The translations under genes were made by a program, and so were the position numbers. DNA of 63,744 nt, the filler included, from Globobulimina sp. (lineage: Eukaryota), in NCBI GenBank assembly GCA_003354225.1. It is 26 parts of 26 records of this genome, joined end to end, with 100 filler letters (N's around TTAATTAATTAA, not from the genome) between each part and the next. Parts side by side here need not be neighbours in the genome. Positions count along the whole stretch, not along the records: positions 22,110 to 24,465 come from PIVH01007182.1; positions 24,566 to 26,921 come from PIVH01007183.1; positions 27,022 to 29,377 come from PIVH01007184.1; positions 29,478 to 31,833 come from PIVH01007185.1; positions 31,934 to 34,289 come from PIVH01007186.1; positions 34,390 to 36,744 come from PIVH01007187.1; positions 36,845 to 39,199 come from PIVH01007188.1; positions 39,300 to 41,654 come from PIVH01007189.1; 18 more parts are not named here. One strand, given 5' to 3'. The notes under the pieces were generated by a model. That model was not told where the DNA came from and searched no databases. It worked only from the letters and a program-made list of their open reading frames with translations. The first letter of the stretch is position 1; every line of letters starts with the position of its first letter. Of the stretch, positions 1 to 63,744 are shown piece after piece.

Positions 1-1960
1 TAATTTTATTATGATGCATCTGGATCTCCCCCGCGTGACTACTCGTCGCCGATGCATCCATACTCAATTCGGACGGATTCAATTCCATCTCATTTGCGTT
101 ATGATTGGTGACCACAATCATGTTCTCTTTCTGCTTCTGCTGCTGTTGCGCCTTCTGTTTCTTCTGCACATTCTTTTCTTTTTTGAGCTCTTGCATTTCC
201 TTCATTTCCTGCCTAATCACATCATCCTCAATCAACAGACCTCTCTCTCGGTCCTTTGCTCGCAATCTCATAATCATTTCCGTCACTAATTCCAAGTCAT
301 AAATATTTTCGTGATGTTTATTAATCTCAAACATTTCCGCCATGACCTCGTACATAGTCAGTGCCGTATTGATATAATCCGCGCTGAAATTGAGAGACAT
401 TAATATTCCTTCCACGGCATCGCGCGATTGGAATAAATTTTGAACACGCTTCAATTCCTTTAACTTGTCCTTGATCTCTAAGCGATAGATTATCTCACGG
501 ATAATGGTGATGTCATACAGCTCCACGTTGCTCGCATCATAATGCTTCTCGTAAACTATCAATGCGCGACCTATGAACTCGCGACTAAAGCCATAGCGCA
601 ACAACACAGTGATTATATCTACATCGCCGTAGCTCGAATCTTTAGAAACAAGGTCGTGTAGTTCTTGTTTTTTATATTGTTGCATGTTCATAGCGAATTT
701 CATGTTATTTGAATCGGCCAAAAATGCCCGATGACTCCCTTTAATATTATTCATGGAGTCGTTGTTATCCATGGGAAGGGAGGGCAAGTCTTGAAAATCG
801 GGTTTCTGTAACTGTCCAAGCTCATAACTGGCAGATGACTGCTCGTTGTTTTTTGTGTGGTTCACATTGACACTAATATTTATGTGCTCGCTCGGTGAGT
901 TGAGCTCAGAGTCGGATAATATGAGGTCCCTCGCGTGCGGGTTGCCGTGTATTGGTACATTTAGATGTTTGTTTGCAGATTTTGAGGAGGGAGCCGGTGG
1001 TCGTAATTCAATGGAAACGCGGGGTTTGGACTGCTTTTCAGCCGCTACGGGCGGTGGTTGTGGTGATGGTGTTTGTAAGGTGGGATTAACGAACTGATTA
1101 CAATAATATCTACAAACAACATCGATACAACCACAGAAATATAGATAATTAGGGTTGGCAAATTGGAATTGAAATAGGATACAAATGGCAGTGATATATA
1201 CATCTAATAATAGACAAATATCGGCAAATTGCTGTTGATAACCATATGAAATGTGATAGACTGAGAATATGAAGTTCATGATTAAGACGAATAAGATTAG
1301 CAAACTAAATAACGTGCATATTATGATAAGAATTGTATTTTTTGTGATTGTGTTCTTCAAATTGACCTCATTATCTTCTTCAAATTGTTGATAATTATCA
1401 GAATATCGCGTATAGACTTGGATTAATTTAAATATATATAATATGATAATAGATAATGTGATAAAAATGCCACCGCTTAAGCCTAATACAATGAATATTG
1501 TGTATAAGGATTTGATGCTAATTAAGATGGTTAAGATGGGGGAACATATGAATATAATTGAATATATTCGTATTGTTAATTGTGATAAAGCATAGGGTGT
1601 ATTAGAGAGTGTATAATACAAACGAATAAAAAGAACAATCCATAAGAAATATAATTGAATTACATATAAATCACCAAATATAATATCAAATATAATTTTC
1701 TGTGCTTCTTGGTCAATATGAATATAATTACAATATGATAAACCATAAAATGTGCATTTAATTAATATTATGATTGAAATGAAGACAAATATCAATCCTG
1801 AATAAAATAACCATGCTGGTGGTCGTTTTAATTTGTCTTTTAGTCGGTATCCATACATAAGTTTCGATGCTAAATAAAAAATTGAGACGACTGCGAGAGA
1901 CGCTGTTAATGTGTAACCCATTGCATAGCCATGTCGGCCTGTACTGCAGTCAGCAGACAT
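1..1960 (-). CDS. 7TM receptor-like protein with long cytoplasmic tail carrying tandem UBA-like helical repeats; 3' partial (>653 aa), absent from ORF track
   Basis: Manual translation from ATG 1960 is open to the window edge: MSADCSTGRHGYAMGYTLTASLAVVSIFYL..., about 7 hydrophobic segments, LFIRLYYTLSNTPYALS, ITKNTILI, YLYFCGCIDVVC, then YGFSREFIGRALIVYEKHY... Confidence 0.8.
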   Translation of the reverse strand, partial: MSADCSTGRHGYAMGYTLTASLAVVSIFYLASKLMYGYRLKDKLKRPPAWLFYSGLIFVFISIIILIKCTFYGLSYCNYIHIDQEAQKIIFDIIFGDLYVIQLYFLWIVLFIRLYYTLSNTPYALSQLTIRIYSIIFICSPILTILISIKSLYTIFIVLGLSGGIFITLSIIILYIFKLIQVYTRYSDNYQQFEEDNEVNLKNTITKNTILIIICTLFSLLILFVLIMNFIFSVYHISYGYQQQFADICLLLDVYITAICILFQFQFANPNYLYFCGCIDVVCRYYCNQFVNPTLQTPSPQPPPVAAEKQSKPRVSIELRPPAPSSKSANKHLNVPIHGNPHARDLILSDSELNSPSEHINISVNVNHTKNNEQSSASYELGQLQKPDFQDLPSLPMDNNDSMNNIKGSHRAFLADSNNMKFAMNMQQYKKQELHDLVSKDSSYGDVDIITVLLRYGFSREFIGRALIVYEKHYDASNVELYDITIIREIIYRLEIKDKLKELKRVQNLFQSRDAVEGILMSLNFSADYINTALTMYEVMAEMFEINKHHENIYDLELVTEMIMRLRAKDRERGLLIEDDVIRQEMKEMQELKKEKNVQKKQKAQQQQKQKENMIVVTNHNANEMELNPSELSMDASATSSHAGEIQMHHNKI

Positions 1961-2357
1961 GATGACTAATATTAATTCAGTGAGAGTGAAGTACCTTAAA
2001 AGATTTTCGATAAGTTGGGGCTGGACGTGCCTTAAAAAAAATGAAAGCTACTCTTGTCACAACATATAGTTTTCCTTTTTCGTGTGGTTTTCAACCAAAT
2101 CTCATTATCAATGCAGAAAATGAATTGGGAGAGGTACAGGATTTGGAGGGAAATCTTATTATCAGGGAAGAGGGAGAGGAACAACTGTTAGAAATATCAA
2201 TGAAAATGATAAAACAAAGCTTTTATCCCTTCACATTGTAATCAATATAGCTCATTTGGAACTTTACGTTTTTGTATTTCGTTTTTGTTTTTGTAATCAA
2301 TATAGCTCATTTGTAATCAATAGTTGCATATTTTCGTTTTTGTATTGAAATAATGAC

Positions 2358-2457
2358 NNNNNNNNNNNNNNNNNNNNNNNNNNNNNNNNNNNNNNNNNNN
2401 NTTAATTAATTAANNNNNNNNNNNNNNNNNNNNNNNNNNNNNNNNNNNNNNNNNNNN
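2358..2457. other. Artificial contig linker (N44-TTAATTAATTAA-N44), first of 25; contigs start at 1, 2458, 4915, 7372, 9829, 12286, 14742, 17198, 19654, 22110, 24566, 27022, 29478, 31934, 34390, 36845, 39300, 41755, 44210, 46665, 49120, 51575, 54030, 56484, 58938, 61392
   Basis: Identical six-frame-stop spacer every ~2455 nt; contig lengths fall steadily from 2357 to 2354. Confidence 0.99.
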
Positions 2458-4665
2458 GCAGCAATACATTATTTTATGCCAAATTTTAGTGATTTCCCAG
2501 ATATAAATGGTAGTGATTTGTCGTATGGGGGATGTAATGACGATGAATTAAATGGAAATAGCCGTATCCGCGACGGTCAGTGGGTCAATACAGATATGAC
2601 TGCACCGGGTGCGATATTCGCGTACGGTTTAATGTATTTAAAAACAAATAACAAGTCTGCTGCAAAAAGACTAATTATTCCAAACAAACCGTATTTATTG
2701 GATCATATTCAAGCGGCATGGATATATCTAAAAGTTGTCTGTAAATGTATTATATTATGGGATCATATAACTTACAAACAGTCGTATTTTAGCAAACAAA
2801 TCCCGCAATTTATACAAAATAACTTCCCATATAAACATTTAATAAAAGCATATGATTGCAATCCGAATCCGAATGCGAATGCGAATGCTAATCCGGTTGA
2901 CAACAATGAATACAATGAACCGAATATTGATTATCATGCAATTACTTTGGCATTTATAAATATAATAAGTGCCACCTGTTTTGCGATTGGTTTAAAATAT
3001 GCAGGTACCCATAACAAGAATGCACATAAAATAATCTATCATTATTTATTACAATTCTTAAACTGCAGAAAGAATAAAATAAATAATTGTAATGTTGATA
3101 GATATACAATAGAAACAACATTAGGCGTAATTGGCATATCATTATCGTTGATAATGTGTGGAAGCGGTGATTTGGAAACATTTAAAATATTTCGTGAATT
3201 GCGAATGTGTATTGATTCAGAGATAACATACGGCCATCACCAAATGTACAGTATGTGTGTTGGCTTCTTATTTTTAGGTGGCGGTAAACTAACATTAGGC
3301 AATAATAAGTTGGCAATTGCATCCTTATTAATTTCCTGTTATCCGCGATTCCCTATTAATACATTGGACAATCAATTTTATTTGCAAATATTGCGACATT
3401 TGTATGTATTGGCCATTCAAAAAAGACATATTAATACAATTGATATTGACACAAATTTGCCAGTTAGCGTACCGATAAAAATCCAATTATTAAATCAAGA
3501 TATAGCACTTTGGAAACATACACCATGTTTGTTACCAGATTATAATACAATATCCAGCATAAAAATAAATTGCAATGAATTTTGGGATATTGAATTTAAT
3601 AATTTACAAATTAACCGTATTGCGTGGAAATCAATTATAAGTAACAATGGTATTATTTATTTAAAAAGAAAATGTGGATACACTGCAAAAGGATATGATA
3701 CACAGTATCAATATAATAATATTGTTAATGTTTTGAATAATAATAATAACAATAATAAACAACCACAAATTAATAACATATTATTTGATAATAATAAGAA
3801 GAAACAATCCGATTTAGTTCGTGCATTTGGTGCAAATCCGAATATTTTAGAGTTTGCCAAACAATTTGCATCACCTTTTACTAAAATGGGTAAATTTTGT
3901 GGTTATGTGTTATATGAATGTTTAAGTAATGCAAAATCGGAAATGATTGAAAGTTATATCAAATTATATCATGCGATATCGAATAATAAATCGATTGAAT
4001 CGAATAATAATTTTATTGCTTGGGATATTAAACTGTTGAACACATTTTATCAAAATAATAATAATAATAATAATAATAATCCATTAATACAAAAACAATT
4101 TGTTGCTGCATTAAAAAATAAATTTGAAACATTATACCGATCAGTATTTGAAGATAATAAAAGCGGACAAGATTTATTGTTAAAATATATTAAGAATGGC
4201 TGGAATTTATATGATAATAAGAATAAACCAGAAACGTTACAAATATTACAAACATTAGGCGCATTTTTATCTTATTCCGAAATGGATACATCTTTGATAA
4301 TAAATAATGCGTTGCAATCATTAAATAATACAATTAATATTTCTACAAAATTAAATAACAACAATAACAGCAATAAATTATTATTATTGCCTTTGTTAAA
4401 TATAGCAATTAAATCCGAAATAAAAAAAATAAATTCAACATTTGGTTATTATGGAAATAGCGGATTTGGATTCAATCCATTAAATAGTAAAACAAATAAT
4501 GTTCAAAATACTCCATCAATGTCATCATTTGTAGAAACACCGACATTCGCACAAACACCAAAACAGTTTATTATCAATAATGACAATAAAATTAATAATA
4601 ATAATTTGATATGTTTACCACAATCATTTGGTTTATCCGTACTGGCAAATGTTTTGACAAAATAA
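2458..4665 (+). CDS. ANAPC1: Anaphase-promoting complex subunit 1, C-terminal part (5' partial)
   Basis: VNTDMTAPGA, GLMYLKTNN, GLKYAGT, GSGDLE, ITYGHH..GFLFLGGG, YPRFP..DN.FYLQ.LRHLYVLA motifs of the APC1 PC-repeat region. Confidence 0.93.
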   Translation, partial: AAIHYFMPNFSDFPDINGSDLSYGGCNDDELNGNSRIRDGQWVNTDMTAPGAIFAYGLMYLKTNNKSAAKRLIIPNKPYLLDHIQAAWIYLKVVCKCIILWDHITYKQSYFSKQIPQFIQNNFPYKHLIKAYDCNPNPNANANANPVDNNEYNEPNIDYHAITLAFINIISATCFAIGLKYAGTHNKNAHKIIYHYLLQFLNCRKNKINNCNVDRYTIETTLGVIGISLSLIMCGSGDLETFKIFRELRMCIDSEITYGHHQMYSMCVGFLFLGGGKLTLGNNKLAIASLLISCYPRFPINTLDNQFYLQILRHLYVLAIQKRHINTIDIDTNLPVSVPIKIQLLNQDIALWKHTPCLLPDYNTISSIKINCNEFWDIEFNNLQINRIAWKSIISNNGIIYLKRKCGYTAKGYDTQYQYNNIVNVLNNNNNNNKQPQINNILFDNNKKKQSDLVRAFGANPNILEFAKQFASPFTKMGKFCGYVLYECLSNAKSEMIESYIKLYHAISNNKSIESNNNFIAWDIKLLNTFYQNNNNNNNNNPLIQKQFVAALKNKFETLYRSVFEDNKSGQDLLLKYIKNGWNLYDNKNKPETLQILQTLGAFLSYSEMDTSLIINNALQSLNNTINISTKLNNNNNSNKLLLLPLLNIAIKSEIKKINSTFGYYGNSGFGFNPLNSKTNNVQNTPSMSSFVETPTFAQTPKQFIINNDNKINNNNLICLPQSFGLSVLANVLTK

Positions 4666-4914
4666 CAACGCTTTTATTTCTATCACTATTTAAACTTGCT
4701 ACAATATATATATTTAGGCTCTTTCCTTACGCATACACCACAATTTTATTCAGTAGTAATACACCACAATATATAAGCCACAAGTCAGTAATTTCGTGGC
4801 TTATATATATAAATNNNNNNNNNNNNNNNNNNNNNNNNNNNNNNNNNNNNNNNNNNNNTTAATTAATTAANNNNNNNNNNNNNNNNNNNNNNNNNNNNNN
4901 NNNNNNNNNNNNNN

Positions 4915-5075
4915 AGCAGGCCGCTCAACTGGCTGACTTTATCAACACAGTCATAAGTAATATTGACAATGAGACGGTCATTGAGACGGTGGGGAGGGAT
5001 GTGCTCATGCTCTGTTCACAGTTCCCCGTGCCAGAGCACTTTATTGTTCCCAAGAAGAGCAACGGCGTTGTCTAA
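4915..5075 (+). CDS. glyA: Bacterial serine hydroxymethyltransferase, C-terminal fragment
   Basis: Frame from 4917 reads QAAQLADFINTVISNIDNETVIETVGRDVLMLCSQFPVPEHF...*, matching the GlyA terminal helix pair ending in CxxFPV; GC much higher than host. Confidence 0.72.
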
Positions 5076-5147
5076 TAAATACAAACGACGCAGTCTCATG
5101 GCCAATGAGGCCGGTGTGCCAGTCAGGGACATTGGGCAAGATCTCGT

Positions 5148-5362
5148 ATGAGCATGGACATACTCAACATAGGTGTTTTGGGATTGGATCGGCGTGGGCA
5201 ACTGGCGATTCGGGCGATTTCTGAATTGTCGGAGTTGCGTATCTGCGCGGTTGCGGATCGTGACACGCAGAAGGCGGAGAAGGCCGCTGCTCTGTTGGAA
5301 TGTGACGCCTACGATGACTATCGCCAGTTCATCATTCAGGGAGAGTTTGACTGTCTGTTTGT
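5148..5362 (+). CDS. Bacterial Gfo/Idh/MocA family oxidoreductase, N-terminal fragment truncated at a chimeric junction
   Basis: LNIGVLGL...ICAVADRD...AYDDYRQFI...DCLFV Rossmann N-terminus; composition switches abruptly to AT-rich near 5362. Confidence 0.8.
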
Positions 5363-6745
5363 CATTTTCAGGGCGAACAAAAAAATCAATGGATTTGAGT
5401 ATATTATATTGGATCCTTTGATATTGTTTTCCAATCTCAACATATAATGCATCCGTACAATCGAGGAACATTAACTGTGTGTGATCACTGCTGAATCCAT
5501 ACCATATGGAACCAACATAAAAGTCAGAGTCGGGGTATAAAGCCAACATTGTTTCAGGTACATTGCCGCTAAATGACGATAATATAATCTCTATGCCCAA
5601 TTCATTGCATCTTGTCATTATCTGTTGTGTTAAAGCTAATTGTTGGTCAAACCAATGCTTTGTCAAACTTAATTAACATTAAAATCATTAATTTTGATGA
5701 ATTATTCACGACACAAAAGCATGAATATGTACAGTAATCATTATACAATGAATAATTCAGCAAAAAAAAATAAATTTAAAAGCAACCTTAACACTCTTTT
5801 TTCCTGTATATATCTCGGAGGCCAACCTTTTAAATTTCCCATTCTAAACCAAGCAAAAAAAGCGGGACCAACGAAATATTCCATCAAGTCATCGTGAGAT
5901 AATTTAAAGTGTTTGGTCCATAAAACATATTCAATCAACTCGTTGAGCGATGGCAACAAAAACAAGTTAATATTATTCATCGCCATCCAATCGATATGAG
6001 GTTCCCATTCAGCAAAAGTCCAAAACGCCATGGAATAGCTATCTGTGCAAGGATTTTTATAATAGGTATGTTCATATTGACGATAGCCATAAACAATGTT
6101 ACTGACTGGGTTATGGATGGTGTCGTTGATAAATTGGTAATATTCGTCATATACAAATTGAATGTTATTCCCAGTCCAGGAGACAGATAATAGCCAATAA
6201 TTATTTATGTAATAATTTAAGCCAGAAATGATGGATAAAATATCAGTGCCAGCGATGATGATTGCATCTGGTTGGATATCTATGGTATAACAGCCATAAA
6301 TGGTTGATTTTGCAGTGGGTGATACTGCAGCACATAACGTTGAAATGGGTTGAATGTCGAATTTGAATTTATCACTGATTGTAGCTACATCAATATCGGA
6401 GGGATGTTTTTGTTGCAAAATACGACGCAGTAAAGCATGAATTACGTTTGTGTCAGCATTCGGGTTGAAGTTATGATGAGTGGCTGATTCATGTTTTGTT
6501 TTTTTGTGATTTGAATAAACGCCGATATTGTTTGGTCGCGTTTGTGGTGATTCTGTCAAGGTGATAGGTGAAAGTCGTTGGTAATTTGTGTATGGATAGC
6601 TGACGTACAATACAGTGACGAATGTAAATATCATTAAACAAAACCAGACACAGAAGAGACATAAGCACCACCATTTTAAATGCTTGATGCGTGAAATTCT
6701 AACGAGTGTGTTGAAAAAGAAATTCTTGGCCTGGCCTCGTGCCAT
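5363..6745 (-). CDS. NAGLU: Alpha-N-acetylglucosaminidase (GH89), 3' truncated; intron 5668-5786
   Basis: YYKNPCTDSYS..W...WE..IDWMAMNNIN, GPAFFAWFRMGNL, then WFDQQL.L..QIM.R..ELG..FSGNVP; N-terminal signal anchor. Confidence 0.92.
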
Positions 6746-6804
6746 GGTTAGCTAGTTTTTGATTTTGCACAAATACTGAAGTTAATTGTTTTCAAAATTT
6801 CAAA

Positions 6805-7271
6805 TTATGAAATTGATCCGTCCATAATTCCTTGAATTACAGGTTGAAGATTCTCTTGCATATATTTATCAGTTGTACACAATGAACCATTCATAGTATA
6901 TCTCATAGTTATAACAAATTCCACTCCGTGATTTGGAATAACATTATCTGTGTCGTATACTGGCAAACATGTATATGAATTATGGACAATATCACTATTC
7001 CCATCACCGAGTTTACTTAATATTCTCCATCGACCTTTTGTATTTTCATCAATCTGTGATATATTTTGTAAACATGATTGAATATACCATGCGATATCAG
7101 TGGATCCTCCGCCCCATAAAATACCTGGAAACATGGTACTATTCATCGGCCCATACATTAATTGCTTAACATCCTCCCACTCAGCATTTGGATATTTCCA
7201 TTGTGGCTCTTCTCGCGTCATTATGATCCTTTTATACATTTCAGACTCAGCAATTGCTGATAAACTGTTTG
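6805..7271 (-). CDS. Hypothetical protein, 5' partial
   Basis: Frame open from contig edge: NSLSAIAESEMYKRII...WEDVKQLMYG..FPG..WGG..WRILSKLG. Confidence 0.6.
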
Positions 7272-7371
7272 NNNNNNNNNNNNNNNNNNNNNNNNNNNNN
7301 NNNNNNNNNNNNNNNTTAATTAATTAANNNNNNNNNNNNNNNNNNNNNNNNNNNNNNNNNNNNNNNNNNNN

Positions 7372-9728
7372 TTCATCGATTTTTTCATTCTCAACTTTAA
7401 CATTTATACATAATATTTTAAATGATGACCTTTTTATCATGCTTTCTGATTCCGAATGGTGTTGTTCATCCCACAGATCTGTGAACTTATTACTTTCAAC
7501 ATTATCAAAATTAATCGGCAGTGATCTAAATGTGCTCATTGACTGCGACATTGGTAATGTTGTGGTTGGTATATGATCATTATGCAAATTGGTATATGTA
7601 TTATAAGTATTATCGCGTCGCGTTGTTGCTCTATTTATAGCAAATAATTTTGATACATATTCACGATCAATATCCAAAGGTGCCACCTCTGATTTATTTG
7701 CTTCACTTTGCTCGATCTCAAATCTTACTCTCTTTTCTACAGTTTTATTTTCTTTATTTTTATCATCTTTTCCATCTTCATCGATATCCTCATTATGATC
7801 GTTTGGATATATCATTGGATTTGGAATCTTGAATGATTCGACAGCGGCGAAGCCAAAGTTCGTCGTAGCAAACATGGACATATTTGATGGTTTTAATAAT
7901 TGCTCGATTTTATTGAATGGTATAATAAATAATAAATATTGATTTTGCCAAATTGGAGTATTTGTATTATAAATAATGTATGATTTAACCTCGGTGTTTA
8001 TCGCAGGAATTGATACGACCGCAAAAGGATTAAATGTCTGACCATTATTACTATGCAAATCAGCGGATAATATTTCCACAATAATTGGGACACCTTCTTC
8101 TTCACATAATGCCATTGTATACTTTTCGTGTTTTGGCTCAAGCATTGAATCAATAATACATTTTTTATATTCAACTTCATTCAATTTATGATAATTTGAC
8201 GCAATTAATAATGAGATCAAATTAAGCGAATGATTTTTTAACGCAAAGTTTAACGAATGATCATAATCCAATAAAGATATCCTTTGTTTCGAGGACCTTA
8301 TCTTTAACAATAAGTCTAAGAGCCATATTTCATTCTTATTTGCATGATCAGCACCAATTAAATCCCAAAACAGTTCACAAACATTATACGAACTGACAGA
8401 CCGTGCCACATCTTTTCTCATTACAATACAACATCGCGCAAACTCGGCAAAACCAAAATTTTGATTTTGATCAATGTCAAATATTTCAAATAAATAATTA
8501 ATATCTTGCTCTTGTCGGGATAGAATTAATTCTAATCTTTTATTATCCGCTTCATCATTGTACTGCGATATTGTTTTTCCAAAGTATTTGCATGATAAAC
8601 GGTGCAAATTCTCGATTGTATACATTGATATTTTCAATGTTGATATGTTGCAGGAGGGAGTAATAAATGCCTTTGCCACTAAGCCCAATCCATCAGTATC
8701 CAATCTATACTGGCTCCAATTTACATTGATTCCAGTTTTGCTGCCACGTTCTATGGCAGGTAAATACGGCACGAATTTAAATGAACCTTGAAAGACCACA
8801 GTAACATATTCCACAAAATTCATGCCATTCTTTTTGGATTCAACAATCAATACAATGCACCAAAATATTGTTACAATCAAAGAGGATATCAATGCCAACA
8901 CAACACTCCATACATTTATAGCTAATCCATCATTTGATTGAGCCAATAATATTAATAGCAGTAATTGCAAAATACTTTGCGGCAATGATTCAGCAAAAAT
9001 CTCTGAAACTCTTCGCAGTTTCCAATATCCTAACTCTTCAAAGGAAATTACTCTCAATTTTAAGAATTTATGATCAGTAGCAATGCAAACGGATAATAAA
9101 TAAAGCAATGGGCGAAGTACTGAATATTCTAAAACATGCAATATGTCGCCAAGCAATAACACCAACATACCAATTGGCGCAATGCTAAATAATATAACAG
9201 CTACTTTCCAATAAAGTGGTATGTGATTTAATTTATTTGCGGAGAGTTGAATTTGCATATTATGCACTTTTCGCACCAGCCATTGCGTTGTAGCAACCCA
9301 TGCAATTAAATACGGTGAAATTAGAAATATAACGGATGTCATAAAAAATAATGTTGCTGATGTACCAATGCTTGTCGTTGTTACTTTATAGAGTTGCACT
9401 ATTACAATAACATCGGTTATGATATCACTAAATATAACCACTTCAATGCCAGCTTGGATGAATACAATTAATAGCATTGGACACCAGGGATGAACTCGCA
9501 TCCATCCAATCACCCAATTTAGCAAACTTAATTAAGGTAGCATAGCAACAGAAGTATTTGAGAGGAAAGTTGCATTCATTCAGCGTCATAGAAACAGTTC
9601 TCAGGATCTCGTTTGTTGAGAAGCGTTTCTGTGACGCTGCTCAGTATAAAAAATCAAATATTAGCTACCTTAATAGAGTTGAAATACATTTTCCTTTTTT
9701 TGGTTGAACATTGTCATTGGTTTCGTGC
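7372..9728 (-). CDS. XK-related (XKR-like) multi-pass membrane protein with EF-hand and C2 domain; partial at both ends; intron 9527-9668
   Basis: DIITDV and EIFAESLPQSILQL (XK family ESxPQxxLQ); FDIDQNQNFGFAEF EF-hand; NPFAVVSI...NTNTPIWQNQ C2 motif; upstream exon HETNDNVQPKKGKCISTLLS joins in phase 2. Confidence 0.7.
9536..9669. mobile_element. Kolobok-like MITE forming a spliceosomal intron
   Basis: TTAA-GGTAGC...GCTACC-TTAA; internal 23-bp inverted arms 9581-9603 and 9617-9639; further tatttga/tcaaata pairing. Confidence 0.75.
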
Positions 9729-10146
9729 NNNNNNNNNNNNNNNNNNNNNNNNNNNNNNNNNNNNNNNNNNNNTTAATTAATTAANNNNNNNNNNNNNNNN
9801 NNNNNNNNNNNNNNNNNNNNNNNNNNNNTATAAATACTCGACACTTTTCACTAACTTTTCACGAAAGCCATACTCTCGCATTTTTTTAGCGACACAAACT
9901 GGCATTAACTAATCGTCACGCGTTTTGATCTCAGGATGTTTGCAAAATGCACTCACCGATTTATCAGGATTTGCTTCAAATAATACGGGTTCCGGTTCCA
10001 TATATTTACTGATACTCTCCTTTGCTTTTTTGTAAAATAGACGGAGTTTGCTTGGTGAGTTGGAATCAGACATTGTTCAAAGAGATGTTTGCGGAAATTG
10101 TTTTTTTTTTAATTTGCAAAAAACTTTTGTCAGAATTCTCACATTA

Positions 10147-11796
10147 ATGGCAGTTGATATTTTATCGCAAGTAGTTGATGATCCATTTGCGAGTTGGATC
10201 AAATTCGAAGACGATGTGGAATATCACGCCACATTTAGTCAGCAACAGACCATTCCCAACAAAAGCGATCCTTTCGACATATTTACATTTATGAATGAGG
10301 AGAAACAGAATTTGCAACAGAAAGAAAATAATAATATTGAGAGTTTATTAGATTTCAATAAAATGCCATCCAATATTTCATCATTATTTGTCAACAAAAA
10401 GAAACCAAAATTGTGCGATTTGTATAATAAAAGACAAAACAAATCCAAATCAGATGCATTGTCATTGAATATTGTTGGATTGAACACAAATAATTATTTA
10501 CCATCAAAATTAAACAAAGCAACATTGCAAATAATAGAAAATGAGCCGTTTAAACTGAATAAAATTGCAACAAATTTAACAGTACATAGCAAAGTACGCG
10601 ATTTAGAGTCATTTATTCGGCGAATCTATAAAATAAATAATAACATTGGAATATTAATGGTATATTCACATTGCATACTATTAAATGCGCAAAATGCGTT
10701 AAAATCGTATGGAATCTGTGATAATTCGTGTATATTTATTGCAATTTGCGAGGATTTATTCAAATATAACTCCTTCATATTAAGTCACGATAACTCTGCT
10801 GATGACTTCTCGAAATTATTCAATGTGTTGAGGTCTGCCAATACATTATTTATTTTCTAATTAATTTATTAAATATTTGTGCTATTTTCCCATATATTAA
10901 GCACTGATTATTTAGAATTTGAACGTTTGCAATCAAAGATAGTGAATGAAATACATCGATATCAATTAAATGGATTCGAATGTAAACAAATAACAGATTT
11001 AGATATATTGACATATGAAATGGACACAAATTGCGTTGCGATGCCCTGTGGACATGGAATGACTGCAAATGCGTTGCATAGCTATGTCGAATCGGAACTA
11101 AATGCAAACAAAATATTTATTAAATGTCCGCATATAAAACCAGATTCGAACCAAAAATGTGGGGAAATTTGGTATTTTCCGATTATAAGGTACTTTGCGC
11201 ACAAATTGCTGCAAATAAATGCACAAAATATGTACTTTGGAATATTTAGATATATTTTGATGAAATCGACGCAATTTAAGTTGAATAATTTGATGCGGTT
11301 AGAATTATTGTCATCGCTCAACACATTCAAAACATATTATCATAGCTCCAAATGTCGGCAATGTAAACATAATTTGTACCGACATTTTTGCGATGATAAA
11401 GACCGCAAAATATCTCACTGTCCGTTGTGTGTTAATACATTTTGTTGGAAATGTGGTGGAATTTGGTTGGATAAAACGTCAACAAAACGCTGTGGGAATA
11501 GCAACTGCAATGATTTGGAGAGCGAAGTGTTGCAAATATTGTCCCAATGCGCCTTGAAAAGAGTTGGTTCGGTTTGTGGTGTTCCGTCCATTCGATTGTG
11601 TCCATCCTGCAGTCAGTTAATAAATCACACGGAAGGCTGTAAGCATATGAATTGCCCGCGATGTAAAGCAAATTTTTGTTTTGTTTGTTTGAAAGTAATG
11701 GTTGATAATGATTGGCAATGCGGGTCATCTTCGACAATATGTCCCGTAGCACCCAAACAAACAAATTGTATCCATCAAAAAAAGCAAATATCATAG
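10147..11796 (+). CDS. RBR-type (RING-IBR-RING) E3 ubiquitin ligase with ubiquitin-like domain; introns 10833-10901 and probably 11190-11249
   Basis: Ubl-like KVRDLESFI..LKSYGICDNS; MPCGH..CP; CPLCVNTFCWKC; CPSC...GCKHMNCPRCKANFCFVC (RING2). Confidence 0.85.
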
Positions 11797-12285
11797 CTTC
11801 ATATAAAAAAATTAAATGTGAATATTTCTTTTGCTGTTTTTTGTGTTGAGTAAAATTAAGAAAGTGTTATATCTTCTTATTTTATTTTGTGCCAATAAAC
11901 TGTCTCTACATAGCAAGAGACCAAAACTAGCAAAGGGGGTTTGACAAAGTTTTATTTCACTTCAAACATTAAAACTTATCTCAGTCAATTCGATGTTCAC
12001 CAAATGTATTATCATTATAATGATCTTAAACATTGTATCAATGAGTTCCTGCAGTAACAAGAGCCGATTAATAGGTTCAGACGATTTATTAAGTCACATC
12101 TATCAATGGCTAACATCCACGGAATTAGTAGACAAATATTTGAATCCTGAAAACATTCGTTTTAGGAAAGTGGCAGAGTCTGTGCNNNNNNNNNNNNNNN
12201 NNNNNNNNNNNNNNNNNNNNNNNNNNNNNTTAATTAATTAANNNNNNNNNNNNNNNNNNNNNNNNNNNNNNNNNNNNNNNNNNNN

Positions 12286-12950
12286 TTGGTGATCATTATA
12301 ATGCGTTACCTGAATACAAATTGAATAACATGGAAAAAGAATATGTATCACCTCCGACATATCCTATTACTATCAATAATAATAATGATATTGAACATAT
12401 ATTGCCGCCAATTATTCCATATGATAAAGTCAATAAAGTTGATGAGGATACAAAACCCAAACAGAAACTTGAAGAAACGAAAGAAATCGAACAATGTGAA
12501 GAAGAATATTATAATGACAAATATCCACGAAAAGAGCTTGAGAGTATTTCAGACGATGACAGTGAAGAAGAAGAAGAAAGTGAGGAAGATGAAAGTGAGG
12601 AAGATGAATCTGAAGAGGACAGTGAGTATGATGCGGATGACATTGATATGGAAGAATATAAACCTCGGAAAAAAACAAAAAAAAGCAAATTCACTGAACA
12701 TCAAATGAAGCAAATAAATCAAGAAATTGTATCAAATCATACAATGTGGATTTTATGGCAAATTCAAGAAAACGAACTATTGGATTCATTATTTAGCACT
12801 GATGACTCATTAAGAGACGCATTGAAAGCATTTATGATCACAAATAAATTATTTTCGAGTCATACTGGTTTATGGCCTCGTTCCTTTCAAAGATTAACAT
12901 ATTTTAAATTGAAGGATAAGTTATTCCAATATTGTTTGGAGAACTATTGA
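12286..12950 (+). CDS. Acidic low-complexity hypothetical protein, 5' partial
   Basis: Open frame with (EEDES)n tract and basic patch. Confidence 0.55.
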
Positions 12951-13179
12951 AGTATTCAACTAAGAATGATATCGCTGTATATACTCAATATTATTTAATT
13001 TAGTTTGTTGGGAAACCAATCCATTCTCTAAATTGCTCAAATCGCTCAAATCGGGCCTTGCCCCATATTTAAAGTCCAATTCTCCTGTTGCTGGTTAGAA
13101 AAACTAAGAGTCAGAAACGGTCTAAATATCCGTCATCTATTTTATTTAAGCTGTTTTTCAAACACTTAGTTTAGTGCTC

Positions 13180-14641
13180 ATGAACCTTAATAGGAAGCTC
13201 TCTGACTCGTCATCGTCATCAAATTCTGCTGATCTCGCAGTACCTCCAAGTCCTCCGGCTCATGATGGCAGAGATGAGACTGACACGCAGAGCAAATCTA
13301 TCTTCCCTCGAATACAGCCTCCGTCCATTTTACGTCTGCATGAAGGCGATGAAATAAAATCAACCATCTCGCAAGGCATGAAAATATATATTTATCCGCC
13401 ATGCACATACAACAACATATGCCTATAAATGATATAAAGGCATGTCGCAATATGCGAGTAACATATCCATCCGGTCATTGATCAAAATTGGAGCAGCAGA
13501 TACTACGAGAATGTTGTTATCCAAATCTGATGCATTGATCAATATTTGTAAATGTTTCACGGGCGCTTCCTTATTTGTGCTCCCTTGGGCTTTTTTGCAA
13601 TCTGGAATGGTGTTAGGTGCCGTATCCTTTATATTGCTCGCATTCCTCACCTATTACACCACATATTGGCTCGTCTTATGTGGCCATATGCATCCGACCA
13701 ATGATTGTCCCACATATCCGGACATTGCGTATGTGGCCTTTGGTCAAATTGGTTTTTACGTCGCATGGCTCGGCATATTGATGATGACAATGGGTGCCTG
13801 CGGTTCGTATTTGGTTTTCATTGGATCGCAGTTGGAGACCATTATAGAAATTGACGCATTAGAACAACATGTCATCATTTTGCTTGTTTCTGTGCCAATA
13901 ATGTTGTTGTCATTATTGAGGAGTTATCGTTTTTTAGTACCTTTTAATGTTTTAGGCTTATTCTCGTTATTTTTCTCTGCGATTATGGTCATTGTGCAGG
14001 CATCAAACGGTATTCCTACTACTTATGATTGGAATTATTACAATGATTTTAATATTAAGGTATAATATGACATCGCAGTCAATTTCCAACAGCATTCTGT
14101 TGGGAATTTTGTGTTGTTGTTGTTTCTGTATATTACATAAATTGCATTTAATCCATGTGCCACATTTAAGGATTTATGGGGTTCGTACCCGCATTTTTTG
14201 GGGAATGCAGCATTTGCATTTTTGATCCATAGCGTAATATTGCCCATCGAGGAGGGTATGAATGATCGCAGAAAAGACAGAGTGTCCACAGATTTCATGC
14301 AGTCATTGAATCGTTCAATTGTTATTATTACAATTTCATTTTTAATATTTGCACAATATACTTTTTTTTCATTTGGACATGGAACCTGCGGCAATATTAT
14401 AGACAATTTGGATGCGAGCAAATGGTCCAATAAGTTGGTCATCGTGGCATTGTGCATAAATTTATTCTTTACCTATCCATTGTTTTTATTTCCTATGGCG
14501 GAGTGCTTAGAATTAACCATCTTTAAATTTGATGTTAATCCAGAAAACGGGAAGGCATTGGATGGCAAACTTGAGATAAAAAGGAACATTTTGAGGATAT
14601 TATTGATTTTGCTAAGTTGCGGCATTGCAATGATAGTGCCA
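13180..14641 (+). CDS. Amino acid transporter (AAAP/SLC36-38-like), 3' partial; introns 13376-13439 (GC-AG) and 14060-14170
   Basis: NICKCFTGASLFVLPWAF..SG, TYPDIAYVAFG, GNAAFAFLIHSVILPIE, FFTYPLFLFP. Confidence 0.9.
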
Positions 14642-14741
14642 NNNNNNNNNNNNNNNNNNNNNNNNNNNNNNNNNNNNNNNNNNNNTTAATTAATTAANNN
14701 NNNNNNNNNNNNNNNNNNNNNNNNNNNNNNNNNNNNNNNNN

Positions 14742-15984
14742 CCCTTTATCGCGTGCCATCGCCCCCGTTGTCAGCTCAATTTGCAGCATGATAATGCCCG
14801 TTGCCTTATACATCTTATTTATATGGCTGATGGATGAATTTTCAACGCAGTATTCCTTCGACACCTTATTAAATGGATGGGCCATCCCAATGTCTACCGA
14901 TGTCGCTTTGTCGTGGGCCGTATCAACGTTTGTCTTCAATGAACATTTGGATTACACTTCGACGCAAGCAAGTTTACGCGAAATGCATCCCTGCATTTCA
15001 TTTCTTTTATTATTGGCAATCTGTGATGATATTTTAGGCATAGTTGCAATTGGCATATTTTATAAGAAGGACACGAAGAACATTGACTCCATTGATGTGA
15101 GATGGTTGTTGTTGGTGTTTGGTGCCATGGTTTTAGCCTTCATGGCCAACAAATTGATGTCTCTGCATCTTTGGTGGTATTATATATTTATCGTCGGCTC
15201 AATCTCGTGGGTTGGCTTCCTATTATCCGGTATCCATCCCGCCATCGCACTGATTCCTATCATGCCCTTTATGGTAATCTACAAAGGACAGAGACGACGG
15301 GTTGCCAGTATCAGTGAGTTAAAATATATTTATATTATGTTTCTTGTCAACGTTTTTTGTGCAGAAACGGTGTGTGTTTGATCTGACTGTTACGAATTAA
15401 TAAATTTATCGTTTGTGACAGGTGACAATGAGCCTTTAATCCATCTCTCGCCTTCAACTACTAATTACAACGAATATTCGTTGCATATGTTGAATAAATT
15501 CGAAAAGAGAATTGGCCGATTTGTGGAATATGGGTTGTTTTTTTTCACTTATTGCAATGCAGCCGTACAATTCTCGGATTTCGGGGCCATTTCGCTTTGT
15601 GTGTTTGCAAGTTTATTCCTTGGTAAAATTAGTGGGATAACATTCGGCTCGTTTATGGTGAATAAAGTGTGTGGGTTCGCATTGCCGGCTCATATGACCT
15701 TAGGACAAATACCGTTGGTTGGGTTTTGTGGCGCAATTGGTTTGATTGTGGCATTATTTATATCGGACATAGCATGGGAAGATCAGGCCATTATCGATCA
15801 AGCAAAAATGGGAATATTGTGTGGTGCTATTTTTATAATTACGGTGGCTTTGTTGTATCGATTTGTCACTAAACCATCGCCTATTTATTCAATGAAACAT
15901 GAACCACCAATTCAAAGTGTTCAAAGTGTCCAAGCTGAAGAAATGTCAAAAACGTCAAAAACAAGTGAATTGGTGCAAGTATAA
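14742..15984 (+). CDS. nhaA: NhaA-type Na+/H+ antiporter, 5' partial; intron about 15314-15421
   Basis: GWAIPMSTD, FLLLLAICDD, SGIHPAIA, LFLGKISGI, AIGLIVALFI..AKMGIL; GTGAG donor and CAG acceptor join in frame. Confidence 0.88.
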
Positions 15985-16137
15985 GCCAATTCATTCCAGT
16001 GAATAAAAAAATCACTTTTAGCATTTTTACTCATATTGAGAATTGTCTCAATGTGTACAAATATTTTTAATCTATGAGTATTATTATTTATTTTATATTA
16101 AACTATTATTTGTAACACTGCAAAACTAAAAATTTTT

Positions 16138-17097
16138 TTAATTTACTCCCAATGTGGATGATAAGTCGGTATCATAACCATACCGACTTCGTACACGTCT
16201 GTTCTCCATTCGTTTTTTTACTAATGATTCACAGAAAAGCATCAAAACATAATGACATTTCCCACAAAATAATTTATATTCTTTTTTATTCATTTTCCAT
16301 CCCAAATAAATACAAAATAAATTTATCAAAATAAAACTCGATAAAAACCACTCGTAATAAATCCACTCAGTTTTTTGCTTCCTATCTGTTACGGAGAGTA
16401 CTATCATCATTAAAATATATAACAATCCAACAAATAACATAATACTGCCCAACAATGTTTGTTTTGTCACCACCTTCAACATGCTCAAATCAATGGAATC
16501 ATCCCATTCATGATAACGATAATCATTCATACTCGGACTTAAAACATTGGACGATAACATTCTCGTTTGTGAGTGTTCTGATATTAAAATAAACAGATTT
16601 CGGTTAAACGAAATCATTAAACTGAGCATTCCACATAAAATTAATATGGTTCCCGCAGCGGATAAATCAAAATAAACATTTGCTGAAACATGGAACAGAT
16701 TGAACTCATCACAGACAGTCAACACAGAATACCAAATTGGTATAAACAATGTGACCAAGATATGGAAATTTAGGAAACCTTTGGACATCGAAAACTGAGA
16801 TTCACGAAACGTTTCATATAATTTATAAATCAACAAAATATAAAATAACATCCATCCAATGATCCAAAATAAATATTCCAATAACGCACAAAATATATAT
16901 TCAACATTGAAACGCTTTTCATTGTCATCGTATAATATCACTATACAAATTAACCAAAATAAATAACTCAGAAAAAAACCAATCATATCAAATACAGCAA
17001 TTATACGAATTTTTTTAATCATCACTAAATCATCAGATGTTGAAAATTTATATATTGTCAAGAAAATTATCATCATAATGGATAGCATCATTGTTAT
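16138..17097 (-). CDS. 7TM receptor-like protein, same family as the contig-1 gene
   Basis: About 7 hydrophobic segments; LIYKLYETFRESQFSMS, VTKQTLL, YKLFCGKCH parallel the motifs in 1-1960. Confidence 0.72.
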   Translation of the reverse strand: MTMMLSIMMIIFLTIYKFSTSDDLVMIKKIRIIAVFDMIGFFLSYLFWLICIVILYDDNEKRFNVEYIFCALLEYLFWIIGWMLFYILLIYKLYETFRESQFSMSKGFLNFHILVTLFIPIWYSVLTVCDEFNLFHVSANVYFDLSAAGTILILCGMLSLMISFNRNLFILISEHSQTRMLSSNVLSPSMNDYRYHEWDDSIDLSMLKVVTKQTLLGSIMLFVGLLYILMMIVLSVTDRKQKTEWIYYEWFLSSFILINLFCIYLGWKMNKKEYKLFCGKCHYVLMLFCESLVKKRMENRRVRSRYGYDTDLSSTLGVN

Positions 17098-17197
17098 NNN
17101 NNNNNNNNNNNNNNNNNNNNNNNNNNNNNNNNNNNNNNNNNTTAATTAATTAANNNNNNNNNNNNNNNNNNNNNNNNNNNNNNNNNNNNNNNNNNNN

Positions 17198-19538
17198 AGG
17201 CGGGACAGATTTCTTTATCCACAGATCCTTGTTATCAATAGAAACACTCCATTGATTGGCTTGGAATTGTTTTTGAAATCTATCCAAAAAATCTTGTTTT
17301 GGATCCAAATTCTGATATTTTGCATATCTAAACTGTATTGTTCGCAGTTTAACTTTACCTCTCTGAATCTCTGCAGTTATTTGTTGTAATTGACAAAATA
17401 ATGCCGATATAAACCTATTGCTCATATTATTATCTCTCACATCTCGCGTTGCTGCAAAATCAACCTGCACTTTACTGCAATTTCTAAACAATAAACATAA
17501 ATTATCAAAATTCAACAAATTACTAACTTCGTTATGCATTAACAACGCTAAGAAACCATTATAATATTTATGTAAATATTCTATTCGAATCTTAATCACT
17601 TTCTTATTCAAACAAAATGCATTCCATGTTTCCATTATATATTCCGGGAACTTATTATTTCTTTTATTCATCAATTTCTTTATTATTTTATAATCCGTTT
17701 TGCTGATTAATGCACGTTCAGCCTCCAACGGATAATCCTTTGTTATCACATAATTAAACAACGCAAAGCTCTTTATAAAGAATTTATAATTTTCATTTGT
17801 TTTCATCGAGCGAACGGATCGAAACCCCAACGGTTTATATCCGCCTATAAGTAAAACAGAATTAATTATAAAGCGTACTCATCATAGCAGTGAGCAGTTA
17901 ATAACAAACCAAAAAAGAGCCTCTCGTCTTCATTGCCATAGCTTGATAACCAGCTGCAATAAAAATAAGTTAATCGGCCATCATCCATTCCTAACTCCAG
18001 TATCAATCCGTCGTTTTTGGCAAATGTGGTAGCAACACATATTTGGGCAGTGGTTGATGTTGGAGCGCAAAAATACGATACAAAGGAATCAATTTGCAAA
18101 TAACTAACGCCATGATAAAAAACGTTAATATCCGAATCCATAATATATGTGCCATAGCATTCCACAGTTTCCCTTTTTCAAAGCATAAAAATATGCGCAA
18201 ACCTGTAAAAAAAACGTGTGGATTTCCGAGAAAGCAGTACCTTAAAATTTTGCTCCAGTTCCAAAACTCTGAATTTCTTGTTTTCAAACTTGCATTCTTT
18301 TCATAACGATGTATTTTACGAAAGGTTTTGCTAAACTCATACGATAATGTATCATAATCACAGTACACAATAACCGCAATAATATTTTCTACTTTAATCA
18401 GTGAACCAGATGGAATTTCATATTTATCCAATAACTCACCGCAAGGAATTATATTTCTTCGACAATATTCAGATTTTAAATTCTCTGAAGCACGATATAA
18501 TACATTTTGATATTCGTTTGGTGAAATTGTCAATATTTTATTGCATAACAACTCAGATTTCAATGTAGAATATTTCCGATTAATAAACCAAAATTTGTAT
18601 TTATAGCCTTCGTTTGGTCCTTTTAGTTCTTTCTCGTCATTATTTCTATAATAATCCCAGTAATAATACCTATGACCAAATGAATATGTTGACTTATTTT
18701 CGGTTTTTTCGTCTACAGAATCTTTATGCTCATTATTGTTCATATTGGGATGAATTGTTTCTGTTTCTTCATTTTGCTGCATTTCTTCCTCGGAATCACT
18801 GGATTCGGATTGCATTTTAGTTAAAAATTTGTTATGTTGCATTCTATTCATACCACGGATAGATGATAATTTCTTGCGTTTTTCGTCGAGAATATCCCTC
18901 AATTGTTCCATTTGAATGTCTTTATACAAATATGAATCACTTTTTTTTTCATCGTTTGTAATATCAGCCTCAACTTTGGAGATTTCGTCTGCTTTTAATC
19001 TAAATCCAATATCAAACGAATGAACAAAGTAACAATGGATTGTGTCCATGGTATCGATGCAAAATTGAAGTGCAGCATCCTTATTTTTAATGGTATTGTT
19101 GTCATCGTCGGTATCACTCTGTTTCTCTCTGTGTCTATGATTGCGCGCTAATTTGGTACATTGGTCTAATGAGCAGTGATGAATATATTTCATGATTATG
19201 TTGTGAATTGATTCAAATTCTTTTTGTATTTCAATCACGGGTTTATTGTCTAGATGTTTATCAATAATATGATGATAATCAGTCAATAACAAATTATAAT
19301 TTCGTGGCTCAAAATATTTCGACAATGCATTTAATTCTTCATTCGATTGATAAAATTGTAATGCTTTACATAGTCTTTGTAAATATGCGCAATTCGTCAC
19401 TGATGTGCATGTATGATCGTAAGTATCTAATCTCTATACAATTGCAAAAACAATAGGTACGTATGTGCAATTCTGCTATATTAAACTGTTGAAAGTGTAC
19501 ATGTAGTGTAATACCTTTGTATTTTGTGGTTGCGCCAT
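17198..19538 (-). CDS. Large lineage-specific protein with ADP-ribosyltransferase-like motifs; introns 19434-19514, 18173-18240, 17845-17909; 3' partial
   Basis: Spliced reading MAQPQNTK/RLDTYD...KILR/ETVECYG...FYHG...PTSTT...EDERLFFG/GYKPL; all GT-AG and in frame. Confidence 0.8.
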
Positions 19539-19653
19539 TATGAGCCATTAAATNNNNNNNNNNNNNNNNNNNNNNNNNNNNNNNNNNNNNNNNNNNNTTA
19601 ATTAATTAANNNNNNNNNNNNNNNNNNNNNNNNNNNNNNNNNNNNNNNNNNNN

Positions 19654-20168
19654 TATAATATGTATCAGTGATAGCGGGCTGCATTGGGTACGGATGCGTT
19701 GCTCGTAATCGCATTAAGATTTCAATGATCTCTTCGACATTATATATGGATGTATTGTCTGTCTATTTTGTATTTTTGTATTTGTGTTGTTGTGTTTTTG
19801 TATACACTTACTTGGATTTCATAGTGTTCCACTGCTAAATCGATATAATATGCATCAAATCGCAGGGATTCTAAAGCTTGTTTGACATTCACTCGTGAAT
19901 AATATCTTAGTTTGGACTTTTTTTTTATTTTTTTCAATTTATCTTTGATGGTTAATCGATATATTATTTCTTTGATCACCATTATATTATAAATGAAATA
20001 ATGTTCCTGTCGCCAAATTGTATATGTTTGTAGATTGCAAATCAAAATATTTACTGTGTATACCTCGTATAGTTTAAGTGCTCGTTTTATCCGTTGTTCT
20101 TTGAAGCCCATTGTGGATAAATGGTTCAATGCAGTATATTTGGTGACTTTTTGTTGACGCAGTGACAT
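19654..20168 (-). CDS. Tandem UBA-like repeat protein, 3' partial; introns 20007-20063 and 19763-19811
   Basis: LSTMGFKEQRIKRAL (UBA MGF motif); homologous to the tail of the contig-1 protein. Confidence 0.65.
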
Positions 20169-20240
20169 TCTTTGTTTGCTTGATGAAAATTGGAAAAAAA
20201 CCAAGTGTGCTTGAAACAATGCAACAGTGAAACGGATAAG

Positions 20241-21008
20241 TTATACGTAATGTTTTCGTGGTTGATGTTGATAAAAATATCTGACCACTCTCCTCATTGG
20301 ATACAATTCTTTATCCTTAACCAACCGATGGTGTTTTATGAAATATAAGAAATACTGAAATGATGTGTTTAAATATGTTTGTATTTTAAGTGACGCGCAT
20401 TCCTGGAAATGAGCATAATAAATATGTCCATAGACCCTTACCATCCTTCTGCTTATTTTAGCAATTAACAATTTAAAATCTTTTGGAAATTTATATTCAT
20501 TTTTTTTATGTTTTTTTATATGTCCATTCGTTTGAGTTTGATGTTCCACATCTTTTTGTTCATCATAACTATGATTGTTCTCACTGCCATCATTATTATT
20601 ATCCTCCTCATAATATACATTGTCCTCATTATCAGAGTGAGCCTCGTCCTGTTCGTTTTTATTCCATCTCGGAAATGTTTTTCTGTCATTAATTATTTCT
20701 TTGCACCATTCCAATAAGAAATCAATATATTTGGGTGCGGATACAGCAATCGGTTGGATAAATTCTCGTGAATGCCATAGATATTCGAAATCCAATCCAG
20801 CTGACATTTTGGGACATACATCCTCATTACAGATCACATTCTCATGACGGATAATAGCACATAGTAACGATAATTCATTGTAAAATTGAACAATGTGCAC
20901 AGCATACCATTCATTAATATCAACTTGAGGTGGTAACCGGACAATATCTTGGATATCGGACACTATCATTACGTCAAGTTTGGTTGAGGAGTTATGTCTT
21001 TGTGACAT
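20241..21008 (-). CDS. MOB1: MOB kinase activator (Mob1/phocein family)
   Basis: VRLPPQVDINEWYAVH, CPKMSAG..EYLW, SAPKYIDFLLEW, RVYGHIYYAHF, LNTSFQYF. Confidence 0.92.
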   Translation of the reverse strand: MSQRHNSSTKLDVMIVSDIQDIVRLPPQVDINEWYAVHIVQFYNELSLLCAIIRHENVICNEDVCPKMSAGLDFEYLWHSREFIQPIAVSAPKYIDFLLEWCKEIINDRKTFPRWNKNEQDEAHSDNEDNVYYEEDNNNDGSENNHSYDEQKDVEHQTQTNGHIKKHKKNEYKFPKDFKLLIAKISRRMVRVYGHIYYAHFQECASLKIQTYLNTSFQYFLYFIKHHRLVKDKELYPMRRVVRYFYQHQPRKHYV

Positions 21009-21088
21009 GCTGTGTATGAGTTTAAGTATATTCAAGTATATTGAAGTATGGTAACTTTGTTAAATCAAGTCAAGACTAAAAACTAATA

Positions 21089-21700
21089 ATGGGAAACGCT
21101 AGTTCCATAATTTATCAAAAAAGAAGAGAGGGTGTTGCATGTAATAACAGATGTGATAAGGTGTGTTATTATTGCAGTACTAATTGGATTTTAGTTCCAG
21201 AACATTGTATGGATTATTATCACACATCTTTGGATGAATCGTCTCTTCCAGGTCCTCTTCATGTATTTCCTGGATATTGCAATGATTGTTATCATGAAAA
21301 GAGGAATAAACGTACAAACTCAATTACACATTTCATGGATCTACTTGATACAGATCAAAGGCAAAATAGATTGATCTCTGGTTATATTCGTCAAAATTCA
21401 AATGATAAATATATATTTCCTCGATCGTTACATAACATTTTTAGGGAATACATTGTTGATGCATTATCTGAGCAGCAATTGAAATCCAACACAGAAGTCG
21501 AAAAAGCAAACGGTGGATCAGATGTCATTTATATGGATTGTCAGCAATGTGGCTGTACATATAATACGATTGATATGACAATTGAACGAAGGTTCAACAG
21601 TTGGTGGTTTGCTGGATATTGTCACTATTGTTATATTAAAAGAAAGGAACATGTTTGTCTATATTCATGGTGTTCAACCCAAGACAGAAAAGACCGTTGA
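21089..21700 (+). CDS. Putative N-myristoylated protein with two Cys4 repeats
   Basis: MGNASS start; CxxC...GYCxxC twice; LISGYIRQ..FP motif. Confidence 0.65.
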   Translation: MGNASSIIYQKRREGVACNNRCDKVCYYCSTNWILVPEHCMDYYHTSLDESSLPGPLHVFPGYCNDCYHEKRNKRTNSITHFMDLLDTDQRQNRLISGYIRQNSNDKYIFPRSLHNIFREYIVDALSEQQLKSNTEVEKANGGSDVIYMDCQQCGCTYNTIDMTIERRFNSWWFAGYCHYCYIKRKEHVCLYSWCSTQDRKDR

Positions 21701-22270
21701 GAACTTATTATTTCCGCCTTATTTTCTCATTCAAAATAACAACGATTATTTGCATGTTATAAAGGAGGATGAGAGTTGACTCAATTCTCGATTGCTAAAC
21801 TTATTCAACTTTGTTTCGTATCATGATTAATTATCATTTCTTTTTTCAGTACAATTTATTTCGGATCATTTCTTATTTCGTATCATGATTAAAAAAAAAC
21901 ATGTACAGTTTTTTTACAGATAACATACGCAAACAGCTTGATCGTATTCGTCTGCGTTTCTTTTACGTTTGAGGTCAAATTCAACTGCGGCCCATTTAAA
22001 TATTTGCTGNNNNNNNNNNNNNNNNNNNNNNNNNNNNNNNNNNNNNNNNNNNNTTAATTAATTAANNNNNNNNNNNNNNNNNNNNNNNNNNNNNNNNNNN
22101 NNNNNNNNNTGTTTTGCATTCAAAAACAAACTACTAACATACTGTTTTTTTCAAAAAACACAGTCTTTCTACATTGTTCTTCATGGAAACACAATGTATT
22201 ATCGCAAAGTCAGTCATTGGATGATTGTTAATTGCAAATTCAATCTCAATCCAATGCACAGTCCACAAAC

Positions 22271-22341
22271 TCCTGCCTAGCTCAAGTAGAGCGCTGGATA
22301 GATATATCCAGAAGATTCAGGTTCAAAGCCTGAGGCAGCCC
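22271..22341 (+). tRNA. tRNA-like cloverleaf (probable pseudogene or SINE head); identity unassignable
   Basis: CTGCC/GGCAG acceptor stem, GCTC/GAGC D stem, CTGGA/TCCAG anticodon stem with 8-nt loop, TCAGG-TTCAAAG-CCTGA T arm. Confidence 0.65.
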
Positions 22342-22475
22342 CAACAAATTATTTGGTATTTATTATGGTATTTATTGGATTATTTATTATGGACTTAAAT
22401 TATGGTATTATTATATGTATATTATGGTATTTATTATGGGTACAAAAACGAAGAAAAACACAATGAACTCAAGCA

Positions 22476-23230
22476 ATGTACATTTATCTATCTAACTATG
22501 CAACAGAAGTGACATTGATTCGAGCCATAACCGGCTCAGATTACAGAATTAACATCGCACAAAAAGCTCTGTTAGAGACCGTGCAATGGAGAGTCAGTAG
22601 TCGCGTGGATGAAATATCACCATTAATGTTTGAAAAATCAATCAAAACAAAGGTAGTTTTCAGTTACAATCAACATGATAAAAAAGGACATATTATCTGT
22701 TATTTTAAAGTGTTAGAAGTACCGCCAGAGGATCCTTGGCAAATTGTACGCGCTGCAGTATGGACCATAGTTTTGTTATTTGTTATCTATTATTTGTTAT
22801 TCATCCTTGCACTATTTATTATTGATAGGAAAAAGCAATAAAAATGTCACGCAAACGTGGCATACATCAAATTATGTGGTTATTGGATATTGAACATTTG
22901 CAGTACGCGACAGTTCCGCCACTACAGATATTGAAAGAGATAGCACACATTTTGCAGTATTATTATCCAGAGAGGTTGTATCGTGCCTATGTGCTATTTA
23001 GTCCTTGGGTGTTTAGAATGGTTTGGAAAATGGTCAGTGGCCTTTTAACTGAAAACACAAAAGGCAAAATTATTGTGCCTGGATGGTATGAGTCTGCTAA
23101 ATATGAAACATTCGCGCAACATATTGACAAAGCGAATTTGGATAAGAGATTTGGTGGCGATGCTCAATTTAAGTATTCCTATCAATGGGAAATTGATCAA
23201 TACATAAAAAGCAATAAATATATAAAATGA
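22476..23230 (+). CDS. CRAL-TRIO (Sec14-like) lipid-binding protein; intron 22770-22828; true start probably upstream
   Basis: ETVQWR, HDKKGH, ILQYYYPERL, PWVFRMVWKMV..LLTENTKGKI, RFGG. Confidence 0.88.
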
Positions 23231-23391
23231 CAAATGAGTTTTTTTTTGTTGTTATTAACATTGTTATATTTTTGAGTTAGATAATGGATAGCAAATACCG
23301 GCTGTTTCTTTATTTTAAAATATCACTGTTTTATTACTTCGGTTCGCTCTGCATTTTGCTCACATTTTGGCTGTAGAATCCGGCGAAAGAG

Positions 23392-24465
23392 ATGATTTCC
23401 TTAAACAAACACTCGATCAATGCATCGATAGCAGAGAGATATGCCTCTATTGGTTATGAGTTTGAGTTTGAAAACAAGAGTGATATGAATGGGAGCAATG
23501 AATTAAAATTTGCGATTACAATCGATGCCCAAGCATTTATTTGTGGATTTAGTGCAGACATTGATGGCGAATTATTTATTGGTGAGACGAAAGAAAAAAA
23601 GAAAGCAAAAAAAGAGTATGTTGCGGCAAAAGAAAAAAACGAAAATGCGATATTAATATCCCAGCCATATCCAGATATTGCCAATGTATTTGAAATCAAA
23701 ACAAATATTGACTCAAAAAGTAAAATATTATTAAAAATTCAAATTGAACAATATTTACAGAAAAAATTTAATTTTAACGAATTGAGTATTGAAATATTAA
23801 AAGAGTTTTATAAATATAACATCAAGAAAAATTATGATGCCATCTCGTTTAATTTGGAGATTGCGGATAAAAGAGGCATTTATGACATTCAATTGCCAGC
23901 AAACAACGAAATAGTAATTGAGGAAAATAGAATGAATAAAAATAACACTTTATGTATGATCAATGGCAAATGGCGAATAATTATAAATTAAATGAGTTTA
24001 GTTTAAAATACAAAATTAAAGGCGAACAAAATGAATCTAATATTTTATACGATAAAAAAAGCAAAACATTTGTCCACGTCATAAGTGATATAATCTCAGA
24101 TTCGACAATGAATGAAATGACTGAGGGCGACAATGACAGCAAAGAGATGGCGATGATTCCACGGCGTGTCATATTTGTAGTGGATAAATCGGGCTCTATG
24201 TCTGGCACCAAATGGGATAAAACCATTTCTGCCACAATTACAGCCTTAAAACAATTACGAATCGGCTATGATCGATATGGCATTATATTTTTTGATGATG
24301 CACTTGAATTTTCGCCAAATATTTTTGATAAAAGCAATATAGCCGAATCTATCTCTTATGTACAAAAGCAAGAAACGGGCGGTTCCACGGATATCAATTT
24401 GGCACTGTTAAAAGGTATTGATTTAATTAAAAGTGACATCAAATTAATGAGTGAGATGCAAGAAT
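23392..24465 (+). CDS. VIT-VWA (inter-alpha-trypsin inhibitor heavy chain-like) protein, 3' partial, frameshift near 23970
   Basis: VIT: AFICGFSADIDGELFIGETKEKKKAKKEY; VWA: VIFVVDKSGSMSG, GGSTDINLAL. Confidence 0.85.
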
Positions 24466-24717
24466 NNNNNNNNNNNNNNNNNNNNNNNNNNNNNNNNNNN
24501 NNNNNNNNNTTAATTAATTAANNNNNNNNNNNNNNNNNNNNNNNNNNNNNNNNNNNNNNNNNNNNTCAAACCTCTGACTTTAATGCATTTCTTTCATTAT
24601 CAAGAAAATGCTAGACCATTGTAATAAGATTTGAACATTATTTTAGTGTCTGATGCACTGTAATCACACATCAAACTGTAATAATAGATATCTTTATGGT
24701 CCATTTTTATTGTCGTT

Positions 24718-26139
24718 TCATAATTCTTGTTTTAATATTTCATTTGTATCAATTATATCATTCAAATATTTCAATATCAAGCTCCCAATTTCTTTGATTT
24801 GCTCCATATTTGTATAAATTTGACAACTTATACGAACATAAAATTTATTATTCCACTCAAACAACTTAAGTGCGACATCATTCTGCTCAAGAATGGTAAA
24901 GGAAATCTCACCAATTTTGTCTTGATTTAATTGAACACCATCAATTGTCGGTAATTCGACATTAATCATTCCAATAAAATGTTCAACATTTGGCATAAAC
25001 ATACTCGTATTCCACAAATTAGACAAATATTGTTGTGCTTCAATTGCAATGCCATGAATATAACTAATAATATTTGTATCTCCGCCCACCAAATATCTAA
25101 ACTCCAACGATCCCATCAATGATAAATATGCACTCTCATCCACAGTGCCAGGATGATGGAAAAACTGTTGAAAAGACGCATTTTTGTATGCCATTGCCAG
25201 CGGTGTAATTATATTTTGATATTCGTTTTTAACGTAAATAACCGCAGTATTCCATACAGAATAAAACCATTTGTATGCATTTGAAACATAAAAATCACAA
25301 TTTGAGCCACTTAGATTCAAAGCATAAATCTGTCCAAATGCATGAGCACCATCCACAACGGTAATAATATTTCTTTGTTTAAATAGCATTACAATGTCAT
25401 TCAACGGCAATATGAGAGAAGGCAGCGATGAGATATGTGAAAATACTGCAAAAAGAATGTTTGCAGTGTCTGGAATAGCATTCAATGTATCATTTATTGT
25501 ATTTATGATCGTATTATAATCTTTCAATATATATTCATCAAATTGGATCTCAATCAAATCAATTTCAAATAATCGTTGATAATATTTTAATGGTGACACA
25601 AATGCGGAATGTGCCGTATTGAAATATATTATGGAATAATGGGAGATATTGTTGGCGTTTTGAGCTAGAAAATGATCCATTAAAGATCTGATAACAATGT
25701 TCATTCCGTGAGATGCATTGATTGTGAATACTAAATCATTCATATCGTGAATACCTAAATAGTTTGCAATTTGTGAACGCAATATATTCATAATAAGAAC
25801 CGAATACACATCATCCCATAAATGTGGTCGTGAATATAATATGTTGCGAATGTGTTGGTGATATTTTATAACATATCTAGGCTGAGCACCATATGAACCA
25901 CAATGTAAATTAATGTAATTTGGAGCAAAGCTAAACAATGACGAAGACAGCACAGATTCACCAAAATTGCATTTATTGGCAATTACTTGATTCCGTAATC
26001 TTTGCAGTTCATCATTTGTGTTTATGCCAAAGTTGTGTGCAAATACATCGATTCCATCAGGTATTTCTCCAATGTCTTCATCATTGCATAGTGCACAGAA
26101 TACCTTTACAAGTATAGAAAGCAAAAGAATGTTGAGCAT
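24718..26139 (-). CDS. Class V PLP aminotransferase (L-cysteine desulfhydrase / Egt2 / isopenicillin N epimerase-like) with signal peptide
   Basis: INLHCGSYG, VVDGAHAFGQ, DFYVSNAYKW (PLP lysine), VRISCQIY; MLNILLLSILVKVFCA leader. Confidence 0.85.
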   Translation of the reverse strand: MLNILLLSILVKVFCALCNDEDIGEIPDGIDVFAHNFGINTNDELQRLRNQVIANKCNFGESVLSSSLFSFAPNYINLHCGSYGAQPRYVIKYHQHIRNILYSRPHLWDDVYSVLIMNILRSQIANYLGIHDMNDLVFTINASHGMNIVIRSLMDHFLAQNANNISHYSIIYFNTAHSAFVSPLKYYQRLFEIDLIEIQFDEYILKDYNTIINTINDTLNAIPDTANILFAVFSHISSLPSLILPLNDIVMLFKQRNIITVVDGAHAFGQIYALNLSGSNCDFYVSNAYKWFYSVWNTAVIYVKNEYQNIITPLAMAYKNASFQQFFHHPGTVDESAYLSLMGSLEFRYLVGGDTNIISYIHGIAIEAQQYLSNLWNTSMFMPNVEHFIGMINVELPTIDGVQLNQDKIGEISFTILEQNDVALKLFEWNNKFYVRISCQIYTNMEQIKEIGSLILKYLNDIIDTNEILKQEL

Positions 26140-26196
26140 GGAATTATTATTAAAGCCTTGAAGTTGTGGAAGAAAACTGCAGCCCAAAGAACGATA

Positions 26197-26921
26197 ATGG
26201 AGACGTTAATAAAACTAAGATCCGGAATGGATTTATTAAGTGATGATGAATTTTATCAATTTACTAAGCAAATACCCATTCAATACTTAGCAAATGTATT
26301 ATTCCAATTTTTCAAAAATGAATTATTTCAAACAACCAATATTGAAGATGCACAACAAAATATAATTCCAAATATTAATCAAATGGTAGACAAAATTAAT
26401 AATATTATACGTGGACGCGATGAAAAAAAATCAACAAATGATGAAGTCGATGATGAAGATATTGATATTATTGATCAACACAAATTAGTCCCGTTAAAAT
26501 TAGGTAGTTTGCCATTGGTTTTAATTTCTGAAATATCATCTTTTTTAAAATTAAAAGAATTATTAAAATTTGAGAAAATGAACAGAAATATATTTATTGG
26601 CTCCAGATCTCCGATTTCTATTAAAAAAATGGATGGTTCCGAATTTCTAAAATGTATTAAATACAGTAATCAACATAAATGTATGCATAATTTTTATAGA
26701 TTTGAAGCAATCCAAGAATTAGAAATTAATATTAAAGCTATCAATGATGAATATTATGATTTTGGTTTTAGCAAATTTATTAAATCGGATTTAAGTAATT
26801 TACAAATATGGCGACATTTAAATACTTTGAGTATAAAACATGATGATTCAGTATCTGACGATATGCCTTTCATTCCTCGTTTGGATCAAACAAAATTGTC
26901 CAATATTACAACATTTAGATG
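26197..26921 (+). CDS. F-box-like / LRR-like protein, 3' partial
   Basis: LGSLPLVLISEISSFL..ELLKFEKMNRNIFIGSRSP; paralog at 62381. Confidence 0.65.
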
Positions 26922-27412
26922 NNNNNNNNNNNNNNNNNNNNNNNNNNNNNNNNNNNNNNNNNNNNTTAATTAATTAANNNNNNNNNNNNNNNNNNNNNNN
27001 NNNNNNNNNNNNNNNNNNNNNTGCAAAACAGTTCATAATCAATTTACAATAATAGATATGACTATTTATATATAGTCAAAAAATCTTCATAATCACATCA
27101 TAATCGTTTCATAATTTCATAATTGAAGAAAAGCCGCGTTGCCGAAAAAGTGTGTTTGAAGGAAAGTGCCCATCTCCTTTATATTGCGCAATATAAGAAC
27201 AACCACCTAAAACAAAATTAAAGTAATTGAATTTTAATAATTTAATGAATGGTGAATGAATTAAAGTAATTGGGAAATTAGCCAAGTTACGATTATGATG
27301 TATGGATTAGATTTATGATGATACTCATAATCAGCATAAATAGTATGATTATGAGTGTTTGTACATAGAAATAGACATAGAAATGTTGAGAGTTTGCCCG
27401 TAACAAACATAA

Positions 27413-28246
27413 ATGTTGAGAAATTGGTTCCGATTTTCAACTAAATATTCACATTTTAAGTGTTCGAAATATTTTAAGTGCTGCGGCTTCGGTTTAATGA
27501 AAAGAAATTGTAATAGTGAAATTGTTACAAACTCTGACCTGGATCCGGGTATTCATGTTTTATTGGCCGACGATTATTATTGGGATTACCATTTATCAGC
27601 GGAGTGGAATTTAAAAAGATCAAATAAATTGCACATAACAAAAGGATTGAATTGGTTGTCAATGGAAAAAGCAATCTTATCCTCTGCAAATGAACCATGT
27701 TTAGCTGAAGATAATATTTTATCCATCATTGATCAAATCAAATTGTTACCATTCAAGAGCGTCGCCGTACTATCCATCGGATTTGCTGATTGTATCCATG
27801 AGCGATTATTTCAAACAGCAGCAGATCGCCAAATCACATTAATCTCATCGTCATTAAATATTATACCATCTCTAACAGGAAATACTTTAATCATCACATA
27901 TGATGGCAAGTTACTTACTCGTTATATGACGATTAAACACGATGGACAAAACAGATGGAATCAAGAATTTAATCGCAAAAACATAAAGATTTTAGGTATG
28001 GAAGATATTGATGCGGAATATAAAAATTTAATTTATAAATCATGCACAATATCAAAAGAACAGCATAGTGTATTTTTAAGCAAAGTAATCAATGAAACAC
28101 AAAAGCATACAATGGATGTTGATAACATTGTCATTGAATGTACCACAATCATGCAAATTGTGCCAATGCTAAAAGAATTAAATCCAAATCTGAATATTAT
28201 TGGCATTTCAGAAGCGATTGAAATGATTACTAGTGTGAATCATTAA
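27413..28246 (+). CDS. Aspartate/glutamate racemase-family-like protein with possible mitochondrial transit peptide
   Basis: IVIECT motif, SSSL.IIP, IITYD..LT; the first catalytic Cys (usually SCGF) appears as SIGF. Confidence 0.5.
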   Translation: MLRNWFRFSTKYSHFKCSKYFKCCGFGLMKRNCNSEIVTNSDLDPGIHVLLADDYYWDYHLSAEWNLKRSNKLHITKGLNWLSMEKAILSSANEPCLAEDNILSIIDQIKLLPFKSVAVLSIGFADCIHERLFQTAADRQITLISSSLNIIPSLTGNTLIITYDGKLLTRYMTIKHDGQNRWNQEFNRKNIKILGMEDIDAEYKNLIYKSCTISKEQHSVFLSKVINETQKHTMDVDNIVIECTTIMQIVPMLKELNPNLNIIGISEAIEMITSVNH

Positions 28247-28274
28247 TGTTTTAGTTTGTATAATTTAAATTGAA

Positions 28275-28961
28275 TTAAAATTTCGGAATCTGTCTAATAT
28301 ATTTCTTTACGTCAACGAAATGTAATACAACAATGAGAATAACAACAACCATTACTAATATTAGCATGCATGTTATATATTTATCAGACATGATTTTCCT
28401 TGTCATCCTTTGTAATCTTTTCTTGGCTCTGTCCATTTCTGTATCCATATAAGCCAAACCTTGATCCATTTTTAATATTTGCTCAGTTTGGTCATTTAAT
28501 GTAATCGCAGTATTTACCGCAATCTCTTTTATTTCTTCTAAATTTTTAATTGTTTGATCTGCGATATTTTCGGATTCGAATTGTAATTTTCTTCCATATG
28601 CGATTGCTTTGTCTTCATTATCGATATCAAGTACGTGTTCTCCGTATTCTTTGTTTGTTGTTTCACTCTTTGCATTCGCTAAAATCCATTTTATTTCGTT
28701 TCTGATTTCCTTTAAATGTTTACTAAATTCTTTGCAATGGGTTCTGTATAATCTTGCTTCTTTTCTATTTTTAATACTTGTTATTTCGATTTGAAACGAA
28801 CGGACCAATACTTGGAGATGTTGCACTTGCGATTCTAAACTGTTAATTTCTGATTCTGTTAGTAATGCACTTGATGTCTTTTGATAATTTCCAACCAACC
28901 TATCTAATTTACGAAGATGACCTTTGATTTCTTGTTTTCTTGCTTCAGCAATAAACTGCAT
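28275..28961 (-). CDS. NPSN-type Qb SNARE
   Basis: Habc-like N-terminus, SNARE heptads (TAITLNDQTEQI), RKIMSDKYI then C-terminal TM. Confidence 0.8.
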   Translation of the reverse strand: MQFIAEARKQEIKGHLRKLDRLVGNYQKTSSALLTESEINSLESQVQHLQVLVRSFQIEITSIKNRKEARLYRTHCKEFSKHLKEIRNEIKWILANAKSETTNKEYGEHVLDIDNEDKAIAYGRKLQFESENIADQTIKNLEEIKEIAVNTAITLNDQTEQILKMDQGLAYMDTEMDRAKKRLQRMTRKIMSDKYITCMLILVMVVVILIVVLHFVDVKKYIRQIPKF

Positions 28962-29011
28962 TTTAAAGTTATTAAAATTGTTTTATAGTAAAACTGTACT
29001 GTTAAAGTAAC

Positions 29012-29377
29012 ATGGCAGTCATGGCAGAGGAAGTAAAAACGATACTAAAACGTTGTAAGTTAGAACAGCATTACCAATATTTATCAACCAAAGGATTTAA
29101 TTCATGGGAATCATTACAATTGTTGGATCAATCTGATTTTGAGCAATTACAAGGTAACGTACCATTTATCTTCTTGTTGTAGTCAGACATATATACAATA
29201 CACATTTACCAGCAATCCCCTATGGCCATTTCAAATTACTCCTTCAAACCATACAGCTATATGCTAAGGAACAAAATATTTCAGCTGGCGATAAAAAAAT
29301 ACGTCCAAAATATAAGCAATTTCTAAAATCATTAAATAAAATTCCCAAACCACAAAATGTATTCGATAATGTTGATA
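29012..29377 (+). CDS. SAM domain protein, 3' partial; intron 29154-29212 (not in ORF track)
   Basis: Spliced MAVMAEEVKTILKRCKLEQHYQYLSTKGFNSWESLQLLDQSDFEQLQAIPYGHFKLLLQTI. Confidence 0.72.
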
Positions 29378-29983
29378 NNNNNNNNNNNNNNNNNNNNNNN
29401 NNNNNNNNNNNNNNNNNNNNNTTAATTAATTAANNNNNNNNNNNNNNNNNNNNNNNNNNNNNNNNNNNNNNNNNNNNTACATTCTTACAAATGATTCAGT
29501 GGACGGTTCAAATGAGTTCAGCAATGCGGCCAATTCTGCGATTTGAGCAGACTTTATTGTCTCTGCTTGATTTGAATGGAAAGAGTACCACTCATTCATT
29601 AAATTAATAAATCGTTTTGCTATTAAAAATGGGCGGATCGCATCGGATTTTGTGATGGTAAATAAATATATTTGCTGACAGGACACATCCAATGGATACG
29701 GATGACGTAGGTTGTGAGTTATTAATTGTGCACTGAGTGGGTGCTTTGTTAATGCTGCGGTTGTTTGGCAAACAAAATCAAATAATTGCTCTTCAGTTTG
29801 AACCATTTTGAACCAATCAAAATACGAATTTGTAGCGTTGCTACTTTGGTGTAGTTTGATAGTACATTTGCAAAATACATACAAAAGGCTAAAACACAGT
29901 GGATGCAACAAGTGCATTGAAAGTATTCAGGTGAAGCTTAACAAAAAGTTTTTGAGGGGTACACGTCCAAAAAACTTAATAAA

Positions 29984-30737
29984 ATGTCAGAGGTCATTTT
30001 CATGTTTGATATCAACGAAAGAATAAAATCTGATCCTTGTGTTGGCGAAAATGATGGATTCATGCTGATTTTATCAAGTTTGATCCATGCCTGTGAATTG
30101 ACTGAAAATTGTCCAAAAGGAATATATTTAGTTATTATTCAGTTTGCCAATGCCATTGGTGTTCATTCTCATAGTTTACAAAAACAAATCAATGCAATGA
30201 TAAAATGGACCAATTCATGGGCTCAATATGAATATGCAAAAATACAGGTTTTGAATCGGTATCAACGGGAAACGAATAAATTATGGATGTGTTGTGGTAA
30301 AAAAATGAAAATAAAAACAATTTACGATGAAAAAGGAGTGATATTAAAATGTTGTAATTCATCCAAGCAATGTTGGGAGAAAATATTAATAAATAAATTG
30401 ACAAAAAAAGAAATATTTGGAAAACCACAAGAAATTGAAAGATGTGCTGGAGAAGAATGTGGCTGCCTTTTTTTTGAAAGAGTAACTGATAAAATATGTG
30501 TTTGTAGCCATTCAAATCAATGTCATACAAAATATAAAGTATATCCCGATGAATGGGATGGACAGCAATCCAGACCAAATAAATTAAGTGAGGAACAAAT
30601 TGAAGAACTACAAAAATTACCAATTGGATGGAGTCAATATGCGTCTGCAAATGGTATTGAATTATTATTATAACTCAGTTACTTCCGAAACCTCATGGAG
30701 TCATCCTATGCATGTAACTTATTATATTTATTTTTAG
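29984..30737 (+). CDS. Cys-rich protein with C-terminal WW domain (1-nt frameshift near 30662)
   Basis: LPIGWSQYASANGIE continues in the next frame as YYYNSVTSETSWSHP. Confidence 0.7.
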
Positions 30738-30771
30738 CCTGATTCTTTGCCACACTAGTTTTTACATCCCA

Positions 30772-31833
30772 ATGGGCATTTTAATTCTAGGTTGTTTGTT
30801 ATTTTTATTGGTAAACGTTGAGAGTACACCTGCTCCTGGATTTAATCAGGTCACACAGGCTCCACAATTCAATCCGGTCACACAGGCTCCACAATTTAAT
30901 CCGACCACACCCACTCCTCAATTTAATCAGGTCAACGTTCTTAACGGAAAGTCTCGATATTTTATTGAACCGTCGACAGATTTATATGTTGCCACTGCCC
31001 GTCCATTGAATATATGTCATGAAAATTCATATAGAGAGTTTACAATTTATTCTTGTGATACAACATCAGATCCAAATAATCACATATTAATCGCAGCAAA
31101 ACACGGCAAATCTTATCCAAACTGCAATTCACCAAACGTGACTATTGAATATTTTTATCAATCCGAGTTGAGCTCAATGAATGGCGCAGAGTCATTTAAT
31201 TGTATCGGAGAGGATAATTATTACATTCTGTATGAATTTATAAACGAACCATTATGCAAAGACTACATTGCTTCAAACAAGAATGACGAATCAAATGAGA
31301 ATGCCCAATTCGTGCGAAAACAATACGGAGTGCCCAATATTTGTTATGAGCACAATATACTTGCAGTTACATCAAAAAACATAACTCACTTCGATGAAAG
31401 TTTGCGAATGAATTATTGCAATGCATATTTTTATGGATACAGGTTTTTTGAAGATGATGGTACAAATTGTTTGGATCGATATAAAAATACATTTTACGAA
31501 GGTCCATGGCCAGGCTCTATTTTCTCGCCAAATGTATGCAGCACAGATATCGATGGTTTGTAACAAAAAACTTTGTATTTTCGCACTTTAATTTTTTGTC
31601 GGAAAATACAAACCGCAGTAAAACAAAAAACGTTTTCAAAAATAAAACAAAAACTAATATAACACTAACAGGAGATTTTAATTTCACAAGCGTGATATTG
31701 CACGAATGTGTTATCAATGGAACCGTTATGAAAGCACAAGATTATGAATACGATGAAACCTCATTAAAACAAATAGGTTATCGAGACAGAAGTGCTCTGA
31801 TTGACTTTGCCGTATCCACAGCAGATATGAATT
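30772..31833 (+). CDS. Secreted Cys-containing protein with N-terminal FNxxTxAPQ repeats; intron 31556-31671; 3' partial
   Basis: Signal peptide; 27-bp tandem repeat 30841-30933. Confidence 0.7.
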
Positions 31834-31933
31834 NNNNNNNNNNNNNNNNNNNNNNNNNNNNNNNNNNNNNNNNNNNNTTAATTAATTAANNNNNNNNNNN
31901 NNNNNNNNNNNNNNNNNNNNNNNNNNNNNNNNN

Positions 31934-32500
31934 TGACAAAAACACGGAGGCACATTATTTGTCCCTGAACATGTCCATCCTGGATATAGCCAATAACAAG
32001 GGTACGTGCCAGGATATGTGTCATTATCAGCTGCATTTGAGCCAATATAATTGGATGGAAAAAAGAAATCAACTGTGTAAATTGTATTATCATCATCGAT
32101 TAACATTGTTTCATTCAACATCCATGATTTATAATATGGCGCTGGACCGATCATGACTGGAGTTTGTGAATCAATTTCACGAATTAATGAAACTGCTCCG
32201 GCGTACATATTCCTCACATCAGCTTGACTGACTATTTTTGTTCTCGGCTCTGACATGATTTCATATGCAGCGATGTAATCCCATGAAGAATAATGACTGG
32301 CTAATGCTTGCCACATTGTATAAAACATATTCAATAATGTCGCATTATGGAATACATCTGGATATGCAGGATAATGTCCTCCTGCTGCGTATTGCCCGCG
32401 CATTGTTAATATAACCCATACATTGTACGTGTCATTGTTCATTTCTGTTGCTATGCGAATTGCATTGTCCATTGTTGCAATGCATGATGGTTTAATGTAT
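31934..32500 (-). CDS. Glycoside hydrolase family 5, internal fragment
   Basis: MWQALASHY..IAAYEIMSEP (acid/base), IREIDSQTPVMIG, IYTVDFF. Confidence 0.75.
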
Positions 32501-32800
32501 GCTTCTGACGGTATTTGGGAGTTTATACCAAACGATGACGTCGCTACCATGGTATTGGATAAATTGCCAGATTTACGAGAAGCTGCTTTGAAATTGGTAA
32601 AGGAAGCGATTTCGAGATGGCGGGATGAAGAGGAAGTCATTGATGACATTACAGCTATAATCTATAACTTATCACAGGAAAACACGCAAACTAAAGAAAA
32701 ACTGCAAGCTCAAATCGAAGCGGACAATGAAAATGAAGAGGACGCCGATGAGGTGAATGAAAACAAAGAAAATATCGCATCTAACCACATCAACACTTGA
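32501..32800 (+). CDS. Protein phosphatase 2C, C-terminal fragment
   Basis: ASDGIWEF...LVKEAISRW...IDDITAII. Confidence 0.85.
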   Translation, partial: ASDGIWEFIPNDDVATMVLDKLPDLREAALKLVKEAISRWRDEEEVIDDITAIIYNLSQENTQTKEKLQAQIEADNENEEDADEVNENKENIASNHINT

Positions 32801-32960
32801 TCCAAAACTCAATTATTAATAAAAAATTCAGCCACTGTTTAATAAATAAAATTTGTAAAAAAACACTAAATTAAAATGATTTTGTAATTTGTACGCGTTT
32901 CAACAAAAAAAAAAGGAATGTCATTTTTTGTCATTTTGAGGAGTGGAATTTTGTCATTTG

Positions 32961-33777
32961 TCATACTGGCAATTCCATATACTTTCCGATGCTCACTGCC
33001 TTGAGATAATAATAAAAGAAATCGATATATAATAAGGTTTGCACAATGCCAGAAACCCAAGCAATTGGATCGTAATAATTGTCTTCCGATAAAAAGCGAT
33101 AAATCCAATTTATAACATATAGGGCCCGATATGCGCCCAAACAAAATACATAATGCGAGGTTATATTTTGCACACTGCCTTGGTTATCTTTTGCGTATTT
33201 CTGAAGCATCACTAACTGCGGCATTATGGAGACAGACTGTAATTTGTGTAATATGTACGTTGTATGAGTATGGCGATGATGTGTATTAAATAAATAGAAA
33301 TAGAAAATAAATGTTTTAACTTCTAAATAAATGGAGAATGCCCATAATATCTCAAACGGAGTGAATGTAACATTAAAAAAGAAGGCTAAGATAAAGCATG
33401 GTATTATTAGTATTAATACTTGGAATTTGTCAGAAGCCGCATCGTAGGTTCTACAAATTGGATTTTTAAATTTCATATAATAAACGATAGCGTATGAGGT
33501 TAAGATGAAAATTAATTTCATGACCCAATTATATAAGGACCAAAAATTCCAAAATAAATCCAAATAACGACATGTAAATACCACGCAATATAAGGCTTGC
33601 GTTTTGAGAGAGATTCCCTAAATATTATTAATCAAATGAATGAGTGCAAGGATATTATTATCATTTCTCATTGTCATTGTACTAAACTACACAATTTTGA
33701 GCGCCTGCGACTTTTAGTAATAATATGAATATACTGATAAGATGTATGAAATCGGCACCCAGCCGGAAGATGTTCAT
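32961..33777 (-). CDS. ERD2: ER lumen protein-retaining (KDEL) receptor; introns 33618-33687 and 33237-33320
   Basis: MNIFRLGADFIHL, GISLKTQ, RYLDLF, WAFSIYLE/SVSIMPQL, LGAYRALY, DFFYYY. Confidence 0.96.
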
Positions 33778-34456
33778 GATGTGGTTTAATTGTCTGGTAT
33801 TGCGTTAATTTAATTATCCAAACCGAAAGCAAGGATTGATGAGTAGAGCAAAAACACTTCAAAAAAGTTTTTGAATCATCATCGGATATCGGTTGATTTT
33901 GCTGGCGCAAAAATAATTAATGCAAGATCGATCCAATTTGCATAATTTAGATAACTTTTGCGACTCTCAGTGCCCATGACTCGCAGTGTCAGTATGTCAC
34001 AAAACCGCGCTACTCATCAAAAGAGAAAGTCCGCGCTCGATCGGATATAAATTATAAATTAAATAATAAATATGTTAATCTGTTCTCCAACAAAGCCTTA
34101 TCTTATTCACATTTTCTTTTTTTTTTAATGTTTTTTCTTTTATATCACTATGTGAATATCTTTTGTTTAATCGCGATGTCATATCAATGCGTTTAAGAAC
34201 ACGTTTCCAGTAAAGAAGTATCTCTTTGGCAAGCCAGTTATCCTGATGTTCCAACACAAACTGTTCATGCTCAATAACTTTTTGACCAANNNNNNNNNNN
34301 NNNNNNNNNNNNNNNNNNNNNNNNNNNNNNNNNTTAATTAATTAANNNNNNNNNNNNNNNNNNNNNNNNNNNNNNNNNNNNNNNNNNNNAAAAAAAAAAA
34401 ATAAGTTGGCAATAAAAAAATAATATACAGCGGAAGCGCGTAAATTGGATTTAATA

Positions 34457-35332
34457 TTAATTTAATTCTTTAAGAATTTTTAATACAGATTCATCATCAT
34501 TTTTTTTTGGATTTAAGTCAGATATTCTTCTCAATGGCCCTTGTGATGATCTTGAACTGGCACCAAATCGCGCGAGATATTTTATCCATTCATTGGGAAT
34601 ACCAACACTATACAAAGTTGTACACATTGACCACATTTTTTTGGCAAAATGATGGCAATTATTGGTCGTCAAATTATATCTGCTGTTCTCACTTTCTGAA
34701 CAACAGCGAATTAAAAATGCCCTTAAATCAGTATTTTTCGATTTTGAGGCGCCTGCACTTTCATAGAATGTTCTCTTGCGAATATCCGAACGAGATCCAT
34801 ATTGTACACCATTCTTCCGTGTTCTTTCAACAATAAATGAAACACTATCTGTAACTGATGCTATTTCCCACCCTTTAGGCTTATTAGCTTCGTCTAAATC
34901 AAATTTAGCCCAAATGATTGAATGTTTACCATCCACCGCAGCCCCTTTATTCTTAAGGGGCCGAGTATACCATTTCATGTTCGACATTTTATAATCTGTT
35001 AACTTTGGATGCCAATACTGAATTTTAACCTCTTCTTCTTCATTTCGTGATATGAAGCAATGCTCACAAAACCCAGCTTTATAATAATAATTTCCTGATT
35101 TTTTCCATTCGTCCCAAGTAATTTTGTTATACAAAGAATTACATTCTTTGCATCTCATATTGACTGTATTGCCTGATCCGCCAACATAACGCTGTTCTTC
35201 ACCACAACATGGTTCGCAATAACCTCGTCTTCTTGTTACTGTGCCTGATATGTTCCATGTGTCACTGTCACATCTATAATAAGTCTTGCTGCATCCTCTA
35301 CACCTAATACCTACTTCACCTGAATTCCCCAT
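34457..35332 (-). CDS. Putative N-myristoylated protein: two Cys4 repeats plus permuted NlpC/P60 (PPPDE/LRAT-like) domain
   Basis: MGNSG; CxxC...G[YF]CxxC twice; KHS...VER...YNLTTNNCHHFA. Confidence 0.7.
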   Translation of the reverse strand: MGNSGEVGIRCRGCSKTYYRCDSDTWNISGTVTRRRGYCEPCCGEEQRYVGGSGNTVNMRCKECNSLYNKITWDEWKKSGNYYYKAGFCEHCFISRNEEEEVKIQYWHPKLTDYKMSNMKWYTRPLKNKGAAVDGKHSIIWAKFDLDEANKPKGWEIASVTDSVSFIVERTRKNGVQYGSRSDIRKRTFYESAGASKSKNTDLRAFLIRCCSESENSRYNLTTNNCHHFAKKMWSMCTTLYSVGIPNEWIKYLARFGASSRSSQGPLRRISDLNPKKNDDESVLKILKELN

Positions 35333-35626
35333 GTTTTTAGAAAATTTTAGTTGAGTGAACAGCGCATTTTTAAAAACACTTTTCTTTTTTACTCTGTATT
35401 GTATATATCCGGTGTAGATTGTATAGCGTATTCTCGCAAATCATTTTAAAATACTTTGCATAAATCAGATACAAAATATCGACCATGGGGTCTTGATAAT
35501 GTTTTCCACTCTCATTGTTCACTTGCTTTTATACTAAATTCTTCCATGCTACAATCACAAACCAAACAGTGAAACCATCGAAACTTTCCACCCACTCATT
35601 ACCGATAACAAATAACATTAATAATA

Positions 35627-36340
35627 ATGGCTAAGGTGGACAACAAAGCATCCAACACCCAAATTATGCAAATGCATAATCTCAAAAAAAAACACGGTGT
35701 GGTGGGTAAAATTGATGAAGTCGATTTAGGATGTACTGATATTATATATTACAATGGCTGTAAGTGTTTAAATGTGGCTGACCCAAATCAGTTGCCCTGT
35801 GTCATCCGACCTAATCCCAACGTATGATATCTGATCACCCATATCCTTGCACAAACACTCAACACAACACAACACATATTCTTATCTAATCTGACATAGG
35901 ATGCATACTTAACGAGTGACCCTGACGTTGATGGCCAAATAATGATAAAATTGCAGTTTCGTGATCCAGTGTCATTGACGAGGATAATATTGAGAGCCAC
36001 CAAAGGGCCCTCGGCCGATGACATAAAAGAAGCATTTGACGATGATGAGGACGATGAGGATCATACGCCAGCGGGGCCCCGTTTAATTAAATTATTTGCA
36101 AATAAGCCAGAATTAGATTTTACTGATGCGGAAGACATGAAACCTGCGCAGCAAATTGCAATTAAACCAAAACAATTAAAAGGCGATAAATTGCAATTAA
36201 AAGCACTTAAATTTCAAAGATGCACATCATTACAAATATTTTTTGTGGATAACCAGAAACAATCAGAATTTACCTTTGTTAATAGGATTGGATTAGTTGG
36301 CCGATTGGCAAAAGGATATCATACTGAATATGGAAAATGA
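35627..36340 (+). CDS. PITH domain protein; intron 35822-35899
   Basis: CLNV, LTSDPDVDGQMMI, GPRLIKLFAN..LDF, KFQRCTSLQIFFVDNQ. Confidence 0.88.
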
Positions 36341-36844
36341 CTTGTTTTTTGCGCATACTTTTTTTTTTCGTCAATGTTTGAAGTGTTTTATTTTCACATT
36401 ATTTCAATTCAATTCAATTTCAATTCAATGCTATAGTGTTACATCAATAATCCATTCAAGATTATGATATTATGAGTTCTGAGGTAGTGGTAGTCGATTT
36501 TAATGGTTACTTGGGAACAAATGTATAGCTGAATGGAACGTATACAATTAATACAAAAAGGGTGGGACAAAGTTATAGCAAACCGTTTCTGTATAAAAAG
36601 TTTAACTGAAGCCAAATTAACGAAATTAATATTGTCAAGAGCTTGAAATTAAATGTCAGTCATTTTTAATATGAAGGAGATTGTTTAATGTTTTTTTCGA
36701 TGAGATTTCTTTGGTTGAATGGCTTGCGCAGAACGTAGGAACACNNNNNNNNNNNNNNNNNNNNNNNNNNNNNNNNNNNNNNNNNNNNTTAATTAATTAA
36801 NNNNNNNNNNNNNNNNNNNNNNNNNNNNNNNNNNNNNNNNNNNN

Positions 36845-37828
36845 AATGCAGGAAATGGGTTTTAAACAGGATGCATTTCAATTTCTTGCATTGTGCAACA
36901 TGTTCATTGATGCATAAAATTATCTCACTTTAAAGTCGTATCATTTGCAGGTGAGGTGTTTGCAAATTTAAATTTCTTTTTTGGCGGCTCACTATTCTCA
37001 ATCATTTGGGTTTGAGTGTAATGTGTTTGTACGGTGTCTTGTGTGCTAATATTATTTATGGCTGTCTGTGGTTGTGTATGTGTATGCGGTGTGTCACCAA
37101 ACACATCCTCCATAAATGCATCATTATTCACATCATCATTATCATCCATTGGGTCGTCCATTGGTGCCGGTTGTACACTGTCTGCGTTATTTACATCAGC
37201 ATCTTCCTCTGAATTATTATCCAAATCATCCATGATATCCTGCATATAATCATCCTCATTTTGCTAGTTATTGTATTTATTCATTTATTTTTGCATTAGG
37301 AATATGAATGAATCCGAGCTTAACTTTTGGAGTTGGCTTATTTTTTGCTTTTTTTCGCTGCGATTTTCGATTCCGATTCACCACATTCCGAGCTTGCGGT
37401 TTTTTAGTTTCTGTTTTAAAAAAGTTATTCATAGTCGCTTGTGTTTTAGATTGAGTTGATTGAGTTTTATTATTTTTAGCGTTATTTCTTCGTTTTCGCG
37501 ATATATTATAAGATTGCGACTGTTGTGACGATTTCTGCCGTGTACGGGACCGGTTGAGGCCGTTATTATTTTTATTTTTATTTCGTGATTGCTTTTGATG
37601 AGCACTGGCTTTGTATCCAACGTCTATTTTAAAAAAAAATGACACAACACTTGCAATATGATGATCATGATACATGCAATGAGAAGTACCTTGATCTTCC
37701 ACTATAAAACTATCCAAATCGTCCTGGTAATTGTCTTCTTCCTCTTCATTATAATAATCAGATTCCTCTGAGGATGATTCCCCTTTTTTAAGCGCCTCAA
37801 GTCTAGAACGCCGTAGACTGCTTGACAT
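36845..37828 (-). CDS. Possible DNA polymerase alpha catalytic subunit N-terminal region; introns 37624-37689 and 37264-37324
   Basis: RRSRLEALKK...DDLDSFIVEDQ/DVGY resembles the Pol-alpha N motif (FIVDDDGxGY); MQDIMDDL; low complexity, so tentative. Confidence 0.4.
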
Positions 37829-38372
37829 GTTCGGTTTGATGTTTTGTTGCAAATAAAAACTGTCTAAAGTTGAAAACTTTCCTAGTTACGCTGCTTAATA
37901 CCATAATAAACGAGACATGATGATGGATTGTGTGATTTAGGGATTGAGGGATTTAGGGATTTATAGGTAAGGGTATACACGTACGAGAGGATGTTGTGGT
38001 TTTTGTTTTGAGTTAAGTTTTTTTTTAGCTTTACATTTAGCTGATTTACATCCGACAAAGCATTGTCTAACAGAACTGTGTAATTGCATTGTAGCAACAG
38101 ATACACACAGTATATAATAATAGACAATGGAAAATATTTTTTGTCGAGAATAATCCAGCAGCAGCTGTAAAAACTGATTTCCGTTAGAACAGGTGGCGTA
38201 AATTAAAACACAACATTTCTTGCTATTTGGTTTACTTTACTCAAACTCAATGTTTTTGAAAGTTTTTGCAAGTATTACACATTTTAATTTATTTAAAATC
38301 ATAAAAAAAGTTACAAATGTCTTTAAAAACAATATATGTCAAAATTTTATAATATCGTCGTTATTTATACAT

Positions 38373-39138
38373 TTACTCTTCCAATTGCCAGGCCCATTTC
38401 TCCTCCACTTGCTCATTATCATTTCCTTTGTCTTGTTCATTCTGACTTTTATCATTATCATTATCCGTCAATTTTTGCATCAAATCAGGAATTCCATCCA
38501 TTAACAACGAAGCGCGCGAAGACATTTCATTTGTTGTTGGTTTATGTTCATCGCCAAATGCAAGAGTCAATAACTCATCGCCTTCTTCATCCTTCTCAAC
38601 CACATTCACATCGGATGCAGTTAACTCATTTGTAAAACTCTTCCAATGTTCAATACTATCTTTATCAACACGCTCAGCCTCAACACCACCAACATACGCA
38701 CCACCATTTGTATTTGCTATCGAATTTATCAGCTTTCCAATTTTCACCGACTTGCCATGGCCGCCATTCCTATTCTCCTCCACCACCACATCCCCACCCA
38801 CACTATGAATATCTTTGTATAAATTAGCAAACCGGCTCGGTTGCTTCGATCCGGATCCATTTGCATCCACTGGCTTTACTGATATATTCTCAATTAAATG
38901 CTTAATCGAATCAGTATTATTCAGCTCATTGCGAGGCTTTGGTTTTTTACTCGATCTTGGAGGCGGAGGCAATATTTGCACTTCAAATGTATCCTCATCA
39001 TCCTCCATATCATCATCACCGTCAATACCACCATCACCGTCAAACACCAATTCATCATCGCGTTCCACACTCATCTCTTCACTGAATATGCTCAGTGGCT
39101 CCCTCCCCGTTATACCATGGCCCCCATTTCCATTCTGA
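38373..39138 (-). CDS. Acidic low-complexity hypothetical protein, 5' partial
   Basis: 233-aa ORF, open upstream to a GC-rich junction. Confidence 0.55.
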
Positions 39139-39938
39139 CCCTGTTTATTTCAGGCCGGCGCCGCGGACCCAGGATGCGCTCTGCTGCGCGCCGGCGGACN
39201 NNNNNNNNNNNNNNNNNNNNNNNNNNNNNNNNNNNNNNNNNNNTTAATTAATTAANNNNNNNNNNNNNNNNNNNNNNNNNNNNNNNNNNNNNNNNNNNNT
39301 GAACCTATTTTAGGAGTTGACCAATGGACGTATTGGATCGCGACAGATGGGTCAACAACGTTGCTTCCTCTATAGCGGCACTTTTTGTGTTTATTATCTC
39401 CAAAATCCAAATATCCATGGCAAACATTTGAGAGAAGAAGAAAAAAAAAGTAAAGTTTTTAGATGCAGACAACAATGATCTATAATCATGAATTGAAATT
39501 GAATAAAACTTTACCACTTGAATTAAGAAAAAACAATTTCATTATGTATCTTTGAAACTTTCTAAACAAGAATAAAATGAATTAATTACTGGGATCCTTC
39601 CAGTTCAAAGGTAAAAGGAAAAATGTTGTTGATGTTTTGCTTAAAAAGTACATCAATAACTTTATGAGAAACGTTCATAAAGTTCAAACACAAAAATTAA
39701 AAAATAAAAAAATTAAATAGAGTGATTTTGATATTGATTGTTGATATTTATAATATATGTTTACAAAAGTCGATTCAATAAAACGAATATTAATCCCGAC
39801 TCACCTCGCTTCGCTCGGACAACACCTCGCTTCGCTCGGTGTTGAAAATAGGAAGAAAAGTTTAGTTTAGTTTAGTTTAATAAAACACTACATTTGGAGA
39901 GCGGCACTGCAGCCAACAAACCAAATATGACACAATTA

Positions 39939-41344
39939 CTATTTTTTTGTTAAGATCGACTCATATTTCCAGTTACAATGATATTGAATCAAAGAAACAT
40001 AATACACAAACAATGACAATATTCCTTGATTTGTTATCCCTAATTTGCCATATATCTTAACCTCATCACCACATTGTATCAAATAATTGGTAGCAAATTC
40101 CTGCTTTAATTTGGGATTTCTTAATTTTGCAACAAAACTCCTCTCTGCAATGCATTGAATCGTTTGTTTTTTATTTATATTCACATCATCCATCAAAGAT
40201 ACTCGATAAAACATTAGTTTTTTCCCAAATTTCCGTTTGTATTCTATCAAACCATGAATATAATAGAATCCATCAATCTCTTTTATGATTCCTTGTGCTC
40301 TCAAATCATCATTGCGATTATTTGTGGATATATCCTGTTGATAATGTTTGAAGGGAATTAAAATATCTTTTTCAATATCTTTAATTTCAATCAGTGGCTC
40401 AAATTTTAAATTCAATGCTTTCAATTCCTCCAAATCATTGCTGGCTTTCTCGAATTGCTTTCTCCGATCATTTTGTTGGTTTTTCATAATCATCAAATGA
40501 TGCTTATTATTTATCTTTGTACATACATGCAAATATAAAAACGTTTGATTACCAGCAAACTCTCCGATTTGTGTTCTTTTAACACACCATTTGAATCTAA
40601 CTAACTTTAATAATGGCACCTTTCTTCTCGGTGTAACACATAAATATTTCCCATACGTATTGTCTAAGAGTCGTGATATTTCACTAAACATTTTCTGTAA
40701 CAATAAATTGGATTCTTTTGAGGGTCTTCGATATTGCAAGGTGTCACTTACGCCTTTTTCAAATATAAAATCAAATGAATTATCTTCAAATACATCGGTC
40801 ATATCGGTGCAATCCGCAACTAACCATTTAATATTTGGATATTTGGCTTTGTGTTTCTGTTTCATTGTATTTATAGCTGTGACAGAAACATCTGTTGCTG
40901 TCAGATTTGCGAATCCGTTTTTATGCAAATGAATGGGAATTTCACTTAAACCATTTCCAAGAATTAATATTTTCACATCGGATTTGTTCATTTTATTTCT
41001 GTTTTCATTGTGATTCATTATCTTTGTAATTTGAGCGAGAATAAAAGGTTTTAATTGAGTCCAATCAGCGAACCTATGCATTATTGACGTACACTTTTAA
41101 TTGTCATCAAATGGATCGACAGAGAAATGAAAGCAAACCATTCTGAAGTTGCACATTCATCACAATGGTAATTATCCCAAAATTCAGTAGCTTTTTGCTT
41201 TGATATCGATTTAGCTGATTTTTTCTTATCTTGTTTCTCATGTTTGGATGTTAAACGGTGGTGAACACGTAAACCAGTCAACGTACACACAAATGTGGTT
41301 ACCATTATTGTCACTAACTGCGACCAAGAAAGACAAGACGACAT
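39939..41344 (-). CDS. Class I methyltransferase (EEF1AKMT4/METTL13-N-like) fused to an anticodon-binding-type OB fold; intron 41074-41138
   Basis: FWDNY..EW/FADW, ILILGNGLS, TDVS.TAI, DCTDM..SFDFIFEKG; C-terminal KRKFGKKLMF...GDEVKIYGKLGITNQGILSL. Confidence 0.8.
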
Positions 41345-43038
41345 TGTTTTGTTACAAATATGAGTGGATATACTGTTGTTTGGTTATTTTGAGTTTTTGT
41401 AATTGTAATGTTTGTATATTGGCTATATTTTACAATGTATCACCTAAAAAATATGAAATTGATTTATAATATTTTTTTTTCTATAATCTATTAATTTATA
41501 CAGTAAATTCTTATTATTTTTTTATTAAAACTAAGTCAAACATATATTCCAATGAATTAAATATTTTAGTTTACAAACACAACGTGATATGTTTGATCCG
41601 CTGCTTTTAACATACATTTCCTTAACATTCAACTAATTCTACTATTTCGCAACANNNNNNNNNNNNNNNNNNNNNNNNNNNNNNNNNNNNNNNNNNNNTT
41701 AATTAATTAANNNNNNNNNNNNNNNNNNNNNNNNNNNNNNNNNNNNNNNNNNNNCTGAGCAATATAAAGTGTCTGTGATGATTGGGGTGATATTATGTGG
41801 TATGTCTTTGTTGTGTGTTTTTTTGAATGATGAATAAATTTATACCGATATCTGAAACAATATGAATGAACAAATTAACCGCGCTTAAACTGAACAACCC
41901 ATTTTTTACCATTTTGTTTTTGTTATCTGATTTTTTGAAATGTTTTTATCGGAATTTCTTTTTAAAATAAACAGTGTTTATAATATGGTATGTTGTATAA
42001 TATGTTAATTATTTATTTGAGTGCATTTGGAATGATGAGAGATCATTGAATCAGCTACTTACGACACACTGCAATGTGGATGATAGCACCCCGATGAGTT
42101 CTGATAGGAATTCATTAATACATTTTAATTTTCTATTCATTCTTTTATAAATTTTATGATGTTATTATAAACTATACAGAATATTGGATGGTAATACATT
42201 ATTATCCAAAGCATGCCAATGTGGTATGTTTATATTGCAAAATGTCGCTTTTTCTTTTTGATGATATTATATCGAGTCGTATATCCTGATTATTGTGATT
42301 ATAATATACTAATTCTGATAAACTTAAAAAAACTACAATACGTATCTCTTTTTCTTTGTTTATACAAAATATAATTGACGTATTGCTACAAAATATACAG
42401 CAGTTATAATTATATATGGTTTCGAGTCGAGATGAACTGCTCCAATCTAATAATGTATGGCTATGTGTTTGTTTTGTATTTTTGTTTTGTGTTTAATTAT
42501 ATTTATTACCAATATCATTATGTGCAAATAATGCTAAATCTGCACTCTCTCTGAGTCAGATGATACGATCGGATCTGTTGTAAGGTCAATACTACATTTA
42601 TCACTGCATTTTCTCTGCACTGATTACATGCCGCACAATAAACAAATCCATAAGAATCGAAGTAAATCCATAGCAAATCCATTATATGCGCAGAAACAGT
42701 AAATGTATACTCAGAAACGGTATTTGTTTTAGGTTTGTTTTCATTAATTATCAATCCCTCACAAATCTGTTCATCGGTGCTAAGAGTGGATCTGCCTTCA
42801 GTCGAACAAAATAAATTACAGTCAAAACCACCCGATGGAGGCACACTGCAATCAATAACATCACAGTGAGTAATTAGTGGGAATATTACTGGAAATGATG
42901 ACCAGATTTAATTCTTCAAAAAGTTTTTGATGTTTAACTACAATTTGAAATATCCAATTTGGTGTTGGATATAGTTTAGGTGCAGATTATTTCGGTGCAG
43001 TGGCTGTTCTCTGACAAAAGCTGACAATAAAACTAATA

Positions 43039-43884
43039 TCATCTAAAAGAAGTTGTGCTCAGCGAACCGTATTTGACTCTCTTTCTGTTTCTAGCTCTTA
43101 ATCGATCATTTCCTCTCTCATACATTGTTAAATTATTTCTTACATTAATATCCAAATTGTTTCTCAATGCATCAATATCTGATGGATAACCAATTGTCAT
43201 TGAACCACCACATTTAATTTTAATATCACCACTTTGAACTTTTGTGTATCCACGAATTACCAAATCGTTTTTAATATTCATATAAATATTTCCATACAAA
43301 GTGGATCGATTATAATTATTGATTTGTTTGCCAATATTTTTAAAATTTATTGCAGAATTATCCAATGATTCACATGTCCTAATACCAGAATATCCGTTCA
43401 ATGTTAAATTGTTACATTTAATATAAATATTACCGCCGCTGCCAGTCGTGATACTTGAATATCTTTCGATGTTTATGTTACCTCCGACAGTTAAAACAAT
43501 GCTGCCATCTGTTTCACATTCAATGCGAGATCGACCATAAATAATAAGATCATCCAAAATGGTCAATTTTAAAATGGAAGAAGATACTCTTAATTGTCCT
43601 AAATCTAATCGCTTAAATATATGTTCGTTTGAATCATTTATTACCAAATTACTCACTCCATTTTCATTCGAAGGTGATTCGAGTGTTCCTGTATCGTAAA
43701 AACTGCAGCATAATTTTAGAATTTCTTGTGGGATTTGATCGTGTTTATGTTTTGTGTTTCTGTAATATCCTGAAATAATGGAATGTAATTTAGCTGGATT
43801 CATCAACAAATGTGATGTAGAAAACATAGATTCTGCATTTGTGGTTGATTCATCATCAAAAGAAAATGAGCTGCACGCTCCCAT
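43039..43884 (-). CDS. Hypothetical protein (MG start, F-box-like IISGYYR..IPQEILKLC motif, beta-helix-like repeats)
   Basis: 281-aa ORF with repeated GxIxI strands. Confidence 0.6.
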   Translation of the reverse strand: MGACSSFSFDDESTTNAESMFSTSHLLMNPAKLHSIISGYYRNTKHKHDQIPQEILKLCCSFYDTGTLESPSNENGVSNLVINDSNEHIFKRLDLGQLRVSSSILKLTILDDLIIYGRSRIECETDGSIVLTVGGNINIERYSSITTGSGGNIYIKCNNLTLNGYSGIRTCESLDNSAINFKNIGKQINNYNRSTLYGNIYMNIKNDLVIRGYTKVQSGDIKIKCGGSMTIGYPSDIDALRNNLDINVRNNLTMYERGNDRLRARNRKRVKYGSLSTTSFR

Positions 43885-44209
43885 TATTTACAATAATAAA
43901 AAAACATGTTCCGAAAAAACACGAATGCTACAAAAAGACTACATTTTTTCAAACAGTTTACATTAATTCAATTGAAGAGCCTTTGTAACGAATACTGACT
44001 GCTGCTCTGTATTTGCTTTTTTTTATATTAAATGCCTTTCCATAATCTTTATTATTGATATTAAATGATAATAATAACGCATCCAAATCAATATTCATTG
44101 TAATAATATNNNNNNNNNNNNNNNNNNNNNNNNNNNNNNNNNNNNNNNNNNNNTTAATTAATTAANNNNNNNNNNNNNNNNNNNNNNNNNNNNNNNNNNN
44201 NNNNNNNNN

Positions 44210-46388
44210 AAAAACAAAAACAAGAATAAAAAGAAAAATAAGAAAAAGAAAAAGAAATTGGAGGATTATTTTTCCAATCAACCGCTGAAAAAAAGACGGC
44301 GATTAAATAACGGCCACGCAAAGAAAAAGAAAAAGAAAAAAAAAGAAAAAGGCGGCAATGACATATACGAGGCATGTTTCTCTATATTTTTTCGATCTCA
44401 GATTTGCTTTTTTCTGACATTTATTTTTTTCGATTCTCAAAGCGATGGTTGGCTAAAAATCAGGGCAAATCTTCCAGAAAACCGTGGGTCGACGTAAAAC
44501 AACGCACATTGATCGTGGGCCCCTTAGCCATCCTCGACCAATGGAAGGAGGAGATCGATGATCGCGCACCAAACCAATTCAAAGCGTGCGTGTACTACGG
44601 CGCAAACCGCAGAAAAAAGTTCGACAAATACAAACTGCGCAAGTTCGACGTAGTCATCACCACCTTCGGCCATGTCACGAGCGAATATTGCAAAGGCAAC
44701 GAAGAGAAACAAAGTGGTTTATTCGCGCTCCCCGAGGGTTTCTTCCATCGCGTAGTGTTGGACGAAGCGCATACGATTAAAAACCCGGCGTCGCAACAAA
44801 GCAAAGCCTGTGCTTACATCGCGAACCGCGGCGTGAAAGTCCGTTGGTGTTTGACGGGCACACCGATCCAAAACAAATTATTAGACCTATTCCCATTGTG
44901 CCGCTTCTTGCAGATCAAGCAATGCGGCACGGCCAAGGACTTCAAGTCCTTTTTGAAGCTCAACAATAACAGCAAGAGCACGGTGAGCGGCCGGAGCAAG
45001 CAGTTAGTGACTAGTTTCTTGGCGGCGCACATGTTACGGCGCCTCAAGTCGGAGGTTGTGGACGATTTGGTGTCGAAGACGGAGGAGGTGATCGAATTGG
45101 AGTTTGACGAGGCGGAGGACCACGTTTATAAAGCCTTTCAGAACCAGGCTCTGTCGCGGTTTAATAAGTATGTGCAGGCCGGCACTGCCAAGAAGAACTA
45201 CGCGCATATTCTGGTGCTGTTGCTGCGGCTGCGGCAGATTTGCGACCATCCGTACTTAGCGATGAAACCTCAGGATGGGCAGTCGGAGGCGGTTGGCGGT
45301 GATGAGAGTGACGGGATGGACGTGGATGGCGATGGAGATGGCAATGTTGGGGTTGGTGGTGATGATGGCGGGGATCCGTTGAGTAAGATCGATGCGACGG
45401 TGGTTCGGCGGTTGAATGAGAGGGAGAGTATATTGGACGCGGAGTGTCCTATTTGTTTGGATATATTTAACGACGGAGTGATGTTTCCAAATTGTGGCCA
45501 TTTGGTCTGTAAGGAGCATTTGTATGATTTGGACGAGAAATGTCCGGAATGCCGAGGCGTTTTTAGGGTGAATGGGGTGGTTCCATTTGCGGTGATTATC
45601 AAATCGGCGTTGATTGATGAAAAACATAAGAAGTCGTTTTTGGCGAATGATGGCAGAGATGGCCTAATTATGGATGGAAACATTGTGGCTGAAAAGATGG
45701 GGAATGTGTCGCCGGAGAAACACAAACGAGCCAACCGACGCGTTGTATGGCGGAAAATAAGTGCGGCGAAAGGGAAGTATCGGTCAAAGGAGCAGATTGA
45801 TCGACAGTTATTGGAAGAAAAGGAGGAGAAGAAAGAGGATGACAATGATATGAAGGATAAATTGAAACAAATGCAAGCTAAATTCGAGTGGAGTACGTAT
45901 GAATGCGATGAGAAATTTACTGCGGAATTTGACGATGATGACGAAGAGGGATATAAGTCGGATGATAAATATCCAAATCGAGAGTCGGGATGGCCGTTTA
46001 TTCCATCCTCCAAAACCAAAATGATGATAGAAAAGATCCAGGCCATTCGCAGGGACACTCCCGATGACAAAATTATTGTTTTCAGTCAGTTTACGACTAT
46101 GTTGAGTGTGTTGGAGCGAGTGTTGCGTAAATATGATATTAATTATTTGATGTATGATGAGTCCAAGACGCGGCAGCAAAGGAAGGACATTATCGATGAT
46201 TTTAAAAATGATTCGTTTAATGATATTCCAGTGATGTTAAAGAGTCTGAAATGTGCAGCTTTGGGCTTGAATTTAACCGTTGCGAATCATGTCATGTTTT
46301 GCGATTTGTGGTGGAATCCGGCCATTGAGTCGCAAGCAATTGATTGGGTGCATAGAATCGGACAAAAGAAACATGTGTTTATTACACG
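44210..46388 (+). CDS. SNF2-family RING helicase (Rad5/Uls1/TTF2-like), partial; GC-AG intron 44372-44442
   Basis: TLIVGP, VVLDEAHTIKN, WCLTGTPIQN, LRLRQICDHP, RING CPIC..CGH..CPEC, IVFSQF, GLNLT, WWNP, HRIGQ. Confidence 0.92.
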
Positions 46389-47211
46389 GCATATAAATCT
46401 CATTAAATTACACGACAAATGGATTGTTTTAAAATTGGATTTAATAAGATTTTTTTTGCTTGATATAAATAATCCATCTCAACGCCAGCAAATAATGCTT
46501 GATTTTCCAGGTAAATTTCGATTAAATGATTTGGTGATAAATGAATAATTAACGAGGACAACATNNNNNNNNNNNNNNNNNNNNNNNNNNNNNNNNNNNN
46601 NNNNNNNNTTAATTAATTAANNNNNNNNNNNNNNNNNNNNNNNNNNNNNNNNNNNNNNNNNNNNTGCTATTCATCATTTGTTTTTTATTAGTGAATAATG
46701 CAGCATTACAATGCTTAAATGAAAACGGACACGATGTTGATTGGTGGTTTATTTACAAGATTAATAATGGATTATCTTATACAACTTCTCAATCTCAACT
46801 TCTCAACTTCTCAATGGCACCTTGCCAATAATTCTTGACTACTTCGAAGCTGATCCATTACATAACGACAGTACCTTTAACTGTTTATAGCCTCCATCGC
46901 GAGCACAGTCAATTACACGTCGTTATATTAGCTTTTTTATTCAATTAAACAGGCAATTAAGTCACAAGACACAACCTGGCCGATTCATTTTTCATCACAC
47001 AAGCAGAATACGAAGAGATCCAACACAACGAAGCAGTTCGAACAATTACAAATCACACACCTATTTATCAACAAATTTCAAGAGAAATTACTGCATTCGT
47101 TACATTCAACGAAGTAACAAATAAAGATATCGATCATTCGATTAGTATTTATAACGAAACGAGAAGAAATCTCATCGCTGAGAATAATTTGAGAGCATTT
47201 GAGTCTGAACA

Positions 47212-49019
47212 ATGTCAATTCTTTCATCAAAGAAACAATCAACACGAACATCTGCGGAAGTGCAACAAATGCCAACTCCCAATGGCGAATTGCTGTTGCC
47301 ATCGCGTACAATATCTACGATGGACACAACAAAACATGGTCCAATACAAAATATATTCAACCCTCCAATAACTACCACTAATAAATATGCGCAATATCGC
47401 AACAACAATAATAATTATAACTCCACACCGCGGCGATCAACACGCATTACTAAGATGCGGCAACATCGCCATAAACAACAACAGCAACAACAATCATCAT
47501 CTTACACCAACAAAAATAAACAATATAAAATCAAAGCACAACATCATACGCAGATTCGCAACAACAACATTAAACAAAGCAAACACGTGGCAAGCAATCA
47601 AAAGCCAAGCAAACCTCCTATGGCTAATAAAAGCACATTTAAATTTAATTTTGATTATAATAATAATAAACCATTAACAAATAACAATAAATCAGAGGAT
47701 AAGGTAGAAAACAAGGATTATAATGGCGGCATTAAGGCAGCGAAGAACAAGAAAAAAAGGCGACGCACATTTTCAACAGACTCTGATGGCGATATTGTCG
47801 ATATTATCGACGGCAAAGTAAAGAAAATCAGTCCCAAACGGAAGAAAATTAGATTAAACAATCACAAAAAGCCGAGTAAGTTTTTGAAAATCACTCAGAA
47901 TCCCGGAAAAATCCAAGAACATATCTCAACTTTGCAGTTAGATGTAAGCAGTACCTCATCCGTCATCGTAGCAACCATTAGCACACAACCAGCCATCAAT
48001 AAACCGGAATTACCAATTTGTACCATCTCAGACGACGAAGACGGCGACTTACTAACTTATAAGCAATATAAGCAAGCAAATCCGCGAAGATATGATATCA
48101 ATACGGATTTCACGATTATTCCAAAGAATTTTAGATGCGGGAACGATAAAAAGCTTTTTTATCAAAATAGGAAATTATTTGCGGGCAAATCGACCATTGT
48201 TACAGCACAACAATGGATACAAGAACAGAAATCAGATAATATCCCATCATTAATTCCACCCAAAACTGATCATAAATCGCTTACAAAGACAGTACATTGC
48301 AACAACTGCAACAAACAAATCGCAATCGACGAAATTAAATACAATTTAGAACAGATATCATTTATAATTGATTGGTTCTGTGATATATGCACTACCAACG
48401 ACGCAAAATTAAAAATCAAATGGCATTGTAACAATATTAAATGCAAAGAACATAAAAAGCATTGGTCGCGTTTTCTAACATTAAAGAAACACCAAATCGC
48501 GACGAAGAATGATAATTTACATCTCCACTCCAAATTCTTTCAAATATTCAACATCAAATTATGTATTAACGTGGGCTGCAATGAAGAATTGGAAAATGAT
48601 AATGATTCGGAATTATGCGTAATTTGCACGCACAAATCAATAAAATCACAATTTTATGGCCTTAACGATGAATCAAACGACTTTAAAATGGCAATCATCG
48701 ACGATTCGAAAATGGATATCATTGACATAAATACATTAACCATTCGAGATACATATGCAGTGCCATCATTTATTGATATCTGGACATCAAAAATTAGAAC
48801 AATTGAATCGATTCCACCGCGGTTTATTAGAAAAGTAATCGAAGTGTACGTCAGACTGATACGCAATGCGCGACACAAAAATGACATGCGAGCTTGGATT
48901 GAATTATGCATGTTTTGCAAAACCATTTTAGCGAAGTCCGACAAAGAAAATAATCCATTTACGTTCTCCGAGCGTATATCTATGGTCTCAGCGGGCGAAA
49001 TTATTAAATTATTCACCAT
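47212..49019 (+). mobile_element. Probable non-LTR retrotransposon (CRE-clade-like) ORF, N-terminal part; RT lies beyond the contig end
   Basis: Low-complexity N-terminus, CxxC and C2H2-like fingers, then TIESIPPRF...AWIELCMFCKTIL...ERI..AG, resembling the pre-RT region of CRE-type elements. Confidence 0.55.
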
Positions 49020-49146
49020 NNNNNNNNNNNNNNNNNNNNNNNNNNNNNNNNNNNNNNNNNNNNTTAATTAATTAANNNNNNNNNNNNNNNNNNNNNNNNN
49101 NNNNNNNNNNNNNNNNNNNCCGATCACCAAGAAGCCTCTCCATAAA

Positions 49147-50809
49147 TTAAAATCATTGATTACAAGTTACAATCTAGATTTCAATAAAAACGCACCGCCA
49201 GCAAGTGCAGCAACAGTTAATGGCGAAATACTGAACGGCAATTGCCATTTTTTAGGTTTTTCCTCCGTAAACATTTTCCAAATCTTATTTTTAAAATCAG
49301 TAAATGGCGGCAAACGCAAAGAATAGCTCCCCTCACCAGAATATTTATTCAATACCGGTTTCTCGTGACAAAAAGCAGCAAATGAATACCAACCATGGTA
49401 CTTACCAGTACCGCTATGCCCAATACCGCCAAATGGAAATCCTGGGAATGCACAATGAGAAACAACATCGTTTATAGTCACACCACCGGCATCGGTGTTG
49501 TTCACTATCCTGTCCGCAAATGATTTGTTTGCCGTAAATATGTACATCGCCAATGCTTTCGGCTGTGATTGAATAATCGGAATGGCGTCAGTCAAAATAT
49601 CATCCACCGGAAATATAGATATTATCGGTCCAAACACCTCCTCGCTCATCACTGGCGAACTAAAATCGATATTGGACAGAATGGTCGGTGCTATATAATT
49701 GTCCGAGACATCCACCTCTCCGCCAACCGCAATGTTCACTTTATTCTCATCCAAAACCTTGTTCAATCGCTGAAAATGTTTCTCATTTATGATCCTCGCA
49801 TAGGCCTCACTTAATTGCGGATTCTCTCCAAAAAACCCAGTAAATGCGCGTTTCAGTGCAGTGATAATTTTGTGCTGTGACGTTTTGTTAACAATAATAT
49901 ATTCCGGCGCTAGGCAGACTTGTCCAGCATTGATGCACCAACGTCCCCAGGCAATGCGCGTTGCGGCCATGTCAAAATCACAATTATCATCCAAAATGAC
50001 GGGATTCTTACCGCCTAACTCCAACACGCAAGGCGTTAAATGCTGCGCCGCCGCACGGGCCACGATCTTACCAATGTTGCAACCGCCGGTGAAAAATATT
50101 AAATCGAACTTATTTTTGAGCAAAAGTGTGGTTTCTGTGACACCTCCATTCACCACATGGTAGCAATCGGAATCTAAGTATTTGGAAATTAAGCTCTGTA
50201 TCAATGCAGCAGAATGACTGGAAACTTCTGATCTGTGCAAGGATGATTTGATTCACTTTAATGTATATATTGGCAATTAAGTATATTACATACGGTTTGA
50301 TGATGGCAGTACAACCCGCAGCAATGGCACCTGCTAAAGGGAGGAATGTGAGTAGGAATGGAAAGTTCCAGGGACTGATTAATAAAATATTACCCAATGG
50401 CGTATAATGTAAATATCCGGAATCTGTGATGAAAGCAGTGGTGGAGGCTATTTTTTTGGCTGTCATGTATTCTGATAAATGGTTGATTTGATGAGCAATT
50501 TCAGATTTGGAGATGGAGATTTCTGTGATACTGATCTCATTTTTGGGGCGATGTTTCATGTCTGATTGGATTGCCTGCGTTATTTCGTCTGCGTTTTCAT
50601 CGATTAATTTGTATAATTGATGTAATTGTTTCCGACGATAGGATTCAGGCAATGTTATTCCTTTTAAAAATGATCTTCTTGTTTTTGAAATTATCTGTAT
50701 ACCGTTGCAATCATTAAACTATCTATTTCGATCAGACTCATCAAGAGAAGGAATTTTTTTTTTTAACGTTTGGAATTTCCGAGATTTTTGTGTAGTGTTG
50801 AGTTGCCAT
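49147..50809 (-). CDS. ALDH3: Aldehyde dehydrogenase family 3 (fatty ALDH-like); introns 50695-50767 and 50233-50293
   Basis: PWNFP, KP/SEV, FFTGG, LELGGKNP, NAGQVCLAP, EEVFGP, PFGGIGHSG; C-terminal TM ending SRL (PTS1-like); TAA stop at about 49167. Confidence 0.93.
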
Positions 50810-51842
50810 GGTGACCGGGTTCAGAGTTTTTAGTTAGTCTGCAACTATTTTACCACACATTGTTACAAAATATATTCTACCAACTTATATAGCATCGTAC
50901 TTTATTCTTTATTGTATTTATCCATTAACATTTTGTTGCCGGATTATGTCTGCCTTTATGTGGGTCGGCGAGATGCCACATATTGTCTATTTGATAAATA
51001 TTTATCCTGAATAGGTCGATCAGTTGCCACAGGTACAGATATATGTTCTGTACATATAATGGATACTGTCACTTAATTCGCCTGTTTCAGATGGAATAAA
51101 CACCATTCCTTTGCTGATTGTAAGCAGGTCCTCTAAACTTTGCTATCAAATTCATTGGATCAAATTCAATATTTGATTTTGGTGGATAAACGCACCAAAA
51201 TATCAGCATCAACCCACTCAAAAAGGCACAAAATGTATGTATTCACTGTTGCAAATTTTGTTTTTTTAACTCTGTTTTTGTCATATAAATATTATGTGTT
51301 ACTACGAAAGGTCGTGTTTTGCGAAGCATAGCATTTTCCACTTTTTGTGATTGAAGTGTTCAATTCAGTATTTTTTGTGATTATATTCGTGCAGCCTTTA
51401 TTAAAGCGGAATAGTTGTAAGTGATTACATATAATATTATTTTCAGCTCAATATTATGTATATTAGAAGTTATTNNNNNNNNNNNNNNNNNNNNNNNNNN
51501 NNNNNNNNNNNNNNNNNNTTAATTAATTAANNNNNNNNNNNNNNNNNNNNNNNNNNNNNNNNNNNNNNNNNNNNTAAAAAAAACAACGTGATTTAATACA
51601 TCCTGAAACACTCAACAAACGAAAACAACAATAAGTGATACAAAGCTATGACTTATCCATCTAAAATTTAATCAAAATAAAAAGAAAAAGCTATGACTTA
51701 TACCATCTTATAATAAATTTGTACAATTTCTCAAAGAAATAAAAATTAAAAGAAAAAGCTAATAATATATTTTGATATTTTTATTATACTAAATTATAAT
51801 TACCGCGGTCGCCGGAGACATATAAATATGATGCAATATACG

Positions 51843-52775
51843 CTAAATAATATCGACATCCATGCCTTGTAAATCATATTCATTGTAATCTGTGGATATG
51901 ACCCATGTTCCTTCGCTATCACTATCATCATCATCATCAATATCAGGACAACAGCCATGTTCAAAGGATACAAAACCACAATAATCCTTTGCTTTTGCTG
52001 TTGCTTTTGAAACAAAACTATTATTTATCATGTTATCTGCAACCAGGCAGGTCTGCTGACTCTGGTATGATACGATTGGAAGCAAAGAGCGTGGGTTTGA
52101 TTGGTATAATATTTCCTGAATCGATTTAAATCGCATCGTTAACGAACTCAATTCACTCAATATTTGCCCGGTTGCTGCGTTATATTGTGATTTAAACAAT
52201 TTCTTATAACTATATCTCCACCAATTCGCTTCAAATTTAATCGCTTTATACTTTGATTTTGTAACTGCATCATATAAATTGGTCAATCTCTCACTAAAAT
52301 GCCTCCAAAACGGTGATATTAATCCATCCGTATCATGCATTTCATACTCATCAAGCATCCAAAACGCTAAATTTTGACTGTCTTTCCATCGTAAAAGCAT
52401 CAGAAATTGCTCAAAAACTACCGAATCTATAAAGTATTATTATTTTTTATTATATTCAATAGCTGCAAATTATGACAAACCTTCAAATATTTTGATTCGA
52501 CCTAAAATAGTTTTTTCCATCTCATGTTTATATGTTATGGGAGAATATATCCATTTCTTTTTTAATGGTAACATAAAGATTGACGAATATAAAACGTGCG
52601 TTGGACATAAAGACCATGTCTGATACAAACCAATCAATGATATAAAGACAACCCTTCGCCTGTCACACGCATTAATATTGCATGTAGTGTCCATTCCATT
52701 TCTCATTTGTTGTCGATGCAAATCGATAATAAATTGCTCCGGATTCGAAGCTTTGCTTTTCTTTGCTTGCTTCAT
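51843..52775 (-). CDS. Hypothetical protein; intron 52427-52480
   Basis: Two ORFs joined in frame by a GT-AG intron. Confidence 0.6.
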
Positions 52776-52929
52776 TGCAATTGAATGTCTTTTGTATTAT
52801 TAAATATTTATAAGTCAATTACACAAAAACATTAAAACGAAACTGATTTCCCATTATGAACGTCGATCGAAAAGGGTTGAAAATTGAAAAAGATTGAAGT
52901 TAATTAACTAACACAACTGAAGTAACACA

Positions 52930-53850
52930 TTACTGTTTATCATTATTTGTAGGTGCTTGGACAGCAGAATCCGTCGCCAATCTATACTCTGCCTTTAACA
53001 CCCAACTCCTTCCGCCTTTCTCCGCATTTTGAAATCTATCGCACAATCTTTGCACAATTGGCCTCAAGAAATTCCATGGTTCGCCAGTCTTTATTTCCAT
53101 ATCTTTCTGCGACAAACAACTCTCTTTCTCAAATGCGGCAAATACCATATTCTCATACAACCGCTCATCTTTCCTCACATTCTTCACTCTCTTCGTCTTC
53201 CTCTCCGTATTGTTCTTATTCTTATTCGATTTCACATTCTTTTTATCCAACCTCCGATTTGCATTGATTCTCTCCATTGCGTCCCTATCCCGCTCCGCCT
53301 TCGACTCATTAAATATATTCTTCTTCGCCTTTATCTGCATCGTACTGAACACATTCATAATTACTCAAAAAGCGCAAGGATCAAAACACAGCAAAACTAA
53401 ACTGTTGAAACGATTTTTTCATTGACCGCAACTGCAAAAATTGCTTATACTGCGGCGTCCATTGCGGAGTGACATCCATTTCGCCGTTGACCACGCCCCA
53501 TATTTTGCACTTATTCGCTCGCGCCGCTTCCTGCGGATTCTCAAATCTTATGTCTCTTTCTGGCACTTTGTACCGCTGTTTCTTGCTCTTATTATAATTG
53601 AATTGCACGGTGAAGGTGCGATCATTGTTAATCTCTTTGATGCAGCCTTTGCCATAGCCACCGAGACTGGTTTTGTTTTTACTTTTGTTCTGCTTCTTGT
53701 TCTTGTTTTTATTCTTACTCTTAACATCATCGTCTTCCTCCTCTTTCATATGGCTCTGACTGTGACTCCGCGAATTGTCCAAGGCTTCGACCTGCGAACC
53801 AACGGGAAATGGCGGCTTGTCGTGGAATACTAACAATTTATCCGGCCCCC
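52930..53850 (-). CDS. GTF2F2: Transcription factor IIF beta subunit with Tudor-like insertion; intron 53345-53402; 5' partial
   Basis: Winged helix MVFAAFEK..LSQKDM..TGEP..FLRPIV...WVLKAEYR; IWGVVNGEMDVTP..QYKQFLQLR. Confidence 0.82.
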
Positions 53851-54204
53851 ATGACAGTCACGGTAACAGCCGAGAACAGGGAATATGATGGGACGAAAGA
53901 TGCCGTTGTATCCTTTGCGGATGTTCAAANNNNNNNNNNNNNNNNNNNNNNNNNNNNNNNNNNNNNNNNNNNNTTAATTAATTAANNNNNNNNNNNNNNN
54001 NNNNNNNNNNNNNNNNNNNNNNNNNNNNNATATCTTCAAAACTCTAAGAAATCAAAATGTGACATTAGATTTGAGAAAAAAGAGCAGAAGCACTATATTA
54101 AAAAAAAACTACTAACTACTTATTACATTTTTGGAATTTAGTAAAAATACATTGCTATATAATATGATATGATATGATATATTGGCTTGATTAGTTGATT
54201 AACA

Positions 54205-56223
54205 TCAACGTTTATTTGCAGTCTGCCATTCTTTAAACGCTTCCGGATATGATTTGCCATTAATTAACATCGGATAGGAATACCTACTCTTTTTCGAATC
54301 ATATTTGATGCAAATAATCAAAGTAACCCCTTTTTTACCATTTCCTTTCTCTGAATTCAAAGCAAATTTAAACTTTGTTTTATTCGATTTAGTGGACGAA
54401 AATTTTTCTATATTATCCACTTCAATCTTCCGCATTGTTTTCTTATTTGGACTTCCTTTGATTTGTTGATGTTGCAAAACCACACAATGTGCCGCATCAT
54501 TGCCATCAATAAACTTCCATTCCACGCACATATAATCCTTCTCCATTTTGAGCGACCTTCCCCATATATTTTTTTTCTCTGCTTTTTTGCCTTCAATTGG
54601 CAGCGTATGCGCTCTCACAATACTTTCCTCCATATATCTCTGTCTCCGTCCATGTGGATCGCTATTATAATTCCTCAATTTTACCAACATACACTTTTTC
54701 TCCTCCACTGCCTCATTTGCAATCCGCTTTAATTCGTGTTTCATGGACGAAGAACCCGCATTAAATAAACTCAAATCGTTTTTCAGCAACAATTGTTTCT
54801 CAGTATCAATAATGTCAATAAATTGCTGTACATCGTCGTGCATAGTTTCTTGCGTATCATAATACATTGCAATCTCTTCCAAATACCGCAACTCAAATCC
54901 TTTGCCAATGGCATCATTTATTTTGCTCATATTTATCGACCGCATCTTCATATTTTTAATCACTTTCCATTTGGCGTCAGTTACAATCACTGTGTCACTA
55001 AAAACACAAAATTGATTTAATTTTAATTTCTTTTGTATTTTGCCACTCTTTACATTAAACGTAAACTGATTTATATATTTCCTGTGTGGTTCGACTAGAT
55101 TTTGTTTGAAACAGCGCAGTTTATTTTGAATCTGCAGACATTGGCTCATGTTTTCGATTTCGCGCTGCCGCTCATTGATATGGTTGGTAATATCATTCAC
55201 TTTGTTGAGCGCACAATTTATATCCTGATAATCCTTGTAATCGCACGGCGTTTTTTTCTTTATGTCTTGTAATAACAACAAATATCTCGGGATGCGCTGA
55301 ATGGGCGCAATCAATAAGTTGGTTAACGGTTTTTTTTCTTTTCGTTTTTGTTTTAAGAATTTGTATAATTTCTTGTTCTTGGATTTGTTGCCGTGGATGG
55401 CAAAAATGTCCAAAATGGTTTGGTATTCTTTGACAAAGGAAATGTACATTTTGAGGAAGTCAGAAGATTTGTTAAATACTTGAATGATGTCTCCGTTGAT
55501 TAGCTGTTTTAGGAAATAATCGTTGTGGAATGCGGTGATTTGAGGTAGATTTGAAGTGATTTGGGCTTTATACTTTTCGTCAAGCAATTTTTTATCGAAT
55601 ATTTTGGTTAATATCTCATTGCATAATGTGTTTAAATCCGCGCAATAATGTTTCTCGGTTTCTATTAATTCGCTTTCTAATAACTTCCTCTTTGCAAGCC
55701 ACGAATTATCAGATTTCTCCTTCTTTTTCTCATCCATTTCTTCTATTAATTTGTCAGTAAATATGGTGACGGATTTGATACGAAAATGTTCGACCGACGC
55801 ACTGGTATTGCTGTGATGTGTGGATAGCGATGTTTTTTGATCGTTATTTTCGAATTCTTTGCTATTGTTAGCATTAACATCACCATAATATCCATCATCT
55901 GATTCCCAATCTGAATCGGTGTCGATTGCCACTGATTTATCGAAATCGAGCTCCAGTGGGTCATCATCAAATAGTGGGATTATGTTACTTGAATGAAGGG
56001 CGTCAAGCTGATTATTTTTAGTGTTTTGTTGTTGAAATTCAGTAATATCAATCACTTTGATTTTGTGAAATTCGTCAATGTGATCATCAGCACCGCGCAA
56101 TACGTTTTTTGCTAAGAGTTTAGATTTGCGCCCGCTTTTTTTTCGTGTGCCTGGGGCTGTGGGTTTTGAATATTGACTGGGTCCGGTTGCCATGTCGACA
56201 GTTGCAACAGCTCTACACCTCAT
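54205..56223 (-). CDS. Rho guanine nucleotide exchange factor (DH-PH) with C-terminal FAIM-like domain
   Basis: ELIETEKHY, LLIAPIQRIPRYLLLLQDI, HINE; PH FCVFSD. Confidence 0.9.
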   Translation of the reverse strand: MRCRAVATVDMATGPSQYSKPTAPGTRKKSGRKSKLLAKNVLRGADDHIDEFHKIKVIDITEFQQQNTKNNQLDALHSSNIIPLFDDDPLELDFDKSVAIDTDSDWESDDGYYGDVNANNSKEFENNDQKTSLSTHHSNTSASVEHFRIKSVTIFTDKLIEEMDEKKKEKSDNSWLAKRKLLESELIETEKHYCADLNTLCNEILTKIFDKKLLDEKYKAQITSNLPQITAFHNDYFLKQLINGDIIQVFNKSSDFLKMYISFVKEYQTILDIFAIHGNKSKNKKLYKFLKQKRKEKKPLTNLLIAPIQRIPRYLLLLQDIKKKTPCDYKDYQDINCALNKVNDITNHINERQREIENMSQCLQIQNKLRCFKQNLVEPHRKYINQFTFNVKSGKIQKKLKLNQFCVFSDTVIVTDAKWKVIKNMKMRSINMSKINDAIGKGFELRYLEEIAMYYDTQETMHDDVQQFIDIIDTEKQLLLKNDLSLFNAGSSSMKHELKRIANEAVEEKKCMLVKLRNYNSDPHGRRQRYMEESIVRAHTLPIEGKKAEKKNIWGRSLKMEKDYMCVEWKFIDGNDAAHCVVLQHQQIKGSPNKKTMRKIEVDNIEKFSSTKSNKTKFKFALNSEKGNGKKGVTLIICIKYDSKKSRYSYPMLINGKSYPEAFKEWQTANKR

Positions 56224-56569
56224 TATAACTTCGAATGTTTTTATTTATGGTTGTTTCTGACAATGGCGTGGTAACCCTTTTCTGTGAAAACCTTTCAAGT
56301 AAAGTTAAACTGTTTACGTATATATTTTATAAACGTGTTGATACAGTGCAAGAAGATTAATTTGCGACACAAAATGTTAAAATNNNNNNNNNNNNNNNNN
56401 NNNNNNNNNNNNNNNNNNNNNNNNNNNTTAATTAATTAANNNNNNNNNNNNNNNNNNNNNNNNNNNNNNNNNNNNNNNNNNNNATATGTACATTTATGTA
56501 CATTATACATTTATGTACGTACAAATGTCGTATATATAATATATATGTTTCTCATGATGGACTTGATCA

Positions 56570-57123
56570 GGATTTGGTTTAATACGCGGTTTATCCCAAT
56601 TTTTCACTGGATATGCTGGCGATTTATTGGGTAGGAAATGGATAATTTTTGCGGGATTAATGCTAAATGCAATTGTGTTGATTGTTTTTGGTGCTGTCAT
56701 TAGTTTAACAGAAGGTGACAATGAATCGAAGCTTACAGTATTTACAATTGGCGCATTATGTATGGGCTTTGGAATTGGTTTGGTTTTTTAGTTGCTGAAG
56801 AAACAGAATCGCATATTCGAGCTACTGCATTAGGGACATATAGATTATGGCGGGATTTAGGATATGCATTTGGAGCAATATTATCTGGCGCATTAATTGA
56901 TGCGACTGGCTCATTTGATGTGGCTGTTGGTATTGTTGGTGCGGTGACGGCTGTATCTGCAATAATGTTTGTTGTGTTATACAGTAAAGGAGGTGATAAA
57001 GGCAATCAAATAAACGGTCCAGTTTCTTCAAACTCAAATATTAAATCAAATGACGATACTGGTACTAAAACTGCATTGAACGTAGAAACACCAGAAAGTG
57101 TGGAAACGCCAGAAATGCCATAA
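56570..57123 (+). CDS. MFS transporter C-terminal half with internal deletion and frameshift near 56790
   Basis: GYAGDLLGRKWII; RATALGTYRLWRDLGYAFGA. Confidence 0.75.
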
Positions 57124-57396
57124 ACCACTACGTTGTGTATACATAGATCACTATATTTTTATGACAATTTGTGCAGACGATGTACTTTTTTATTTTATCA
57201 ATTTGTATTTTATTCAATATTATATTCTACTTACAAAAATTAATATTTTTTTCAAAATTTCTCCTTTTGCCATAACAAAAAAACTAATATTCAATTATAG
57301 AACAAACAGAATCAGTTGTGTTTATCGTGAAAACATTCCTGAAACTGTTTTTGCGCAAAAACAAAAAACTATTGTTATCCTTGCACTTGATGGAGT

Positions 57397-57843
57397 TTAA
57401 TTAATTTTCAATAGTTCCACTTCAAATTTAAGATCCTGTTTTGCCGCTATTGGACCATATCCTTTTGCACCATATCCAAACTGCCATGATATTTCAAGTA
57501 CTGCCTTTTCACCGAGACTCATTTGTATGACCCCTTCATCCCATCCTTTGATAACTCTACCCACTCCAATATTAAATGTGAATGGCTTCCCTTTACGTAC
57601 TGACGAATCAAATTCCTCTCTGATAATTATTAACGGCAATATATTATAGAGGTATTTAATATAAAGATGTCAAATAACAAACCCATTTTTAGGGCCATTA
57701 TGAAAAGTTCCGGTGTAATGCATTGTTAATTTATCACCCTGTTTTGGGTATGTTTTACCGTCGCCTTCGGAAACAGTCACAACGTTGACACCGACTGCGT
57801 ATGGTTCACTATTATCTTTTGGTGCATTTTTTGGCGCTGCCAT
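57397..57843 (-). CDS. FKBP12: FKBP12-type peptidyl-prolyl isomerase; intron 57620-57682
   Basis: GDGKTYPKQGD..MHYTG, FDSS..PF.F.IG..VIKGWDEG, YG..G, FEVELL. Confidence 0.95.
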
Positions 57844-58147
57844 CTTTAATATTTTATTTGTGTATAAAATCAAAAACTTTTAGATAATTAAAAAAATGGA
57901 AACAGTCAAAAGTTTGTCTGACGCTGAAAAGGTTGTTAACGTTTTTTCATTGACCTGTGTCGTGAAAGTTGAAAAAAAAAAGCAGGAAATATATATAATT
58001 CAACAAAATTGAAAGAAGAAAAAATAGTCAAAAAAAAAACAATAAAATCAAATAATGTCAAAAAAAAATTGAACAATCAATATAGGAAAAAAAAACGGCA
58101 CACATTAACAACACAAATATAAATCAATATATATGTTAATTTTGGAG

Positions 58148-58837
58148 TTATTTTTTCATTTTTTGTTTTGTATTTTTGCTGCATAATACACTTAAATCCA
58201 TGCACTTAAACGATGGCCAAATACATGCTTTCTTTTTTTGTGTTTTCTTTTTAGTTAAATATTTTTTCTCAGCTACATTATCATAAATTCGTTTCTTCGA
58301 TTTTTTTTTTCGTTTACCTTTGCTATGTTTAGTTTTGTTGCCACTATGCATTCTACCAACATCTGGGAATGTAGATATTGAGGGAAGCGGTGGCGTATTG
58401 AGTGTATTTGTGTCAATGGTGGGGAGTGGGAGAGGCGTCGTTGGTGTGTTAAACGGATAAAAAAGAGGGGTGGTTGGAACATCAATTAATCGAAGAATAG
58501 CATCATCCGTAACGTTGACATCATTAATATCATTTGAATAGTTTGAATGATGTGAATTGGAGTAATTTGAGGATGTGGAATGGTTGGTTTTATTGCTCAT
58601 AATTCTCTGTGTTCTGTTGCTCATTAATAACGGCGAATGATTCATTAATTGTATCTGTCGTTGGAGCTGCAGTGTTGCCTTTACTTGGTCTGATAAATTG
58701 GACAATTGTTGCTGTAAACGAAGTATATCCGCAGCTGGATTAGATACATTGGACACATTGGATCCACTGGACATAATGTGTTTGGCTAATTTGTTTTCAA
58801 TTTAAACTTGATAGGATTTGCGCATGGTAGGGTCATC
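58148..58837 (-). CDS. Low-complexity hypothetical protein, probably 5' partial
   Basis: 208-aa S/N/P-rich ORF. Confidence 0.45.
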
Positions 58838-59226
58838 NNNNNNNNNNNNNNNNNNNNNNNNNNNNNNNNNNNNNNNNNNNNTTAATTAATTAANNNNNNN
58901 NNNNNNNNNNNNNNNNNNNNNNNNNNNNNNNNNNNNNTTGAAACACATTGTTTTTGAAACACTGCCTGTTTATAGCATATGGGCGTATGAATGTAATATT
59001 CTATACATCACGAATTTAAAACATGACGAGTTTAGAATAATTATCCCTTTGGTTGCTACAAGCACCTCAAGAACTAAAGCTTTTTAGAAAAAACTGACTG
59101 CTCTGAGCAAACTAAAAGTACTCACCTCACTTTTCCTATATTGGTTTTATGTGTCGACCAATATATCACCTCACAATGACAAGATTGTTTACAAATTTTT
59201 AAATAAACCACATTATTATTGTTTTA

Positions 59227-59482
59227 TTATTTTTCCATTGGTTTTGGAAATTCAGCTTGTATAAATTTCTCAATAGTAGTTGGTAAGCAATGTCCTCCTT
59301 TTTGTTTGAAATGCGAATATTTATCCTTCAACATATGAGCGGCTCCTCGTCGAAGAGCATATCTTGCTTTATTCCCAGCAACTTGGATTTGAGAATTCTG
59401 TGTAGCAATAGGAATATATATATATATCCGAATATTTTAGCAATAGGAAAATGCATACTTTTATTTTTGGTAAGTGTAGCAT
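59227..59482 (-). CDS. KolX / P2X7-ballast-like small protein fragment inside the transposon; intron 59398-59458
   Basis: Spliced MLHLPKIK/NSQIQVAGNKARYALRRGAAHMLKDKYSHFKQKGGHCLPTTIEKFIQAEFPKPMEK*. Confidence 0.5.
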
Positions 59483-60000
59483 ATAATGATCGTAAATGTG
59501 CTGTGGATGTTGCTAATCAGAGGCAAGCGCAATGCGATGGAACTCCAAGAACAAGAAGGAAAAATATGCGAATGGGACATGATTTATTGCAAAGGTTAGC
59601 TATTCAAAATGCAATTATTTTGTATGTGGAGTCACCACATTTGCATGGAAATGCTCCTAAATCTCATCTCAAACCAAAACGATTGATCGCACAGTTATTT
59701 GTGCAATGGGCAGAAGATTGGAAAAAAGTGCCCCCAAATTATATGAAAAAGATCGTACCAAAGAGAAAAGCAAAATTATTGCGATCAATCCGTACACATA
59801 AAAAAGCATCAATAAAAATGCAATCTCAACTTGGGAAAACACATAAATTGATAAAAGGAGATAGGAAGGATAGAAGGCATTGTTCAGTATGCAATCAACG
59901 TATGCAATCATATGAATGTAATACAAAAATTGCACAATGTTATTGCTTTGAATTATGGCATGAGGAACGTGACTTACAATTCCAAAAATTGGATCAATGA
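59479..60000 (+). pseudogene. piggyBac transposase C-terminal fragment
   Basis: YNDRKCAVDVANQ (cf. YN..MGGVD..DQ), RTRRK..LL..LAIQNAIILY, Cys-rich RRHCSVC..YEC..CFELWH. Confidence 0.8.
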
Positions 60001-60742
60001 TTTCTATAAAAATTTGTAAACAATCTTGTCATTGTGAGGTGATATATTGGTCGACACATAAAACCAATATAGGAAAAGTGAGGTAAGTACTTTTAGTTTG
60101 CTCAGAGCAAGTCAGTTTTTTCTAAAAAGCTTTAGTTCTTGAGATTTGGACCATGGTACATCTGAGGTGCTTGTAGCAACCAAAGGGAGGTTGAGATGGA
60201 GGATGTAAAGAACTCAAAGAAACAAATTAAATCATTTATTAAGGAATATAAAATAAGATTTATTAAAATTGGATATGATATGCATCAAACTGGACAATAT
60301 CAAAAATTTATGAAACATTCAATTTACGTATCAGATATCAAGGATATGAAAGAATATTATCCAGAATATGCTGAAACATTGACAAAATGAATATCATTTA
60401 CTTATATTTTCAGTAATGATAATTTTTTTTTTCCCCGAAAAGGCACACAAGTGCTCTAACATTAACTTAATAAATAATCATAAGATTATCACAATGAAAT
60501 CACATAAAAACCCAAAAATATATGATCATAAGTGTTAAAACAATAAAAGAAAAGAAAATGTTTTATGGTGTTTTATAAATTGTTTTAGGGTGTTTTATAA
60601 ATTATTTTTGGTGTTTTACAATGTGTTTTATTATGTTTTATAAGTCAAAACACATAATTAACATTGAACTGAAAAACAATTTAATTGATTTTTGTTACTA
60701 CAAGATGTCCAACACTAAACATGAACTGTTCAATTGAGAGAA

Positions 60743-61291
60743 TCATGATATTTCTTTAATAGTATCAAGCAACTCCGATCCCAACCATTCCGGTGCAATA
60801 TCCAATAAATCAACTTCTGCCAAAGTACAATCATTCAATATTTGTTGATAAATATAGTGTTTCCTTTTATTTGATGCAACATAATAAAATACTGATTTTC
60901 TTACAAATTCAACAAAGTACATTGAATAAATCTGTACATAGTATTCTCTTTTTGCACGTATTGCATCAATAAAATATGAACAAAATCCATTGCTGTACAA
61001 TAAATCCAAGTGACCGGTTCCAAGAACCCCCATCAATGCATACACTGTTTTTTCCCTTTTCAACTCTTTAATTCTGTCCCATAATTCCAACGCAGATTTT
61101 CCATGTTTACCAACAAATGGTTCATTATTCCAAACGTCAATGCCATACACTTCCATTGCTTTGCTTATATACTCACCGTTTGACAGTAAACTAAAATAAT
61201 CCCATCTTAATTCGGTACCCGCTGCTAAGTCATCAGTTGCAAATACAACAATTTTGCCATTTTCTTGATTGGCGTGGATTGCAATGTTGGT
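60743..61291 (-). CDS. SET domain protein, C-terminal part
   Basis: Frame open to contig edge: TNI...KIVVFATDDLAAGTELRWDY (SET ELxxDY motif). Confidence 0.65.
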   Translation of the reverse strand, partial: TNIAIHANQENGKIVVFATDDLAAGTELRWDYFSLLSNGEYISKAMEVYGIDVWNNEPFVGKHGKSALELWDRIKELKREKTVYALMGVLGTGHLDLLYSNGFCSYFIDAIRAKREYYVQIYSMYFVEFVRKSVFYYVASNKRKHYIYQQILNDCTLAEVDLLDIAPEWLGSELLDTIKEIS

Positions 61292-61391
61292 NNNNNNNNN
61301 NNNNNNNNNNNNNNNNNNNNNNNNNNNNNNNNNNNTTAATTAATTAANNNNNNNNNNNNNNNNNNNNNNNNNNNNNNNNNNNNNNNNNNNN

Positions 61392-62277
61392 CACATTATC
61401 TCATAATCCTCCACATAATCCCCTGCAAGTATTAATATCCTGCCTTTACACTCATTACTTACTTTTGCGCCTAAAACCTGCATAAATTGCGAGATAAATT
61501 GAGGATGAGCTGGCCATGCCGCACCTGTTACTAATTTGCCATCGGTGAAACATTTTGTAATCGGCTCTGGTTCTTGGAAGTGTGCACCTGAAATATCCAA
61601 AACAGGTTTGCAGGCTGGATAACATGTTGCTTTTTTACCTTTTAAGTATCCATCAATGGCACCCAATATCAACGCACCTATATTCATTCAATTGTTTTTG
61701 TTATTTGTAGTAACATATTAATTGGAGTTTGGAGTGATTTTGCTTAAGAAATAACATAAACAAAAGTGCGAAATACCGTGGCAAATAGCTGCGATTGGTA
61801 AATTATTTGATGTGAAATATGAAACTAAATCAATTACATCCTTGCGGGTCGATAAATATTCGGGGGCCGTCCACCGGGAATGACTAAACCAACGTACTGT
61901 TTAACATTTGTTACCGCATCGTTAAAATCATAATTTAATGCAAAATTATGACCAGGCTTTTCCGAATAGGTCTGCGCTCCTTCAAAATCATGAATACATG
62001 TTTTAATTTTCTCATCCTGTTTCTTTTCAGGACAAACACAATGAACTTCATAGCCGGCTATATATAATATATACATACGTACTATGTTAAATATGTTGAA
62101 ATGGATTACACGGATTTGTACCTGCTGAAAGCGTTTGAAACGGAACCATCATCTGTACATAATATAAGAGTCAGCACTGTTGCGTCGAACATATATTATA
62201 TGTACCTCATAATCCTCAACGTAGTCACCACAAATCATTAATAGTTTCTTGGAATCATTTTGCTTTTGCTCTGCCAT
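61392..62277 (-). CDS. Two-domain DJ-1/PfpI protein (glyoxalase III, plant DJ-1D-like), 3' partial; three introns and a 1-nt frameshift near 61867
   Basis: GDYVEDYE twice, [22 protein letters not shown](A)[21 protein letters not shown]. Confidence 0.92.
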
Positions 62278-62380
62278 TATAGTGTCAAATACTCGTAAGG
62301 AACTTTGATGGAATGAAAACACACAACTTAATAAAAAAAATCTTTAAAACCATTTGCGTGGCTGAGAAACATTATTTAAA

Positions 62381-63744
62381 ATGGAAGAGTTGATAAAATT
62401 CAGACGGTTTGTTGAGACGATGCCTGAACATGAATTTGAAACGGCACTTGTTAAAATAAATCAAATTGTTGGGAAAGATGCATTGATATCGTCATTGTTT
62501 CATCATTTTCAAGAAAACTTAAATCAAGCAACATCTCGCGGGACAACGCGTGCACAACTTTCGCAAATAAATCAGAAAATCTCCGGAATTTATGATGATC
62601 CATTAATCCTTTCACCACAAATTGATAGATTACCAGAATCAGTAATAAATGAAATTGCATCCTATTTAGATATAATAAGTTATTGTCAGTTTGAGAGATG
62701 TAACCGAACAATATTCATTTCTGCCAGATCACCATTTCAATTACATAACCTTGTTAAAGATGTTAAAGATGACATCGTTATTGGTGTCTGGCAATATCTT
62801 CGTTATTGTATGAAAAATGGGATTGAAATGGATAAAAAAAAGTTTAGCAGGTTACGTTCACTTCGCTTTCATCCTACTCAGAATACTGAGTTACTTTACA
62901 AACAATTATTATTTGAAAATTTGCAAGAATTGAAGGTTGATTTTGTTGGTACTGCTATACAAACATTTGAATCATCAGTTATGTCCAATAACATTAAGTT
63001 TGAGCATTTGGAAACATTGGAAATTGGTCGTTATGAATCATTATATAATAGCTTTTTCAATTCATTATTGGCAAAGATATTACATTTACAATTCTTGAAA
63101 CTCGATTATTCAGAAACACCAACTGTACATTCGATGAATGAAGAGATATTCAAACAGTTGAAAGGAATATCATTGACATCTTTTTGTGCTCTTCCAGAGA
63201 ATTGGAACAATAGAATGAATAGATCTCTTGTAGCAGAGAATGCCATTTTGGATTTGTGCTCGTTGGAATTACTTTCATTTCATTCAGATTTAGATTTTAG
63301 TCGTTTGAACGTAAATTATGATCGATTTCCTAATTTACAAGAACTATATTTGAAAGACAATCATAATGGGAACATTATTGAACAAATTAAGCAATTTAAA
63401 AATTTGAAGAGAGTTCATTTGGACTTTTTAGATTATACAGGCGACTCAATCTTCAATTTGCACTTATTACCTGAATCTTCAATTCCATTAACAACACAAT
63501 TTATGAATAAATTGTTCAGTCTAAAGAAATTAGAATATATTGAATTCGATATTTCGGAAAAAGAATTGCCAAAATTAATGAAATTAGTGCAAAACGCGCT
63601 TTTGCTTAACAGAAAAAAGAAACTAAAAATATATATTCACTGTGTGTTTAGTGAAGAAGTGTCAAATGATAACATTTATCTTGATTTTGAAGTATTTGTG
63701 AATGCATTGAGTCATCATATTACTGATTTTATGTTTATATTCGA
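62381..63744 (+). CDS. F-box-like / LRR-like protein, 3' partial (not in ORF track)
   Basis: MEELIKFRRF...IDRLPESVINEIASYL..YCQFERCNRTIFISARSP followed by LxxLxL repeats. Confidence 0.72.
   Translation, partial: MEELIKFRRFVETMPEHEFETALVKINQIVGKDALISSLFHHFQENLNQATSRGTTRAQLSQINQKISGIYDDPLILSPQIDRLPESVINEIASYLDIISYCQFERCNRTIFISARSPFQLHNLVKDVKDDIVIGVWQYLRYCMKNGIEMDKKKFSRLRSLRFHPTQNTELLYKQLLFENLQELKVDFVGTAIQTFESSVMSNNIKFEHLETLEIGRYESLYNSFFNSLLAKILHLQFLKLDYSETPTVHSMNEEIFKQLKGISLTSFCALPENWNNRMNRSLVAENAILDLCSLELLSFHSDLDFSRLNVNYDRFPNLQELYLKDNHNGNIIEQIKQFKNLKRVHLDFLDYTGDSIFNLHLLPESSIPLTTQFMNKLFSLKKLEYIEFDISEKELPKLMKLVQNALLLNRKKKLKIYIHCVFSEEVSNDNIYLDFEVFVNALSHHITDFMFIF

Follow-up and report, generated by a model that had tools for sequence, protein, structure and literature searches.

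A TTAA-flanked, palindrome-ended intron in a Globobulimina membrane-protein gene and its possible origin from a small fold-back DNA element

Where new introns come from is a long-standing question, to which the best-documented answer is the ‘introner’—a DNA transposon that generates introns, has inverted repeats at its ends and is flanked by short duplications of its target site, with examples in Symbiodinium microadriaticum and Chrysochromulina (main texts of PMC9860276 and PMC12130899). Some introners carry one splice site, the other being provided by a 4-bp target-site duplication or by the host (main text of PMC9860276). Kolobok elements, in turn, produce TTAA duplications and have RR..YY termini that differ from those of piggyBac, a distinction drawn in the preliminary description of this DNA and borne out by extracts of PMC9587614 and PMC6004289.

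Our literature search found no published work joining introners with TTAA. The main text of PMC12130899 makes no mention of piggyBac, Kolobok, Rhizaria or foraminifer, and that of PMC9860276 none of Rhizaria or Reticulomyxa, the lists of families and species lying in both cases in supplementary datasets; the main texts searched hold no description of introners in Foraminifera or other Rhizaria, and a recent paper on a rhizarian genome records no sign of introners in Lemnamoeba.

Anatomy of a 142-nt intron and its host gene

The DNA analysed (hereafter ‘the window’; 63,744 nt from Globobulimina sp., assembly GCA_003354225.1) consists of 26 pieces, in non-increasing order of length from 2357 to 2353 nt, joined through 25 artificial linkers of the form N44-TTAATTAATTAA-N44; it holds 61,244 real bases, as 26 contigs of about 2.35 kb. 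The intron lies in the piece at 7372–9728, which ends 55 nt beyond the element, and the DNA past 9829 belongs to an unrelated contig; as the piece stops at 9728, the upstream exon is limited to 9669–9728 (60 nt). The closest relative of the gene product is P0001 from Bolivina argentea (73% identity). The features of the locus are:

Positions 9669 to 9728, minus strand: upstream exon fragment, encoding ...HETNDNVQPKKGKCISTLL followed by the first two of three Ser-codon bases; truncated by the contig end.
Positions 9668 to 9527, minus strand: GT..AG intron of 142 nt, GTAGCT...TTAATTAAG; phase 2, splitting the codon AG|T.
Positions 9664 to 9673, minus strand: 5′ terminal arm TTAAGGTAGC, made of TTAA plus GGTAGC and holding the donor G|GT.
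Positions 9581 to 9639, minus strand: internal fold-back with 23-nt arms (20 of 23 paired) and a 13-nt loop, from inverted-repeat search and folds.
Positions 9532 to 9541, minus strand: 3′ terminal arm GCTACCTTAA, followed at 9531–9527 by a second TTAA and a G, giving the acceptor AG.
Positions 7372 to 9526, minus strand: downstream exon of about 718 open codons for a membrane protein of XK-related / C2 / EF-hand type; the frame is still open where the contig stops.
Positions 9729 to 9828, no strand: artificial linker N44-TTAATTAATTAA-N44, separating two unrelated contigs and lying outside the gene.

Read along the minus strand, the locus is CTATTAAG|GTAGCT...GCTACCTTAATTAAG|TTTG, where the bars enclose 142 nt, and the intron is bracketed by a 6-nt direct repeat, ATTAAG. 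An inverted-repeat search returns two nested pairs of arms: an outer pair of 17 nt (9525–9541 / 9664–9680), complementary at 15 of 17 positions (88%) around a perfect core of 11 nt, ATTAAGGTAGC, and an inner pair of 23 nt (9581–9603 / 9617–9639), 87% complementary and 13 nt apart. Sequence and search thus agree with the 142-nt anatomy first described, a TTAA-flanked GGTAGC...GCTACC with 23-nt fold-back arms. The termini, GG..CC, follow the 5′-RR ... YY-3′ pattern. Folded as RNA, the intron reaches −36.8 kcal/mol (z −5.25, equalled by 0 of 200 shuffles) and, as DNA, a z of −5.32. Across 9450–9728 no Rfam family attains its gathering score, the matches being weak, generic hairpin/miRNA ones of at most 27 bits, and we therefore rejected a known intronic RNA gene.

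TTAA stands beside both arms, with a further TTAA at the 3′ end, and the block removed amounts to 134 + 8 nt rather than 134 + 4; on account of this extra TTAA, a clean target-site duplication of 4 bp is lacking. The repeat inside the TTAA flanks is only 6 nt long. With a single copy, a true TTAA duplication is not separable from target preference. The same DNA can also be read as an insertion without any duplication.

Precise removal and absence from homologs

A contig carrying the joined form CTATTAAGTTTG, in which 9526 abuts 9669, is found in each of four public runs (three studies). All four skip exactly 142 nt (9527–9668), with a border that slides over 6 letters, and the skipped ends are GT..AG on the minus strand; in none of them is 9584–9662 covered (depth 0). 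This evidence takes the form of contigs, for which RNA (splicing) and DNA (an empty site) look alike and strand and depth are uninformative. Among nine runs, none with a match is listed as RNA; for X6 and X7 an RNA library is no more than a guess. The 6-letter slide also permits excision of the block 9532–9673, likewise exactly 142 nt and with perfect 10-nt ends, which yields the same joined form.

At the protein level, the translation of exon 1 matches residues 326–338 of P0001 (BLASTP E 1e-4), and exon 2 resumes at residue 339 (SLLNW against SLVKW) without a gap. With GT..AG borders and an excision that leaves an open frame colinear with foraminiferal orthologs, as for a U2-type spliceosomal intron, the 142-nt stretch is a discrete unit and most probably a GT–AG intron of the membrane-protein gene. 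The consensus of the U12 5′ splice site is RTATCCTT; the donor here reads GTAGCTAA, and a U12-type assignment was discarded.

The intron site is uninterrupted in all five contig-derived homologs (P0002, P0012, P0013, L001 and L002), three of which (L002, P0012 and P0013) are DNA-derived, given the signs of introns elsewhere in each; this absence is read from distant homologs, at 31–50% identity, rather than from the DNA of close relatives. The element itself is seen solely in the window's own assembly. On these sequence comparisons the intron is lineage-specific. The precise return to an empty site, as predicted in the preliminary description, is matched by the contigs of the four runs and by the gap-free orthologs, and the position is empty in the five distant homologs.

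TTAAG junctions in other introns and the search for copies

Two further introns of the window resemble 9527–9668 at their junctions:

Positions 5668 to 5786, minus strand: 119-nt intron of an alpha-N-acetylglucosaminidase (NAGLU) gene, gtgTTAAG|GTTGCT...TGTTAATTAAG|TTTGac.
Positions 14060 to 14170, plus strand: 111-nt intron of an amino-acid transporter gene, ataTTAAG|GTATAA...CATTTAAG|GAT.

The NAGLU intron shares with 9527–9668 both the TTAAG junction repeat and a 3′ 13-mer, TTAATTAAGTTTG, and contains an 11-bp internal stem. It is supported by the Pfam NAGLU profile, which continues from 2–82 to 85–174 on two ORFs, and by the transcript-derived Elphidium homolog P0024, which reads ...KRVLSLSKHWFDQQ across the junction; a PDB search did not place this junction, which the P0024 transcript did. 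The transporter intron has the junction repeat TTAAG(G) and an internal hairpin; the Aa_trans profile runs 7–184 and 195–343 on its two ORFs, and its GT and in-phase AG are the sole ones that the open frames allow. Neither look-alike has a terminal inverted repeat (4 nt), and neither shows internal similarity to 9527–9668: local alignment finds nothing better than the 13-mer at the 3′ junction, whose score of 27 is reached by 10 of 500 shuffles, and the likeness to the NAGLU intron beyond the junctions is not significant.

The pattern TTAAG|GT..(35–500 nt)..TTAAG| occurs three times in the window, each time as a homology-supported intron. Among the eight introns we consider verified, fixed by Pfam or homolog continuity, TTAAG stands at the donor in three and at the acceptor in the same three and no others (1 in 56). 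These three are also the longest of the eight (111–142 nt against 61–108 nt for the other five) and fold most strongly (z −4.9, −2.5 and −2.75 against −1.7 to +1.6); their donors have no G at +5, and the introns lack the ATCCTTGCAC motif. TTAAGGT is found at 7 sites in the window against about 14 expected from base composition, and three of the seven are donors. A ninth, candidate intron (10833–10901) has TTAAG at its acceptor but TTGAG at its donor; counting it makes the association weaker, at 4 in 84. At 18240 (minus strand) we dismissed a putative intron of 38 nt whose donor is TTAAG, as the ORF there continues without a change of frame for 235 nt. ORFs can be joined by 3459 GT..AG pairs, of which 12 have a junction repeat of at least 5 nt, equal to the background rate; de novo calling by ORF joining is too ambiguous, and only the eight introns were therefore used.

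As the window is made of joined contigs, our search for the element covered only 61 kb of genome. No second copy appears in the other 25 pieces (blastn-short, 61,244 bases), where no match exceeds chance level or 18 nt in length, and the exact two-arm hairpin pattern has 0 matches in metagenome, genome and viral contigs, collections that probably do not include this organism. No transposase domain is seen in the 51 ORFs scanned out of the window's 69 of at least 120 aa. A mobile origin of the intron would be plausible, though unproven from one copy.

Origin of the intron and relation to known systems

It is possible, and we tentatively favour the reading, that intron 9527–9668 arose by an introner mechanism, through insertion of a small fold-back DNA element at TTAA+G. 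The element would have been non-autonomous, with ends GGTAGC..GCTACC, and would have landed where a host G follows TTAA; it would supply the donor GT from the second and third bases of GGTAGC, whilst the final A of the TTAA beside it and the host G would together make the acceptor AG, so that splicing would excise the element together with one TTAA copy and restore CTATTAAGTTTG. The borders do combine a terminal inverted repeat with a direct repeat, the GT lying in an arm and the AG made from TTAA and a host G, as in an introner; the earlier suggestion of an internal donor and a TTAA-plus-host acceptor is consistent with the introner mechanism in the main text of PMC9860276. We infer the insertion origin, the TTAA targeting and any Kolobok link. 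Of the interpretation first offered, the exactly removed, intron-like unit holds; the terms ‘MITE’, ‘Kolobok-derived’ and ‘intron generator’ go further than a 6-nt repeat and one copy allow, no second copy having been found.

A broader version, which we regard as unlikely on the present material, would have Foraminifera carry a TTAA-specific family of fold-back elements that make introns at TTAAG, with three products in the window: 9527–9668, its terminal repeats intact, and the NAGLU and transporter introns as older ones; the copy at 9527–9668 would then be so recent that DNA of other haplotypes, at 99% identity, lacks it. If true, no introner system would have been known in Retaria before such a TTAA-targeted family, nor any introner linked with a transposase that cuts at TTAA (Kolobok- or piggyBac-like), and the family would explain the rapid turnover of intron positions among foraminiferal genes. 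A TTAA-specific intron maker would tie intron gain to a class of transposase with a precise, scar-free footprint, offering a testable mechanism for variable intron positions in foraminiferal genomes, which are barely explored. Should the intron be a one-off, it would still be a clean example of a palindrome-ended insert at TTAAG that is invisible to the protein.

An ordinary, lineage-specific spliceosomal intron that was never mobile is somewhat less probable than not in our estimation; TTAAG would then be the exon-end/3′ splice-site context preferred by an AT-rich genome, the terminal palindrome a matter of self-complementary TTAA and a few chance matches, and the hairpin either the outcome of local duplication and inversion or an aid to splicing. 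The bare inverted pair is at chance level, TTAA+6-mer followed within 1500 nt by the reverse-complement 6-mer+TTAA occurring 4 times in the window, where 200 shuffles average 4.5; the lack of a second copy (in the window or, for the hairpin pattern, in three public collections), the two TTAAG..TTAAG introns with neither terminal inverted repeats nor internal similarity, the ninth candidate with its TTAAG acceptor but no TTAAG donor, and a verified sample of only 8 also fit an ordinary intron. They must be set against the perfect 11-nt terminal repeat positioned on the borders: of 20000 random trials, 5 gave a perfect repeat of at least 11 nt (about 2.5e-4 per intron, with a border zone reaching 7 nt out of and 15 nt into the intron at each border), and the 7 other introns of the window have merely 3–4 nt. 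The joint presence of TTAAG donor and acceptor in three of three introns, and of neither in the other five of the eight verified, likewise speaks against it, as do the differences of these same three in length, folding, +5 G and ATCCTTGCAC, and the lack of any overall over-representation of TTAAGGT, of whose 7 sites 3 are donors.

Repair of a DNA break has been proposed as the source of new Daphnia introns with short flanking direct repeats, and a one-off gain of this kind, capturing filler or hairpin DNA through ATTAAG microhomology with no transposase or family involved, strikes us as quite improbable here. The 6-nt direct repeat around the insert, its single copy in the DNA searched and the intron's absence from distant homologs all accord with such an event, which nevertheless leaves unexplained the perfect terminal inverted repeat and the recurrence of the same TTAAG repeat in two other introns, one of them sharing the TTAATTAAG|TTTG junction. 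Least probable of all, to the point of being very doubtful, is that this is no working intron, being instead a private/polymorphic insertion or an assembly artefact, with the four runs representing DNA of individuals that lack the element. The zero depth over 9584–9662 in all four runs would follow, none of the seven runs with matching contigs is recorded as RNA, and the contig ends 55 nt past the element, as at a branch in the assembly graph; yet GT and AG fall exactly where excision restores the frame, such that spliceosomal removal would be expected anyway, two introns of like build interrupt conserved genes, and a 142-nt artefact with such borders is unlikely.

Set beside described systems, the favoured fold-back insertion shares something with each. 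Like the Daphnia break-repair introns, 9527–9668 has a direct repeat of 5–6 nt at both borders and a lineage-specific position, but break repair predicts neither terminal inverted repeats nor one repeat sequence at several introns. With piggyBac-type elements it has in common the TTAA target and the exact restoration of the site when the element and one TTAA are excised; piggyBac ends are usually CCC..GGG, pyrimidine-first, and with termini of GG..CC a non-autonomous piggyBac element was rejected. With Kolobok/T2-type MITEs it shares TTAA on both sides, small size, a fold-back form and termini of the purine-pair to pyrimidine-pair kind, here GG..CC (extracts of PMC9587614 and PMC6004289); Xenopus T2 MITEs, in the same extracts, differ in having a terminal AGGRR motif and known autonomous partners, and the 6-nt repeat, the extra 3′ TTAA and the absence of any copy family in our searches further set 9527–9668 apart. 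Introners form families of many similar copies, whereas 9527–9668 is known as one copy, and the latter differs too in being flanked by TTAA; as in introners, the element is short, codes for nothing and ends in inverted repeats, with one splice site internal and the other from a target/host base; its splicing keeps the length of the message, and its position is lineage-specific.

Host gene and removal of the interruption

Following the window from end to end, we see 25 identical linkers (44 N, TTAATTAATTAA, 44 N) dividing it into 26 pieces: five of 2357 nt, nine of 2356, eight of 2355, three of 2354 and one of 2353. As these sizes never increase along the window, the pieces are small contigs of a fragmented assembly, size-sorted and joined by a six-frame-stop linker.

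2358-2457, 4815-4914, 7272-7371, 9729-9828 and so on, 25 in all: linkers, N44-TTAATTAATTAA-N44

Pieces lying side by side are not genomic neighbours, so that any gene model or repeat spanning a linker is spurious; the searchable sequence of Globobulimina sp. amounts to 61,244 real bases. Piece 19 (44210-46564) has 43.8% G+C, against 28-38% in the other pieces, and holds a single frame of 728 codons, which codes for a RING-finger helicase of the SNF2 family; it may represent another organism in the sample or an atypical region of the genome.

The 142-nt intron lies at 9527-9668 in piece 7372-9728, the minus strand being the coding strand. Its start stands 55 nt short of the piece end, which limits the upstream exon to 9669-9728; the DNA past 9829 belongs to an unrelated contig and is not the 5' part of the gene. 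The product of the long frame (7372-9531, 720 codons) is an XK-related/C2/EF-hand-type protein. Its relatives bear PF09815 and PF00168, and the nearest come from foraminiferal EukProt sets, those of Bolivina argentea (P0001, at 73% identity) and Nonionella stella, which makes a foraminiferan the probable source. Ahead of the interruption stand 19 codons for HETNDNVQPKKGKCISTLL, which match residues 326-338 of P0001 (E 1e-4), and the downstream frame opens with SLLNWVIGWMR, to be compared with SLVKWIIQWMR from residue 339 onward; excision of exactly 142 nt splits a Ser codon (AG/T) and leaves a protein that is colinear with its orthologs without gaps.

Parts of this piece are present in seven public sequencing runs from three studies, none of the seven recorded as RNA. 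Four (X1, X2, X6 and X7) were compared, all as contigs, and in each of them one contig joins 9526 to 9669, the joined form that the preliminary description had predicted. Read on the minus strand, the 142 nt skipped have GT..AG ends; since ATTAAG occurs at each border, six letters of the junction are ambiguous. No contig of any of the four runs covers 9584-9662. Identity to the window is about 99.1% for X1 (18 differences in 2044 letters) and X2 (20 in 2155), and about 95-97% for X6 and X7. The joined contigs could reflect spliced mRNA or DNA with an empty site; the remainder of the piece is all coding and so provides no internal control, and from the type of data usual for such organisms we infer that RNA is the more likely source. 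Altogether, this is very probably a real, precisely removed intron.

As to its age, comparison with orthologs, a check that the preliminary description had proposed, finds the site uninterrupted in five of five contig-derived homologs at 31-50% identity (P0002, P0012, P0013, L001 and L002). L002 is itself interrupted about 50 codons past this position, P0013 has an AT-rich insert that its frame reads across, and P0012 has an ORF that ends early; at least these three are thus from genomic DNA. As far as the data go, the position is lineage-specific relative to these homologs.

Anatomy of the intron

The sequence as first read stands: CTATTAAG/GTAGCT ... GCTACC TTAA TTAAG/TTTG, the slashes enclosing 142 nt (9668..9527). 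An inverted-repeat search likewise recovers the inner fold-back described there, together with an outer repeat that extends through TTAA into the flanks and has a perfect core of 11 nt.

9581-9603 and 9617-9639: inner fold-back, 23 nt, 87%, 13-nt loop
9525-9541 and 9664-9680: outer inverted repeat, 17 nt, 88%

The intron folds at -36.8 kcal/mol as RNA (z -5.25; none of 200 shuffles as good) and with z -5.32 as DNA. The pattern stressed in the preliminary description (TTAA, a 6-mer, its reverse complement, TTAA) is meaningless alone, occurring four times in the window versus 4.5 in shuffles; of 20000 random trials, only 5 gave a perfect repeat of at least 11 nt on both intron borders, and the corresponding repeat in seven other introns of the window is 3-4 nt.

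Both arms are indeed flanked by TTAA, as had been claimed, but the duplication is not clean: the stretch bounded by GGTAGC..GCTACC spans 134 nt, against 142 nt removed, which leaves one TTAA too many that has to be counted with the element. An equivalent view is that of a 142-nt block, 9532-9673, whose 10-nt ends are perfect (TTAAGGTAGC / GCTACCTTAA) and which went in between CTA and TTAAG with zero duplication; the sequence fits an element plus an extra TTAA and this duplication-free insertion alike. We also observe that the reconstructed empty site is nearly palindromic around the insertion point (AACTCTA/TTAAGTT, 5 of 7 positions symmetric; flanks 9671-9680 and 9520-9526), which would make it a favoured target for a dimeric transposase but is also compatible with chance.

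Look-alike and other introns of the window

Eight introns of the window could be fixed by Pfam or homolog continuity. The arrangement TTAAG/GT, 35-500 nt, TTAAG/ occurs three times in the window, all three among the eight; the intron described here is one, and the others are:

5786..5668, minus strand: alpha-N-acetylglucosaminidase (NAGLU) gene, 119 nt, gtgTTAAG/GTTGCT...TGTTAATTAAG/TTTGac
14060-14170, plus strand: amino-acid transporter gene, 111 nt, ataTTAAG/GTATAA...CATTTAAG/GAT

Transcript P0024 of Elphidium margaritaceum (...KRVLSLSKHWFDQQ) confirms the junction of the NAGLU intron, and the transporter intron is fixed by the sole GT and sole in-phase AG that the frames permit. The five other introns (Na+/H+ antiporter, aldehyde dehydrogenase, CRAL/TRIO, PITH and KDEL-receptor genes) are shorter (61-108 nt) and have no junction repeat upstream of their splice sites; four have GTGAGT or GTATG(G/A/T) donors and the KDEL-receptor intron GTAGTT, and all five acceptors are CAG or TAG. 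That the three TTAAG donors are exactly the three TTAAG acceptors among eight introns has a probability of 1 in 56, or 4 in 84 on counting an unverified ninth candidate (10833-10901, TTGAG/GT...TTAAG/). Folding is likewise strongest in these three (z -4.9, -2.5 and -2.75 versus -1.7, +0.2, +1.6, +0.6 and -0.7, folded with two coordinates one base off).

At their 5' ends, our intron and that of NAGLU have GT(A/T)GCT, a T-rich stretch and CTGA in common; at the 3' junction both carry the 13-mer TTAATTAAGTTTG. Several points speak against a family: neither look-alike has a terminal inverted repeat (4 nt, TTAA itself), the three interiors bear no relation to one another, the best local alignment of our intron to the NAGLU region has a score matched by 10 of 500 shuffles, and TTAAGGT is not over-represented in the window (seven sites versus about 14 expected from base composition).

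Several observations lie to one side. GTGA opens both the antiporter intron (15314-15421, plus strand) and the next exon, a 4-nt direct repeat downstream of both borders that may be due to chance. When the 5668-5786 region is compared with NAGLU ORF fragments from contigs of related organisms (P0018, P0020, P0022 and P0025), homology breaks off at four different places in a span of about 30 codons, namely YFTG, FRMG (in two of the fragments) and GNLK in the relatives and KRVL in the window, each break following the residues named; this suggests a rapid turnover of intron positions among foraminifera. In piece 3 (4915-7271, notably 5016-5450), similarity of the NAGLU frame to its homologs stops about 100 codons into the second exon; the opposite strand carries a more GC-rich ORF, 5109-5447(+), whose start (...DILNIGVLGLDRRGQLAIRAISELSELRICAVADRD...) we take to resemble the N-terminus of bacterial-type oxidoreductases of the Gfo/Idh/MocA kind. 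This could be due to a further intron or a transferred gene, or else to a rearrangement or a chimeric contig.

The 10-mer ATCCTTGCAC has six exact occurrences in the window:

22803-22812, plus strand
33644-33653, minus strand
35843-35852, plus strand
50235-50244, minus strand
57377-57386, plus strand
6045-6054, minus strand: coding copy

Allowing one mismatch there are 13, versus 3.4 +/- 1.9 in shuffles (0 of 100 with as many). It lies inside four of the five ordinary introns, those of the CRAL/TRIO, KDEL-receptor, PITH and aldehyde dehydrogenase genes, at 2-47 nt before the acceptor, and is absent from all three TTAAG introns; the four share no further similarity. It resembles a U12-type branch site, the donors of its introns not being U12-type, and may be a lineage-specific splicing signal.

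Possible mobile origin and comparison with introners

The preliminary description took the intron for a Kolobok-like MITE acting as an introner; its observation is confirmed and its interpretation partly supported, the mobile-element reading outrunning the evidence. Copy number is the defining property of a MITE or introner, and the other 25 pieces of the window hold no second copy. Three public collections, probably lacking this organism, gave no match to the exact hairpin-arm pattern, and no transposase domain was found in the 51 ORFs scanned of the 69 in the window of at least 120 aa. The look-alike class is a lead in favour of a mobile element, the TTAAG pattern being what a TTAA(G) target-site duplication would leave once interiors decay; a lineage-specific splice context could imitate it, and eight introns are too few to decide. 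We put derivation from an insertion at close to an even chance, and consider membership of a multi-copy intron-making family unlikely. The criteria that the preliminary description gave for Kolobok do appear in print, as TTAA duplications and RR..YY termini as opposed to piggyBac (passages of PMC9587614), and Xenopus T2 MITEs target TTAA with the terminal motif AGGRR (passages of PMC6004289). The GG..CC ends agree with RR..YY; Kolobok in particular is improbable.

TIR transposons make up about 82% of classifiable introners, about 72% of introners being unclassifiable (sections of PMC12130899). Our literature search found no paper combining ‘introner’ and ‘TTAA’; piggyBac, Kolobok, Rhizaria and foraminifer are absent from the main text of PMC12130899, as are Rhizaria and Reticulomyxa from that of PMC9860276, and the supplementary tables of either may list such cases. 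A paper on a rhizarian genome (PMC13746701) reports no introner signal in Lemnamoeba. DNA-transposon introners, as sections of PMC9860276 describe them, form families with 4-bp duplications and terminal repeats, and carry one splice site, the other coming from the duplication or the neighbouring exon, such that the message is unchanged. The insert described here, if mobile, would act in the same way; since published introners already work thus, it would represent not a new mechanism but a known one in a new lineage, possibly involving a new superfamily.

Follow-up and report, generated by a model that had tools for sequence, protein, structure and literature searches.

A ten-base word in short introns of a rotaliid foraminifer and its complementarity to U6 snRNA

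Recognition of spliceosomal introns is generally attributed to three nearly universal signals, and additional splicing signals confined to one lineage are rare and usually short and degenerate. Here we ask what an exact ten-base word, ATCCTTGCRC, is doing in the introns of several unrelated genes of Globobulimina sp., and what might read it. The host is a rotaliid foraminifer, and to our knowledge foraminiferal gene structure is almost undescribed, so that even the plain word adds new annotation knowledge for gene prediction in this group. Beyond annotation, an exact ten-base word found in a sizeable fraction of the introns of one lineage would offer unusually clear access to the question of how introns that are very short and have degenerate splice sites come to be defined. 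The window, by which we mean the whole 63,744-nt stretch of DNA analysed, comprises 26 unlinked contigs, each 2357 to 2353 bp long, from a highly fragmented assembly, joined by N44-TTAATTAATTAA-N44 linkers and containing 61,244 real bases.

Copies of the word and their placement in introns

ATCCTTGCRC occurs seven times, on seven different contigs, against 0.09 copies expected from 100 dinucleotide-preserving shuffles of the window; the shuffle maximum was 2, and seven copies were reached in 0 of 100 shuffles. The A form alone (6 copies versus 0.109 expected under an order-2 Markov model, P = 2.1e-9) remains in excess after correction for 524,800 canonical 10-mers (P = 1.1e-3). The first-pass annotation had placed the copies at 6045-, 22803+, 33644-, 35843+, 50235-, 53372- (the G variant) and 57377+, correctly in every case. 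The sites and the introns that contain them are:

22803..22812, + strand: motif ATCCTTGCAC in an intron of the CRAL-TRIO gene, 16 nt to the acceptor
22770..22828, + strand: predicted CRAL-TRIO intron, 59 nt, GTTTTG..ATAG; reading frames differ across the gap
33644..33653, - strand: motif ATCCTTGCAC in the first intron of ERD2 (KDEL receptor), 26 nt to the acceptor
33618..33687, - strand: predicted ERD2 intron, 70 nt, GTTTAG..TTAG; absent from the gene model and entered manually
35843..35852, + strand: motif ATCCTTGCAC in an intron of the PITH-domain gene, 47 nt to the acceptor
35822..35899, + strand: PITH gene intron, 78 nt, GT..AG; from spliced contigs of four runs
50235..50244, - strand: motif ATCCTTGCAC in an ALDH3 intron (with flanks, TCATCCTTGCACAG), 2 nt to the acceptor
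50233..50293, - strand: ALDH3 intron, 61 nt, GTATGT..ACAG; junction from a relative's transcript, Pfam Aldedh
53372..53381, - strand: G variant ATCCTTGCGC in an intron of a lysine-rich gene (earlier name TFIIF-beta), 27 nt to the acceptor
53345..53402, - strand: predicted lysine-rich gene intron, 58 nt, GTTTAG..TCAG; from reading frames, exact ends predicted
6045..6054, - strand: motif ATCCTTGCAC on the sense strand of NAGLU coding sequence, codons N-P-C-T
57377..57386, + strand: motif ATCCTTGCAC, intergenic, between convergent genes

The intron models draw on several kinds of evidence, four of the five being built from reading frames and Pfam matches rather than from RNA. The PITH intron is joined out (35821 -> 35900, 78 nt skipped) in contigs of all four runs (X5, X6, X7 and X8), and Pfam PITH is found in the exon downstream. 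The ALDH3 junction (..IIKP followed by SEVS..) agrees with the transcript-derived Bolivina protein P0001, which fixes the acceptor directly after ..GCACAG. In the CRAL-TRIO gene the downstream ORF begins at position 45 of the CRAL_TRIO profile (Pfam); a dynamic-programming gene model put the donor 12 nt upstream (22758), giving a 71-nt intron. In ERD2 the downstream ORF begins at position 4 of the ER_lumen_recept profile and the upstream ORF starts MNIFRL; the donor may sit 3 nt further upstream. In the lysine-rich gene the stop of the upstream frame overlaps the first motif base, and the downstream frame opens only past the motif. Pfam bears out the names first given to these genes for CRAL_TRIO, ER_lumen_recept, PITH, Aldedh and NAGLU, but not for TFIIF-beta, to which neither of the two ORFs flanking the 53345..53402 intron gave a Pfam match at E <= 0.01. 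Both of the non-intronic copies that had been entered as a caveat are present: the NAGLU copy, in an ORF whose NAGLU domain match (Pfam) begins at residue 230, is probably a chance copy, and the copy at 57377 lies 253 nt beyond the stop of an MFS gene on the same strand and 10 nt beyond the stop of an FKBP gene on the opposite strand.

At the scale of the window, the word shows the specificity for introns and for the sense strand that the first-pass annotation had proposed. Five of the seven copies fall within predicted introns, which make up at most 4.8% of the 61,244 bases (P(>=5 of 7) = 5e-6); among the six non-coding copies, five are intronic, with introns accounting for 18.9% of non-coding DNA (P = 1.2e-3). 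All five intronic copies lie on the sense strand, a bias that on its own has P = 0.06. ATCCTTGCRC is the top-ranking word among predicted introns, of which our gene models gave 31, plus the hand-added ERD2 intron, for a total of 32 in which the long ones are doubtful; the earlier figure of about 35 was reasonable. Of the 13 predicted introns no longer than 80 nt, 5 contain the word. We estimate that roughly 15-40% of short introns (about 60-80 nt) bear it, a working figure being about one in six. The majority of introns are without the word, which thus cannot be required. Motif introns range from 58 to 78 nt, and within them the position of the motif is free, with donor distances of 21-49 nt and acceptor distances of 2-47 nt. 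The individual acceptor distances first reported (2, 16, 26, 27 and 47 nt) are right for the models at 50233-50293, 22770-22828, 33618-33687, 53345-53402 and 35822-35899, respectively. Predicted folds of the motif introns are weak (-1.2 to -8.7 kcal/mol) and inconsistent, with a probability of 0.45-0.76 that the motif is unpaired; in four of the five its pairing is similar to that of the remaining intron sequence, and in PITH the motif is more paired.

The word is also strict. Allowing up to one mismatch gives 13 matches versus 3.39 expected, but 7 of the 13 are the core copies themselves, and the 6 one-mismatch forms besides the G variant leave near-variants at the chance level, with no excess. 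Such strictness is more in keeping with base pairing than with a protein site that tolerates variation. Wobble-compatible variants besides the seven core copies number 26, against 18.6 +/- 4.4 expected for the whole pattern, and are not enriched. Similarity between copies stops at the core word: anchored identity over the +/-30 nt flanks is 0.277 versus 0.299 expected from composition, and outside the word no alignment column is common to more than 5 of the 7 copies. The word is not part of a longer dispersed repeat, which the first-pass annotation had named among the findings that would undo its proposal, and it does not show the extended similarity of an introner family. A C/D snoRNA, which would have boxes C and D around a guide, or a mirtron, which would form a hairpin across the intron, was rejected as well, as Rfam gave nothing at the motif sites and the intron folds are weak and inconsistent. 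Within a sample of 61 kb and five motif introns, we read ATCCTTGCRC as a real cis-element of the pre-mRNA of this rotaliid foraminifer. It had been called undescribed, and no description of the word or of a U4-like intron signal was found in the literature that we searched.

Complementarity to U6 and a possible pairing mechanism

The word is Watson-Crick complementary to the loop and the 3' strand of the internal stem-loop of U6. The G variant is complementary at 10/10 positions to the Rfam U6 consensus, in which the string CUGCGCAAGGAUGA, given in the first-pass annotation as conserved, is present; the A variant, which is the commoner, is complementary at 10/10 positions to a natural form of U6 with a GUGCA loop, whereas against the consensus GCGCA loop it has an A-C mismatch and keeps 8 bp at -12.2 kcal/mol. 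The matches to the complement of CUGCGCAAGGAUGA previously counted, 13/14 for the ALDH copy and 11/12 for the CRAL copy, are correct, and with its flanks the ALDH copy is a 14/14 complement of GUGCA-loop U6. The only variation among intronic copies is A to G at position 9, which keeps the pairing with U (as G-U), and the duplex energies of the two variants with U6 are -15.0 and -14.6 kcal/mol; overall, computed motif/U6 duplexes range from -14.6 to -23.7 kcal/mol.

The GUGCA loop, put forward earlier as a form that would pair with both variants, corresponds to a real and common U6 variant: U6-like genes with this loop were found at 74 of 118 environmental loci fetched in one metagenome scan, these loci not being assignable to foraminifera. 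Across the GUGCA-U6 loci the word is not enriched, with 2 extra copies in 669,637 nt versus 1.28 expected, one of the two being a U4-like gene itself. This gene belongs to L037, a locus from a stramenopile related to diatoms, where a U4-like RNA lies 112 nt from the U6 gene. Its U6-pairing strand is identical to the A-variant motif, and the predicted U4-like/U6 cofold reaches -93.7 kcal/mol, compared with -31.2 and -23.3 kcal/mol for the RNAs alone. The earlier label "U4 5'-end mimic" is thus accurate as a description of sequence. An Rfam search of the window itself found no snRNA and no other convincing RNA gene.

These matches point to what we consider the most likely reading, a plausible one that we hold tentatively: that another RNA, namely U6 snRNA, reads the word by pairing with it. 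As an exact complement of the U6 loop and the 3' strand of the internal stem-loop, the word would address the part of U6 held by the U4 5' end within U4/U6 stem II, and the intron would in effect duplicate the stretch of U4 that binds U6. The resulting duplex, of 10 bp and about -15 kcal/mol, could tether U6, either free or during U4 release, to introns that are short and have degenerate 5' splice sites and branch sites, and the word would act as an auxiliary splicing signal. The GUGCA loop of the host U6, actual pairing with it and the way in which splicing would be affected are all inferred. In a more specific form, which we regard as possible but less likely than not, foraminiferal introns would carry a built-in U4 5' end that pairs with the U6 stem II/internal stem-loop segment; this end might tether U6 to introns that are short and weakly defined, assist U4 displacement as the spliceosome is activated, or retain U6 once catalysis is over.

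In the tri-snRNP, the U6 segment complementary to the motif is already paired with U4, and it later folds into the catalytic stem-loop; we know of no obvious place in the known splicing cycle for an intronic competitor of U4/U6 pairing. We also counted against U6 pairing the unconstrained position of the word, the lack of enrichment of wobble-compatible variants and of the word itself at the GUGCA-U6 loci, the absence of the word from most introns, and the small size of the sample, and there is a look-elsewhere cost to matching a 10-mer to some conserved RNA. If pairing is correct, pre-mRNA can reach directly into the region of U6 that binds U4 and forms the catalytic stem-loop, with a bearing on the control of U4 release and U6 folding; if the built-in U4 end is correct, the word represents a class of splicing signal directed at a part of U6 untouched by known intron signals. 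Pairing with U6 is sharply testable by sequence, through the rotaliid U6 and U4 genes, and the built-in U4 end predicts that the U6 loop of the lineage is GUGCA and that its U4 begins AUCCUUGCAC.

Alternative readings of the word

The main rival, which we judge possible yet on the doubtful side, is that a sequence-specific RNA-binding protein recognises the word, which would serve as an intronic enhancer or silencer of splicing or would flag RNA for nuclear retention or decay, and that the U6 match is coincidental. A protein site would show the same specificity for introns and the sense strand, the free position is typical of protein-bound intronic elements, the introns around the word are largely unstructured, and UUGCAC makes up 6 of the 7 bases of the U1 snRNA loop bound by U1A-type RRM proteins. 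Ten invariant positions without an excess of near-variants would nevertheless be unusually strict for a single RNA-binding domain, and the 10/10 match to U6 and to the U4-like strand would need chance. We consider it improbable that the word is a footprint without present function, either the surviving core of an introner-like mobile element or the product of templated insertion; its restriction to introns of similar short length (58-78 nt) would fit such an origin, but the flanks are without similarity, near-variants are at the chance level, and decayed copies would not keep an exact 10-mer in 6 of 6 non-coding sites amid randomised surroundings. A different trans-acting RNA bearing GUGCAAGGAU, for example a further snRNA or a small guide RNA, would suit the strictness of the word and its G-for-A variant, both of which fit pairing in general; as U6 already matches perfectly and the Rfam search of the window gave no candidate, we think this still less probable. 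At the same low level we place a DNA-level site, for an intragenic transcription factor or chromatin protein, that happens to fall in introns: exact 10-bp words are typical of DNA-binding proteins and one copy is intergenic, yet the intronic share of the non-coding copies far exceeds that of introns in non-coding DNA, and every intronic copy is on the transcribed sense strand.

It is very improbable that the word acts like a branch site for a divergent spliceosome, whether minor (U12-like) or major. The U2-type branch-point consensus is of the YNYURAY type with a bulged A, which the word does not fit, and a branch site, constrained to roughly 10-40 nt from the acceptor, could not lie at 2 or 47 nt; three introns do have the word 16-27 nt from the acceptor. 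The first-pass annotation had already argued from these variable distances that the word is not a branch point, and the ALDH copy, 2 nt from a transcript-fixed acceptor, bears this out. TNAAT-like candidates occur near -10 to -15, motif introns included, and branch candidates of TNAAT or CTAAT type lie nearer the acceptor than the word in 4 of 5 motif introns. As for minor introns, the TCCTT core is common to U12-type signals and resembles the U12-type branch site, and the U12-type donor consensus is RTATCCTT at the first intron bases; the motif-intron donors (GTTTTG, GTTTAG, GTATGA, GTATGT and GTTTAG) include none of this type (0 of 5 with ATCC), and we rejected a U12-type identity. Nor is there support for the link that had been drawn between the word and weak GTTT donors, which begin 3 of 5 motif introns and 9 of the 27 remaining predicted ones (Fisher P = 0.34). 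None of the minor snRNAs U11, U12, U4atac and U6atac was found by Rfam within the window. PMC11347168 reports that 2.1% of introns of the foraminifer Reticulomyxa are "minor-like" and that minor snRNAs were not found in Rhizaria. Least probable of all, to the point of being hardly credible, is that the word arose by chance or as an artefact of the library or the assembly. Fragmentation of the assembly is high, but no shuffle reached seven copies, the copies sit inside coherent introns whose flanking reading frames are both intact, conserved NAGLU residues are encoded by one copy, and the flanks contain no adapter-like sequence.

Relation to known systems

The closest counterpart of the word is U4/U6 stem II. 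The motif is the exact complement of the same U6 segment (the Rfam consensus for the G variant, the GUGCA variant for the A variant) and is identical to the U6-pairing strand of the L037 U4-like RNA, but it lies inside pre-mRNA introns, spans only 10 nt, and unlike U4 is not followed by a 5' stem-loop, a stem I strand or an Sm site. We know of no intron signal that copies the U6-pairing strand of U4. Intron signals paired by snRNAs include the 5' splice site, with U1 and U6, and the branch site, with U2, while the U11-binding splicing enhancer consists of copies of the U12-type donor. The word resembles these in being a short sense intronic sequence proposed to pair with a spliceosomal snRNA, and it would be auxiliary like the U11-binding enhancer; it differs in addressing a U6 segment other than ACAGAGA, in its unfixed position, and in occurring in a minority of introns. 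Nematode spliced-leader RNA, with which U6 pairs, offers a likely precedent for substrate contact outside ACAGAGA in recruitment, there through a dedicated trans-splicing small RNA and here in ordinary cis-spliced introns. Protein-bound intronic splicing enhancers, such as the Rbfox hexamer, are likewise sense-strand, intron-specific and flexible in position, but they span 5-7 nt and tolerate variants, whereas the motif is 10 nt long and all-or-none. Introner elements, the mobile intron families of marine protists, also place common sequence in the introns of unrelated genes, but are similar over their whole length, whereas the introns of this foraminifer have only the 10-mer in common.

Recurrence of the word ATCCTTGCRC

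The word ATCCTTGCRC, whose A and G variants differ at position 9, occurs seven times in the window, each copy exactly where the first-pass annotation had placed it, against 0.09 copies expected; none of 100 shuffles reaches seven. The A form alone accounts for six copies versus 0.109 expected under an order-2 model (P = 2.1e-9; 1.1e-3 after correction for all 10-mers). It should be borne in mind that the window (GC content approximately 32%) is not a single locus but 26 separate contigs, ordered by decreasing size (2357 to 2353 bp), with N44-TTAATTAATTAA-N44 linkers between them (the first at 2358-2457, with 24 further). Distances and neighborhoods across the linkers are thus meaningless, and because every copy sits on its own unlinked contig, the recurrence carries more weight than repeated copies in a single locus would. 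The copies are as follows.

Copies of ATCCTTGCRC in the window (position, strand, location, and local evidence)
35843, +, PITH gene; in contigs of four sequencing runs 35821 is followed directly by 35900, the skipped segment having GT..AG ends
50235, -, ALDH3 gene; a Bolivina transcript protein reads ..IIKPSEVS.. over the junction
22803, +, CRAL-TRIO gene; the downstream ORF starts at Pfam profile position 45
33644, -, ERD2 gene; the downstream ORF starts at Pfam profile position 4
53372, -, fifth gene, G variant; a stop codon in the upstream frame covers the word's first base, and only past the word does the downstream frame open
6045, -, NAGLU gene; true coding sequence (N-P-C-T) in a conserved stretch
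57377, +, intergenic; between convergent genes, 253 nt past the MFS stop (same strand) and 10 nt past the FKBP stop (other strand)

The word behaves in an all-or-none manner: each CCTTGCAC in the window belongs to a full copy, and only two instances of ATCCTTGC occur beyond the core copies. Relaxed forms showed no enrichment, whether one mismatch was permitted (13 matches with at most one mismatch versus 3.39 expected, 7 of them the core) or the wobble-compatible pattern RTYYTTGYRY was counted (33 versus 18.6 +/- 4.4 expected, again including the 7 core copies). A longer dispersed repeat, which the first-pass annotation had named as a possible source of the word, was rejected: the flanks share nothing, with an anchored identity over +/-30 nt of 0.277 versus 0.299 from composition.

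Two other repeated sequences were observed in the window. A second exact 10-mer, CAGAAACGGT, is present in 4 copies versus 0.06 expected, with unrelated flanks; two copies lie in sense orientation in predicted longer introns (13094-13193 and 15308-15421) and two outside gene models. It is related neither to U6 nor to the U4-like RNA described below.

Copies of CAGAAACGGT (coordinates, strand)
13112-13121, +
15362-15371, +
42712-42721, +
36582-36591, -

In addition, one contig carries an inverted duplicate of approximately 50 nt around GGTGCTTGTAGCAACCAAAGGGA (59002-59070, -, and 60123-60190, +), which explains some of the surplus of the word GTAGCAAC.

Placement within introns

Gene models were built from codon log-odds and splice-site matrices, leaving out two looser versions that over-predicted introns. 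The strict run yielded 31 introns; with the missed ERD2 intron added and one donor moved by homology, the set comprises 32, an upper bound in which the long predictions are doubtful. These introns occupy 2,949 of 61,244 bases (4.8%) and contain five of the seven copies (P = 5e-6 for at least five), all five in sense orientation (P = 0.06 taken by itself), bearing out the placement originally proposed. Considering only non-coding DNA, of which introns make up 18.9%, five of six copies are intronic (P = 1.2e-3). The word is by far the top-scoring word among predicted introns, and is present in 5 of the 13 that are no longer than 80 nt.

The evidence that individual introns are real differs from gene to gene. 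For PITH, the 35821-35900 join indicates removal of a 78-nt intron together with the word; the kinds of the four runs are not on record, three being guessed to be RNA. Among the pieces listed for these runs, none extends into the interior of the intron, where no differences are listed either. At 34455-35314 and 35591-36460, contigs of three of the runs (coded organisms C and A) are approximately 90-95% identical to the same contig, with many substitutions, and those of the fourth are at least 99% identical, a gap indicating two or more related strains or species (with the run data guessed to be RNA for three of the four). In ALDH3, the Bolivina protein sets the acceptor directly after ..TTGCACAG, leaving 2 nt between the end of the word and the 3' splice site. 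The longest ALDH exon finds its best protein matches, at 70-78% identity, among Bolivina, Nonionella, and Elphidium transcriptome proteins, which identifies the source of the DNA as a rotaliid foraminifer; a search of prokaryote genomes with the ALDH exon for mis-binned foraminiferal contigs returned, for the best 80 of 108 confirmed matches, 36-44% identity, all under bacterial or MAG titles. Frames and stops in the CRAL-TRIO and ERD2 genes force an intron around the word. The name TFIIF-beta, given earlier to the fifth gene, found no confirmation in Pfam.

The two remaining copies, in NAGLU coding sequence and in intergenic DNA, are both real, as the original caveat held, and we take the former to be a chance copy. 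Around the latter, over 57121-57399, an MFS transporter gene (+) faces an FKBP12-type gene (-) tail to tail, their stop codons only 273 nt apart; the FKBP12-type gene has a 63-nt intron (57620-57682, GTTTGT..TCAG). More generally, 5' splice sites of the predicted introns are degenerate (GTTTGT, GTATGN, GTAANN, GTTAAG, GTCTGC) and confident introns cluster at 58-78 nt. This splice-site, length, and branch-candidate profile helps train foraminiferal gene finders.

Several known kinds of intronic signal were considered and rejected. As argued previously, a branch point is at odds with the variable distance from word to acceptor (2, 16, 26, 27, and 47 nt); intron sequences here instead offer TNAAT-like branch-site candidates approximately 10-15 nt before the acceptor. 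A U12-type signal was likewise rejected on the donors of the motif introns (GTTTTG, GTTTAG, GTATGA, GTATGT, and GTTTAG). One survey (PMC11347168) found no minor snRNAs in Rhizaria, yet classed 2.1% of the introns of Reticulomyxa as 'minor-like'; a TCCTT-containing word (TCCTTGCAC-like) might lie behind the score. The suggested link to weak GTTT donors did not hold up (3 of 5 motif introns versus 9 of 27 others, P = 0.34), such donors being ordinary in this organism. A snoRNA or mirtron was rejected given no Rfam match at the word sites and no consistent fold; folding of the motif introns revealed no common local RNA structure around the word.

Complementarity to U6

The Rfam U6 consensus contains ..CCCCUGCGCAAGGAUGACAC.., within the loop and 3' strand of the internal stem-loop, and the G variant is its 10/10 complement, as the first-pass annotation had pointed out. 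The A variant, the commoner one, would require a U6 loop of GUGCA. Within the window itself, Rfam gave 0 matches at the gathering threshold and, at E <= 1, no snRNA and three weak irrelevant matches; no tRNA genes were found. We scanned metagenome contigs for an ACAGAGA box followed, 15-19 nt on, by the ALDH copy in reverse complement, and obtained at least 118 loci; among the 118 listed, 74 hold plainly U6-like genes with ..CUGUGCAAGGAUGA.. Judging from these environmental sequences, the GUGCA-loop U6 variant is natural and common. Computed pairing with such a loop accommodates both variants, as had been anticipated: the A variant forms 10/10 pairs (-15.0 kcal/mol), the G variant includes one G-U (-14.6 kcal/mol), and the ALDH copy, flanks included, forms 14/14 pairs (-23.7 kcal/mol). 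A GCGCA loop would leave the A variant with only 8 bp (-12.2 kcal/mol).

At one of these loci, L037, a U6 gene (2-110, -; 81.5 bits versus Rfam U6) and a short, divergent U4-like gene (approximately 222-330, +) are separated by 112 nt. The Rfam U4 model missed the latter, which we recognized by two U6-complementary strands and an Sm-like site. The U4-like RNA reads UCAUCCUUGCACAGGGA, a hairpin, and UGUAUUGUAAAGCGUUU, and also holds the Sm-like site AUUUUUGAC. Its first strand is complementary to the stem II strand of the L037 U6 and its second to the segment of that U6 immediately preceding ACAGAGA. Cofolding the two RNAs gives -93.7 kcal/mol (-31.2 and -23.3 alone). The intron word is thus identical, letter for letter, to the U6-pairing strand of a real U4-like RNA. 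A foraminiferal origin for L037 was rejected, since its named relatives are diatoms (30-38% identity), which indicates a marine stramenopile related to diatoms. Across the 669,637 nt of the 118 listed loci the word is not enriched (2 extra copies versus 1.28 expected, one being the L037 U4-like gene); a GUGCA-loop U6 alone does not bring the intronic word with it, and the enrichment is peculiar to the organism of the window.

Possible partners of the word

Taken together, we consider the word to be probably a functional RNA-level intron element; what reads it is a more delicate matter. Base pairing is favored by the ten strict positions, by the fact that the one substitution tolerated, A to G, falls where G-U is possible, and by the restriction to introns and to the sense strand. 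As the word exactly matches a core spliceosomal RNA, U6 is the partner that suggests itself. On the other side, the U6 segment is paired with U4 until activation and then taken up in its own stem-loop, leaving no ready slot for the word in the known cycle; its free position within the intron and its absence from most introns also count against U6, as does the fact that a 10-mer matching one conserved RNA or another is not exceedingly improbable when any RNA may count as the target. On complementarity, we can put U6 forward as the partner only tentatively. A sequence-specific protein reading the word, the main rival, seems to us only slightly less likely. We consider it improbable that the word is a footprint with no function, pairs with another RNA, acts at the DNA level, serves as a branch-like signal, or arose as an artefact.

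At the level of titles and abstracts, the literature yielded no foraminiferal intron motif like the word and no intronic sequence mimicking the 5' end of U4; among the matches listed for the word's spellings, those found were, by titles and abstracts, apparently incidental primer or probe matches. Pairing with U6 leads one to expect a rotaliid U6 with the loop GUGCA and a U4 beginning AUCCUUGCAC and, if true, would constitute a new kind of splicing signal.
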